A stretch of 64,000 bases of DNA from Patellaria atrata CBS 101060 (taxonomy: Eukaryota). Of the stretch, positions 1 to 64,000 are shown in pieces. The translations under genes were made by a program, and so were the position numbers. The notes beneath the pieces were generated by a model. It did no database searches and had not been told where the DNA came from. It saw only the letters and a list, made by a program, of their open reading frames with translations. The stretch covers positions 268,290-332,289 of the forward strand of contig MU006109.1 in the NCBI GenBank assembly GCA_010093705.1. Direction: 5' to 3'. Within the stretch, counting starts at the first letter, position 1. Each line of letters begins with the position of its first letter.

Positions 1-1220
1 TCTTTCGCCGCGTGCGCCGCGCCGGTGATGAGGGCGTACCTGACCTCGACACCGGCGTCCGCGAGGCGTTTCGCGAGTCGCTTTCCTTCGAACAGAGGTT
101 TGGAGTCGACGACTAGGACGCGGAATTTTGTGCCCTTTGCGTGGGCGAAGAGGAGGGTTTTTTGCACGATGCTGGAGCGGGCGAATGTGAGGATGACGTC
201 GCCGTCTACTATTTTGCTGGCTGCGGTCTGCGCGATAAGGGTATCGGCAGCGGTGATACGGTCGCGGATGAAAGCGTCGATGGAGGTGAGTAAGTGGGTT
301 TTTGCGTCCGATTCGGGGACCGCGGGGTCGATTTTGATGATGATGTCTTTCAGCCAGCGGATGCTGTTGCCCATGGCGATGGAGATGGGGCGACAGGATT
401 TGAGGTAGTCGATTTGAGGGGAGAGGTGTGTTGTTAGGTGACGGGCTAATGAGGTCCCATGGGGTGTTGTGTACGAAGATATGAGCTATGGTGATATATT
501 AGCATATACTGTTACACATGCGCCCTTCAACTGGGATTTTTGTCAGGAGAAGGAGCGGAAAAGACTTACACTCTTAAACGCCAACAACATAGCAACACAT
601 CTTGCATTGCTCCCAGAGACGACATACCCACTCGTTTGCAACCCCAGTGCCAGAATCGCAGGATGGATATCCTTTGGCGCACCTGCAATTTCGTGCCGTC
701 GAGGTTGTCCGTATAGGTGTCCAAATAAACCTACTTCCTTCTCCTTCTCTCTAGTTTCTCTCCTCCCCTCCTTCTTCTGTTGCGGTAGTATCGGCACCTG
801 CCCACTAGACATCCTCCTTCTAAGTGGCATTGCTTTCTGTGCCGCCCCGCCCTTGCCCTGCTGCTGTTGCTGCTGTTGTTGCTGCGGTCTCTGTTGCTTT
901 GGTGTCTGGCTCACTCCCGTATTTCCCGCTGTAGAAGGTGCTTCCGCACCCCCAGCACCCTCCCCTCCCTCACGCTCCGCTCTCTCCCTCTCTCGTCGTG
1001 CCTGCTTCTCTGCTTTCTGCCTTTTCTTCCGCTCAACCGGAGTTTCCCCAGGAGGTCCTGTATCCACAGTTCCATCGAGACCTAGCAAATTCGGCTGTTT
1101 CTGTTTCGACTCTTTTTTACTTGCTTGTGCTGGTGGGGGCTCTGAGGGTTGCGGGGAGGTGGATATGGAGGGGTTGGGGAGGTCTGCAGGCGCTGTTTGC
1201 GCCTCGTTGGAATCTGTCAT
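1..1220 (-). CDS. GCD2: Translation initiation factor eIF2B delta subunit (5' part; runs off the window)
   Basis: ATG at 1220; low-complexity/polyQ N-terminus, then LFGHL...DIHPAILALGLQ...VSGSNARCVAMLLAFK; intron 569..486 (GTAAG...TAG); then LISSYTTPHGTSLARHLTTHLSPQIDYLKSCRPISIAMGNSIRWLK, typical of eIF2B-delta. Confidence 0.93.
857..886 (-). repeat. CAG/CAA trinucleotide tract encoding polyQ in the eIF2B-delta N-terminus
   Basis: (ctg/ttg)n on the + strand; QQQQQQQQQ in ORF 543..1229. Confidence 0.85.
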
Positions 1221-1831
1221 CGGGTTCACAATTGGTCTTAGCTTTGTATGAGTTAATGTCGTGTCTGTGTGATTTTTGGTGGGGTAAAAGGTGAGTTATT
1301 GAAGAACAGAAAATTGGCAAGACGTAGAAGTCACAGTTCGCCGGAATAAAGTTGTCGGTTGATATTCGGGATGTTTTGTAGTTCCTGACTAAAGTTAAAT
1401 TTTGAGCCACACTATGAGGTCACACAGCCACAGATCAAATCTAAACGTGAAAAATATGGTAGGAGTTGAGAGAAAATACATATAGTGAAGTGATCAGTTC
1501 ATGGAAGAATATATCTCTATTACACAAAGCGGGTATCATATACGGTTTCATAGTATGGCGGCAACGTTGATGTGAATGCAGATTTGTACAGTACAAGACG
1601 ATATCTGGTATGTATGAAGCAACTATAAAATGCGCAAGGGGTGTTTTAAGAGGTATAGGAAGTAAGTCGTTCTACAGTCCATCCATGTACAGCTGCAGAG
1701 TGTACAATTTGAAGCCTTGGATTTAGAGTTCACGGTCAGCATGTCTGCGTACACTTACAAGCGCGTTCATTAGGCGAAGGGGCTGGTCATGAATGTGTGG
1801 TTTGAGATTATAGGACCATCCCATACTCCCT

Positions 1832-3620
1832 CTACTTCTTCATCTGCTTAAGATACTCCTCCCATCCAATCTTCTTTATCTTCTCCGACTTCGCCATAAC
1901 CTCCCTCTCCATACCACCAATATACTCTTCCAGCGCCTCCGCGACTGCAGGGTCGAAAGTCCCTACGATCCTAGCTGCGAGGAGCGCGGCATTGATGCCA
2001 TTATCGATTCCTACCGTTGCAACAGGTATACCTATTCTAATTAGTATGCCGTCTGCAGTGTGGAGGGACAAGATGTAAAAGGGTGAATCACTCACCTCTA
2101 GGCATCTGCACAATACTAAGCAAACTGTCCATTCCATCTGTCTTACTCGGCTTTACCGGGACCCCTATAACCGGGAGTATAGTATGGGACGCAGCCATCC
2201 CAGGCAAATGCGCCGCACCTCCCGCCGCCGCGATAATGACTTTGACGCCTTGCGAAGCCGCTTCCGCTGCATATAGGGCCATATAGTCCGGTGTGCGATG
2301 CGCAGATGTGATATTGACTTCAGTTGCGATGCCAAACCTCTCTAGTAGCTTAATCCCGTCTACTAGAACTGGGATGTCGGAATCAGAGCCCATTGTGACT
2401 ATCACTGTAGGTGCTGGTTTCGCGATTGCGGGTGAGGGAGTCTTAATGTCTGAGCGCTCCGCACGCAGCTTATCCACTAAATCAATAAGCGGTGTAATGG
2501 CCGCTTGAGCAGCATTTTCGGTCGGCCCGGCGACTGTAATGTGGCCCATTTTGCGGCCTGGTCGCGCGTCCCCCTTGTCGTAGAGATGGATGCTAGCATT
2601 TGGAACGCTGAGCGCTGCTTCCGTGATACGAAGGTGTGAATCCCGAGTCTCGCCTCCGAGAATATTCAGCATGACGGCCGGTTGGCGGAGCTCGAGACTC
2701 TTGGCTGGGATCGGGAAATCGAGGATGGCGCGTAGATGAGCGTCATACTGAGACATACCACAGGATTCAATAGTGTGGTGGCCGGAATTGTGTGGGCGAG
2801 GTGCAATCTCATTGATCAGAAGAGTTTGCGCTGCGTCGTCGAGGAGGAACATCTCAACACCGTAGACCCCCTTACCTTCGAAAGCCGCGACGGTTTTGCG
2901 TGCCAATTCCTGTGCGCGCTTTTGAATAGAGGATGAGACACCACGAGGTGGTGCATAGACAAGTTTGCAGATGGAATCTTCATGGATAGTTTCGACTGTC
3001 GGAAAGGAAAGGACACCATTCTTGGTTTGGACAACGTTGACTGCTAATTCTATCTTGAACGGTGCCCATTTTTCACCGTATAAAGGACGATCAGTCAAGA
3101 AGTCTAGCGATGGCCCGAGATCGTCTTTTGATCTAACAGGATAGTTTCCGCGACCGTCGTATGCATTCGTTTTAGATTTCAACATAAATGGATACCCAAG
3201 ATCTTCTCCGATAGCAGCAAGCTCTTCTACCGTATTTTCTCGTACCTCACGGTAAGGTACAACCGGGATGGAATGTTTTCTAAGGTGTTCCTTTTGCAAG
3301 AACTTGTCTTGAATGGTGCGTATCGTTCGCCAACTTGGCTCAATCATGACCTTCTCCGAAACCCCTTCGAGAACGTATGTATTGACATGCTCGATTTCTA
3401 CCGTGATAACGTCACACGATTTGGCAAGCTCTTCTATGCTCTCCTTATTCGTGAATTTGCCAGCAATATGGTCACCATGTGCGTGGATCTTCTTAGCGGG
3501 TGCATTTTCACTGTCGAGGACAATGACTTTGATATTGAGTCTGTTGGCGGCTTCAATGAGCATACGGCCAAGTTGGCCTCCGCCTAGAACGCCGACGACG
3601 TTCTTCTCAAATAAACTCAT
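1832..3620 (-). CDS. ADE2: Phosphoribosylaminoimidazole carboxylase (PurK-PurE fusion)
   Basis: GVLGGGQLGRM, YDGRGN, NEIAPRPHNSGH (PurK); MGSDSD, SAHRTP, AAHLPGM (PurE); one intron near 2095..2032 before GIPVATVGIDNGINAALLA. Confidence 0.97.
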
Positions 3621-4414
3621 CTTTGTCTCAGTTAGTTTGCTCTGTGTAGTGTATGATTCTAAAACTGGCTGTTTGTAGTAAGGATATGACGTAGGTGGGT
3701 AGAACCTGTGTTATAGGTTCTAAATGTTATGGGCATAAAGTGCTCCTGGTATTTGAAAGACAGAATAAAAGATCACTCGGCATATGAGAAAGTTCTTGAG
3801 AAATTGAGAAATTGAAACAAGACAGCGGTACAAGTAGAACTAAATTTGAAAGTACTATTAACTTAGAGAGATTAAAACAGAAAGTGAAGAAAATGAACTA
3901 GTTTTACTTTCAAACGCAAAGCGGTAAATCAAAATTTGCGCATGGTATATCTAACCAGAAGTTTCTTTGAAGCGGATCTCACCTTAACGTCTAATTATTT
4001 TAAATTTAACATTATCGGATGAAAATTGGAAAGTGGTAAAAGTTTTCTCAATATGAATATTGCCTTATCGATAAGATCACCAGTAGATTAGATCAGAATC
4101 CGATATTTTCCCCTTGCCTCCCATCTCATACATCGATAATAAGTTCAGCAAAAGATCAAACTATACATCCGTAGATGTCGTTCCGATTCAAAATCTTTTT
4201 GGATGGGGAACAACCGAATCAGGATATGTAGTACGCTTTTCTAGAATGTGTACAGCGAGGGTATAGTAGAACCACAGCTCCACAGGAGCACTCTAGGTAT
4301 CATATATGAAATGTCCCATACGAAGAGGATTACATTCAATTTATTGCCTCTACTTTATCTCCAGCTTAAAATAACCCAGAGGTCTAAATCATTCCCACAT
4401 GTATCATCCCCTTG

Positions 4415-5746
4415 CTAATCATCTGTATTACCCACGCCAGCTTTCACCTTTAGCTCGCGGACTCTGGCAGCGGTCTCAATAGCCCTATAGTGATCATCGC
4501 CGTAGATAATCAGGAAAGTATCTAAACCCTTTTGCGCCGCGTCAATGGCGAAATTGAGGTCTCCGAGAGCGACGCAGAGGAGTGCTATGGTCATGTACCT
4601 GTACGTATTAGCAAGGATAATGAACAATCCCGAATCCCTTTCACACAGGAAAGAATCCCGCCCCTCCAGGATAATGGAAACTCACCCGCCCGCCAGGAGT
4701 GGACACACGAGACCCTCATCCCTCAGCAACGACACCATCTCAATCGCCATAAGGAAAATCTGAGAGAGAACCTCCCTACTCGGCGCCAGAGTCAACAAGC
4801 CCTCATCACTACCATCCACCGAACCCACCTCTCCATTCTTCCCTGGGACCTCTTCAGGTCCCTCAAACCCCAACCCAAACATCTTAACCCTCTTCCCAAC
4901 CCACTCATCCAACTCACTCACCCTGGCCCTCCTCGCCAAACTCCTCGCCACCTTACTCCCCACATCCCAACTATCCCCCTCGCAAACCTCACACTCACAC
5001 TCAAACCCGTACCCCCTCAACTCCCACCTCCTCAAATCCCGCGCATGCAACACATAACAATAACTAACTAGCACCTCCTCCCCCATCTCCAGATCCCTAA
5101 CCGCATGCACGGTCTCGGCACCCAGCCGCTCGTTCCACGCAAAACACGCATTAGGCACACACGAATGATTGCACCTGGCCGCCGTCGGAAAGACCCCCGC
5201 GCCCTCCCCATCCGCCCCCATACCCATACAATTCGTGACGAAAATGCTGCCCACGCTCTTGACCCCGGCGCACCGGATCGCTTGGATTTCCCGCACCCGC
5301 TCGAGGTCCCAGCGCGGTATGTGCTTGTACACGCCGACGCCCCAGTGTTTGGCCCGCTGCGTGTGAGAGCTTCCGAGGCTCGCATATAGCGCTTGCTGGG
5401 AAGGGGTGAGGGCCGCGTAGCGGGCTTCGAGGTCGGCGACGCGGTAGCGGCCGTGTGGGACGCTGAGGAGGGGTGGTTCCGCGATCAGGCGCGTGCCGGC
5501 TGGTATGGGGCGTGTGGTGAAGATTCCGAGGCCGCGGCCGGGGGAGGTGCGGATGGTGTAGGGTGCGTTTTCGGGGATCGGGGGGAGCGTAAAGGAGTCG
5601 TGGGTGGAGGATGGGGTTGGTTCGGACTCGATGGATATCGGAGGCGTGTCTCCTGACTGTTCTTTATTGTTGACGAGGGTGAATTTGCCTAATGTACTGG
5701 CTCTGGAGGGATGAGTGTCATCCCATATATGGGGCTCGATGAGCAT
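4415..5746 (-). CDS. SET-domain protein (SMYD/Set5-like lysine methyltransferase) with helical C-terminus
   Basis: GRGLGIFTTRPIPAGTRLIAEPPLL, GVFPTAARCNHSCVPNA, GEEVLVSY, YGFECECEVC; intron about 4685..4599; start codon uncertain. Confidence 0.85.
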
Positions 5747-6215
5747 GATCGCTGTGCTCGAAGATGATATGAAATTGAGAAACAAGTCTACAACGAGGGT
5801 AATGGAACCGTCTCGTCAGTGAGTGTAGTAAAGGTTGTTCGTCTTGTTCAGGTCCCCCTTATCCTATAATATGCAGATATATTTCAGGTTAAATATATTC
5901 CCGTATGGTTGACTCTGTAGTGCTGCTTCCTAAGTTCAATGTAAGGTGGAAGGCGAGGACAAGTGTATGGAGAAGTGAGACACACAAGGAAGAGCAATGG
6001 AGCTTTATAGGCGTAGCAAGAGCAGTCTGGGACAAGAGGATGTGAGTCGAATACATGCTGGCGCGTTTGCGTCAAATAATTCATTTGATCTGTCCATCAG
6101 TTTGACCTGATCCAAACGTTACACACCTGACTTTTAACTCCACCCGAGCCGATATCGCAACTTTTCCTTCGCCCTTATACTACATCAACGCCAACATCAA
6201 CGGTATCTCACCCCT

Positions 6216-7668
<1,453 letters not shown>

Positions 7669-8478
7669 GTTTGGAATTCACGGACAATTCTTTAGATATG
7701 GAATTGGAGGATAGAAGCAAAAGAGTATTATTAGATAGATATATATGTAAAAATTGAAGAGGAGGTAGTCGAGTTCACTTTATAAGATTCTTGAACTGTT
7801 GCGGATATGTACGCTGGAAAGGTGGGGCATAGCAATAGAGAGGGGCAATTGAGGGAAAAATCAGTCTCCCACGTCACCCAAGGCCAAATCCGCTTCGAAC
7901 CGTTCCCCTCTACCGGCCCATAGCTGTAAAGTGATAAAGCAAGGGAATCTAGGCGCTTGTTCTCACAAATACATTGGGGTAGCTGCGGCATGTTGTGGGA
8001 AGCAATTCGTTGTTCTAGCGGAAGAGTTGCCGGGGAATTTTGACCATATCCGGTATTCAGATCTACCGAAGCTCAATATAGTTGTCAAATGTACGTTATC
8101 TGCTGGATAAACCTATCAAAATTACTCCAACCACTGCTGTCAAGACTTTCGCAATTCCGCCCCTGTTCTTGATTTCCGCGAAGATGCATAAGCTGGTCCT
8201 CGAGTATGCCTAACTCTGTTTTGTCTATCGAGGCGTGTAAATTAGCACGTATGGCTATGCTTCTATTCTCCAAAACGCCGACCTGATTGGATGAATCCCA
8301 TCTTCTTTAAGATTTCAGTAAGCGGGGACCAGAGGAACTTCTATTCCACTCCATACACGTTTGAGAATGCATATGGTTTCGATAGGCGCTAGATCCCTTA
8401 CCTTGGGGTAGTTGGTTCTTTAAAGTCCCAATGCGACATGCGAGGGTTGTGATACCGATAACATGGAGACCTCGTCTC

Positions 8479-9197
8479 TCATCCTCTGCTTTTTTGCCAT
8501 CTTTGAACTCTTTTTCTTATGTCCCCTTCGCTCTGTTGCATCACATTTAGTTTCGTATCACGGAACATGGCTCCATAGTTATCGCCATGTTTTGCTACTA
8601 GTTGTTCAATCCACTCTTCCTCTCTAGCGCTCTGTTTCCTAGGAGGCTTCCTCACACCGGAAGCTGCCTTCTCCTCTAATTGTCTGAGAACAGATGTGGA
8701 ATACGATGAGGCGGTGCCAATATTGTCGAACCCTTCCCATTCCTCTGGATCCGAGTCTTCGAGTTCATTCAACGGATCGTTAAGGGGATTAGGTTTCGTT
8801 GGAGCCTCGATGACACGAAGGATAGCACCAGTCTTGGGGTCTCGCTCAATACGTACTTCTTCCAGTCCAGTGGTAGTTGGAATATGTGAGTCTATAGCTA
8901 AATGGTCTGTCCCATTGATCCTTTCGCTGGAACCCAGGCTTTTGGTCTTGTCTATTCCGCCGGTAGCATGGTTTAGCTTTGCAGTTAGACCTAAACGATG
9001 ATAATTCTGGGATAAGGTCTCCTTCTGGTTCCTGGGGACACATGAGTTGAGACTCGACTCTATACTGATATGATTTGAACATACCAATTCGCAGCGATAA
9101 TAGGATTGCTTAGGACCTTCTTTTTCGACTTTTGCCTTTGTCGAATTGTGGGCAACGACGACCTATTCTTTTTCTTTTGCCATTTGTTGCTACCCAT
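8479..9197 (-). CDS. NOP16: Ribosome biogenesis protein Nop16
   Basis: MGSNKWQKKKNRSS...NPIIAANW | NQKETLSQNYHRLGL...EEEWIEQLVAKHGDNYGAMFRDTKLNVMQQSEGDIRKR; one intron. Confidence 0.9.
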
Positions 9198-9418
9198 TTT
9201 CAACTTAAGGGTCGAGTTTTCTGTGATCTACAAGAAGACGTTGTCCGAAGAAGAAATTTTGTGCAAGCTGCAATGCAAATTCGCATAGTTGGGCCGTAAG
9301 GGTCACCGTAACACAGAACTGATAAGATCTAGCTTACATCTAATCTTTCTCACAACAACCCCCCAGCTCTAACCTCCTGAGCCGGAAATTGTCGACCTCC
9401 CCGCAATATCCGCGCAAT

Positions 9419-10881
9419 ATGGCTATAATGAGCGCGAAAAGGCTACTATTAATCACTATGGTTGCAGCCTTAATCTTTGTCGCTCAAGCATCGGTGTCCA
9501 TACTCCACAAAACGGAGAGTGAGTCTATTGCTAATCTTACAGTCGCTCAGATTGAGGACAAGCTTCAGGTCAGTAAGATATATGTCAATTAAACGAACTA
9601 TATGCTCTTCAACATAGTAGCGGCTATACTTTCGATCTAGGGATTTTATCATCTTCGTATATTGACTGTTGGTAGGAATGCTCCATTGTTCAGGCTCTCA
9701 ACAAACACAAAGTGGGTAGTGGGAGTAACACCGAAACCTCTGGTCTAACAGCTCGTATCTTCGCGACTCTCTTTCCTGGTAGTCCGGCTGTCAACTCTAT
9801 TCTCGCGACCGTGTACATCTCCGGCCCTCCTAACTTCCTACTAGCGTTATGTCCCCCTGACATCGACCCATCCTCCCTGAGCGTCATGGTCGCCTTCGCT
9901 GTAGGAGGAATTCTAGGTGATACCCTATTCCATCTTCTCCCGGAGATCTTTCTGGGTGAAGATTCTCCAGAACATGTACGGTTCGTTATGGTCGAGCCGA
10001 ACAGGAATCTGTTGCTGGGCGTTGCGATACTAGCAGGGTTCCTAACATTCGTAGCTATGGATAAGGGCTTGCGAATTGCAACTGGTGGAGAGGGTGGGCA
10101 TGATCATGGGCATTCCCACGGGAAACCTGAGGTCAGTGAGAAAGTGACAAGCGCAATTGCAAGCGGAGTGGACACGGGCGGTAAATCCCCTTTTCCTGCA
10201 AGGATGTGAGAATTGGAGAACTAACAATCTTAGATACCACCCGCTCCCGCAAGTCCAATATGCAAGCCGATTCTGCCCAGACCCGCTCTGTAGCAACACT
10301 AGAAAAGGAGATATCCCCAAGTGTCAAGCTCGGCGGCTTCCTCAACCTTGTCGCTGACTTCACCCACAACATCACCGACGGACTTGCCATGTCCTCTTCC
10401 TTCTACGCTTCACCAACTGTTGGTGCTGTCACAACTCTTGCTGTCTTCACTCATGAAATCCCTCATGAATGTGGCGATTTTGCTCTTCTCATCCAATCTG
10501 GCTTTTCTAAGCGTGCAGCTATGGGGGCCCAATTCGTTACCGCCATCGGCGCTTTCCTAGGGACGTTTATCGGAATTGCAATTCAAGAGTTCGGAGGTAA
10601 CAGCGCAAGTGGAGCGTCTGAACCTGGACTGTTTGGGACGAGCCTGCAGGTAGGGGACCTGTTATTACCGTTTACTGCGGGAACGTTCCTGTATGTGGGA
10701 ACTGTGGCGGTAATTCCGGAGATGTTGGAGACGGGCAAGGATAAAAAGGCGGAGTTGAAGAAGACTTTGACCCAGTTCTTGGCGATGTTTGCGGGTGCAG
10801 GAGTTATGCTTGCGTAAGTTAATATTCGTTGCGTTACATAAAACAGAAGATGCTAACATTAATAGGATCTCCTGGGATTGA
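9419..10881 (+). CDS. ZIP-family zinc transporter, ZIP7/Yke4-like
   Basis: Signal peptide, MVAFAVGGILGDTLFHLLPE, His-rich HDHGHSH loop, LNLVADFTHNITDG, HEIPHECGDFALL; three introns. Confidence 0.92.
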
Positions 10882-11135
10882 AAGCTCTACGAAGTGATAG
10901 TAATGTGGAGTAATTCATGTAATCATTCACGATATAGACCCATAGAGGTAAGGATACGAGCACAAATTATAGTCCTCCAAAAAGAAAAGAAAATAGTAAT
11001 GGTCAAGCATCTAAAGCTCGATTCATATTTCCATTCCACATGATCTTTCCACCTATACACACTCTTATCTTGATTTAGTTTCTCCGCCTAACACCAACTT
11101 ACACACGACATTCCTCCAACACCTCCCCAATCTCC

Positions 11136-11672
11136 TTAAGTAGTCCATTCAGCCTCGAGTTTCTTCCCATTCACCTCCACGCTTTCAATCGGATGTATAA
11201 CCGCAACAAACCGACACTCTCTCTCCAGACTTGGATTCCGCCACGCATGCATAGTCCCCCTCTGCACCAGCACATCCCCCGTCCTCAACAACCGCGTCTC
11301 CCCGCCGTCCAAAATACACTCCACCTCTCCCTCCAGCATGACGATATAGTCCAAACTGACCGTCCTGTGCATGGGCGAGGTGGCGCCCGGCGCGAAAATG
11401 AGGTGCTGCAGTGCGGTGCCGTTCGGGAGGATCAGGGGCGCGGGCTGTGTCTCGAGCTCGGCGAGCTGGGTGCTGTAGGAGGCGTGGTCGGCGTTGGCGT
11501 TGAGATTTGCTGGGAGATTGTTGAGGGTGTAGGCGAGGGAGCGGGTCAAGCCGCTGCCTGCGACGGCGAAGGGGAGGTCCTCGGGCACTTGGCTCTCGTA
11601 GATCGCTTGGCCGGAGGAGTTGTGGCCCGTGATGAAGCGTTTGACGCTGTGGAGGGGAGTTGGGTCCTCCAT
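11136..11672 (-). CDS. Cupin-2 domain protein
   Basis: KRFITGHN, PGATSPMHRTVSLDY, LRTGDVLVQRGTMHAWRNPS. Confidence 0.9.
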   Translation of the reverse strand: MEDPTPLHSVKRFITGHNSSGQAIYESQVPEDLPFAVAGSGLTRSLAYTLNNLPANLNANADHASYSTQLAELETQPAPLILPNGTALQHLIFAPGATSPMHRTVSLDYIVMLEGEVECILDGGETRLLRTGDVLVQRGTMHAWRNPSLERECRFVAVIHPIESVEVNGKKLEAEWTT

Positions 11673-12051
11673 GCTGGGTAGCTGAAGTAGATGGTATAGA
11701 GTGAGGTCTAGTCTTAGGGAGATAGTGGGAGGGTTTGAACTTTGGGGGGTTTGAGATGGTAGGCTTGCGGATACTGGAATCACTGGATGTGATGGGGGAT
11801 GTTTGCAAAACCCTTTTTTATCTTGTATTCGTGGGAGGGGTTTTGTAGAGCAGTTGATATATCTATTACCATCCCAACAACTGAGTCTAGTTTAGTGGCG
11901 GGGAATTGGACCCTCCGCAGTCTTTCCCCTTGATTCATGATCATAAGGAGGTCGTCTATCAAAAGGGAAGGGTGCTTTCAACCACGTCCCCAGCGTGATT
12001 ATCACCCCTGCTGTTTATAAATCAACAACCTGTGACTACTTTCCATAACCC

Positions 12052-12200
12052 GGGACCTGTGGCCTAGTGGTGGGAATCCCCCACCACACGGAACAGGACA
12101 AGTCACTAACACGTCCTGGGTTCGATCCTGGGCCTCATCGGGGGGCCCAGCAGACTACCACGTTCCCCTTCGGAGGGCGTGGGAACTGTTTTGATTTTTT
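12052..12200 (+). ncRNA. Putative Pol III ncRNA, unit 1: A/B-box head, four hairpins, oligo-T
   Basis: TTTATAAA 12014-21; A-box TGGCCTAGTGG 12060-70; B-box GGTTCGATCC 12119-28; hairpins incl. a C(UUCG)G loop at 12168-73; T4 and T6 at 12189-12200. Confidence 0.6.
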
Positions 12201-12905
12201 GATTTTTTATTATTCTCCTTTTCTTTCTGCTTTTCCTTTTGCTGCTTAGCAGGTCTTCACTCGATTAGATACATGACAGGCATTCAGCGTAGGGCGCACA
12301 CCTACATATAAGTGTAACACGATGTTGAACCTACTACCGTATGCTCAGGGTACAATTCTATTATTAACTCATCTAATTTACAGAGGATCAACTAGTCAAT
12401 TAGAAAAAAGGGCGGGCGTCATAGATGTTGGGTAGGATTTAGCTCGCCAGTCAGCAATTTTAGAGGATGAGGGAAGGCCCATGGTTCAGGCCTCCATAGA
12501 TATAAACAGCAACAGTGTTGCTTGATCAATAAGACTGTGGAATTAGTAAGGCAAAAATATAAAACTGGAAAAGAAGAAGGATGGTGAATCAAGAGGGTCG
12601 GTCTTTATTCGGAGAATTCGCAGTTGTCCTGAACCATTAGTAATCTAAGTCTGGCCGCTTTTAAATCTATCACAGCTTAAAGAGGAAGAAGGTCAATGAG
12701 AGATTGATAAGTAAGTAGCATTGACAAGTCTAATCAGACTTGTTTCATGTATTGCACTTCCATGTGAGAATTCGCTGACCGTTCGGTGGACATGGCTCCT
12801 CCGTTCTAATTGATAATGAAACAAAGTCCCCAGTGAAAGAACCTCTAGAGTGCGTCCAGCTCAAACTCCGGCGCTATGCTCATAATAATCATGATATTTG
12901 GGCTT

Positions 12906-13989
12906 TTAGCTCATCACGACTTCTTGGACAGCATCTTTTGAAGTACTTCCGTCTGGGATCACGTCTTTGAAAATCCTCTCTTTGACCTCAGCTGCTAGCA
13001 GCCCCGTCCTCTCTTCTGCAGCAATCTTCTTTCCCGCTCTTACAATCTTTTCTAGTTGGGGAGATGCGTGCGTAGCCTGTAGGGCTCCTCTTCTTCTACC
13101 GTCATAATTTGGTCTAGCTTGATTGATTTTTGTAGCTAGGTCCACAATCTGCTTCGTTCCATATTCTCTGTTGGTAAAGAGCGGTGACGAAGAGAGAGTT
13201 TGAACCCAGTATTTGTTCCACAATGATTCCAAGAGTGCAGAATCAAGGGAAGACTTGAAGTGTGACACTTCGAGGGAGTAGTATCGACTGCTGTGTGCGC
13301 CAAAATCTTGCATCTTGTTTGTTGGAATGGTCTGCCATCCCTCAGAGTCAGTAGTTGTGGTTGGCTTATGCTCCGTGGGATATGTTCGGAAAGCTCCAAT
13401 GTCAACCTTACCGGCGGATATGGTGCGGTCCGGATCAATGACCACGGCAACGAATGGGTCTGAATAGGCCTGTTGAGCGCTTTGGGTGTCGACATCTATA
13501 CCGGAGAGCCAGCAACCGTAGCCAGGATGGGAATGATACCATCCTACCGCATTCTCTAATTGATTGTTCTCTCTGGCTAGTCGAAGGAATTCCGTCATGT
13601 ACTCGTTTGCCTCGTCCTGAGCATTCACCCTCGTCTCTGTGCCCTCAACAGGTAATCTGAAAGCATCTGTAACTACAAAGGTATCTTCATGAATTGACCC
13701 CTGCATCAGACCCATAACCTCTAATGAGCCACCAGATCGAGCATGCATGACCATCTTTAAGAGAGCAACTGCGGAGATGCGGATGTGTTTGAAGTAGTTT
13801 GGGTCTTTACGCCATGGTGAGGTATTATTTATCGCTTTCTGAGATTCTGTAGAGTAGTTATAGAGAGCATCACGTGTAGGCTCTACTAATTGGATAGCGT
13901 TCTCGAGCTCTATAAATATTATAAGTCAACATTGTGAGTTGCTGGGTAGAGGTTTAGAATTTACCCCAGCCCTTGAGCGCAGCAGCCAT
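12906..13989 (-). CDS. CSN5: COP9 signalosome subunit 5 (JAMM/MPN+ deneddylase)
   Basis: RISAVALLKMVMHARSGGSLEVMGLM, AFRLPVEGTETRVNAQ, VGWYHSHPGYGCWLSGIDV, LWNKYWVQTLS; short first exon MAAALKGW. Confidence 0.96.
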
Positions 13990-14227
13990 TATATGGAAAT
14001 AAATCCAGGTAAGTAAAGGTAAAGAGCAATTAGGTCTGAAATCTGGAACCTTGGTAGTGAAAAGCTTTGAGATTTCTGCATACGGAGCAACTGGTGCTTG
14101 ATGCCTGGAATTGTTCGATGTCGGGTTAAAGCTACAACACGCCAAGCGCGGGGCGTCAAGCTTCCCGTCTCGAATTCCCCACTCTGAACTTCATTTTCCT
14201 CCTCCTTCATCCTGACCCCTATTCAAA

Positions 14228-14836
14228 ATGTCGTGGCTCACTGAATATAGCGCAGCTATCGATGCCCGTGATGCTCGAGAGAAATCACAGATTAAGTACA
14301 TTAACGCTTATACCGCCTTAGCTGACCGAACAGCTTCACTGAACAATATTCCCCAAGCACCTCCTCCACCATCTCCGCAGCTAGGCTCAAGTAAGGATAC
14401 TCTCAGAACACCGACGAAATCAAAGTCACCTGCTCAGGACACAACGCCACCGGGAGATACAGTAAATCAACTTCGTGCCGAGCTAGCTACTACTCAAAAG
14501 TCGCGCGCAGAACTTCAGAGCCAACTAAAACCCTTGACGGAGCATCTTGAGCAACTGAAGCTCCAAAATACGAAGAACACTCGGCTGATCTCTGCTCTAC
14601 AGCGAGAGAAAGATATCTTGGAGCGCCGGGTTCGTGACCGAGACGATGAGTTGAGAGGTAAAGCCTCCCTTGTCGAAGAAATTCAGGGCGAGATGCTCAC
14701 TTCGGACCTTGAGCGCAACATGGCTGTTCAGAAAGCGGAAAAGCTGGAAGCTGAAAATAGAGAGCTAGTGGAAAGGTGGATGAGACGGATGGAACACGAA
14801 GCAGATAGGATGAATGAGGGGAGTGGGTGGACATAA
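14228..14836 (+). CDS. ATG16: Autophagy protein Atg16 (short fungal form, coiled coil)
   Basis: MSWLTEYSAAIDARDAREK N-terminal helix, coiled coil, C-terminal ENRELVERWMRRMEHEADRMN. Confidence 0.9.
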   Translation: MSWLTEYSAAIDARDAREKSQIKYINAYTALADRTASLNNIPQAPPPPSPQLGSSKDTLRTPTKSKSPAQDTTPPGDTVNQLRAELATTQKSRAELQSQLKPLTEHLEQLKLQNTKNTRLISALQREKDILERRVRDRDDELRGKASLVEEIQGEMLTSDLERNMAVQKAEKLEAENRELVERWMRRMEHEADRMNEGSGWT

Positions 14837-15059
14837 TCGGAGGGTGGGAGCAAAGTGTAAACATACTAACGCAACTCGGATTATAGCCTGATATCAACCA
14901 TTTTGAGGCCTCTGGAAAGGAGATTGAATCCATCTATGAATATAAGGGGAGATTACCCTATCATGCCAGGTGTCCACGCTGTAACCTCTATACCCTGAAG
15001 CGCACTTACGCCAACCATGCAAAGGATCCTGATATAGCATATGGAATACGTCGTGTGCA

Positions 15060-16546
15060 CTACTGCTGGGCGCATTGGGTACCGCCTTCTTCGTCCTCAT
15101 CGTCATCCTCCCACGCGGCGCCTCCTCTCGGGTCATCAGAATCCGCACCCATATCATCTATATCGGCGTCGAACTCATATTCGACCTCATCTATGGTCTC
15201 AGCTGTGATCTCTGGTGCAGGATCTGGTAATATACCCTTAATCGCCTTCATCGTCGCCTCGTCTCTAATCCAGCCGTCCTCGGGGAAGTCGACTTCCACA
15301 ATTAGATATAGATCGCCCTTGGTATCGCTCCGTTTGATCGGCATTCCCTCTCCTTTGACTTTTAGGACCTGGCCTGGCCGTAGAACCTTTCCTTTAGAAT
15401 GGTGGACATTTAGTTGTATGCCTCTACCGTCTAGATGTTTCAAAACGACGCGGTTGAAACCCGTTAAAGCTTCAGCAAGCGTTACATTCAAGGGAGCCAT
15501 GAGATCGGCTCCAACGCGCTTGAAAACCGGATGATCATCCTCCTTTAAGGTAAATACAATATCCCCAGGCTCCTGATCCGGAAGTTGGTCCGCTTCGCCA
15601 GATAGGACCACCTTGTCACCCTCACGGCTTCCCGGAGGTATGTAGACCTCGAGGACCTTGCGTGTTTCAACGACTCTCTGACCTTTGCACTTCTTACAAC
15701 GATCTTTGTCTTTGTACACGGTGCCAACACCTTTGCACGTACCGCATGTGGTAGTCTCCTGAGTGACGAGACCAGGTGCTATTGAGCGAAGGCCGGTTGT
15801 AGTACCTATTAGGCACGAGCAATGTTAGCTCATTACGAGATATATGATAACCCGTCATGCAGAAGCGCATTTCCCCACCATGTGGCTTACCTTGCCCTTT
15901 ACACACCCCACAAGTATGTGGTTTCGCCTTTTCCTTTCCTCCACTGCCCTTGCAAATTGTACAAACCACGTTCTTCGTACTAGCAAATCTTGTTGTCTTT
16001 CCCTTATACAACTCTTCAAGGGTAACCTCGTACTCTTGCTCCTCATTCTTGCCCCTTCTCGGGACCTTCCTCCCCCCACCCATTCCTCCAGGCATTCCTC
16101 CCATACCCGGCATGCCTCCGCCCATTCCCATTCCGAACATCTGCTGTAGTATATCATCCAGGTCCACACCTTCACCAGGCATGCCGCCGGGTCTCGATCC
16201 GTCGAAGGCAGACATCCCATGTCGGTCGTAGACCTCGCGTTTATCGTCATCATAAAGAATCTCATACGCTTGAGAGACAGCTTTGAAACGTATTTCAGCG
16301 GTGGCACGTTCAGTCTCGGGGACCTTGTCTGGGTGGGAGGAGAGAGCGGCTTTGTGGTAGGCTTTCTTGATCTCAGCCTTGGAGGCGGAACGTGGGAGGG
16401 AGAGAATATCTGTCAAACAGTCTCGTTAGGTGCCTTGAAATATGATTGATATTGACTTAACGCACCGTAAAGATCTATTTCTTCTGCCACTATCGAGTTT
16501 GTGTTAGCAGAGAACTCCGCATAGATATGCGACATGTGCACTTACT
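15060..16546 (-). CDS. Type I DnaJ/Hsp40 (Ydj1/Xdj1-like) with CaaX box
   Basis: J-domain with HPD, G/M-rich linker, CxxCxGxG repeats, C-terminal CAQQ; three introns, the first splitting the ATG. Confidence 0.93.
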
Positions 16547-16790
16547 GATGGGCTGAGAGCCTTGCTTTCCTGATTTTCTTCGGACTGGGTTGCATGCGAG
16601 AGCAAAGAAGTATGAATGAAATATTTACATGAAGGGAAAAGTTTCAGGTAGGCCTTGTGTGACTGTTATTTGTTTATGTAACAAGAGCGCTCGAAGTTAG
16701 AAACTTCAATCGCGGATGTCATCGCGGTACAGGGAGCTTCATATACCTAAACCGCAATAATCTGAAGTTCACGAGCTCGGGCATAAGTGA

Positions 16791-18844
<2,054 letters not shown>

Positions 18845-19330
18845 GCACGAGATTTAAGAATATCCGGTATTTTCCTTATGAGGGGGAAGTTATTGTATTA
18901 CATATGTAATGTATATACGCTGTATGACTCTGTTCATCACTACCTCAATGAACCTAAGTACTAAGATACCTTCCCCTTTCTCCACCTATTAGAATTAACA
19001 CATCATACATACGTAAGTTGATTCAAAGTTACGGCTAAGTAGACTATCATACTAAGGAATGTAGGGGATGCTAAGATAAAAGTGGGATAATGATGTGATG
19101 TCGTTGTTCACCTTTCTAACACACTCGAGCTTTATATTGAGCGTCATTTTTGACACTTTTCAAGAGCACAGAGGATAACCCCTTGAAGATTTAAATTCCC
19201 CAACATCTCCTCGCTGTCCGTTACCCCCCCCAACGCGCCCAAAGACCCCTTTCTCCACGCACAATCTTTCACTTAGCACTCGTTTGCTCACCAAAAAGCA
19301 ACCACATAACCCATCCATGTCCACAACGCA

Positions 19331-19623
19331 GCAACAACGGACAACTAGCCTAGCGGTAAGATCAAAGCATAATGCTGCCTGGATAAGGCTCTAGGGTCGA
19401 TTCCCCGTTGTTGCCAGGTACGGAAACAAGACTTTCAAGCCCTCAACGTCAGTTAAGATAACCCTTAGAGACTTACCGTGGAACTAGCCTAGTCGCATAT
19501 ATTCCCGCAAGGGCGGACTAACATATAGGCAAGGACGGCTGACGAAAGGTGCGCGAGACGTGCTAGCAGCGCTGTTAAGCCTCATTGAGCGCGAAAGCTT
19601 AAAGATGTCTAATTTTCTTTTTT
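19331..19623 (+). ncRNA. Putative Pol III ncRNA, unit 2: tRNA-like head, ~190-nt structured trailer, oligo-T
   Basis: A-box TAGCCTAGCGG 19346-56; B-box-like GGGTCGATTCC 19394-404; 10-bp stem 19331-40/19405-14; nested trailer helices; T4/T6 at 19613-23. Confidence 0.6.
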
Positions 19624-19824
19624 CCTTTTTCAGGGAGAGCGGCGAGGTGTTAAAGATGGCTTACTACCTCGTACTCTACGATTAGGCAAGGGGTTACTAT
19701 ACAGACGGAGACTTGCAGTATAATGATACTATCAACTTTGATCTCACGTCAACCTTTGATCGGGTGAATGTAGATTTGAGAGCTAGCATTGTGGTAATAT
19801 TGAAGATTGTGTGATATAAATCGA

Positions 19825-22410
19825 CTACTTCTTCCTTTCCTTCGCCCTCTTTAAACCTCTGATATCCTTCTTTAATCTCGCATCAACCATCTTATACTTT
19901 CCCTTTGTTCCCTTAGGCCTGCCTGAAATACCCCTATTCCCGCCCCTCGCAACGACGACCTTGACCGTCCTCTTCGGCTTCTTCTTCGCAGCTTTAGCCA
20001 TCAGTTTCGCAACGCCATCCGCCTTCTCCCGCTCCGTCATGCCCTCTTCATCTAGCAGCAAGGCGGACTTTTTCTTCAACTTCTCGAGTCTCTGCGCCGC
20101 TTTAAACTTCTTCCTGTCCTTAGCCTCACGCACCTTCTTTATAGGTCGCGCATTTAGAGCCCGGAGTTTTTCTTTGATCGCTGCAGCAGCAGCAGCAGTA
20201 ATGGGACGTTGTGGTTTCGAATGGCGGTTTTCGTCGTCGAGGAACCAGTCGGGAAGACCGTCGACATCGCGGAGGGAGTACTTGTTAAAACCGTCATCGA
20301 GGAGATCGTGTTTAGATTTCTGGCCGGTAGCAATTTGCTGAGCGAGTGTCATAGCTTCGGCAGTGATGATGTCGATATCAGGACGACCATTCTTCATAGG
20401 CTCTGAATCCTTCTCCCATGTCGTTTCGTCCCGTTTGACGACCTCGAAACCACTCTCGTCATCTTCTGAGGAGTCGTCCTCGTGTGTGTCAAGCCGAGGA
20501 CGGAATTCTGTTTTCGATACTTTCTTTAGACGTTCCGGAAGGGTGGTTGACTCGGGTGAATTCGCATTATTTTCAACGTCGATACCGCTATCAGAATCAA
20601 CGTCCCCGTCTAAACCATCTATGCCTTTGAATATGTCCTGATCGAAGAACATTGCTGCTCTTTTGGTGAGACCGTTGGAAACCGTGCCATTATCCTCTAA
20701 TTCGGTAATCAACTTCTTTCCGGGACCCTCTTCTTCGTTTGATGATTCATCGCTTGCGTCATCTTCAACAATGTCCTCATCACTGCTGACCTCCCTATCG
20801 GAGAACCCCACGAATTCTTCATCTTCATGCTCTTTTCGCGCCTTCTTCGCTCGATATTTGGCATCCACTTCTGATTTGCGTTCCTGATACTGCTCATACA
20901 TATTATCTAATTCTCTTTCTAGTAGATCTGCATCCGAATCGCTATCATACTCTTCCTCGCTTGGTTCCTCTTCCTTTTGCTCTTGCACAACTGTATGCAT
21001 TTTTCCTTTTACCACTTTAGATAACACTCCCGCTTTATCGACCGCTTTGAGTTCAAAAATAGCGTCTTCACCCATCGGTCCATTCTGCTCCATACCTATC
21101 TCCATCGGGGTTGTCATGTTCATTTGCATGCGCACAATCTCCTTTTGCTTCCGCTCGTTTTCCTTTCGTCTCTCTTTTTTTTTCTCCTTATTACTCTGAT
21201 CCCGTAAGCGCTGCATTTCTTCCTGTAGTTTCAGCTCTTCATCCATGGACTCAACTTCAGCGACTTCCTCTTCTGCTTCAGCTTCTGCTTCCATTTCCTT
21301 CTTTTTGGAGGGAAAACCGAATACATGTCGAACCTTTAGTCTCCACCTGAGTAGAAGTTTGAAGTCTTTTCTTCCCAACACCTTAAGATCAGCACAGCAA
21401 TCTCGGATTTCTTGCGTTGTCTCTGGTAGCTTGTCAAGTGTGGCGAGCGCGATATCTCCATTCTTGGGCTGTCCGAAACTGAGCTTATTCAAGCTCCCTA
21501 GCATAGCAATAGGATCTGTTGTCTGAATGAACTCGCTTGCAGGTGCTTCTTTGAATTGTGTCCAATCATCCTCCTCATAACCCTGACGTTTTCGTTTCTT
21601 GACTTCTGGGTTGAAAACTTTGGCCTCATTGTTGGGAGTAGGATCTGCTAGTTCTGCAAACACGGATCGAGGGTCAAGGAACTTTGAATCAATCTTCTTA
21701 GGCGCTTTATATCCACGGCAAACCACGAATATCTCGGCTGAGACGTTCCTAGAAGATGGCGGTTTTGTAGCCTCAACCTTCATGAATAGCTGATTGAAAA
21801 CCCATAGTAAGGGATTATAATCCTTCGATCTGAACACCTTTGTGACAAATGTACCGCCAGGCGCTAGAAAATCCGTGGCTAACCGTAACGATTGTAAAAC
21901 CAGCTCTGCTTGAGAGAAAGCATCCTGGACCCAAGCGGTACCAACATTGGGCGCCCCATCATGGAGTACTGTATCCGCTTTCCAAGTCTTCAGATGCTGT
22001 CTGATTGTGGCGCGGCATTTGTCCGTAGTGATATCGCTCTGGAAGGTAATACATCGAGGAATTGGCTTGATAGGTGAAAGATCGACGCCTATAATCAGGC
22101 TGTTCGCAGGCATAACCTCTGCGGCGACTTGACACCATGACTATTCTCATTAGAACAAACTTAGGCTTCTATAAGAGGGAAGAAACATACCCCCGGCGCG
22201 GCGCAAAGGTCTATCAATACCTTGCTCTTTTCCAGAAAGTTGTATTTCTTGTTTAGCTGAATTAATTTGAATGCTGCACGAGCTCTGTAACCCTTCTCTT
22301 TTGCTAACTTGTACCATTTATCGAGACGGCCTTTTCCGTGCTAAGCGACAAATCAGCTACTGTCCTCTGCAGAAAGATATTTCTAAACTCACTTTCTTCT
22401 GGATAGCCAT
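19825..22410 (-). CDS. SPB1: rRNA 2'-O-methyltransferase Spb1 (FtsJ/RrmJ family)
   Basis: MAIQKK | ..[35 protein letters not shown] | [27 protein letters not shown]-terminal [14 protein letters not shown]. Confidence 0.97.
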
Positions 22411-22655
22411 CTTTTGGGGTGTGGTGATAGTGTGTTTCGCTCCGAAATACTAATCCAACTTTTCTCGGTGGAGGAAACATTTCTGCCAAGATTTTGCGGC
22501 TTCCCGCTCACCGCCTTCAGGTCTGATCTTATCAGGCGGTCCGTGTCGGGGCCTATGATGACATAACGAGCCGCGAGACCTCCTGCTCCATCCAAAGGAC
22601 AAAGGTTAGCTATTCCTAGCACTCTTCACTTAATACGCTCAATCTAGCAAGGTAG

Positions 22656-25496
22656 ATGCTTAATGACTATAAACGTCGCTTCAGCCTCTTAGATAGACTC
22701 AACGATCACCTCTCTATGCCGCAAAAGAAGTCCAAACCGAACCCCAAGGCGCCAGCCATCACCTCTATAAGTACACCAGAAGTGGACAACACAACAGCTT
22801 ATCTCGAACCCCCAAAAGCGCCGGATACTTCGCAATCATCCCTTGCAGAGACATCTCAAGCTTCACTACCCCAAAGCTCAAAGTCAACTCACTCAAAGGA
22901 TGATGGGTTTGAAACACAAACACCGGAGTCCCAAGACAACAAGTTGAGAAGAAAGAGCTGGTATAATTCCGGGAATTGGAAGTCAAAGCCGGTGGCACAA
23001 GTAGCTAAAGAGAGTATCTCGTCCGCAGGAGGTGTCACGTCCGAGCTAGTAGCAGAGAGTAAACAGGTTGCTAAGAACGCCCTACCTGCTCGACTCTTGT
23101 CTGGGAGTATGAGACGTCCTAGCAAAGGAAATACTTTAGCTGCATCTACTACGAAACTTAATGTTACTTCAAACGGTGTAAGCAGTTCCGCGACTAGTGT
23201 TCAGGGAGAACAGTCCGCATCAACATCCAATCTGACCGAGCCGAGTCCGCCATTACCACCCGATCCTACCCAGGCCCAAACGGCGCAAGGAAATTCCGTC
23301 GTGGATGGAAAGAAAGAGGAAGGTGGTCAGGTACAATCAGATGATTTAAAGAAGCCTGCGACGACTACCTCCAGCTGGCGTGGCTGGTGGTCCAAGCCAG
23401 ATGTAGATGAGACCGATACCGGGCGCGCGAAGCAGGTTGATAAAGAAGCAGAGGCAGCTTCAGAAGATGCACAGAAAACGCCACTCCCGGGAATATCACC
23501 ATTCGAGACGCCAGCGGACAAACCAATACTGGATGTAGTGGACGATAAACCACCACAAGAATCCGCGGGACCCCTGAATGGCTCTACACAATCAAAGGAA
23601 GATACTGCCCCAGATAAGGACACCCAAAGTAGATCATGGTTCTGGCTATGGAGCACTGCACAAAATGCGAAGAATACATCAGAAGAGCCTGCTCCCGAGT
23701 CAGCTCCCTTAGAACAGGTGGTGACATCAAACGAGGTTTCAAAGCCACAGGTTGGAAAGAAAGATGAGCCTCCGCACGTGCTGTTGACTGGCGATGATAA
23801 GGGTGGGATAGATAAGAAGAAAGATCCGGAAGACAAGAAAGACCCTGCCTTTAAATCCTCTCTACCAAAATCTTCAGGCTGGGCATTCTGGTCTAAGGAC
23901 AAACCTAAAACAGATGGAGGGTCTGATACCGACTCAACTCATAAACAGATTGGAGAATTAGCAGTATCAGATACCCCTTCTCAGTCACATCCAGAAGCTG
24001 CACAGTTCAACGAACACGATAACTCAAAAGACAAAGACGCTTCAAAGGAATCTTCGAAACCGAGAGGTCGACAGACCAAAACGAAAACAACAACAACCAA
24101 ACCACCTACGCCAGCAAAAGCTTCTCCTTCTCACAGTCCGACACGCAAGGCCGCAGATCTTCTTGAAGCAACAAAGCAGATACCTAAGGGACCAGCAAAC
24201 CTTCTTTTACCCAGATTCGAGGGCACGTACTCTCTAGCCCAGTCATCATCCTATTGGCAGCAGCTCCGCAATTATTTCCTAGGTGCAGATGTTGAACAAC
24301 CTCAAGTTCACATTTCGTCCCATCCTCCAAAGATCAAGAAAGCCCTCGCTATTGGGATTCATGGCTTCTTCCCTTCACCCATATTTCAAAAGGTGCTGGG
24401 ACAACCTACGGGCACATCAATACGTTTTGCAAATGCAGCTGCTACCTCGATTAAGAACTGGACAGACGCACATGGTTACTCCTGCGAAATCGAGAAAGTA
24501 GCTTTGGAGGGCGAAGGGACTATTGCTGATCGCGTCGAAATATTGTGGAAGTTGCTGCTTAACTGGTTCGAAGATATCAAGACGTCTGACTTCATTCTAG
24601 TCGCATGTCACTCACAAGGTGTACCTGTAGCTATCATGTTGGTCGCAAAACTGATACAGTTCGGTTGCGTTAACGCTGCAAGAATAGGGATATGTGCCAT
24701 GGCCGGTGTTAACCTGGGTCCCTTTGCAGAGTACAAATCTCGATTCTTTGGTGGATCAGCGAGTGAGCTCTTTGAGTTCTGCAATCCAAAGAGCGCCGTC
24801 TCGACTATGTACGCTGATGCTTTAGATGTTGTACTCCGTCATGGCGTTCGCATTGTCTACATTGGTAGCATCGACGACCAGCTCGTTTCGCTCGAATCCT
24901 CCACCTTCTCAACAATATCTCATCCCTATATCTACCGTGCGGTCTTCGTTGATGGTAGGATTCATGCACCGGACTTTATAACCCATCTTGTCGGGTTTGC
25001 ACTCAAGCTACGAAATCTGGGTATTCCAGACCATGGGCTAGTAAGGGAGTTGTCACCTGCTATGGCAGGCTCATTATATTCCGGTGAAGGCCACTCCCGT
25101 ATATATGATGACCCAGCTGTCTACGACCTCGCTGTTCGCCATGCTCTTGAGACGACTGATCTCCCAGCGCTGTCAACGCTTACTACTAGATTAGCAAACG
25201 CTACATCTTCTATACGACCCACAACTTCATCATCTACCAACTCACCGGTCAATTTGAAGGCTATCTCAAACCCTTATCTTCAGATCCAGAACTATGAGGG
25301 ACCTGCTAGTAGTGCGAATAGCAATCCATATATTCTACCATGGGCAATGCGTGGCTTGCTAGAAGAAGAATTTGTCAAGAAAGACGCTGCGAATGAGGTT
25401 AAGGACCTAGTGAAACTTTTTGAGGACTGGAAGCCTAATACGAAGGTGCTGAGGGATGTGAAGTTTAGACTTGAGGCTGTAAGGTCGAAGCTATGA
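22656..25496 (+). CDS. Conserved fungal protein, YML020W-like (disordered N-terminus, alpha/beta-hydrolase-like C-terminus)
   Basis: 946-aa ORF; AIGIHGFFP..VLGQPTGTSIRFA, ACHSQG nucleophile-elbow-like motif, GEGHSRIYDD, NPYILPWAMRGL. Confidence 0.85.
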   Translation: MLNDYKRRFSLLDRLNDHLSMPQKKSKPNPKAPAITSISTPEVDNTTAYLEPPKAPDTSQSSLAETSQASLPQSSKSTHSKDDGFETQTPESQDNKLRRKSWYNSGNWKSKPVAQVAKESISSAGGVTSELVAESKQVAKNALPARLLSGSMRRPSKGNTLAASTTKLNVTSNGVSSSATSVQGEQSASTSNLTEPSPPLPPDPTQAQTAQGNSVVDGKKEEGGQVQSDDLKKPATTTSSWRGWWSKPDVDETDTGRAKQVDKEAEAASEDAQKTPLPGISPFETPADKPILDVVDDKPPQESAGPLNGSTQSKEDTAPDKDTQSRSWFWLWSTAQNAKNTSEEPAPESAPLEQVVTSNEVSKPQVGKKDEPPHVLLTGDDKGGIDKKKDPEDKKDPAFKSSLPKSSGWAFWSKDKPKTDGGSDTDSTHKQIGELAVSDTPSQSHPEAAQFNEHDNSKDKDASKESSKPRGRQTKTKTTTTKPPTPAKASPSHSPTRKAADLLEATKQIPKGPANLLLPRFEGTYSLAQSSSYWQQLRNYFLGADVEQPQVHISSHPPKIKKALAIGIHGFFPSPIFQKVLGQPTGTSIRFANAAATSIKNWTDAHGYSCEIEKVALEGEGTIADRVEILWKLLLNWFEDIKTSDFILVACHSQGVPVAIMLVAKLIQFGCVNAARIGICAMAGVNLGPFAEYKSRFFGGSASELFEFCNPKSAVSTMYADALDVVLRHGVRIVYIGSIDDQLVSLESSTFSTISHPYIYRAVFVDGRIHAPDFITHLVGFALKLRNLGIPDHGLVRELSPAMAGSLYSGEGHSRIYDDPAVYDLAVRHALETTDLPALSTLTTRLANATSSIRPTTSSSTNSPVNLKAISNPYLQIQNYEGPASSANSNPYILPWAMRGLLEEEFVKKDAANEVKDLVKLFEDWKPNTKVLRDVKFRLEAVRSKL

Positions 25497-25847
25497 GAGT
25501 TGGGCAAGACCGGGTCTCACATCATGTAAATAGACTAACGGAAGAACTGAATATATTTAGCGGGTGTTAGGGACCTTCGGAGGGTTTAAGATCTCCTGAT
25601 AGAGGATTGGTATAGTATTGCGGGAGCAACCTTTAACGAATATAAGAATCCACAATGTAATGGAGCCTGGGGTGGCATGTTTGATTTTGAAGCATCCGAT
25701 AACTCGATATATCATATGATATCATCACTTGTGAGGACAATCATCTCATCCCATCATATAAGATCCTCAATCCTTTCTATGCCCTATGTGGACCAATACT
25801 CCATGGTAGGTCATAAACGCCATTACTCAGTTTCGGCTTCCCATATC

Positions 25848-26331
25848 TTAATCATCGCCACCGTAAAATATCTCTTTATATCTGTGCGTCGCATCGACGA
25901 CCGCCTCGCTGGCTGCAAAATCTGATATCGTGTCAGTATGACTATTCTTCTCATCCCATCCCTCTCCACCAGTCACCTACCTATACCAGTCCCAAAATCT
26001 GTACTCGTAAGAACACGTACGGTAAGGTCATTCTGGACCTTCCCGATAATCTCAACCGCATGATTCGGCACAAGATGGGAGTCCTACAATTACACAAAAC
26101 CGCGTATTAGCGACGCGTCTTTTCCCCACCGCAAAGGACTCCTGGGTCAGAGCGAAGTGCAAGGTTTATGGAAAGTTTGCATACCCGATTCAGGATGACA
26201 TTAATCTCACCGCCGGCATCCACAGTCGCCTGCTCGCCGCGGATCTGCACCACCTTCCCTAATATCCGGACGGTCTGGTGCGTGAAGCTCTCGAGGAACT
26301 GCGCCGTGATGCGCGGTGTCGATTCCGTCAT
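25848..26331 (-). CDS. RFA3: Replication protein A 14-kDa subunit (3 exons)
   Basis: MTESTPRITAQFLESFTHQTVRILGKV..ILNR | DSHLVPNHAVEIIGKVQNDLTVRVLTSTDFG | DFAASEAVVDATHRYKEIFY. Confidence 0.92.
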
Positions 26332-26454
26332 GTCGAAATAGAATCGCAGGTCTCGGAGATACGTATTGTTAGTCTCAAATTCTGTTTGGTCGTCGAGGGT
26401 GGGTGGGAGAAATTGTTTAAGAAGGCGGATGGTGAGGTGGAAGAGGAGGATCAT

Positions 26455-26475
26455 GGTGGTGGTGGTGGTGGTGGT
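26455..26475. repeat. (GGT)n microsatellite upstream of RFA3
   Basis: ggtggtggtggtggtggtggt seen directly. Confidence 0.8.
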
Positions 26476-27297
26476 GGGGAAAAGGCGAACGCGAAAGCGC
26501 GACACGGCATCACGTGAGATGGCGATAAATCGATGGGAAGGCTGGGAATTTATACCTGCTGCTGAGGTTTAGAGAGGGCATTTTGGGCGTTCTTTTGCCA
26601 CTGTGGTGGCATACTAGAGAGCTGATTAGGGGTTTGTCGCCTGAGTGTGGGAGGGGACATTGGGGGATGATTGGTGCTGAAGCGATGAAGGCTAGGCAGA
26701 TGAGGTTCTGCGGTACGTTGTATCTACTCGATGGTATGGTGTAGTGTAGGCGAGTATGAAGGCGGTTAATGTACGGTAGCTATCTATTTTATCTATTTGA
26801 CACGTTCGTGGCACTGGTGATGCCTCGCTGTAGCGTCGAGGATGAATCCATCGCGGTGGCATCATTGATCGCGGGGTAGAATTTGGGGTGAGCTTCCCGT
26901 CCGGAGGTGGCATGGACTCGATGTTCATTTCTCGAGGGATGAATTCTTGGTGTAGCGATTGTACCGTATGACCATCAAAGTATGAATCATAATCGTCTTG
27001 AACTTTGACAAGATGACTGTCCCTCCAACTGTGCCACAACATCTCAGTGGGATGACTCCGCTGGGTACCTTATATATTCCGCTTCGCGACTCTAAGAATT
27101 CATTTCATCTCCGATGCGATCAACTTCCTCTTCAAACAACAATAACTGACTGGAGCTTCAATGACGGCGCGCCTCAATAATCTCATGGACAGATATCGAA
27201 AAATTCACATTCGAATAAATTGTTTACGATTAAAAACTTGAATCGAATTACTTTGCGATAAACTTAGAAATATTGAACGTACAGTTGTAATTTGAAC

Positions 27298-29535
27298 ATG
27301 GCACCGCGGCAGATAAAACAAACATTACAGGAGCGGCGGAAAGGTGAATCCGTATGTGCTTATATTGTAATGATTGAGTGTAATATGTCATGCTAATGCC
27401 ATGCTAGGCCCTCAGCGACTTCGCCGATTATGTGCAGAAACAACAAGCTCTTCGCCACACCACTGCACCCGCAGAATCCGTAAGTGGTGCAATTGAAGAG
27501 CACGATGAGCTTGCAATAATCGACCAACTTGGCCTCGCTGAAGAGTCCTCCCGGATCAACCTCAAGCACGCCCTCCTCGACCTTGATCCCACTAGCTCCG
27601 AGGAGAGTCTTCTGAGTTTAGCCACATACTTGAATGAGCGTATGGAGGAAGGGCATGGCGAGACTTTGTTTGATCTCGGCCTTGATCTCAATGGAGACCC
27701 AATGGACTTCACGAAAGAGAAGTATGAGATGGCCCTACAGAGGTTGACTGAGTCAGCAGAGAATAATGAGGCGGATGTAAAGGTGTTGATGACTCAGAAT
27801 ACGGGTGGAGATATTGATGTTCCGCCTGTCAATTCAAAAGATCTGAGCGTGACTGGGAAGGTCATGATAAGACGGCGCCCGAAAGAGGTAGAAGATGTTA
27901 TTGAGACGAGGATCGCTGTTGTTGGAAATGGTAAGTCTATCCTTTCTTCTCTCAGTCAACCACGACTATGGCAGTCATTCCAAACCAATTATGATGTTTT
28001 CTTCGTTTAACCCCCCTATCCTACCGCCACTCCAATGAGTTGAGCTTCTTGCAACAAGAGCTCCCGTTTATACTCTTTATGGATATAGTTGAGGCTATAT
28101 CGTCCCATCATGTTTGAGTATATTCATGGACATCACTAAGATTTTCACAATAGTCGATGCTGGCAAAAGTACTATGCTTGGTGTACTCGTGAAAGGCGGT
28201 CTCGACGATGGTCGTGGAAAAGCACGAGTCAATCTCTTCCGACACAAGCATGAGATCGAAAGTGGAAGAACCTCATCTGTCGGCATGGAAATCATGGGAT
28301 TCGACAGCAAAGGGGAGGTTGTCAGTGCTGCTGTCGCTGGCAGGAAACTCTCCTGGGAGGAAATTGGGAAACGCTCTGTACGGCTTCAACATTTTTACAT
28401 GACCATTACTTATGCTTCTTAGGCTAAAGTTATCAGTTTCACTGACCTTGCTGGTCACGAACGTTACTTGAGGACAACGGTATTCGGTCTGCTTAGTAGT
28501 GAGCCGAATTACTGTTTGCTTATGGTAGCTGCAAATAATGGGTTGATTGGGATGAGCAAGTACGTATCTCAATGACAAGGGATCATGAGTGGAGCTAACG
28601 ACCATGTTAGAGAGCATCTTGGAATCGCTCTCGCGCTCAATGTACCCGTCATGGTCGTCATCACCAAGATCGATATTTGTCCCCCAAATATCCTTCAGGA
28701 GACCGTGACACAATTGGCCAAGATTCTAAAATCTCCGGGCGCAAGGAAAATCCCAGTCTTCATCAAAGACAAGCGTGAATGCATCAACACTGCCTCTCAA
28801 TTCGTCTCCCAGCGTATCTGTCCCATCTTCCAGGTCTCTAACGTGACCGGCGAGTCTCTGGACCTCGTCCGCACCTTCCTCAACATTCTCCCGCACCACG
28901 GGAACTACAACCCGGATGCCCCCTTCGAGTTCCACGTCAACGACACCTTCTCCGTCCCCTTCGTCGGAACAGTCGTCTCGGGCGTCGTCAAAGCCGGCAT
29001 CGTTCACACGGGCGACGTCGTCCTCGTCGGTCCCGACTCCCTCGGCCAATTCGCGACGACCAAAATCCGCTCTATCGAGCGTAAGCGCATAGGCGTCCCG
29101 GTCTGCTCCGCCGGCCAAAGCGCCTCCTTCGCGCTCCGCAACATCCGCAGGAAAGACGTGCGCAAGGGTATGGTTGTGCTGCCGAAGATCCCGGACGCAC
29201 CGAACCCGAAGGTATGGAGGGAGTTCGTGGCCGAGGTGCTGATACTCAGCCACGCCACCACGATCAAGACCAAGTATCAGGCCATGCTGCACGTTGGGCC
29301 GATCTCGCAGACCTGCGCCATCATCGATATCGATCGCAGTTATATCCGCACCGGGGATAGAGCGACGGTAGCGTTTAGGTTCGTGCAGAGGCCGGAGTAT
29401 TTGGCGGTTGGGGAACGCATTTTGTTTAGGGAGGGCAGAACGAAGGGGTTAGGTATTGTTAAGGCGTTGGGGTATGATGCTGCTAAGCCTCTGAATCCGG
29501 AGGCGAAGGATGAGGATGGGGGGTTGAAGGCTTAG
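27298..29535 (+). CDS. GTPBP1: GTP-binding protein 1 (GTPBP1, translational GTPase)
   Basis: Exon 1 27298..27351 then [70 protein letters not shown]. Confidence 0.95.
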
Positions 29536-30438
29536 AGAGGTAGTTTAGTAGATGTTGGGTGAATCGGATAGATTAAGGATCGTGTTTCATACCTGCGTTT
29601 CCTCCCCTTCCTCCATCTTTCTATGGGCTAGAGGCCTCCCTTGCTACGAATTGAGATACGTTCAAGTTATTCGGTGAAAGTTAGGATGATGAGCCGCCAT
29701 TGCAAAACCCGGTTCCGCGCCATCGACAACACCTCAGCTCAAAGTCCATGGTCACGACATAATGGCATATAACCCCTATCATCCTCTCCTATTGATCAAA
29801 CAGGAAATAACTAAAATTGCTCTCTTTTATAGAGGGAAGAAAGGTCGGTGAAAGAGAAAGTTGAACAAGACGACGATTAGGGTGAGGTTTGAGGTCGGTC
29901 TGTGCTTAGGAATGGCGATGTGGGGATGTAGACGTTGTTGGTGGTTTGATAGGGGATTGGGGGGATAGTGAGTGTACGAAAGACTATGGAGGAGGTGTTT
30001 GAATAAAGTAAGGTTTGGGGCTGAACTTTGGGGTTATACGGCTGGGTCGGGGGTATTGAGGAAGGTGTGCGAGAAGGGTTACTGCTCAGGGATGTGAAAG
30101 TTTAATCGAATCTGGCTGCTATACAGGCCCCAAGGCTGAAAATCCAGTCATCCATATCAATTAACCATCTGGGGTTCTCACATAAAGCATTAGAAGAGAA
30201 TCGTATAAACAACCCAGATATATTTGATCTAATCTCGAAAGGCCAGAATCCATCCTAAAGAGCCATATCACACGACTGACCATCTCAAATAACCGAACTC
30301 GAAATGAAAGAATGAGAAGAGAGGATGAAACCTTGCACACATCCATACAAGGCAAGCTATATCCAAGAAGGGAGTGATAAGAACCAGAGTCATATTCTAG
30401 GTAAAGACAGCGCCAAATCATTCAACCGCACATCAGCA

Positions 30439-31663
30439 CTACTTTGCAACACCGAGACCTAACTGCTTCATCTCTATCCCAAGCACAGCATCCACATCCC
30501 TATCCGCGGACTCAGTCATGCTCTGGAACGCGCTACGGTCGCCGAGTAACGTGTTCGCTGACGTCGGGATATCGGCACTAGGCTCCTTCGCACTGTCCTC
30601 ACTGCCGTACGAGTAATCAGTGTTGAAAGAGAGCTTGTTTTCTTTGATGAGATGTTGAGGGGGGGAGATGCGGGGTTTTTCTGGATCCTGGCTGGGGAAG
30701 TGGATGCTGTATGATTCGGTGGCGGCCCACATAGTAAAGAGGGGGAGGGAGAGGGTGACGGAGGTGAGGACCATGCTGTTGAAATCGGCGAGGGGACCGT
30801 AGAAGTGGAGGAAGCAGAAGATCACTGTAAGGGAGAGTTAGGGGTTTTGTTGATGAATAGGAGGGAGTGAATTGAGGGGTTAACCAGGGATGATCATGCA
30901 TTGAGCTCCCATGATGAAGAAGATTTACAAGGCGCCGAAGTTGCAGCAACCCATTTTGCTCCGAGAATAGATGGAGTGAGCCAGCTTTGCGCAGAAAATT
31001 GCTGAGAAGACGCAGAAGTTGATGGTAATGATGATGTTTGCTCTGTTGACGATCCAGTACCAGTCATCCATATTGAGTCCGTTGTTGATGGCGATGCAGT
31101 TGGGAATCATAAGGGTGGACCAGAAGCCGATAGCTAACATGGCGATGATGCTACAGGTAATGGTAATGCAGATCTTGTACAAGATGCTGGAGCCGGTGAA
31201 CATGATCTAGACTTGCATGACTAAGGATACTTCAATGACGAGTAGAATTGCGCCAAAGACTGCAGAAGCCTGTTGGATGCGGAAATCGGGCCTAGGAACC
31301 TAAGAAAGATCTTCCCTGAATCAGGTGTAGGAATTGTAGAAATCATACAAGGCGCAAGTGTAGTAGAGTTTCAGGAACAGAAGGCGAAGTATATTTGTTG
31401 CGAGAGCCGAGGCGTTCAAGAGGAAGATAGGAGAGCGTTGTTTGACCTTTGAAGTCATGAGAAGAAGGACAACGAGGAGTACGAAGCAAGCTCCCATTTA
31501 CCCAACCGAGGATGATACTGTTGTTGATAGCGTACTTCGCGTACATCGTAATGTCGCTGAAGTGGAGCTCTTCAACCTGTCCATCTGGAAGAGTGACGGG
31601 GAATGGTTTATAATTCAATTCTCCGGTATAACCAGGAGTCTAAGCTGTTTCCGTTGAATTCAT
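30439..31663 (-). pseudogene. STE2: STE2/pre-2-type alpha-pheromone receptor, disrupted
   Basis: MGACFVLLVVLLLMTSKVKQRSPIFLLNASAL, EVSLVMQV, FG(AL)*IFFIMGAQCMIIP | ..SLPLFTMWAA match Ste2 motifs; stops at 31640-42, 31498-500, 31321-23, 31300-02, 31207-09, 30925-27; frameshift near 31501. Confidence 0.88.
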
Positions 31664-31960
31664 GTTGGAAGATAGGGCTAGATATGACTTGGGTGAAGTA
31701 AAGATTTGTCTCGAGTAAGAGGGTATGAAAGTAGAAGATGTAGAGTAAGATGATTGACAAATGTAGGAACGTAAGGGCGAGTTCCTTAGCTAAAGAATGA
31801 GTAGAAGAGAATGTTGAAAGGCAGAAAAGAAAGGAGAGGAGAGGAGGGAAGGAAGCAGCAGCGAATATACGTCTTAGAATAATGGCCGGACAAGACCATG
31901 CTATACAAATTGCATCACGGAGCTGGGAGGTATTGTAGATTGAGTCACCAGCACCACTCT

Positions 31961-32233
31961 GATATTGTTGTGCTTAGTATTGTTCTTGAGGTGCATATCA
32001 ACCCCGAGAAGGTATAGTCTAGGAAAGTAACTGTTTTGCTCTCAGGGGAAGAATTGTCCAGCATTTCAATTCCTATATCACACAAGAGAAACCATAGCTA
32101 GTAATTGTACTGTATCGCTACCACTTCAGCATCTAGAGTGCGAATTCGATATGTTGTGGTAAAACAAATCTCTATGTGGCTGACGGTATGTGCTATTCGT
32201 ATTGTTCCTCCTTTTGCGCTTGATATTGTTGTG
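31961..32233 (-). promoter_or_regulatory. Cluster of AACAATA (HMG-box-like) motifs upstream of the STE2 pseudogene
   Basis: TATTGTT at 31963, 31978, 32200 and 32224; GATATTGTTGTG present twice. Confidence 0.45.
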
Positions 32234-33011
32234 GCACGAACCACCATCCTAAGAGAAACCGCGAACGACTAGGAATTAAATCATTCGAACATTGATAAAT
32301 GAGCTAAAGAGGTTCAGAATATATGGATTTAAGATCCTCCTTCTTGACTGAGCTTTTTCTGATTCACTTCTTGAAACCTGGAGAATGAAAGCTATTTGCA
32401 AAGCAAAGGATTTCGTCTCCATTGCTTGGGATATGTATTATATCCGGTATAAACGCAGAGTGAACTCACTAGGCCGCGTACAGATATATCTGTTTCGACA
32501 GAAGTTTGAGCATCGAATATCACAGAAGACAGTTTTTAGTAGAGAGAGAGGTAGGTCCATTACCTCACTCTACAAATCCCTTCCGTATCCCTACGGAAAG
32601 ATCATACTCGCTATGATTTCGGCTCAAGCTATGAGAGATATCAGCATAATTCTGCAGAATAAAACGGCTAGACCAATAGATAGTGTACGCTCTAAAACTA
32701 CCGTCCTAACGGATCCTGAGTTCTAAGAGAAGATTGAAGTACGAAGACAACCTGTTCAGTTGAAGTCGACTCGAAGCTGTTGAATGGTCCGTGCCGTCTC
32801 CTCTCTTAGGCCGCTCCGCTCCGCCCGGGACTAGCACCAGTAGGAGATTTCGACACCGCTTAGTCAGACACGTGCTAGCGCGATTCTGCCTGACGCCAAC
32901 CGTGTCAAAACTCCAAAGATGACGCGTTTCTCTATTGCGCAATCCAACGCTTACCGCAAATGATACAAGTCTGATATAATATCACAAACAGTTGAAAGGT
33001 TTCAATTCATA

Positions 33012-34982
33012 ATGAGCCAGACGAACAAGCCCTCACTGCGGATACATGCATCTAATGGCAAGTCAGATATCTTTGAGGACCTGCACTCCGGTAACACAGA
33101 AGTCCTGGAGGACAGAACTACCGGGTTGGTACATTTCAGACCTCTTCGTCAAGGCACAGATCCTACAGCTTTGGCGCGTATCCGTGGGTTTTCCATGGCC
33201 TCAAAAGTCACTTAGAGCTAAGAATCTTCAGATGTACAGCAATGGGCTCTACAGCTTTTTGCAGTGAGCCAAAAGGTTTGGATCCATGGAAAGGGCTATG
33301 AACATGTTCCAGAAAATCAAAGATCCTGGTATAGCACATTGATTCGGCCTGAGAAAGATGGGAGCTTCAGTTCAAGTAATAGCACCCCAGTGTATCCTTC
33401 ATCGACGGCTTTGAGGCTATCCGAACATGTCGAATTTGAAAACGGATGGCGTCTCGCTATCGAGTTGGTTGACCCTCCAACAACGGTTCAGGTTAATTCG
33501 TCCAACCCTGGAGAAGTTGTGGATCTCCAACCTGTAGAGACAAGCTCCGACATTGATGAAGCAGAAGTAGAAAACCAGGAAGATGCCTCACTAGAGAATC
33601 TCACAGGAGATGTTGAGGATTCTCGAGCGACTCCACGACCTTTTGGCGAAACCACTCAAGACTCGGTAATCAGAGAGACACCTACTACAGGGAGATATTT
33701 CCCATCCGGAATTCAGACAAGCCGGACAACTCAGGATGAGGCTGTTTTCTCAACTGCTCTTTTGGTAAGGTCGTTTACAGAAGCTGAGGAGGCCAATATT
33801 GAAGTTCCAGAAACCATCGCTGAATCGGAGGCAATGGAGACAGATCCTCCCCAGACAGTGAATGATGCAGCCGATGACCAAACGGCTAGCGAAAGCGAAG
33901 ATGGAGACGAAGGATTGGTTCGAGATGAAGTAACCCCTTCCGCTAAAACGAATGGAAAAAAGGAAACCCCTTCTACCAAGGTTAATGATGATGAAAAGTT
34001 TACCAATGATGCCGAAGAGAATGAAACTTCTAGAGCGAAAGTTCTATCCCGCTTGAGCAAGACTTTGAGCAGAACCCCACGACAACATCCACAAAGTAAG
34101 TCGCCGACTGTGAAGGTTGTGTCAGCAACCAAGAGATCCGCTCGCAAGCAAGGTAATAAGGCACCGAAGACCAAGTATAAATATGACTTTGAGGCTGAAG
34201 AAATCTTCGAATCCGGTATCGAAGCAAAGCCCTCCACATCCGTATCAAGGAAGAGATCCATTTCCGCAATATCAGAAGACGAACCAGCAACACCCCGCGC
34301 GAGCCAACGCTCTAAACATTCTTCATCTGCTGATAAATACACTGGGGACCCGCCTAAAGTTCTCTTCTCCAACAGTACCGTGTCAGACAAACCGCAACTT
34401 CTTAAGTTTCTCCGCAATCAGGGGGGCAGTGTCACCGACAAAGTAAAGCCTTGCAATATACTTTGTATAGCCAAGACAGAGCTCAAGAAGACAGCTAAAC
34501 TTCTTCTCGCGGTGACACTAGGTAAACCTATCGTGACGGACGACTGGATCCTGAAGAGCGCGAAAGCAGGTTATCTCCTCGCTGTTGACGACTTCCCTCA
34601 TCCTGATATCAATAACCTCGCTAGCGATCGTACTTCACTCTTCAGCGGCATGACTGTCTGGTTCACACCAGTACTGAAGGGCGAGTACGGCAGTGGGTGG
34701 AAAGATATGAAAGAAATAGTCGAAAGCACCGGTGCGAAAGTACTCTCAAACCCCGCACGCGACTTCGACTCCAGAAACAAGGGGCTGGATACCATAGTCC
34801 TTGCCGCGGAAAACGGAGATCTGGAGCTCCATGTACTTCAGGAAAAAGGCCTGACATGCTACCACAAAGATCTGGTCTCGAGCAGCATTATCAGGGGAAC
34901 GTTGGACCTGGAGAGTGAGGAGTTCGTCCTAGCGCCCGCGAGCAGCGAGCCGAAGAAGAAGGGACGGCCTCGTAAAAGTTGA
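33012..34982 (+). CDS. Tandem-BRCT protein (MDC1/Mdb1-like C-terminus)
   Basis: Intron 33178..33264 joins the frames; acidic disordered middle; KVLFS..LKKTAKLLLAVTLGKPIVTDDW..LFSGMTVWFTP; C-terminal KKKGRPRKS; ACGCGT at 32922 upstream. Confidence 0.8.
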
Positions 34983-35342
34983 CGTTTGGGAGGATTAGGA
35001 CCGTTGATGGCGACGTCGAGTAATTCGTGGATTTTCATGACGACATTCAATAGTGCATAGCGCGGCATGGGATCATGAGAGGAATGGCGGGAGCAAGCAT
35101 TTTACAGCACCGATGTATGACTGATATCCACTTTTGTGCGAGTATCGCAGGGAAGAGGTGGATAACGCAGTACAGGCGCTTGTAGCTGTGGAAGCATCAT
35201 ACTACAGATGTATGATTGATACCAAGAATTGACGAGTGTGATCAAGGATGATGGGAGAGCAAGTATGAGATTAGATACCATGTATAGTAATTAAGCACCA
35301 ATAGGATTACACGATTTGCTTCCCCATCTACGGCGGTCCATG

Positions 35343-35417
35343 CAGTACAGGCGCTCCACAGTACAGCGGCTCCACAGTACAGGTCGCTCTACAGTACAGG
35401 TTGGCTTCGCAGTACAT
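35343..35417. repeat. Degenerate 16-18-bp tandem repeat with core CAGTACA, 5 copies
   Basis: Cores at 35343, 35359, 35375, 35392, 35410; an extra copy near 35168. Confidence 0.8.
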
Positions 35418-35650
35418 GTCGGCATGCTGAGCCGATGTAGGCACGGTAAACATACAGTGCCGAGGCGAAATGCGCGTAAGTAGGATAAAGTACAACTTAA
35501 AACTGATTTATGCGCACGGTCATACCGAAAGAACCAACACCGCTCGATGCACCGTCCCGAATCCCATCCCATGCAACGCGGCGCAAGATGTCCACAACAC
35601 CTCAGCTGTACCGTCTCCTGCTCTCCTTTCATCCCAACCATCTCCACACC

Positions 35651-36767
35651 TTAGCCCTCCTCCTCCAACTCCGCAACAGCAAAATATCCCTTACTCTCCA
35701 CAACACCCCTATCCTTAACAACGGCGGTATATTTCACGACCCACTGGGGCTCGACCTCGCCCCTCAACCCCTTCCCCTTATCCCCATCTCTGACAAGCAC
35801 CCCCGCGGCCCCCAACAACTCCCTAACCGTGCCCCTGGGCAAAATATCCGTACAATCATTATGCGTGAGCAACTCCACTCCCTTCTCTTTCGCGAAGAGG
35901 ATCAGCGGCTTGGGCACGACGCAGCAGTCACGGACGTTGATCTGGTCGACGGCGGGTCCCACAGCAGTAGCGGCGAGGAAGCGCGACAGTAGCGACGTGT
36001 TGAACTCGGCTACGCCGAGTTTACGTATCGCCCCGGTGGAGTACAGGGTTTCGAGGGTGTGCCAGGTCGCTATCATGGACTCTAGGGACTCGTCGGGGGT
36101 GTCGGTTTCGCCTTCTTCTGCGTCTCCGTCGGTTGTGGGGTCATCTGTAGGGTCGGAGTTTTGATTTTGCGTTGGATCCGAGGACGGTGAAGGGGGCACG
36201 GAATCCTCGTCCTCGGCGTCGAAGGCGACGCCGGGGAAACTCACGATGCAGAGGTCAACGCTCGACACGCCGAGGGCGGCACAGACGGTGCGGAGGGCTT
36301 CGCGGGTTTGGGCGGCTCGTTTCTCGACGCGCACGCTGGGTAGGTAGAAGAGCTTGATTGTGATGTCGTAGGCGGCTCTGTCTTCCGCGAGGGGGGTCGG
36401 CGGCGCGAGTTTAGGGGAGGGAATTAAAAGGGTTTTTTGGGTGTTCTCGTTGGAGGAGGAGGAGGGCGGGAGTGGTTGTGTCCATGCTTCGTATGAGGGG
36501 GGCTGCGAGGGGGAGGAGGAAGAAGGTGAGTTTGTGGGAGCGGTGGAGGATTGGGAGGCGCTGTGGGTCGCGGCGAGGGATTGGCAGGACGCGAAGTGCG
36601 CGCGGAGGGAGGTCGTGAGCTCGGTGTTTGATTTTTCGATTAGGGGACGGCGGGCTATGGAGGGTTTGCTGCCTATGATGTTGCTATGGGAGTCGAGTCA
36701 GCGTCATGATGGAGAGCGTGGAAGATGGCGGTTAGGGAAGGTACCCTGTGGAGAGGATGAGTTTCAT
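35651..36767 (-). CDS. Glutamate-cysteine ligase modifier subunit (aldo-keto-reductase fold)
   Basis: MKLILSTG|NIIG..KSNTELTTSLR..YDITIKLFYLP..VDLCIVSFPG..KLGVAEF..VDQINVRDCCVVP..LLTHNDC..PQWVVKYTAVVKDRGVVESKGY. Confidence 0.9.
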
Positions 36768-37364
36768 GGTTGCGCTGGTGTTAAGTAGATTATGCTGTGT
36801 CTCTTTCGGTCATTGGTATTATTACTTTGGGTTGTCTATTGTTAGGAGGATGTTGCGCAAAACATGGAATGTTCGTTCGGAAGAGAAGCGCGGGGCAAAG
36901 CGCGCGGGATGTAGAACTAGAACATTTCCCGCATTAATCCATTGCCCAATCAAAGGAGGCTGATAGCATAAATCGTATAACGGCAACTTCTGTCATACAG
37001 AGGATAGATATTCGACGTTGAGTGAATGGTTTTATTGTGCTGGGATATACCATTGCCGGTGAGATTTTCGCAGTGGAACCCACCCAAAGTGAGAGCAATT
37101 GGGAGAAAAGTGTTAGGATCTATGTATCATTGACCATATCCTAACTATCGACATCTAACCGAAAGATCAACTTTTCATAAGAAAGTAATTTTGAACCGGA
37201 TCCTGGAGGAATTCCTAGAATTCCCTATTCCTGATATCCCGCCGGCATATCCACATTGCCTGAGTACCTGCAGAAGTGAAGGTAAGGTCATAAGTATATT
37301 ACAAGAACGGAACGGGACTGCCACCTCTCAAGATGGCCCACCCATATGCAAAGTTATCAACACT

Positions 37365-39048
37365 CTAGAAGCGGCTTCCGTGTACACCATGCTTGTGGAC
37401 GGAAAGGTCGGCCATGCGCTTCTTGGATTGACCAATGGTTTGAGAATCGCTGGATGTAGCTGTGGTGGTGTTCATGGCGCCGCTGAATTCGACGTTTTGG
37501 CAGTTGCCGGCATTGCACTGTTCGTAGATCGAAAGAGCTCTGGCACCACCGCAGATTTCACCATCATCTCCAAGGCATTTCATTTGGCAATTGCCTAGAA
37601 CACCAGCTTTAGGTTTACGATCCTCAGCGACGGAGTTTCCACAGTAGCATCTGTGCCGATTTTAGTGGATGTGTTGCCTGAAATTTAGCGTTATGATAGA
37701 CTTACTCATTGCCATATTCCAATCCAGCAATCCTGAACCCTTTACCCGAGCAGAAGTCGATACATTTCTCAACCGTCATATCCGGTTTACGAGTGTCTGC
37801 GCCCTGTAGAGTGCGATCGCCGTTATCATCAGTTCCACAACCGGCGTACATCCATTGTTTGGTGACAGTAATATCGGTAAAAAAGCTTTCAGCAAATCCA
37901 ATCTCCGGTTGAGGACAGTTCGCCACAGGTTTGACAACACCGGGACCGTTGCTCACGGGATTGCAGCCAGGAAGGGCATCGAGAACGCCCTCAATTTCTT
38001 CATCGATCATTCGAGGAAGCTTGCAGTTGTTGGCGTCGTCATTGGATTGCAGTGTAAATGCGTTACAGTCCCTGAGCTCGCCACTAACACTATTACAAGT
38101 ATCAATTGCTCGTTGAAGGACATCCACATCCCATCCGTTAACCTTCATAGATTAGTCGTTATCAAATTGAAACAAAACGTCTGAACACTTACGAAGTCAC
38201 CGTGGAAACCATAACCAGTTGCATCACCATTGGAAAGGACGAAAGGCTGCTTGTCACCATCCCACAGACCATCAAAGACTCCTGTGTCGTAGTAGACTTC
38301 GTAAAACAATGAGACCATGTGTACAGGGTGAGTTGGAGGGCATCTGCCGTTGTTGTAATCATTGGATGCCGGGTAGGACATATGCGACTTGTGGTCTGGA
38401 GAATCCAAGTTCACGCCATCCCAGCAAGAAGGAAAGAAGATCTGAGTGCGCATCTGACCACACTTGTAAGGGGGAAAGTTGTTTGTCTCCGGCTTCTCTG
38501 CGCCCAAACAGGCGTAGGTAACAGCTTTAGAAGCCAAATCATTGCCAAAAGAGCGCTTGCTTGGATCGCCTGCAAGCATGCGGAAACCCTTAGGGAAAGC
38601 ATGTAACTTGTCGTTGTCCGGGCCACCACGTTGCCTTATGACGAGTCAGTTTATCTCATATTGGCATGGAAATTGCAATGTTAACTCACAGATAGTAAAT
38701 GAGAATACCAGCTTCATGACCGGTACCGTCACCGGATTGAGGGACATTGATGAAGCTTCCGTTCTTCGCGTGGAAGTAGAGCGATGGAACCCAGTAGTTG
38801 GAAAGATCTTCCTTGATGCTGCAAGAGGTGCAAGCTGAGTTGATGGCATCTTCGTAGCTCATCTCGAAGCCAAAACCACTGCCGCCTGAGATGGTATGCA
38901 CATGGCCGGAAGCTTTGCCAGGACTGACGATTGGATCAGCACGTTCACGGACGATGCTACCAGGACATCCCATGCGGAAGAATGCCGTGACTGGGACCAA
39001 AAGAGAGGCGGCAACCAGGCCGAAAGAAGTGATGCCTCTGTAGCGCAT
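37365..39048 (-). CDS. Secreted DUF1996 + WSC domain protein
   Basis: Signal peptide; RADPIVSPG..HVHTISGGS..EDLSNYWVP; FPKGFRMLAGD, FPSCWDG, GDATGYGFHGDF; WSC MTVEKCIDFC..AGLEYGNE|CYCG..C.G...EICGG. Confidence 0.92.
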
Positions 39049-42000
39049 CTTGAATATTGACAACGAAGATTTAAGTTTGACGAAGAAGTTAGACCTGCGT
39101 CTTGAATTTTAAAGAAAGTCAAAGTCGATCGGTTTTCCGTTCCACGAGAGGAACTGAGTCAATTTTGTTGACTCTTTAGACAAAGGAGCGACTCGTCTAA
39201 ATATAGACAGCGAAAGGTATGACTTAATGAGTGTGATGAAAGGAACTTGACAACAGTCGGAAGGTCTCGGACCGGCGGTGCAAATGTTGAATTGAAAAGA
39301 AGGTGGGTGAGAAAGAACAAAAAGAGGGTGATGTTAAAGTGAGGTGGAGGTGGAGGTGCAGTTGGACGTTTGTATACAAAAATTACTGCAAGTAGGACGA
39401 AATCTTGGCACTTCAGTGGAGTGAAGTTTCACGACGCTGTTCACATGCGGGAGCGCAGCCGCGCATCCCAGCAGGTGATTCAAACCTCATTTGCAAGGGC
39501 CGGAGAAAAGAGAGCTGGAATAGCTCGCTGATTCTGTTCTTTCTTGAAACCAAACACCCAAACTCACCTTTAATTTGCCCCCAAAGCGCCTGAATCGGAA
39601 CTTCCTGTGGCGTCTATATCTCGTCACCACCATCATGAAAGACCCAAAAGATGAATAGTCAAGTTACTCGACCTACGAGTATTGAATTCTGAAGCTCTTC
39701 GGGATCGGCTTGCATGCGGACTTGCTGCTCTCTGTTGATGAGGCCTCGAATGCTATTCTTCTGGAAACGCCATGTTTCTCCTCTCTCAGTGTGACAAACA
39801 GCCAGTCGGACAGGAACAATTCCACCACCAGATCAGAAACTTCATCCCCGCGCTCCAAGCCAAACGCCGTCCATGCAGCGTCCGGATCTGTGGTGCAACC
39901 CAGTTGCTGGATAAGCGTCCTGGGGTACCTAGATGCCAGCCGGCGTAACCTACACAGAAGTCTTGCAAGAATCTCGGGAAAACGTTGTTTTGGAAACTGT
40001 ATAACGCAATCAAGATTCATGGCTTCAGCCTCAATGGACGGAATTGAACATTAAGCGGCGCAAGGTTTCGTTTCTAAACTCAAGAGCTTTGGGAAGATCT
40101 GGATGAGGAGCAGAAATGAAGAGGGGACGTTGGTGAATCTCGGCTCAGCAGTGATGCTTGTCGATCTCCCCTGGCGCTAAAATTCAGGAGCAAAGCCCTA
40201 GGAGCGATCATGGAACTATCTACAATCTACAGGGGACGGGAATAATGATAAGGATCGCAAGCCGTCCCGCCTCAAGACACCTTCCTCTTGACCTCCTTCA
40301 CCGAGTACTTGGTAACGACTATCGGGACAAACATGTTTGGTTTCGACCTGTTTCTCAGTCATTATACCCCTTCACGACGAATTCACAGCGCTTCTCTCAG
40401 CGCCAGTCCATTTGATCCCAGAGGCAGCTTCGCTGACATTCTTCGCAGTGCGCGCTCGCTAAAAGTGCCAACTCTCTGTTACACAACCGATAGATGAGTC
40501 CTCGGTTGGCTCGAGGTGCTTAAAGGGTGAAACAGCAGGATAACCGACTCCAGCCACGGTGCAGAAAGCGGTGCGTATAGGTGATCGAGTGAAGCCCACG
40601 GCTATGCGGGTCTCTATTTTCTTTATTGCTCCTGCAGGACACATACTGCAGTCATTCTACGATAAGGCAGAAGTGGATAACCTCCTGTCCCCGCAGTGCT
40701 GCTGCCCCTCATTTCTATATCAAATGGAAATCAACATCAAGATGCAGTGGAAAGGGATAAGAAGCATGGCGCTCCGCTGGCACGGATGGCCCCCATCACT
40801 CAGTTATCGTCATCGCATGATTCATCTATATTCGTTTCCTAGGGCGTAAAGCGTGTTTGGGAAGTGTTGTGGCGTATGAGGTGAGGCGCCTGTGCCTGAA
40901 AGGGGGCACTTTTATTTTCGTTTCCTTTGTTTGTTGGGACCACTCTCGTTCTTTCGTCTTTCCTCTTATCAAAGGAAGTCTTTAATAATGACCTACTTCG
41001 GAAATTTCTGGTTCAGGAGCGCTCTGTACTGTACAATTGTCATATCCACGTATCTCTTTTCGCGGGGCCGCTGGCGAGTATTTCGGTCAGACGGTCCTTC
41101 ATCCATAGGGGAGTTGCAAAATGTCGTACAATATCAGCCACGCCGTTGTTTTTGCCATTCAAGCTTATCGTTGCTAGTAATATATTCTGGGGTATCACTA
41201 GCTTTCTTTGGTACTTGCCTCATTCGAATGTTGGCTTTCACATGATCCATAACTTCTTCCCATTCGCGGTTCTGATGGTGTCTTGTTTTGCATCGATATT
41301 GCTGTTATCTTGTCAGATTCTCCCATATTCAGCAATTGATATGCAGAAGGCGACTGTCCTTGCCAATGTGGCGTGTTGATCCTCATTGCGGTTTCTCTCC
41401 CTGACGGAGTCGGAAGAACCAGCTAATTGGAGAGGTGAAATGGTCTCAAGTCTGAATAAGTTGTACCACAAGTTGAGTGGGAATGCATTAGAAATTAAGT
41501 TAGACGCAAAGATCATATGATTGTTCAGTATGGAAGGTGTTCATCGTCTATTGTGGTATAACTGTAAACCCTCTCATCATGATGACTACTAGCATAACAC
41601 CGTCTAGTCCATCCACATTAAAAGAGTAATTTGTACCGACAAATCTAGTTTACAGAAGGAGTCTTAATATAATAAACCTTACCCAAAGCTCTGGTCATCC
41701 GAAATCCCAATATCGAACAGCCTAGTTCCGGGCCCGACATTCAGGTTTGTGTTATGAACCGGTCACGCTTCTTCCAACTCTTTCCCTATACACTTGATAT
41801 TACTCCGCGGGGGTTCATAGGAGGAAATAGCAAACACGCATGACAGAACAAGGTACCCGCCCGAAATGCTTAAGGGAGGATTTTGACACCTTTTCGCCAC
41901 TCCTTACCAGCATGCAGAAGATCAATAAAGACCCTGGAAAGAGAAACCGGCCTTATGTCGTACAGAGGCAACTGACGTGGAGGGTTATGCAGTACGAGTA

Positions 42001-42385
42001 CCTTAGCTTCTCGAACATCAGTAAAAAGCTCCAACAAACGAGATATCTACGGTGGAGGAACATTAAACATTGTGAAGGCGAGAATCCCTTACGCTGGTCG
42101 ACTGTCGAACTTGCCGCTGTCTAGCTTCTGTTGTAACAGTGGGGCAGCCCTTTGCATATCTCTCTCGAGCACTAACTTCCTGCATGGGGGACGCGGTGAC
42201 AATATAAAGGGCATTTTCAGCATGATCTCTTGGACGGGGTCTTGTTATCTCCCTCACGGACGCGACACTGGCATTTGAATATAGGGCTCTACATTCGCAT
42301 TCATTGCCTGCTGGAACTAGCCACGCACCCATTGTTCAATCCCTCGCTTGTGCTCTAGACCACAACGAAACTGTAAAACGAGGGC

Positions 42386-42600
42386 AAAAAAAAAAGAGCT
42401 GCTCTTCCTCTCACATCTCTAAAGAAACATCCGAAAATGGCTCTCACACGACTCGCTAATGTCCTGTCCCCGCAATGCTACCCCTGATCTCTATCAAATG
42501 AAAATCCACAACTGAATACAGCGAAAAGGGGTAAGAAACATAGTGTTCAGTTGACACACATTGCTCTCAGCATTCAATTATCCACTTGGGTTACTCGTAT
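42386..42600 (-). ncRNA. Candidate structured RNA with an enclosed pseudoknot (strand uncertain)
   Basis: Three complementary pairs within 42472-42564; on the minus strand TATAAA (42613-18), A-box-like TAACCCAAGTGG (42582-93) and T10 (42386-95); no clear B-box. Confidence 0.35.
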
Positions 42601-42915
42601 AGGGAAAAGCCCTTTATATCTATTAGCGGATAAGTAAACTGTTAAGTAAGTATACTTACTCCTCTTTAGTTATTATAATCTTTCCTAGCGTGTTAAAGCG
42701 CCCGTTAACCTTATGTAATTTTCCCTTGACCTTTTGGAATTCTCTCTTGACCTCGGTAAACCGACCGATTGATTCCATTGCCTTATTAGGTATGTAGTCG
42801 ACCTTCGCGCCCATGGATTTTGTTTGATACGTAATGGTCCTGATTATGATGCGATTATTTCCGGGACTTGCCATCAGACTATTGGATCTGTGCGAGCATC
42901 TCAGATCCAGGATGA

Positions 42916-43529
42916 TTATAATTTTACATCTGGGGTAGGAATGATAGCGACACGGTCTATTGAACGTCAGAATTTCAAATGTGTTAGCATGTCGATGATT
43001 ATCGTACCATGATCACATGTAAAACATATTTTCCCATCATCTTCCCTTTTCATAATTCCCCTCAAAAGCGCCGTCCGTTTTCCAATCGACACGAGCTCAC
43101 ACTCTACCACAAGTCTCGTACCTTCAGGAGCAGCCCTAAGGTACGTACAATTCAAGCTTCTAGTAACATGACCCGTATCCCAGAATCCCTCTCTCGTTAC
43201 TGGTATAATAGTCATCGACGTGCACATGTCGAATATCAAAGCGACGGCTCCACCGTGGAGATTTCCGCTGAGGTTACAGAGCGCCGGAGTTACGTGGAGT
43301 TTCCATCTGCTTGACACATTGTTCCGGTCTGAGGGGGATATGGTCACGGAATCAAGGGAAAGGGCGCCTACGAGACATTTGTCGTGACCCTGTGCAATAT
43401 TAGCGGAGTCACTGGAGTATTGTATTCCCTGATGCTGCTCACATTGTAATCTGGGTCTACGGCTCGTTCCAGAAACCAGTTTACCAGCTCATGGACTTCT
43501 TGTTGGGTCTTTTCTGCGTCATCTTTCAT
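42916..43529 (-). CDS. PaaI/ACOT13-like hotdog-fold thioesterase
   Basis: CNLSGNLHGGAVALIFDMCTS, GHVTRSLNCTYLRAAP; two introns; predicted C-terminus ..DVKL. Confidence 0.88.
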
Positions 43530-44298
43530 ATTTGTAGTTCAATTACAGCCCACAGGAGTGTCTACCTTAGGTAAGTGCTCCTACTGCGTTTTTAATACAG
43601 TATAAAATGAAGGAGTTGAGTGGAGCTGCTCATGAACTGGAAAAGACCAACAGCCGAACCTCGGCTTCTTAATATCAACTTCACCTCATCATGTGTATAG
43701 TCTCATCTACAAGTAAATGGTATAATAAGTGATAAATCCATCATAAATGACATTTCTTCATTTGTGTATCGTGTAGCTCTTCTCATCATAAATATATCAT
43801 GTCTTTCAACAAGACCGTGATGGAGCCCCATCTGACATATTCCCTCTGAACACAGATCTCTATGGCATACAAGCTAAAAGGCAAGGGTCCTCTAATATGA
43901 GCATATGACAGAGTATAATAGATGAGGTAGTATATCAGGGCAGATCTTTCAAATCCGGGTAGGTGTCTTTTATTTGTTTCGTTGTCTATTCTCACTTCCA
44001 ACGGAGATTTTCATTGAGTTCCCGTACACTTATTGCATATGTGATAAAGTATTCGGTCCTCCAATGAATGTCTTTTTGTTCAATTTAGTAAAAGTAAGGA
44101 CATGAAGTGTAATCAGAGAAAGACTATGAGATATTGGATTGAAAAGTAAGGTACTGTACTAGAGATGGTTCATTGCCAGATTTGTCATGCCGGCTGCGCA
44201 TGATATCTTATCCGTTCTTCGGTGACGGGTCCATCTACAAACAGATCCCACTCCCGCACGTTATCAATTTCAAATCGCTCCCACCCTTTCGATTTCAT

Positions 44299-44530
44299 GG
44301 GCCACCAGTCTAGTGGTAGTACAGCAGTACTTGCTCAAGTCAACCTCCTGCGTTGCAACTGGTACGTGGGTACAACTCCCGGTTGTGGCTGCCTAAGGAT
44401 ACTCATTTGAGTTTAAGGAATTTTGGGACCTGCTAAGTATTCCTGACTTCGCCTCAGCAAAACCCAGTTCGCCTGGTTTTCTGGGAGTATCAAAGAGAGG
44501 CTTCTCTTTTTGTATTTTTTTTTTTTTTTT
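44299..44530 (+). ncRNA. Putative Pol III ncRNA, unit 3: tRNA-like head, multi-helix trailer, T16
   Basis: A-box-like CAGTCTAGTGG 44306-16; T-arm-like GGG-TACAACT-CCC 44368-80; GGCCAC/GTGGCT acceptor-like stem; trailer closed by GATACTC/GAGTATC; terminal hairpin and T16. Confidence 0.55.
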
Positions 44531-44966
44531 GCTGCTATTTTCTCCATTTATGCTCTATCTATTTAATAATGGATAAACATGCAGTCATCTCTATGTTTAA
44601 TGCGAGATGGTGTCTTGCGCAATGGCGAGTGAGTATGGAGCAGAATTACCTTCACTTTGCCCGCTTTTCTTGTGCGATTGAAATACACTACATTGTGTCT
44701 TCAAAGACTGAGCGATACCAAGTAACAAGGATGGTAATACAATGTTCTTTGCGAATGGAAAATCTGGATCAGTACAAAATCATAACCAAAAACAACTCTT
44801 TGATATTTTCCAGAATATTGTTTTCATCAACAGAATTCTTGACTATTAAAGGGTATGAAGTCCACTACTATCATACAAACTAAAGCTCATTGCAAAACTC
44901 AAAAGAACACCATTGTTTTATTAATCCATCACTTAAACGCTATATACATATATCACCAACACCAAC

Positions 44967-45920
44967 ATGGTTGCAACCCACGTGGACGTGAGAGCTGGCC
45001 ATCACAGCAATTCAAGGGGTCTCGGCTTCTGGGAGCGCATATTCTGGAAGAACGATAGGAATGATGTCTGCCAGCGCGACAACATCAACACAATTGACTC
45101 ATCGCCCGCCAACAGCGACAGCCACGTCGACGGGAATGTAGTCAATAAAGAGACCTCTGAACCCGAAATCTGCTCTCCACTCAAAGAGCCGGACATGCCT
45201 ACCCGCGAGCTTCCCCCCCTATACGGCCCCTTGAACAAAGACACCCAAGACTGTCCAATGTGCCAGTGGCCACTCCGGCTCCAAGACCCCACAGGTGACG
45301 ATGCGGCAGTCCAGCTGCCCGGCCCATGCGACCACATCATCTGCTCCCACTGCGTCGGATCGTGGCGGCTCCTCCTCGCCAAGAGCGACGACAGTCTCTC
45401 CACTCCCACCTGCCCCATCTGTCCAGCGAGCAAGGTCATAGCATCGATATTCGTGCCCCCCACAGCGCAAGACTACCAAGTCCACATCGGTCTCTTACTA
45501 GGCGTCCTGGACGACCTGTACGGCGGCCGATTAAACGACCTCGACACGCGGGTCGTAGACCACCCGGAGTCCTTAAGCGTGGTCCACTTCGTCGACGTGT
45601 GGACCACGGCCATCGCGGAGGATATCGAGCAGATACTGTCGGTGCGGGATTTTCTTAACTACATGTATATCGGGTTCAAGCGGCTGGTCTGGCGGTACCA
45701 TCCCGATGATCAGACTCTACTTCCGAAGTACCATGAGTGGTACGAGACGGTTGAGGAACTTTGGCTGCTGCAGGTCGAAGAGGCGGTTGAAGGCTTGAAC
45801 GGGCCTGAGGTCGCGCTTATTGAGATCGCGCGGAGGGTGAGGGAGGCGAAGTGTGCTTCTGAGGATGGCGCGACAGGTGGATCTATAGTGGGTAATCTTC
45901 TTGGGTGGCTAAATGTTTGA
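44967..45920 (+). CDS. C3HC4 RING-finger protein, single exon
   Basis: CPMC...PCDHIICSHC...CPIC in a 317-aa ORF. Confidence 0.75.
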   Translation: MVATHVDVRAGHHSNSRGLGFWERIFWKNDRNDVCQRDNINTIDSSPANSDSHVDGNVVNKETSEPEICSPLKEPDMPTRELPPLYGPLNKDTQDCPMCQWPLRLQDPTGDDAAVQLPGPCDHIICSHCVGSWRLLLAKSDDSLSTPTCPICPASKVIASIFVPPTAQDYQVHIGLLLGVLDDLYGGRLNDLDTRVVDHPESLSVVHFVDVWTTAIAEDIEQILSVRDFLNYMYIGFKRLVWRYHPDDQTLLPKYHEWYETVEELWLLQVEEAVEGLNGPEVALIEIARRVREAKCASEDGATGGSIVGNLLGWLNV

Positions 45921-46059
45921 GTACATATTTCTTGCCCTGTATAGGATAGATGCTGGACGCTTATGTAAATATCGGAATATATATACTGTAACTGAACAAA
46001 CGAGACTGCAAATATTTGACTGGAATTTGTATAATGAGTTACCAATCGAGTTCGAATAC

Positions 46060-49000
46060 TTAGGAACCTGGGATCGCTGACACGGAGTTACGGCTACTTG
46101 GGATAGTGATAAGTAGATAATAAAGAGATTTTTTTGCATCTTCCGCTGATATGTTAATGATAGTGCGGCCAGAGGACAAGACTATTTGAAAGATTAGCAT
46201 TTGCATCATAGGTCCAATACCTTGAATAAGGACGCATTGTCGAACTAAATCTTCTCGTTTCTCAAGTAAGTTCGCTCGAGCTGCGGATTCCCGCTGTGTC
46301 AAACTCGTTAATTGCTATTTTGCGAACGTTGTCTACTTCCTCACCGAGTCGGTTGAACGACAGATCTCCGTCCTCGATTGATTTTTTCAGTCATCGTTCG
46401 CCGTCGTTGTGAATTAACATGAGGCCGTCTATGCGTGGTTGAAATCCGTTAATCGTGGTATCAAGCCATTATTATGCAGAAAACATTGCCTCCTTCAATT
46501 TTCTGAAAAGCTCTGTTTGCATGAGCTTCTCTCTTAGTGTCTCCTGAACGACGAGCAAGACTCCTCTCGCTGCTGTTAGTTCAACGTTATGTATCACGAT
46601 AGCAGCAGCCTATGATCACAAACCGATTAGCTAGAATATAGTAAGAAGTGAAGGGTAAGATATACAACATCTGCTCTATACCATTCACGCTCTCTTTCAC
46701 GACGATCGACTTCCCAGTTTAGACTATTGATAACTCCTAGATAAGTGTTAGCTTCAGCGTATGTAGCTAAAGCATGTTCCAATCACCTTGAGCTTTTTCC
46801 ACGTCTTGAATGCGATTTGAATATCAATCTCAACATCACCAAATTTTGCCATGAAATCTGAGCGAGCATTATCACGCTTCCTCCTGGCTTCTTCGATCTG
46901 TCATGCTTGCTCTTTGTTGCAGGCATCAATGTTTGCTCTTGCATTCCGTACTTGAACATTAGGCTGCTCAAGGTTTGATGCACGATTCTTTTCTGCCCTT
47001 GCGCGCTCGGAACTGAATTTCGACTCCGCATTTGATCTCTGGATATTGTTCTCAGACTTGACCGCTTCTAGCTCGGCCATCGCCCTGATGATCTCTTGTT
47101 CTTTCTTTATTACTTCCTCATGATTTTGATCTATGAGGGAATCGTATTTTACTTGCGCCTCACGACATTGTCTATCATAATCAGCTTATGTCTTTTCGAC
47201 ATCTGCCATCGCTTTTTCAACTTCCTCTTGGATTGCCTTATGACCAATGTCAATAGCACCAATGATCACCTTCTTAATTTGCTCGATGGTTGCTTCCAAT
47301 TTTCAATCTGCAGCTTTGGGATCTTGCTCGGTCTAAACGGATATCATTTCAGCAGTCACCTTGATGTAAAGGCCAGCGGACCAAAGGAGTTCAAAGTTGA
47401 AGTAGAATATTCGATGTGGCATGAATTGAATGTTAATGTCTGCGAGCACGTAGCTGTCAAATATCTCGATCATGCTGCTGAGCTTGAACGCTTGCTGTAG
47501 CAGTGTGAGTTCAACATCCAGTAAAGCCTCTTCGTCTTCTATCTTGTGAGCGGACCGATTTGAAAATTCTTGATCCTGGTTTGGAACCTAAAGCCAATCA
47601 TACTTACCTCCGCATCCATAGAGGCGTACCAGTCATATATCTGAATCTTGTCCTTGAACCGGGTGCCCATTGGATACCATGTGTCGAGGTAGGTGTAACC
47701 AAGACTTGCATAAATATTCACATCCTTGAAACTGATAAGGTCGATGTTCGGAATGACGATTGTATCATCACCGATCTTGGATGCAATGAACGCACCGATT
47801 TGTACGAAGTTGAGAGTGTCAGCTTTAATCTGTATGAGTGATTGTCTTTGGGTTTGCCCCCAAGCAGAAGGGAATGTCATACTTGTCTACGTTTCGATCA
47901 TCCTTCAGAGTTTTAATTGCATCAGCAATTTTGTCTGTAGATATTCCCTCCTGAATACCTAGAACTTTGGCAGCACCTACCCCTTGAACTATTTTAGTAA
48001 GATTTTCATTCAGCTTGCTCTCTCCAAGTTTACTGTTGAAAGCTTTGTCAACCGTCAAAAGCGCTTTGAATCCGAGCGAATTGAGCACTCCTGATGCTAA
48101 GAATACTGGCCATTCGATGCTGACAGAGCCGCCAAGGTCATACAGTCGTACTGCTTTGCTAAGGCTAAGTGGGTCGACGATTGCATCAGCTTTGTTCATG
48201 AGTATACCAAGGCTACCAGTTAGGCCGTCTACCCCAAGCTCCAGGGATACTTTGATGGGTTTCTCCCGGTCTTCTTCCATGCGGATGAAGAGGTCGCCTT
48301 TGAATTTGCAGATTGGAGTTGTATCAGTCAATCTCCACCCAAATTGCTCTCGTGTAGAAGCGTTCTTCTATTTCAATCTGTTGACTAAGTCAGCTTCAAA
48401 CTTGATAATATACACCTGGATATACCTTATAAGAGGGCGGAAGGAAAACTGCCACCTTAAAAACTTTTTTATTCTTCTCAAAGCGAATCTTCTTGTAAGG
48501 ACAATCCTCGAGATTGCTCTTTTTTAGTGCTTTGTTTGGTTCCCCGTCTTCCTGTAACATTGGCACGCGATCCAAAACGGCGCTGAGATAGAACCCTAAA
48601 CACTAAGTCAGCGCACGGCATTTGTAATTGATCGTTGATCGTAACCTTTTGTGACTTGATATCGCCAGATTTCCGGCGGAAGGTATGCCTCGTCCATATT
48701 GGTACCGTAGACGGTAAATTCTGACAGTTGACAATCTAAGAATGACCCTGGCTTAATCGAGTCATCAATTATTGTCCGAAGTGATACGAAAGTACGAACT
48801 TTGCCCGCAGCAACGACTTGCAATCTGCCTTTGGACGAGTAGCCCATCGATAAGGTAATATATGCTTTGAGCTTTTCTTTCGCATCTGTCTTCTGTACGA
48901 TCTCCTCTCCGAATGGGAGAACAAGAGCCCTTTAATCTTTAAGCCCACAAAACATGTCATATCATTGATTGCGATTTCTTGCTTTTGCATTGGAGTCTTG

Positions 49001-50846
49001 TCTGTATTCGTAGCAACTTCATTTGCTGGAACTGCAGCCTTTTCCGCGTTAGGTTTGCCTCTATCATTGCAACATCAGTTATGTCTGAGGATGTTAGAGC
49101 CCTAGGTCCAGTTGGAGTAACTGTCGAACCGGTGGATTTTGGTTTCTGTGTCTCAGTCTTTGATTACGACGCTTTATCCTTGTTGTCTGCGTCCTTCACC
49201 TCACGATCGTCTCTAGCATTATCAACCGGTTTCTCTGTCGATGACTTACCATCTTTGGTGTCGCCTTCTATGGCTTTTTCGGGATTCTTCTCGGAAGCTC
49301 CACCCAAAGCGAACGGGTCAGAAGTATCGTCCTTGCGTCTTTTAGCAATGACAAAATCAAATTCACAGTCCTGGAGTAGATTCTGTCTTTGAGATTGGAA
49401 AGTCTCCGAATTTTCCTGTGATTCGGAGTCCTTCTCTACCCATCCGAATTCCAATAGTCGATTTCCTACCGTCAATCCCCATAGTTCCTCTAAGCATTAG
49501 TCTATCTACAGAAATTCGTAGTACGATGCTGTCGAATTCAAGCTTCTGCATAGGGGTCTGCAACTCATAATTGTGAACAGCCTTCGCCAATTCTTTGATC
49601 TTATCAAATGTGACTTTTTGCATCGTGCCTTCAATCCAGGAAAAGTCCGTTGGTCGTGTTGCCGCAAAAAGCTCACCTTTAAGGAAGATGACAGTGGTAT
49701 TGAATGCCCACGAACCAGGGAACTTACGCCCCCCCCCTTCTTCCAAGGCGGTATTTTGGGTAATCTGCGCCTTAGCTTTATCGAGCTTCACGGTGGAGAC
49801 ATCTGCGGTGACAACAAAGTCGACCAAGGTCAAACTCTCAATACCCAACGGATTGATCCAGATCTCTCCACATCGAAGGACCATGTCGAGGTGTATGTTA
49901 GATGAAGATCACCTCCAGGAAGGTTGAGCTAGACATCTCCATAAATTTAGCTTTGAAAGAACTTTGGTTGTGTTCCTTTCGTCAACAACTTTTGAGGAAA
50001 CTTCCTTAGTGATAAGACCCGTTGGATTATCAAGTGCACCTTTCCTTTGTTGACCAAGGACGAAGAAGGTCCTAGTCCTGGTGGTAATGATCCAGGCACC
50101 TCACTGCTGCTTGGTGGAGGAGCTGTCGGCTGTCGAGAGGATTCGCCCTTCGGGTCTAGTTTCCGGGCAGCTTCTTTCTTCAAGTCGTCGAAAACGATAC
50201 GAACGCTAGCAGAATAAGCCGTAAGCAATGGCAGTCCAGCGGGAGAATAAATAACTAACCCGGTCATGCAGCCAGCAAGAGTGAGATTTTTAAATCTAAG
50301 ACATTCTGTAGAATCCAATGTAAGGCCAAGATGAGCAGAGAGCCGAATAACGATATCGGATTCAGATATAAATGGCTCGAAAATACTCAACGCATTGTCC
50401 AATAGCCCTCCAAGGCGCAAGTCAGTCCGCAGATATAGGCCAGGCTCTTCAGTACCACTTTTCTGGTCATACCATTTAAGACAGCAGTTCTCAAGAGCGA
50501 GTTCTCCCAGTGCTCTATTGTGAAAATCCGGAAAAAAAATAAAATCCACGAGGGCTAGCTTATCAAATATCTGCAACTCCAAAAATAATGGCTCCTCAAC
50601 AACCGGTCCTACACCAAGGAATCATGGATCACAGAAGTACGCTTTCTCTTCATCCGACATCTTGTCACATCCAGCCGGGTATACATTCTTCTGAGCTGTA
50701 GGTTTGATGGGAGGTACAGCTTGTACACGAACCCTCGACTCGGTCGGATCATAGTTACCTAACACACTATTCAATACCTCGTCGAGAGACTTCTGCGAGG
50801 ATGACGAGAGATTGCCCGGAGGTCCTCCTTCTGTAACCTGGGCCAT
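46060..50846 (-). pseudogene. Large (~1400-1500 codon) disrupted gene: beta-rich N-terminal/middle region plus coiled-coil C-terminus; function unknown
   Basis: ORF 50622..50846 continues in frame through a TGA into 49947..50582; further co-directional fragments (49363..49884, 49164..49475, 47825..48331, 47539..47880) need frameshifts; coiled-coil reading around 47300-46790 is interrupted by stops. 3' boundary approximate. Confidence 0.7.
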
Positions 50847-51138
50847 TACGGATGGATCTTAAGGCTTGTATATTGAAAATCTCGCAATTGATTGATTTGA
50901 GGCTCGAAGCTGTTAACATTTAAAATAATATAGAGAATACGAAAAGTGAAGCTACTACGACGGTGGTCATTACGCTCAATGGTTCATAGTCCATTGGCTT
51001 ACTCTTGATCTAGAGAGTGAGAAGTTTCGCGGACGGTTGTTCATTGCTGACAACCAATTGGACGAGTTCTGAACCAAGATCAGCTCTAACATATCTGGTG
51101 CAATATAACTCCACAGATTCATAGTCTCGAAGGAATTC

Positions 51139-51600
51139 TTGTACGGTCAAGCGGATGAGAAAGGAAATCACAGATTCCTCGTATTGCATTACAAGTCTAG
51201 AAATCCTTTTCAGGTATGTCTCGTTTGGTTAGTGACGCAATTGCATTCACTAATGTGCTCCTTTGGCAATATGCAGTACCGTTTTGTCCCGTCAAAGTAT
51301 GTCAAGTTCGGATCTGGTGCACTCGACAAACTTGCCGCCGCTGATTACAGCTCTCCCGCCTTAGATCTGGCCGAGAAAGCAGCGAAGGCAGCAGTTGGTG
51401 ATCCGTTGCATGAGTTCGATTACGCAAAGTAGTTGCTTGGAGAGTTCAAGTGGACTTCTATCAATATGGCTTCCAAAGGCAATTTTGTTGAGATAGTAGG
51501 ACTAACGTACTGACCAACTTGAAATAAACTTGCGGGTTTCATTGTCTGTATTCGAGGGGTAATATAGGTATTGCCCGTCAGATTCCCGCTATATCGCCTC
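51139..51600 (+). pseudogene. Probable decayed gene fragment divergent from the large pseudogene
   Basis: Clean intron GTATGT..CTAAT..CAG (51214..51276) joining protein-like reading; TAG at 51430 then further stops. Confidence 0.3.
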
Positions 51601-52742
51601 AAGCTACTTACCTTAGACATGATCTGGATTAGCTATTACTTGAAGTAGCTAGTTATTCCTATTAATTACGTCACTAGAAAAGAACTTCACCAGCCTTAAT
51701 TATACTACTCAGCACGACCAAACGACCATGATTCTGGATTTTGATCAATTGAATTGCAGCATGCATGGAAGGACGAAAATTGAGCGATTATTTTCGACTT
51801 CTACTGACATAGTGTCTCCTGAGCTATATAGGCAAGCATGGCAACTCTAGAAAGTATGCAGGGGATCGCCAAAGAGCGCTGTAGCCTTCTCCTTCAACTT
51901 CGCATTACCAATAACCTGCATTTTCCAAAATGTCCAAACCAACCTCGCTCTTATCCCAAAAATTATCAGTCATGAAACTATGCTAACCATTTTCAGTATA
52001 GTCTGGCTCTGTACTGAACTGAGAATTCTGCTTCAAGGCGGCTGCTTTTACTTTGAAAGCATCGAGTTTGCTTTTCTCGATGAAGATTTTGCCCTACCCC
52101 TCGGTGCTGTGGCCAGCTTTTGCGGGAGTAGCTTTGACTTATGTCCAGCAGATTGGAGAGAAGATGCAGGACTTTTGGAATTTGGGAAAGCGATGATACC
52201 TTTGGCTTTGATCTCAAAGTTGCATAAGATGTAGTCTGCAGATTTGTCCTTGCCCTTTTCTACCCACTTCACGTTCATATCTTTCCCTTCGAGTGTAGAG
52301 ATGAAGATTTTATCGCCTTTTTCAACAACCACGTTGAATAATCGACGGAGCAATCCTGATCCAACACATGCGTTCTAGATAGAGTGCTCGGCTTGCCCGA
52401 CAAGTGGGTGCAATACCGAGCTCCACTGTGATCCGTTGTCCAGGGTCAAGCCACATGTAGGTGACGAGAGCTGGACGAAACTCTATTGCTCAACATGCAT
52501 GTACTGACTGAACGCGGTATGATGAAAGACTTGTTTACTTCTTTTTACAGATGATTCTATGCAAGCAGGTTGTATACTGATTCTGTTGAAGATATAGAAC
52601 TAATGCACCGCATTTGGAACCTTTCTATACAATCGCTCTCATTGCTCACCACGAGTCAATTGGACAAACCCCCTGCAACTCGGCAGAGCACCCTTCCCCT
52701 CTGTATCATGAACCAGCAACAGAGTTATTAACATTCACACCC

Positions 52743-53156
52743 ATGATCCCTCAAAAAGACCTCAACTTTGTGAACGACTACCAGATTAGAAAGGCTAATG
52801 AATTCTCGCAACTTTGCATCAATTACGGGAACGAATTCCTAGCCAAATACAACGACATCAGAATCCCCCTGAACGGACAAGACGACCTCCTCGGCACTGC
52901 GTCGAATGTCATTATCGGAAAGGGATGGACGGTCGCTGATGCGCGGACCTTGGTTACAGGCCAGAAGAACGCATTCCTGCAGTTGGAAGAGCCTACTGTG
53001 CAACTACTAAGGCCGTTTGACACGCAGTATCAGAAGAAGGCGAGTGACGGTCAATGGAAGGATTTACTGCCTGGTGATTGGTTGCAACAGATGATACAGC
53101 TTGTGAACCATGAGTTCACAAAGTTGGAGGAAGTCATGGTGAATGAGCATGATTAG
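52743..53156 (+). CDS. Small orphan hypothetical protein (~137 aa)
   Basis: Open, protein-like ORF from ATG 52743 inside ORF 52614..53156; no recognisable motif. Confidence 0.4.
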   Translation: MIPQKDLNFVNDYQIRKANEFSQLCINYGNEFLAKYNDIRIPLNGQDDLLGTASNVIIGKGWTVADARTLVTGQKNAFLQLEEPTVQLLRPFDTQYQKKASDGQWKDLLPGDWLQQMIQLVNHEFTKLEEVMVNEHD

Positions 53157-54230
53157 CAAAGAGTTATCAGTTTGTCTCCGCTTTAAAGATAGTTTATCGA
53201 GCTTTTTCAAGTGGCTTCGCGTACCCTAATTGATACACGTCCATCCCATTATTTTACAAAATGCATCCCCTTTTTACCAACTAGTTCATGTATCAATGAT
53301 ATCTTCTCGATCATCTCATGGCAATAGCACTTCAATAGTCGCGTCTCGTCTAAACACCGGTTGAGCTGTTAAATATAGGCATATGTCCCTATTTGAAGCA
53401 CTTCGTGACTTCGTGTAGACGCGAAAGGGTCTATCTATACCCTGGCATTTAGTAGAGCGGAGTTAATAGCGTAGCTTACCTTAAACGCTAGGCACTATAA
53501 TGAATGTATAAAACTATTCTCCTTCTTACAGCACTCCCTAGAGGAGCTCTGGTCAGGTCTATTCCCCCGGAGTCATGGATTGCTTCTTATATTACACGGC
53601 TTGTCGTGATACATCCTTAGAAACAAGGTCAAGTATAAGATTCTGATCGAAAAATAGCGATGTCCAATGACCAATGTGCTAAAAAGGAATGTACATATAT
53701 GGAAATGAGAGGATGCACGTCTATCGAAAAGGGTCGTCTGTGAGAACCGGTTGACTATGCTCACAAAGGAGTAAAATAGTAGTATAGGTAGGATCATATG
53801 ATAACTATCGCCGTTTCCTTTCTAGCGAGTCGATAGAAACTTGACCAAAATCTACGGATCTAATAAGTGCAAGATGCAAAAATGAGTGCTTCTACCTTCG
53901 TACAGAAAATAGAAACGTATAAGGCACATCCAACCACATGTATGACTTAAGTCTGTAAAATGACAGGTTCGTCGAAGGGTTAATGATCTCCTTACCCTTG
54001 CTCCAAGCTCGGCAATAGGCGTTCAAATCAGAGATAGAGTTTAGGATCACAGCGTTGCTATCATCGGTGTTCGAGGAACGGGGAACTTCCAAAAAGGGAA
54101 ACGGGCAGCAACTTCTGGCAAAAACACCCAAGTACGGCGGGAGGGAAGGTAAAACGCAGCGGTGGTATCTCGGTGGGCACAACAGACAATACTTTATATA
54201 GTAGACCTCAAGAGAACAACCTTTAATTTT

Positions 54231-54393
54231 GGCGGCATGGCCGAGTGGTTTACGATTTCCTCTGTCCTATTTTCTTCTGTCAATTCCCTATCGGTCAAAT
54301 TTCTAAGTCTTTAGTTCGAGCCCTGCCTCCGCCAGAATATAAAGTTAAATGCGTTCGCCGGGTTAACTTTCCCTCTTCGGAGGTTTTTTTTTT
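54231..54393 (+). ncRNA. Putative Pol III ncRNA, unit 4: tRNA(Ser/Leu)-like ends, pyrimidine-rich core, two trailer hairpins, T10
   Basis: TTTATATA 54193-200; GGCGGCA + A-box TGGCCGAGTGG 54238-48; B-box AGTTCGAGCC 54313-22; CCGCCA 54329-34; AAAGTTAA/TTAACTTT; CCTC-TTCG-GAGG 54372-83; T10. Confidence 0.62.
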
Positions 54394-55172
54394 GCTTTTT
54401 TTTTTTACCTTCCTATTATCTCTTCTTTTTATTTACTTAAGGGATCAGTGTTGTAGATTTTTATCGTATTCTAGAATTAAGCTCAACCACTCGTCGGTGT
54501 AAGGTAGAACTGGAACTACAGTAGTTCAACCTAAGAGCGTCTTATTTGATCATCGCATGTGTACCACACTAACACTTATTTAACGACGCAAGACAACATC
54601 AGAAGATAAAGGTAGCAGTAGGGCAAGCCGGGCTCATAATTCTCACGACTGTTCCATTTGTAAATATTCCGGGTCTAAAAGCTATGTAAGCAACTTAGTA
54701 AATCACCACACAAGCCATGATGTGCCTAATGACAAATTCGCCTTTTGCGATCCTTATTGCGCTTACATTCACCTTTTCGCTCAGACTTACAACGAGAAGA
54801 CAGTAGAAAGCGTGGTTATGCTTCTATTAAATTAGGGAAAACTCCTGAGTTAGATCGATACGATATGCACCTCGGGCTTTGTGACTATACAGAGCACTTT
54901 GAAGTACAAATCGACATGGAAATGACGGTGGTAGGCTATGTTAAGATCAATTGTATGTGGAAAAGGGAATTCAAATCAATATTCCGACAATGGACCCAGG
55001 TAATTGCGAGTCAGGATTCATCTGCTCCTTCACTAAGCGGAGTAAGACAATTCATAGTCGACTGTGACCAGTACATTGTAGAGTGTCAGTATATAAGTAC
55101 CATCTAATCCTCTGGGAATTTCCATTGACTACCCAACCTTCCTGAAATCACCAGTTCTGATTGACCACAACA

Positions 55173-56598
55173 ATGTTATCCCATCTTATAGCCGCGGTTG
55201 GCTTCCTTATCATTTCATTGTTCCCTGAAGGTGTACGCTCAGAGTCCGCACAATATCAGGGCGGAATATGCAAAGATGTTTCTATCCCAATCACTGTAAC
55301 CTCGGAAAACTTCGTCTGGGGATTACCTACGTTTAAGGATAACTTTGACGTTGCTGAAATTCTCTTTGAAGTGGCCCGTGACGATAGTGCCGAAGCATTC
55401 CATCCATTCATAGGGACTCGAAATGAAACGGCAACATACAGGATCGAGGGCACCGTATGTACACCAATGGTGAAAACACAGCAAAGGGAAAATACACTTC
55501 TTATTGCTACTCATGGTCTTGGATACGATCGCAGGTAAGAACGCCTTTCTCTTGTTGACTATAAGACCATGTTGACGTACATAGATATTGGGCTTCCACG
55601 TACAAGCCAAAGGACTACAATTTCGTGGAAAAAGCGCTCAAGATTGGATACTCTATTTTCTTCTACGACCGCTTGGGAACAGGAAAATCGCAAAAGTATT
55701 GAACTGATTGGAGAGGTTGACAAAAGTCTTGCTTACTGAGTGCAGAATTTCCGGTTTCTCGAACCAACTTGCAAACCAGGTGGAGCTCCTTGCAGCATTG
55801 TGTAAAGGCTTCCGCTCCGGAGGATTGATTCCAGGATTTGGTTCTTTCAAACAAATAGTGTTGGTGGGTCATTCTTATGGCTCGTCTTCTACACAAGGCG
55901 TTGCTCAGAAGTATCCGGACATCATTGACGGTATGAAACTGGCATACTCCTATTATAATGCATAGAGATAGTACCTCATCGATTATAGGGCTCGTGCTTA
56001 CTGGTATTGCATATTACCCCCCTCCGGATGCGGGCAAGATTACGCTGGAAGCATTTGCGCCGCGCATTGCAAAAACGGTCGATCCACAATTCTCGGACCG
56101 TGATAATGGTTATCTAGCATTTCGGGATATCCATGCCCATGCTCAAACGTACGTCTAAATGCCATTGATGAACAGAAACCCTCCTGATAATAGTCAAATC
56201 AAAGTTTCTTCAAACAGCCAAATTACGAGATCGGTGCTGTAGAATATGCACAGAGCATAGCGAATCCATTCGGGATCGCAGAGTTCTTGAGCTTATTCAT
56301 AGGCGGCAGCAACGCGAGCCCATTCCTCGGACCAGTACTTGTGAGTTTACTCTCGAAATTGCTTTGCTTCCAAGTGCTGACATCCCTCCTGGTGACTACC
56401 GGAGAATTCGACCTGATCGTGTGTGGGGGAGAGTGCAATTCAGTGTTCGCTAGAGATATTGCTCGCTCGGTTTTCCCAAGAGCGAGTGTTGTAGAACCTT
56501 ATGTGCACCCGGGAGTAGGACACGGAGTCAACTTCGGAAAGAACGCAACGGGGCTCTATGATGTAATTATTGATTTCCTGGAGAATCAGGGGTTTTAG
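55173..56598 (+). CDS. Secreted alpha/beta-hydrolase (multi-exon)
   Basis: Signal peptide; LLIATHGLGYDR|RYW, FYDRLGTGKS, VLVGHSYGS, TTGEFDLIVC, GVGHGVNF. Confidence 0.88.
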
Positions 56599-56861
56599 CC
56601 TCGGAAGATTGGATAAGGTAGACAATATTTTTTGATGGTACCGGTAAGTACCTATACAGATGTGAGATACCCTAGGTCGTATGTTACCATAATCTGGGAA
56701 GACGTGGATATCTATAATAATTAGGGAAGCGCCAAGACATGTGATTAGGCATTCTCGTTAGCTTAGACTTAGAACTAAGATTAGAACTAGCGTCGCGTCG
56801 CGTCATCTAAAACCTCAGATCCTAGAATACCACGATCGCCTAGTAATACTACTCTTATGAG

Positions 56862-58919
56862 ATGGATTTTCAAGATGAAGATGACAACGAACTTCAAAGA
56901 GCTATTCAACTATCCTTGGAGCAGACGTATGAGCTTGGAAACTTATCAACGCCACTTCTCGGTGATGGCGCTCTCAGAGCATCCGTCAAGGCTGAAGACA
57001 GCCTCAGGACAACCACCCCAAGTAACACACACTCGCAACAGGCAGCCATCGATCTTACAGAGGATTCTCAGCATTCGAACAACTCCTCGAAAGAAATTTC
57101 TCCAGCTCCCTCCACTTTCCTGCTGAATCGCAAAGCTTTGGAACAAGAGAGACTTGCAAGAGTCGCTGGATTCAAAAGACGTGCCACTACGCCCCCAACC
57201 CTTCATCAACAGTCGGAATCTCGCAAATTGGCAAGACTGAATGATATGATTCCCGAAGATCTAGCAAAGGAATTGCAATACCCTCGCGGAGTGATCAAGA
57301 AAACCTGGGTACGAGGACAAGATAGAAACAATGACATCAAAATTGAAGAGGTCTTCAGGAAGGATGAGCTCAAGACTGCAGTGTTGAGTTCATTCCAATG
57401 GGATATGAATTGGGTCTTGAGCAAGGTGGATTGCAAGAAAACAAAGATCATATTCGTGTTAGAGGCTAAAGATGCTCGGACGGTTCGTTATCCGTTATTG
57501 TGTCATTACATGCATTTATTAAAGTTAGAAAAATATGTTTGGGAACTGCTAACAATTGCTAGCGGAATGAGTATATGCAAGCAGCTAAGGGATTGAACAT
57601 CTGTGATTTACGACTCTGCTTCCCACCTATGGTTGGTGAGTGGGGTTGCATGCATAGTAAACTCATGCTTCTTTTCTACGCGGATTCCTTGCGTGTCGTC
57701 GTTCCCAGCGCCAATCTTGTCAGTTATGACTGGGGAGAAACTGGAGTTATGGAAAACGTATGGGATCACCCCTTTATTTAAATGACTTTTCTAACTCTCT
57801 AAGACCGTTTTTCTTATTGACTTACCTCGCTATCCCGATGGACACTTTGCGACAGATGAAGAGTTAACCCCTTTTAGTCGTAACTTGTTATACTTCCTCG
57901 AAGCTATGGGTTTAGATGAAAGTGCACGAAAAGGGGTTCTCAAGTTTGACTTCCAGAACACTCAACACCTTGGTTTCGTCCACTCCATGTGAGTCTACGC
58001 TATACGCCGTGAACATTGTCATGCTCACGTCTACAGACCAGGCTCCCACCAAGGAGATGCCTTGAAACGCACGGGTTCACCAGGCCTTGGTGAAGTAGTA
58101 CGAAAATTAGGTATCGACACCTCTTCTCCTGTACAGGTGGACTCCGCTGTTGGTTCTCTCTCTAAATCTGAATTTCCGTACCCCTTCTAAATGAATAAAC
58201 AGTTCGCTTCACTAGGGGCCATAAACAATCAATTTCTGAAAGACATGTACTCCGCCATCAAGGGGGAAGGAAAAACCTCTTACGAAACAGATCGCCATAT
58301 CAAAGACCACTTCAGGGTACACTTTCCTACGAGGGAGACAGTGAGGAAAAGTAGAGGAGGGGTAAACGTACGAAATTGAATCAGAGTGAATCACCCGTAA
58401 AGTATTGCTGATCTGGTTTATAGAATGGTGGAACAATTTGTTTTCAGTCAAATTGGTACAATAGTATTTCATTCCCCAAAGACATCCTGAGAGACTATAA
58501 ATCTCGGCGGGATGGCATACTGAGTCATAACAAGGTATGTTGGATTCTGCAATAGATGATTTTGTGACTTTGCATTTGATGGTATGACTCATACTAATCC
58601 ACAAGATTAGATGCTCTTTGTGCGTGGGGTAAGGGAGGGCAAGAGGCTGGCCTGGGTATACACTGGCAGTTCCAATCTATCGGCGAGCGCCTGGGGAAGG
58701 CGTATGGTTGACAGAGCAACGGGTTATCCAAGGCTCACCGTTCGAAATTGGGAGTGCGGCGTTGTTGTTGTGATTCCGCCGAAAGACTTGGTTGAGGCCG
58801 ATCCAGCAATAATGACTACGGTACCAGACCTGGAAGTTTTCGAAGGCGAAGTTGATATTCCTTTTGAGGCTCCAGGAGAAGAGTATGATGGAAAAAAACC
58901 TTGGTTTTTTATGGAATGA
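56862..58919 (+). CDS. TDP1: Tyrosyl-DNA phosphodiesterase (PLD superfamily) with N-terminal UIM-like motif
   Basis: DEDDNELQRAIQLSL; AVLSSFQWD; CMHSKLMLL, PSANLVSYDWGE; LSHNK|MLF; WVYTGSSNLSASAWG; RNWECGVV; KPW. Confidence 0.88.
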
Positions 58920-59425
58920 TGGGATACAATAATTGATAGTTATCATCTGAGTGGGTGTTGGGTCGGCGTTAATTGGGCGATATTGGTTAGTACTACTCAA
59001 AGGCGCGGGTGTCGACAGTTCCGTGCAACTTTGACATGGAGAGTTAAGGAGCACATGCATACTACATCATCAGATAGCCGACAGAGCATATTTCTTGAAG
59101 ATGCGATTGGTAGGAACATGATGAATGGAAGAATAACCATGATGTGCTAGCAGTCAATCGCCTTAAGGTAGGTTATAAGCAAGTGAAAGCGAACCGATAA
59201 ATTTACCAACAAACGTAACTTGGTTGCCTTAAAAGGCTCGCACGGACTTGAGAGTAAAGTTGATAAAATCGTTAGGGTTGGATATTTTGATGTTGGTGAT
59301 TTTCGCGCTCTTTTAGAATTTTCGATAATGGGATAGTATATGATCGTGGATTGTCCTTATAAATCACTTTTAAGGTTGCAGTTGACGGGACGTATGAGTT
59401 ACTCAAGTTACAAAAATCTGCCCCG

Positions 59426-61176
59426 ATGGATTCCCTTAACGGCACCACCCCCGAGACCCGACCTGCAAAACGACGCGACCTGCCACTTAACCTCATCGTC
59501 CTCATCATCTCTTACGTATGCTGGATTCCCTTCACCCACATAGGAAATTACCTGCTAAATCTCAATATAGCTCGATGATGTCGCCGATATTGCTCGCATC
59601 ACGCGAACCTCGCGTCTCTTCTATTACATGACCTTACCCCGACTGTACGAAAAAGTTACTCTACGCTCCTACCACGAGATACGATATAATAATGGGAGAC
59701 CTGAGGGTTATGGCGGTGGCAGTCCTTTCTCAATGGGACTGGCTGGCCTCATCACGAAAAACTTTGCGGGCTATGTCCGGGAGTGGACGTTAGAGGGACA
59801 ATGGAAAGAGAGTGACCTAGATGACTTCTCCAAGGGTAGAGTACCGGATAATTCAATGATGTTGAACATATCCGTACGCGCTGCTATGGACAAGATGACC
59901 AAGTTAGAATCATTCAGGTACGGAATCTCCATGCTGGTATAAATTCCGGGATATCTAACATTCGAACAGCTGGAAGTTGGATACAAAACCTCTTCATCCT
60001 ATCTATCAAGGACTACTCCTTCGTCCTAGTCTCACATCCTTGACACTTAGATTTCCGAATACCAGAACACCAAGACCTACCGTTCTTATACCCCCTATGG
60101 TCAACTTACGCACATTTAAGGCTCTTAGCATAGATCCTCTATGCCATCCTGACGATTTTTCATTGCTTCTTCTTGAATGCAAGAAGTTAGAACATCTCTT
60201 ATTACACTTTAGTCCACGGATGAGAGATATGGGTGAACCCAGTACTTCTCTCGACGCCTATTTCGGTCGGTGCAGGGCTGCAAGGCATGTTTTACGCCTC
60301 AAGTCCATGGAGCTTTACAATCTGTATGCGCGACACGACCACGAAATGGAACATATCATATCCATACGCGATATGGAGAAGCTTTCGTTCGTAAACTGTA
60401 TTAGCAATAATGACCCGATGACGGTATTCATAGATAACACCTGGTCTAAACAAGTGGATCTTAAAATGATCCCAAGCAATTGCAAAACTATGATAGCTGG
60501 ACCACCAGATAAGACTCACGCTGCTATGCTCGCCTTGTTTAGTGGCCTAGAGAAACTTTATGTATTCACACCGAGACGTAAAATACACTCAAGAGCGACT
60601 TCATCGACTGACACTCCAATCGGCGCATCTCCATTAACTCCAACGCCCCCGACAAGTACGACTTCTCGGGAAGAGGATGTGTCTGTCGCATCGGATTATA
60701 TTGCGGCAATAACCGTCCATCACGGGAAAACTCTGCGACACCTGATGCTTCCCGATCATTGGGGATTCGGCGTTGAGGTGCTTACTCGACTGTTCGAGAG
60801 CTGTCCGAATTTAGAGCAGTTAGCGATGGGTCTTGACGGTAGTGACGTGATGCTCATGCGCCCCTTCATGAAACTTGTTCCTCGACTATTCGCACTTCGA
60901 ATCCTCATAGAACCGGGCACATCATTGTTCGATCAATTTCAAGCTACCGAGATGGGGATGCAGGAAAAGTTGATAGCAGCTGGATTCAGTATGCCCGAGT
61001 ATCATAGCATCAGATGGCTAGGGATAGGAACCTACGTCTTCGAACTCAGCCGTGCCGTCAAGACCGATGGTAAAAACCATCATAAAGGCGTCGTTTGGCA
61101 TAGAGAGTGTCGAAAAGTGTCTAAGAATGATGTAAAACACTTGGAAATCTGGAATGCTGATTGCTGGGATTTTTGA
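59426..61176 (+). CDS. F-box-like / RNI-like conserved fungal protein
   Basis: LPLNLIVLIISY|LDDVADIARITRTSRLFYYMTLPRLYEKVTL F-box-like start, then LRR-like segments; two introns. Confidence 0.75.
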
Positions 61177-61575
61177 AGAGAAAGCATAGGAATGAAGTCG
61201 AATCTCCGCTCGCCTACCTTATTTACTTACAGTATCACTGATACTCGAGTCTTGGTTACTTACCTAAAGTCAGGACGTATTGAGAACGACATGAGCGTCA
61301 TGACCGTAGTATCAACCAATCAAGGAGCTCACACTACCTTTTGGTATGACGGTTCACAGAACAACATGCCAAGCAAGGTTTCGCGAGCTTTGGGAATCCC
61401 TCGGACCTCCATACTTCTACTTCACCTTAACTTTCGGAACTTGACAGATATTTGTATCGATCCGAGCCTTATGAGTTTCTGGTATTCGCCTTATTGCCAT
61501 TGTAAATTGGTATTTATACTTCCATTCCAGCTTGTACTTGACAGTACAGGCAAATTCGCAGCTTCCATTATCTAC

Positions 61576-63863
61576 ATGGCTTTGAAAAGGAAGTTACAAC
61601 AATGGTCCACGGTAGGACTATTGTTACTCCTCACAGGTGGCTCTTGGCTATATGTTTGCCATATTGACCGGAACCTCTTTTTAAGTCCACTGGACAGCTT
61701 CGGAACTGAGGCATCATTAACCATGAAGCTGTCAAACGCAGTTCAGCAGGCCAGCGCATTCTTAAATCCATTACCTTCATCGCCTAACTGTAAGAATCCA
61801 GCCTCTTGAGAACGAGTAACAGGAACCTGCTAATAGTATCCAGTGGTTCCGCTCGTTTTTGAACCTTTGCCCCTCGGATCTATCAAGCCTCTCGGATGGC
61901 TTGAGAACGAGATGCAGCTAATGGCTCACGGTTTAGCCGGGCAGGAGTTCGAATTCTATCCTTACGTTTACGACAGCCCTTGGTTAGGAGGTGGAAGCGA
62001 ATATAGCGTCTTGAACGAAGGATTGCCTTATTGGTTCAACGGCATTGTTCCTCTTGCCTACGGCCTTGATGACGACCGTCTTAAACAACAAGTCCATGAT
62101 GCCGTTACTCATGTACTCGAACATCAGTGGGAAGATGGCTGGCTAGGCCCTGAAAGTGTTGATTATCGAAACCTTTGGGCTCGGTTCCCCATAATGTTAG
62201 GTTTCATGCAATTGTACGAAGCAGATCTAAGATACTCTGAGCTGCTACTTCCAGCCATGTACAAATTTATTGATCTTATGCACTCGATGCTTGCGGATGA
62301 CCTCAGCGGCTACGTACCGCATGAAGGGGAATTCTTTCAGGAGGCGACCAGGTGGGGGAGGGCAAGGGCACATGATATGATGATCGTCCTACAGTGGCTC
62401 TATGAGAAACATCCACCAGCAAACTCGAAAAAACTGCTGGAAAGTATGCGCTACCTACTTGAGGGAGCATTAGATTGGTCGTATTGGTTCTCGGAAGGCG
62501 TTTTCATCAAGGATGACTTGTTTAACGTACCTGGTCAAGACGAAGCCAACGAAATGTATCCTTTTGAGCATGGTGTCAACCTTGGGCAAGGTCTCAAAGC
62601 TGGTGCGGTAATACGGAGATTTACTTACAACAATTCTCTGTTGGATATCACTCGACAAGGAGTCAATTGGACTTTCGAATATCATGGTGCCGCATCCGGA
62701 ACTATTTTAGCAGATGAGAGAATCAACGGCCTTGCACCATACTATGGGTAAGTTAACTCAGTACTATTCCTTAACGTTGCTTACTGTATAGGTCCGAATT
62801 GTGCACCGTAGTTGAAACGATGTATTCCCTCAGCTATCTCTACCAGGCTTTCGGCGACAATTCTTTCGCGGATAGATGCGAACTTGCAGCATTTAATGCA
62901 TTGCCGGTGCAGGTGACATCTGACTGGTGGGCACGACAATATTTAACGCAACCTAATCAACCTTATTCGACGAGACTTGATCCTAATCCTTTCTTCAACA
63001 GCAGAGAATGGGCGCAGACTTACACTCTCGAGGGAAATTACCCTTGTTGTACTGTTAATTTTCCCCAGGGATTTCCCAAATTTCTCTCCAATTCCTTCGT
63101 CAAGGTTGGAGACGATGGACTAGCACATGTACTCCTAAGCCCAGCATCGGTCATGACAACAATCAAAGGGGCCGATGTGATTGTGGACTGCGAGACTAGA
63201 TATCCTTTTGACAATTCTTTGGAGTACACCATCGATTCAGACATTGACTTCAGGTTCCATATTCGGGTTCCGTCATGGGCGAATGCAGAGTACTCTTCCG
63301 TTAACGTATCCCGTCCAGCGGACCTTTTTCCCGATTCCCACACCGGTCTTCATTGGATTGATATCAAAGCTGGTAGAACATATGTATCGTACATGCTGGA
63401 TCATAGCATTGTGATTGAGCATCGAATGAATGACACCGTTGCCGTCCACAATGGAGCAGTATTGTATGCATTAGAAATAAAACAGAGAAGTTACGCATCG
63501 GCCCCCAAAAGTTTCACTGGTGATCCACTGACGAAGGAAATGCCACGCGAGGTTAAAGACTGGATTCTCACCAATGCTTCGGCGTGGAATGTCGCTATCG
63601 ATGTCTCCACGTTGGAATTTCACTCATCTTATAAACCGTTGCGCAAGCCGACATTCTCCCCTGGTGGCCCTCTCGTCTGGATCTCGGCTAAGGCCTGTCA
63701 CATCGAATGGGGTCTGTTCAGGAATTCTCCGGACATTCCGCCTCCAAAAGAGCAAAGAAAGTGCCTTGGGGAGCTGTTTGAAGCGCAGCTGGTTCCGTAT
63801 GGTTCTGCAAAACTACACATGGTCGATTTACCGACAATCGACCTCTCATCTTATCCTAGATAA
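61576..63863 (+). CDS. GH127/GH146-like (DUF1680) beta-L-arabinofuranosidase-family protein
   Basis: PLPLGSIKPLGWL, EGLPYWFNG, HGVNLGQGLK, G|SELCTVVETMYS, YPCCTVNFPQGFPK, ETRYPF, LVPYGSAKL; start 61576 or 61723. Confidence 0.88.
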
Positions 63864-64000
63864 CCTAAACTAATCTTACTATTTTCATTCCGAAATATCT
63901 TCGCGTTGATTGATGAGATATGCGCACACAACGAACATTATTCTCTAACTTACTACAGCAGGGAGTGACACAGCGTATCCTTACAAATTTTGTTGGATAT

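Follow-up and report, generated by a model that had tools for sequence, protein, structure and literature searches.

The question raised by this locus is whether four intergenic sites, each displaying the promoter boxes of a tRNA gene without the tRNA itself, represent one class of small-RNA genes, decayed tRNA genes or a mere coincidence of motifs. In a first-pass annotation, the window (the whole stretch of 64,000 nucleotides analysed) was described as carrying four units of a single Pol III-transcribed class, in which tRNA-like heads would be kept as promoters or processing handles and structured trailers would be the functional cargo. The analysis presented here partly confirmed this observation and partly supported its interpretation. 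All four units indeed lie between recognisable genes, units 1 and 3 being located upstream of Pol II genes. The best relatives of one protein encoded in the window are only about 51% identical to it.

Table 1. Position of the features of the four units, numbered from the first letter of the window.
Feature	Position	Strand	Basis
Unit 1, full repeated stretch (upstream region, head, trailer, T runs)	11978..12207	+	comparison with other contigs
Unit 1, TATA element, 43 nt before A-box	12017..12022	+	motif; intact in full-length paralogue
Unit 1, A-box, 0 mismatches	12060..12070	+	consensus scan
Unit 1, perfect 8-bp hairpin overlapping A-box	12067..12087	+	fold; loop variable, stems invariant among copies
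Unit 1, B-box, 1 mismatch	12119..12129	+	consensus scan
Unit 1, trailer: 9-bp hairpin (12128-12150) and 3' hairpin (12151-12188) containing CTTCGG	12128..12188	+	fold
Unit 1, terminator-like T4, T6, T6 cluster	12189..12208	+	sequence
Unit 2, head: A-box (19346-19356) and B-box (19394-19404) enclosed by a perfect 10-bp stem (19331-19340 / 19405-19414)	19331..19414	+	fold and consensus scan
Unit 2, trailer, ~198 nt	19415..19612	+	no excess stability; four C-GNRA-G motifs
Unit 2, T4, T6, T5 cluster	19613..19630	+	sequence
Unit 3, head: acceptor-like pairing of 44299-44305 with 44385-44393 (2-nt bulge); motifs resembling an A-box (44306-44316) and a B-box (44369-44379)	44299..44393	+	pairing read from sequence
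Unit 3, trailer, with terminal hairpin (44491-44512) and T5 and T16 runs (44507-44530)	44394..44530	+	fold and sequence
Unit 4, TATA element, 42 nt before A-box	54196..54201	+	motif
Unit 4, head: A-box (54238-54248) without mismatch and B-box (54313-54323) with one, closed by a 10-bp stem (54226-54235 / 54329-54338); pyrimidine-rich unstructured middle	54226..54338	+	fold and consensus scan
Unit 4, trailer: two small hairpins, the second CCTC-TTCG-GAGG (54372-54383), then T10 and T11 runs (54384-54406)	54339..54406	+	fold and sequence

The four A-box strings quoted in the first-pass annotation were all found on the + strand (Table 1). Each is followed at tRNA-like spacing by a B-box-like motif, the gap from A-box end to B-box start being 48, 37, 52 and 64 nt in units 1 to 4 (35-65 nt had been claimed), and oligo-T runs were found after all four trailers. 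Only four T>=8 runs exist on the + strand of the window, three of them at units 3 and 4. The TATA element reported about 40 nt before the A-box of units 1 and 4 is present in both as a TATAWA motif, which has a chance of 0.0076 per unit of occurring in the 16-nt interval considered. Equally, CTTCGGAGG was recovered in units 1 and 4, and the G(UUCGC)C loop attributed to units 3 and 4 corresponds to GTTCGCC in both. Sequence likeness among the four units was not found beyond the boxes and T runs, in keeping with the statement that their bodies are otherwise unrelated, and the 64-kb window yielded no second copy of any unit. Since they are mutually unrelated in sequence, the four units do not form one family, and the notion of a single class defined by sequence is not supported.

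Taken separately, the motifs are not over-represented in the window (B-box with at most one mismatch, 11 observed versus 12.3 expected; A-box pattern, 8 versus 6.4), whereas their joint occurrence is far above simulation. With a strict consensus, for which the expectation derived from 300 first-order Markov simulations, three A-box/B-box pairs with at most two mismatches in total were observed against 0.20 simulated, and three against 0.013 expected once a run of T>=6 at no more than 300 nt was demanded in addition. A looser consensus, picked post hoc once unit 3 had been seen, retrieved exactly units 1 to 4, both with the T>=6 run within 300 nt (0.093 expected) and without it (0.90 simulated). 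When all 27 T>=6 runs of the two strands were scored, units 1, 2 and 4 presented one to two mismatches (21, 20 and 21 of the 22 box positions kept, respectively) against four to seven in the background, and no other site matched the unit scores. Unit 3 is the weakest, with four mismatches under the strict consensus, at the edge of the background; its T16 run is the longest T run of the window. The four loci are real and not the product of chance.

Ordinary tRNA genes, including intron-containing ones, were rejected as an explanation because cloverleaf scoring fails. At its default score, ARAGORN predicted no tRNA gene in the window, either without introns or with introns of 0-300 nt, as anticipated by the claim that no intact tRNA or cloverleaf is present, and Rfam searches of each unit at E<=10 returned no tRNA and no relevant family. 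Lowering the ARAGORN score gave seven predictions, none at a unit head; one of them starts at 12121, inside unit 1, and includes a 289-nt "intron". No Rfam family was matched in the window at gathering score and a motif scan of the units detected no C/D, H/ACA (3' ACA), U6 or P4-like motifs, which agrees with the earlier failure to match the units to known small RNAs by eye. The boxes and oligo-T runs being kept and the cloverleaf lost, the units are neither ordinary tRNAs nor simply uniformly decayed tRNAs. The sequence supports a tRNA derivation of the units, which retain type-2 Pol III boxes and an oligo-T terminator.

Comparison of units 1 and 2 with the genome's own contigs showed that unit 1 is a dispersed repeat, with at least eight other distinct copies that are 80-95% alike (at least 8-9 other contigs; the same variant at 12052 occurs in 8-9 of them), while unit 2, at >=80% likeness, is a single copy present only in its source contig. 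One other contig spans 11978-12207 with 39 differing letters and 4 gaps, and further contigs cover 12032-12088, 12039-12134, 12045-12141, 12052-12101, 12116-12207 and 12143-12193. Likeness among the copies is lost past 12200/12207, where the T cluster ends, and internal deletions of 87 and 44 nt occur in two contigs. Multiplication of unit 1 has given no fewer than about nine distinct copies, some internally deleted. The head is found in about 8-9 other contigs versus 4-5 for the 3' part, with some contigs running on into a different 3' part. In the upstream direction, likeness reaches 30-75 nt beyond the expected transcription start. No match to the core of unit 1 came out of a metagenome scan.

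The distribution of variants along unit 1 is uneven. The full-length paralogue differs at 12010, 12012, 12014, 12023, 12026, 12030 and 12031 and nowhere in 12015-12022, the TATA element being thus preserved between changed flanks. Among the copies, no variant falls in the A-box block (12058-12075), in the B-box or in either stem of the hairpin overlapping the A-box, while all four positions of the hairpin loop (12076-12079) are variable. Variable sites number 27 in about 176 positions, and the probability that the 29 box-block positions would include none of them is, by our own estimate, about 0.008. Fifteen variants affect positions paired in the MFE structure, nine of which keep pairing through wobble and six of which break it.

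Do these properties make the units SINEs, an alternative already contemplated in the first-pass annotation? The succession of a tRNA-related head bearing Pol III boxes and a body unrelated to it is a SINE-like trait, and the dispersal of unit 1, next to a single-copy unit 2, bears on the same question. On the other hand, none of the four units is bracketed by a direct repeat of at least 7 nt (old, decayed target-site duplications being possible), and none of them has an A-rich or simple-repeat tail, as they end in sense-strand T clusters. In addition, the likeness of unit 1 copies extends upstream of the expected start, into sequence that retroposition of a Pol III transcript would not be expected to carry along. 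For these reasons, the SINE-like side of the units fits poorly.

On balance, the four loci probably correspond to independent, lineage-specific Pol III transcription units, each having arisen from a separate decayed tRNA gene. The tRNA would survive mainly as its internal promoter, that is, the A-box and B-box as TFIIIC sites, with units 2 to 4 apparently keeping also the pairing between head ends. In this model, TFIIIC would bind the two boxes and position TFIIIB some 30 nt before the start site, assisted by the TATA element in units 1 and 4. Pol III would start about 10 nt before the A-box, transcribe the head together with the extension of non-tRNA sequence and stop in the first long T cluster, with predicted oligo-U-ended RNAs of about 150, 290, 215-235 and 165 nt for units 1 to 4. 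The whole transcript, and not a trailer freed from its handle, is the likeliest product. The units would resemble young, fast-evolving small-RNA genes or SINE-like repeats, born and dying. Their sequence architecture is well supported: the motifs, their improbable combination, the lack of a tRNA or Rfam match and the copy status of units 1 and 2 are shown, and transcription, its start and end points and any function are inferred.

It is rather unlikely that the tRNA-like head serves as promoter and RNase P/RNase Z handle and is then cut off to release the trailer as a functional small RNA. Models for such an arrangement are RPR1, SNR52, plant tRNA-snoRNA genes and the tRNA-linked viral miRNAs of MHV68; in yeast RPR1 and SNR52, a non-tRNA leader with A and B boxes drives the downstream RNA and is subsequently removed. 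The cargo of these two genes is recognisable (RNase P RNA and a C/D snoRNA), whereas no known mature RNA was found downstream of the heads studied here, either by Rfam at E<=10 or by snoRNA, U6 and P4 motifs, and a leader gene of the RPR1/SNR52 type with a recognisable mature RNA was rejected. A cleavable head would account for the acceptor-like stems of units 2, 3 and 4 (10, 5+2 and 10 bp), which stop where the discriminator base and RNase Z cut would be expected, and for boxes that are near perfect when the remaining tRNA is lost; yet the head of unit 1 folds as a rod with its B-box paired and no acceptor/T-arm stack. The unit 2 trailer repeats 11 nt of the A-box region exactly (19482-19492) and contains four C-GNRA-G motifs where base-independent odds would give about 0.56, the latter favouring the reading of the trailer as cargo. 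However, unit 1 alone is more stably folded than shuffled sequence (z of -3.5 for the whole unit, -2.9 for the head and -3.0 for the trailer), the trailers of units 2, 3 and 4 showing no excess stability (z of +0.7, -1.3 and -0.8). The description of the trailers as dense in helices applies, therefore, to unit 1 and not to the others, and their designation as structured cargo fails the shuffle test in three of four units. A hairpin directly before a T run is not unusual in the window, those of the units ranking 10, 26 and 81 among 526 T>=4 runs and unit 2 having none. Moreover, among unit 1 copies the head recurs more widely than any other module, including the 3' part, which is the opposite of the pattern of a cargo-defined family. 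The head as handle and the trailer as cargo remain unproven.

Still less likely is that the units are silent relics, meaning untranscribed dead tRNA genes or dead copies of tRNA-derived repeats whose boxes were the best-conserved part from the outset. The missing cloverleaf, the deletion derivatives of the unit 1 family and the degraded boxes of unit 3 would suit this explanation, but uniform decay should hit the 22 box positions as hard as the remaining sequence, and units 1, 2 and 4 have lost only one or two of them with no tRNA match left at E<=10. Besides, the long T clusters, the rarest T runs of the window, lie 60-215 nt downstream instead of at the tRNA's own end, TATA elements occur at matching distance in two units and the boxes are invariant among unit 1 copies.

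A role as TFIIIC-bound boundary or genome-organising sites, kept for chromatin and not for RNA, is very improbable. Yeast "extra TFIIIC"/COC sites are bound by TFIIIC and need only a B-box; the good preservation of the B-boxes and the location of units 1 and 3 upstream of Pol II genes would agree with such a role, but the additional presence of the A-box, TATA and strong T clusters points to transcription. Finally, a chance collection of motifs chosen by eye is scarcely credible and already disfavoured for units 1, 2 and 4, since the ordinary frequency of the single motifs, and a unit 3 that alone could be chance, are outweighed by their joint occurrence, the TATA elements and the repeat status of unit 1.

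If independent Pol III units of tRNA origin are indeed transcribed here, they would add a Dothideomycete case to the few fungal Pol III RNAs beyond tRNA, 5S, U6, SRP and RNase P RNA, and would represent tRNA genes recycled as portable promoters. They could possibly be used as host-native Pol III promoters and terminators for guide-RNA expression, and such units mislead tRNA and repeat annotation. It is conceivable, if doubtful, that this isolated Dothideomycete-like lineage has repeatedly made tRNA genes over into cassettes that serve as promoters of new Pol III small RNAs, the multi-copy unit 1 family being selected for its TATA element, boxes and conserved hairpin. The family would then be a fungal counterpart of rodent 4.5SI and BC1, the latter a tRNA-derived small-RNA gene of the 4.5SI kind, or alternatively of precursors of Pol III milRNAs, and would have a cellular role in, for example, silencing or translation control.

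With one unit belonging to a dispersed repeat family, the four resemble tRNA-derived small-RNA or SINE-like elements of other moulds. AfuSINE2 from Aspergillus fumigatus is reported as a set of eight low-copy, tRNA-related families of 140-493 bp that derive from different tRNAs, have no cloverleaf, are mutually dissimilar and include five that are transcribed (PMC5063351). The likeness to the four units comprises a filamentous ascomycete host, unrelated families of differing tRNA origin, an A/B-box head devoid of cloverleaf with an extended stretch that bears no relation to tRNA, and low copy number (from one copy up to four or more in AfuSINE2, some of which is transcribed). AfuSINE2 boxes are described as degenerate, whereas those studied here are near perfect; its 4-14 bp target-site duplications have no equivalent of 7 nt or more at the present units; one element carries an (ACT)n tail and a 3' end resembling that of a LINE in place of oligo-T clusters; and the unit 1 copies additionally have upstream sequence in common, TATA included.

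Neurospora crassa milR-1 to milR-4 are reported to be transcribed by Pol III and to have TATA-like elements, poly-T and putative A and B boxes (PMC3547838). They share these elements with the units, the TATA element with units 1 and 4, as well as an intergenic location in a filamentous ascomycete, but their transcripts form hairpins, while a markedly stable fold is seen here in unit 1 only. For milR-4, RNase Z is needed to cut the upstream tRNA, a situation likened by the authors to MHV68 (PMC3547838) and the precedent for a cleavable head; the tRNAs concerned, however, are real tRNA-Ala genes, unlike the present heads. The rodent 4.5SI RNA genes are described as tRNA-derived, having internal A and B boxes and requiring an upstream TATA-like box as well (PMC10137851). 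They differ in belonging to a mammalian lineage and in encoding a known stable RNA, the present units being known from their sequence, and they share with units 1 and 4 the combination of internal boxes and an upstream TATA element.

At each of the four intergenic loci (units 1-4), an A-box-type motif, a B-box-type motif, a non-tRNA extension and a T-run cluster follow one another on the + strand, as the first-pass annotation had described. The end of the A-box and the start of the B-box are separated by 48, 37, 52 and 64 nt in units 1 to 4, respectively, and the TATA elements claimed for units 1 and 4 (TATAAA/TATATA) were found 43 nt and 42 nt 5' of the A-box. The ends of the head, that is, the tRNA-like part carrying the two boxes, are paired by closing stems, which measure 10 bp in units 2 and 4 and, by reading, 5+2 bp in unit 3. 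The common + strand has a chance of 1 in 8 and is therefore not significant by itself.

Coordinates (window positions), shuffle-test z scores and flanking genes of the four units; the trailer is the non-tRNA extension up to the T cluster
Unit	Strand	A-box-type motif	B-box-type motif	T-run cluster	Head z	Trailer z	Flanks
1	+	12060	12119	12189-12208	-2.9	-3.0	cupin-domain ORF; CSN5-like gene
2	+	19346	19394	19613-19630	-1.6	+0.7	tRNA-synthetase-like ORF with anticodon-binding domain; Spb1-like methyltransferase
3	+	44306	44369	44507-44530	+0.9	-1.3	thioesterase; weak RING-finger ORF
4	+	54238	54313	54384-54406	-0.5	-0.8	

The significance of this arrangement was evaluated against 300 first-order Markov simulations of the window, using a consensus (TRGCNNAGTGG for the A-box and GGTTCGANNCC for the B-box), with the two boxes 25-90 nt apart and no more than 2 mismatches over both. 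Three A+B pairs were found, corresponding to units 1, 2 and 4, versus a simulated mean of 0.20, and all three had a run of T>=6 within 300 nt, versus a simulated mean of 0.013. A looser consensus, chosen after seeing unit 3 (the A-box may have Y at position 4 and the B-box R at position 6), retrieved exactly the four units, each accompanied by a T run; the simulations gave 0.90 pairs, or 0.093 with a T run. The two strands together have 27 T>=6 runs; when the best A+B pair 5' of every one was scored, units 1, 2 and 4 showed 1-2 mismatches, unit 3 showed 4 and the rest 4-7. Only four runs of T>=8 occur on the + strand in the 64 kb, three of them at units 3 and 4, and two of the four units have a TATAWA at a like distance, the chance per unit being 0.0076 (16-nt interval). 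The single motifs are not enriched (11 B-boxes with at most one mismatch versus 12.3 expected; 8 matches to a loose A-box pattern versus 6.4). The architecture is real and statistically solid, and units 1, 2 and 4 can be regarded, on their motifs, as certainly tRNA-derived Pol III-type arrangements, and unit 3 probably as another.

The units lie between genes, as judged from ORFs, which agrees with their earlier placement, and the neighbouring genes are ordinary in kind. The statement that no intact tRNA is present also held, since ARAGORN reported 0 genes in the window, with or without introns. No Rfam family reached the gathering score in the window, and scans of each unit at E<=10 returned nothing or meaningless low-score matches, the tRNA model never being among them. 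Likewise, a motif scan of the units revealed no C/D-box, H/ACA, U6 or P4-type motif, in line with the lack of known-RNA motifs first noted by eye. On the minus strand, 42375-42450 contains a T10 (A10 at 42386 on the + strand), the longest T run of that strand, preceded by a small hairpin; the locus had no Rfam match. Minus-strand units at this A10 and at the A8 at 50532 were discarded, as the upstream scan found no A/B boxes at either. The best non-self matches of a 946-aa protein of the window are Dothideomycete proteins about 51% identical. Alignable intergenic DNA is therefore not expected in relatives, and matches at only this level make the fungus an isolated Dothideomycete-like lineage.

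The proposal of a single class or family did not survive comparison of the units, which are mutually unrelated in sequence apart from short matches. The shared words previously pointed out do exist: units 1 and 4 have the 9-mer CTTCGGAGG in common, units 3 and 4 the 7-mer GTTCGCC; they would carry little weight, because the units are otherwise unrelated, and the four sequences argue that units 1-4 are not one family. Some internal features of individual units can also be recorded. Unit 2 carries an exact 11-nt repeat, with 19343-19353 in the A-box region recurring at 19482-19492 in its own trailer, 139 nt 3', and a 7-mer at 19306 and 19458 shows a similar spacing. A tandem-copy origin of this unit is unproven: the 11-nt repeat is exact, yet its flanks fail to align. 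The same trailer has four C-GNRA-G motifs in about 90 nt (19506-19597), where about 0.56 would be expected over 288 nt; CCC-GCAA-GGG, the first, is a clean tetraloop hairpin. Unit 4 was considered as an insertion-split tRNA and rejected, since by reading its middle of about 60 nt replaces, and does not just interrupt, the D, anticodon and variable arms.

Contigs of the only two public sequencing runs that contain the stretch (X1 and X2, both of one sample, which probably supplied the DNA for the assembly) were aligned to 11900-19750 at 80% likeness. One contig per run spans this interval without any difference, and many more contig pieces stack solely on 11978/12032-12207. Eight X1 contigs and nine X2 contigs agree on one alternative letter at 12052, so the head occurs in no fewer than eight further, distinct copies; by these contigs, unit 1 is a dispersed repeat. 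Its 3' part is more thinly covered (about 4-5 contigs at 12137-12167). Three short contigs match the head to 12101 and then diverge, the divergent part also having a B-box-like motif. Two contigs have internal deletions of 87 nt (B-box lost) and 44 nt. Similarity among the copies is lost behind 12200/12207. Four contigs resemble one another over the 30 nt before 12054 (agreement 0.88), and by eye they resemble the window there as well; one paralogue aligns from 11978 with the TATA (12015-12022) intact and seven nearby places differing. Unit 2 was matched by the source contig alone and is therefore single copy at 80% likeness. A metagenome scan with the invariant unit 1 core (loop left open) gave 0 matches. 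Elsewhere, a 646-nt X2 contig of depth 4 matches part of the CSN5-like gene (13702-13805) with 18 differences in 104 nt, and could derive from a second organism in the sample or a diverged paralogue.

Within the unit 1 family no variants are listed in the A-box block (12058-12075) or the B-box (12119-12129). Given 27 variable places out of about 176, all of them would miss the 29 box-block places with a probability of about 0.008, an estimate that local alignment may bias. A perfect 8-bp hairpin (12067-12074/12080-12087) has stems without variants, and all four loop places (12076-12079) vary. Fifteen variants fall at MFE-paired places, nine keeping the pair via wobble and six breaking it. A RIP signature was also sought and set aside, as the 6 of 16 C>T/G>A variants in CpA/TpG, by reading of contexts, are uninformative. 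An A-box-like motif (11888-11902) and an 11-mer (11981-11991), located about 172-176 nt 5' of their unit 1 counterparts, may be what is left of an earlier tandem copy; the two stretches align weakly and unconvincingly.

The heads are most likely remnants of different tRNA genes that would have kept the TFIIIC-binding boxes and, in units 2-4, the pairing of their ends. The mechanism best supported by the motifs is a tRNA-type (type 2) Pol III transcription unit, with the upstream TATA presumably assisting units 1 and 4. Transcription would start about 10 nt 5' of the A-box and terminate within the T cluster, yielding RNAs roughly 150 to 290 nt long with an oligo-U end. The earlier suggestion that the trailer is released from the head as functional cargo is not favoured. 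In the unit 1 family, the sole comparable one, the head is the most widely common part and the 3' parts differ. Moreover, the unit 1 head folds as a rod with a paired B-box, without an acceptor/T-arm stack. The trailers, said to be dense in helices, had no excess structure in three of the four units (2, 3 and 4) in the shuffle test. Because of these three observations, the whole transcript is favoured as the putative product. Nor do the units stand out for a hairpin abutting the T run: of the 526 T>=4 runs in the window, theirs take ranks 10, 26 and 81, with no such hairpin in unit 2.

Searches for literature on tRNA-like RNA polymerase III units in Dothideomycetes had no match, and those on tRNA-derived SINE retrotransposons in Dothideomycetes had no such units among the matches listed (titles, abstract starts). 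Unlike the yeast RPR1 and SNR52, the units have no recognisable cargo. They differ from SINEs in having no flanking direct repeat >=7 nt at any of the four and no A-rich tail, and the unit 1 copies are similar upstream too. The rodent 4.5SI genes are reported to need a TATA-like box in addition to their A/B boxes (PMC10137851). Two close precedents come from filamentous ascomycetes. The AfuSINE2 of Aspergillus fumigatus are described as eight low-copy families of 140-493 bp, each from different tRNAs, mutually unrelated and non-cloverleaf, with A/B boxes and a tRNA-unrelated region, five of the eight being transcribed (PMC5063351). The main milRNA loci of Neurospora crassa are reported to be transcribed by Pol III and to have poly-T, TATA-like elements and putative A/B boxes; RNase Z cuts milR-4 out of a tRNA-containing precursor, an arrangement that the authors compare with the MHV68 tRNA-linked miRNAs (PMC3547838). 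The sequence signals of the present units fit those loci, and the units are best filed with the known tRNA-derived Pol III small-RNA or SINE-like units of filamentous fungi.

Follow-up and report, generated by a model that had tools for sequence, protein, structure and literature searches.

What is the unit with a tRNA-like head that lies between the convergent MSE1-like and SPB1 genes of the fungal DNA examined here, and does its long trailer amount to a new structured RNA? The question was raised by a preliminary description of the locus, which portrayed a tRNA-like leader fused to a multi-domain RNA with a possible 3' pseudoknot. It concerns one (Unit 2) of three comparable units in the 64-kb stretch of DNA that was analysed as a whole, hereafter the window. 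We consider in turn the head of Unit 2, its trailer, the T cluster that follows and the relatives of the locus, and ask of each what it would contribute to an RNA polymerase III (Pol III) unit.

Sequence analysis

Known RNA families were sought with cmscan against Rfam 15, at the gathering score on the 64 kb and at E<=10 on positions 19100-19800 and on the head and the trailer separately. Fold stability is given as z-scores from RNAfold against dinucleotide shuffles. The A and B boxes were scanned for with the consensus that is general knowledge for type-2 Pol III promoters (TRGCNNANNGG for the A box, and the B-box consensus). Loci for comparison came from a metagenome scan with SPB1, which supplied 80 fungal loci at 44-83% amino-acid identity, 658 kb of DNA in all.

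Setting of Unit 2

Unit 2 lies inside a 980-bp gap, with the members of a convergent gene pair on its two sides (Table 1). These had been named as MSE1 and SPB1, about 1 kb apart, and the Pfam domains bear out both identities. The MSE1-like gene is read from the same strand as Unit 2, and 487 nt separate its stop codon from the head. Nine open reading frames of at least 25 aa overlap the gap, the longest of them 52 aa; a hidden small gene was rejected at that length, as was an intron-like reading of GTAAGA...ACTAAC...TAG, which gives only about 32 codons. Unit 2 sits within a GC-richer island (GC 0.47-0.56 versus 0.33-0.41 in the flanks). We note that the plus-strand tract immediately 5' of the head, 19150-19330, is C-rich, with a GC content of 0.47-0.55 and a strong GC skew (to -0.6), and that neither the rest of the window nor the 80 SPB1 loci yielded similar DNA.

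Table 1. Features of Unit 2 and its flanking genes, in positions of the window
Feature	Position	Strand	Evidence
MSE1-like mitochondrial-type glutamyl-tRNA synthetase gene	16806..18844	+	Pfam tRNA-synt_1c and Anticodon_2, across three ORF pieces
tRNA-like head, 84 nt	19331..19414	+	fold z -2.93 and -2.62; weak tRNA-Sec alignment
Closing (acceptor-like) stem, 5' arm GCAACAACGG, 10 bp, perfect	19331..19340	+	exact reverse complement of 19405-19414
A-box-like motif TAGCCTAGCGG	19346..19356	+	motif scan with the type-2 consensus
B-box-like motif GGGTCGATTCC	19394..19404	+	motif scan with the type-2 consensus
Closing stem, 3' arm CCGTTGTTGC	19405..19414	+	directly after the B box
Trailer, 198 nt between head and T cluster, without a T4 run	19415..19612	+	fold z +0.71 and +0.68
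Proposed long hairpin CGTCAGTT/GGCTGACG, with GCCTA/TAGGC and CCC-GCAA-GGG inside	19447..19544	+	pairs present; z -0.47
Proposed H-type pseudoknot, GCGCT/AGCGC interleaved with TTAAGC/GCTTAA	19569..19602	+	pattern present
Oligo-T cluster T4-C-T6-CC-T5, candidate Pol III terminator	19613..19630	+	T4 at 19613, T6 at 19618, T5 at 19626
SPB1 last exon, convergent flank	19825..22113	-	Pfam FtsJ, DUF3381 and Spb1_C

A promoter-like head

The perfect stem that had been proposed to close the head pairs along its full 10 bp, and its 3' arm, placed as it is after the B box, takes the position of the 3' strand of a tRNA T stem together with the 3' strand of the acceptor stem. The 3' half of the head has the spacing of a canonical tRNA, with the B box followed by 3 nt and a 7-nt acceptor strand. 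The A box begins at head position 16, about 8 nt deeper than in a canonical tRNA, and the B box follows it at 48 nt, counted from start to start (19346, 19394). The B-box-like motif is GGTTCGANTCC minus one T, which leaves the T loop one T short. In order and spacing the two boxes are those of a type-2 Pol III unit, as judged by the general consensus.

Taken alone, a perfect stem of 10 bp over a span of 60-120 nt is no rarity, for the window holds six versus a mean of 4.4 in 30 shuffles. An A box and a B box within a closing stem of 10 bp or more, all placed as in a tRNA, were found together twice in the window, in Units 2 and 3, versus a mean of 0.02 in 100 dinucleotide shuffles, just one of which contained any. 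The fold of the head also beats its shuffles, of which three in 200 and five in 300 were as good for the two z-scores of Table 1, and in its minimum-energy form it makes an extended hairpin instead of a cloverleaf.

The head is not a tRNA: ARAGORN calls no tRNA gene in the 64-kb window, and scans of 19100-19800 and of the head by itself give no RF00005 match at E<=10. The tRNA-Sec model (RF01852) can be aligned to the full length of the head at 11.4 bits (E 7.2), with the D, anticodon and variable arms flagged as non-canonical; the gathering cutoff of this model, whose members have a 9/4 acceptor/T fold and a UCA anticodon arm, is 47, and with 11.4 bits behind it a tRNA-Sec relic was rejected. 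What stands of the tRNA-like leader of the preliminary description is not a tRNA but a Pol III promoter module of the tRNA type, which has an acceptor-like stem and is followed by non-tRNA sequence and then by an oligo-T cluster. A perfect stem and near-consensus boxes around a non-tRNA interior are at odds with uniform decay, and hint at selection for transcription or processing. We consider it somewhat probable that a type-2 promoter (A box and B box) has been kept within the acceptor-like 10-bp stem, and that the tRNA fold has been lost.

The trailer as probable passenger sequence

The strings and complementarities that had been listed for the trailer are all present where they had been placed; their stability, however, is that of shuffled sequence. 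For the trailer as a whole, 151 of 200 and 224 of 300 shuffles fold as well as the real sequence. The arms of the long hairpin (19447-54/19537-44) pair through six Watson-Crick and two G-U pairs, and 58 of 200 shuffles are equally stable. The 3' domain stands at z +1.03 (170 of 200 shuffles as good), the whole of Unit 2 at z -0.02 (91 of 200) and all 12 of 12 sliding 60-nt windows between -0.50 and +1.27, values that leave pseudoknots unscored and that cannot exclude a functional RNA, as certain real RNAs score unremarkably. The proposed pseudoknot can be counted instead: of 1000 trailer shuffles, 477 hold interleaved perfect stems of 5 bp and 6 bp within 60 nt, as do 143 of the 323 tiles of the window. 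Because shuffled sequence yields all of the trailer helices and the pseudoknot, the data lend no support to the multi-domain model with its 3' pseudoknot. These tests strip the positive evidence from the multi-domain fold without excluding a function, and within Unit 2 only the head exceeds chance.

The smaller motifs of the trailer fare no differently. ACTTACC, remarked upon earlier as U1-like, is indeed present at 19471-77, but as a 7-mer it occurs at chance frequency (11 in the window versus about 7.8 expected). The 11-mer AACTAGCCTAG does occur twice, at 19343 and 19482, as had been reported; the repeat is marginal, with 8 of 500 shuffles scoring as high, and the trailer was rejected as a duplicate of the head, since only this 11-mer aligns (score 22). 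Against the remainder of the window, the longest complementary match that the trailer makes is 12 nt versus shuffle means of 11.4-11.6, and no DNA like the trailer is present there.

A known family was likewise not found. Rfam gives no gathering-score match in the 64 kb and none at E<=10 in 19100-19800, and the separate scans of head and trailer returned nothing above noise (12 bits for mir-503, 11 for tRNA-Sec and 15 for ceN63, the last on the trailer versus a cutoff of 65). The cmscan check proposed earlier for RNase P/MRP, SRP, U1 and ribozymes was run and was negative, leaving Unit 2 without a known-family identity. With no Rfam match behind them, hammerhead and HDV-like ribozymes, RNase P/MRP, SRP and U1 were set aside as identities; by eye, there is a CUGACGA...GAAA pair, but without a canonical stem II, and a 6/7 match to the CR-I motif, but at the wrong end of the RNA. 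Neither Rfam nor inspection gave C/D, H/ACA or P4-type motifs in the Unit 2 cargo. Jochl 2008 (PMC2377427) makes no mention of Pol III, of anything tRNA-like, of an A box or a B box, of RNase P or of a leader, and the accessible part of the Breaker-lab work on fungal motifs (PMC5640933) holds nothing like Unit 2.

These results bear most directly on the possibility that Unit 2 is a leader-promoter gene, in which the head would be both promoter and processing handle and RNase Z would free a trailer RNA, about 200 nt long, with a function of its own, for instance as a structured RNP component or a small-RNA precursor. We regard such a gene as rather unlikely. The trailer, its long hairpin and its 3' domain fold at the level of shuffles (z +0.7, -0.5 and +1.0), none of the 12 windows falls below -0.5, the pseudoknot does not exceed chance, the long hairpin has too many interruptions to resemble a Dicer substrate, and the cargo has no Rfam match, no homolog in the 658 kb of fungal SPB1 loci and no complementarity to the window above that of shuffles. 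What speaks for it is the closing stem and the A and B boxes, perfect and intact despite the non-tRNA interior, the clean stretch without T4 runs up to a strong T cluster and the GC island, together with the precedents of Y. lipolytica and S. cerevisiae RPR1 (PMC2566860) and of N. crassa (PMC3547838). Under the reading that we prefer, of a tRNA-gene-derived Pol III-type unit without selected structured cargo, the trailer is most likely passenger sequence, either a SINE-like body or read-through. As its structure is at random level, the locus should count as a new class of structured RNA only with the support of a transcript and of covariation.

The T cluster and a possible transcript

The T cluster is the first run of at least four T residues 3' of the head. 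A downstream oligo-T terminator, as in a type-2 Pol III unit, is thus at hand, though it is not significant alone: because 18% of window positions have a T5 run within 213 nt, the cluster is suggestive only in combination with the head. On the minus strand these T runs read as an A-rich tract, which lies about 200 nt beyond the stop codon of SPB1. Unlike Units 1 and 3, Unit 2 has no TATA-like motif some 30 nt upstream.

If Unit 2 is transcribed in the way that its promoter-like head suggests, TFIIIC would bind at the A and B boxes, and Pol III would start near 19320-19331, read the head and then about 200 nt of sequence that is ordinary and without any special fold, and stop in the T cluster at 19613-19630, for a primary RNA of about 290-300 nt. 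The head stem could permit an RNase P cut at about 19331 and an RNase Z cut at about 19415. The transcription of Unit 2, its processing sites and its origin are matters that we infer from sequence.

Alternatively, the locus might have no Pol III role at all, and be 3'-untranslated or intergenic DNA of MSE1 and SPB1 in which the head is either the inert remnant of an old tRNA or a tRNA-like signal for processing the 3' end of the Pol II transcript of MSE1, of the kind known from MALAT1-mascRNA, where a tRNA-like element serves the 3'-end processing of a transcript. The head is on the MSE1 strand at a short remove from the stop codon, the T cluster is equally an A-rich tract on the SPB1 strand past the stop of that gene, a TATA is absent upstream and a T5 run is so often nearby by chance; yet the joint occurrence of A box, B box and stem is highly non-random and suits a type-2 promoter over a UTR element. 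We know of no fungal precedent for mascRNA-like processing, and hold the absence of any Pol III role to be distinctly unlikely.

Sister units in the window

The A/B-box scan of the window identified three units, all on the plus strand and each with a 3' T run (boxes at 12059/12119, 19346/19394 and 54238/54313). In Units 1 and 3 a TATA-like motif precedes the A box by about 35 nt, and the trailers are short, at about 50-60 nt, with a terminal UUCG-type hairpin right before the T run; Unit 2 has neither. Beyond the boxes, the three heads have little in common (27 of 221 columns invariant).

Unit 1 (12035-12208, plus strand) has its TATA-like motif, the A box TGGCCTAGTGG and the B box GGTTCGATCCT, and its trailer of about 57 nt has a terminal hairpin of the CCCT-TCGG-AGGG type, then T runs. 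The fold of the whole unit has a z of -3.45, with none of 300 shuffles as good. Parts of Unit 1 are matched at 90-95% by several further contigs of the assembly, one of which joins 12076 to 12164, skipping 87 nt; on the strength of these partial matches, Unit 1 is a member of a multi-copy family that has length variants. Unit 3 (54203-54400, plus strand) has a TATA-like motif, the A box TGGCCGAGTGG and, 75 nt on, the B box AGTTCGAGCCC, and the architecture of boxes and stem spans 54226-54338, with a closing stem of 10 bp when G-U is allowed. Its trailer of about 47 nt has two hairpins, the last being CCTC-UUCG-GAGG, followed by a T10 run. In size and layout Unit 3 recalls the RUF70 trailers, of about 70 nt, behind Yarrowia tRNA genes (PMC2566860).

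Relatives, copies and origin

MSE1 was found by tblastn beside SPB1 in none of the 80 loci, and the interval that holds Unit 2 is therefore a lineage-specific junction. This interval (18845-19824) has no blastn match in the 80 loci, the best E being 0.53; nhmmer with Unit 2, its flanks and Units 1 and 3 returned nothing at E<=10 from the 658 kb of loci, nothing like Unit 2 turned up elsewhere in the window with either program, and the A/B-box scan found no unit comparable to Unit 2 downstream of SPB1 in them. That Unit 2 would act as a DNA-level element, a TFIIIC/Pol III-bound roadblock or boundary between MSE1 and SPB1 like the tDNA and ETC sites that have boundary functions, might suit its position in a convergent gap of about 1 kb and the retention of promoter boxes without a recognisable RNA product, but with the MSE1-SPB1 adjacency absent from 80 of 80 other fungal SPB1 loci no conserved arrangement backs such an element, and we consider it very unlikely.

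A tRNA-gene-like site was observed on the minus strand of three of the loci (L021 2875-2945, L022 8610-8680 and L023 7023-7093), about 300 nt downstream of, and convergent with, an SPB1 that is 73% identical. The site has an A box, a B box, a 7-bp stem and a T run 17 nt past the B box, with no tRNA call by ARAGORN; thus a Pol III-type element near the SPB1 3' end recurs in another fungus. ARAGORN gave no tRNA gene in L001-L060, that is, in 60 of the 80 fetched loci.

As in a tRNA-derived SINE, Unit 2 consists of an A/B-box head, an unrelated 198-nt body and a T-rich tail. Target-site duplications, which belong to such elements as well, are lacking: none of at least 6 bp joins 19270-19345 to 19595-19690, though an old insertion could have lost them. 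The two sequencing runs that contain this DNA, both from one sample, are near-identical DNA assemblies and probably the source of the window. On 19207-19940 they show no further contig that is at least 90% like Unit 2, and the depth is that of a single contig, in contrast to Unit 1. A SINE origin is unproven because no second copy at >=90% is present in those contigs. The tails of SINEs are simple sequence, poly A, poly T or of low complexity (PMC8825457).

Interpretation

On balance, the reading towards which we lean is that Unit 2 is a lineage-specific, tRNA-gene-derived Pol III-type unit without selected structured cargo. It has on its side the non-random architecture of the head (two versus 0.02) and the head fold (z -2.9 and -2.6), the canonical spacing of the 3' half, the T cluster, the chance-level trailer and the lack of an Rfam family, as well as the two further tRNA-like units with T runs in the window and the partial paralogs of Unit 1. 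The description of AfuSINE2 (PMC5063351) fits as well. Against it stand the lack of a target-site duplication of at least 6 bp and of a copy at >=90%, the GC island, the missing TATA-like motif and the preservation of the stem and boxes around a non-tRNA interior. This preservation, the GC island and the fungal precedents keep a selected, transcribed unit in play.

More speculatively, the gutted tRNA modules of Units 1, 2 and 3 might be portable cassettes that supply a Pol III promoter and a processing handle to non-tRNA cargo RNAs of various kinds, with Unit 2 giving rise to an RNase Z-released RNA of about 200 nt with a lineage-specific function (e.g., as a small-RNA precursor or an antisense regulator of the SPB1 3' end). 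We put this forward tentatively and as a doubtful extension of the data.

If transcribed, Unit 2 would join the poorly charted non-tRNA Pol III units of filamentous ascomycetes; the examples known to date comprise a small number of leader-promoter genes in yeast, the dicistronic genes of Yarrowia and the milRNA precursors of Neurospora. It could also act as a compact native Pol III promoter-and-processing cassette. The main value of the present result is negative, in that a set of conspicuous trailer helices, complete with a pseudoknot, proved to be what random sequence of like composition provides.

Comparison with known systems

The AfuSINE2 elements of A. fumigatus measure 140-493 bp and occur in low copy; their A and B boxes are degenerate, one region is unrelated to tRNA, and the heads form no cloverleaf (Kanhayuwa & Coutts 2016, PMC5063351). 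Unit 2, at about 300 bp, is within this size range and resembles them in its tRNA-related 5' part with degenerate boxes, its lack of a cloverleaf, its tRNA-unrelated extension, its low copy and its intergenic position in a gene-rich region (PMC5063351). Unlike AfuSINE2, which has target-site duplications of 4-14 bp (PMC5063351), Unit 2 has none of at least 6 bp; it also differs in having no second copy at >=90% and in its tail, which is oligo-T on the transcribed strand.

In the tRNA-5S rRNA genes of Y. lipolytica, as in its tRNA-Trp-RUF70 genes, transcription is driven by the leader tRNA's promoter (Acker et al. 2008, PMC2566860). Unit 2 is like these dicistronic genes in placing a 5' tRNA-module promoter ahead of a promoterless non-tRNA RNA, and the 5' end of the downstream RNA would be expected, as in Yarrowia, from tRNA 3' processing (PMC2566860). 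The Yarrowia leader is, however, a functional tRNA, and the trailers behind it are multi-copy and expressed (PMC2566860), whereas the head of Unit 2 is not a tRNA and the unit is single-copy at >=90% and known from sequence alone.

Closer in the state of the head are the S. cerevisiae genes RPR1, the first 84 nt of which hold a tRNA-like promoter, and SNR52 and ZOD1, which have A and B boxes upstream (PMC2566860). All three share with Unit 2 a degenerate tRNA-like leader with A and B boxes, a non-tRNA product and an oligo-T end (PMC2566860). The S. cerevisiae cargos are known RNAs (the RNase P RNA and a C/D snoRNA; PMC2566860), whereas that of Unit 2 matches no family.

In N. crassa, RNase Z cuts a tRNA-Ala transcript and so liberates milR-4 (Yang et al. 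2013, PMC3547838), and Pol III produces pri-milR-1 at a length of about 170 nt (PMC3547838). Unit 2 differs in that its hairpin is heavily interrupted and not more stable than its shuffles. The likeness is in the setting, a filamentous ascomycete with a putative Pol III unit and a T cluster right after the product (PMC3547838), and, with milR-4 in particular, in a tRNA moiety whose 3' processing would set the 5' end of the downstream RNA (PMC3547838).
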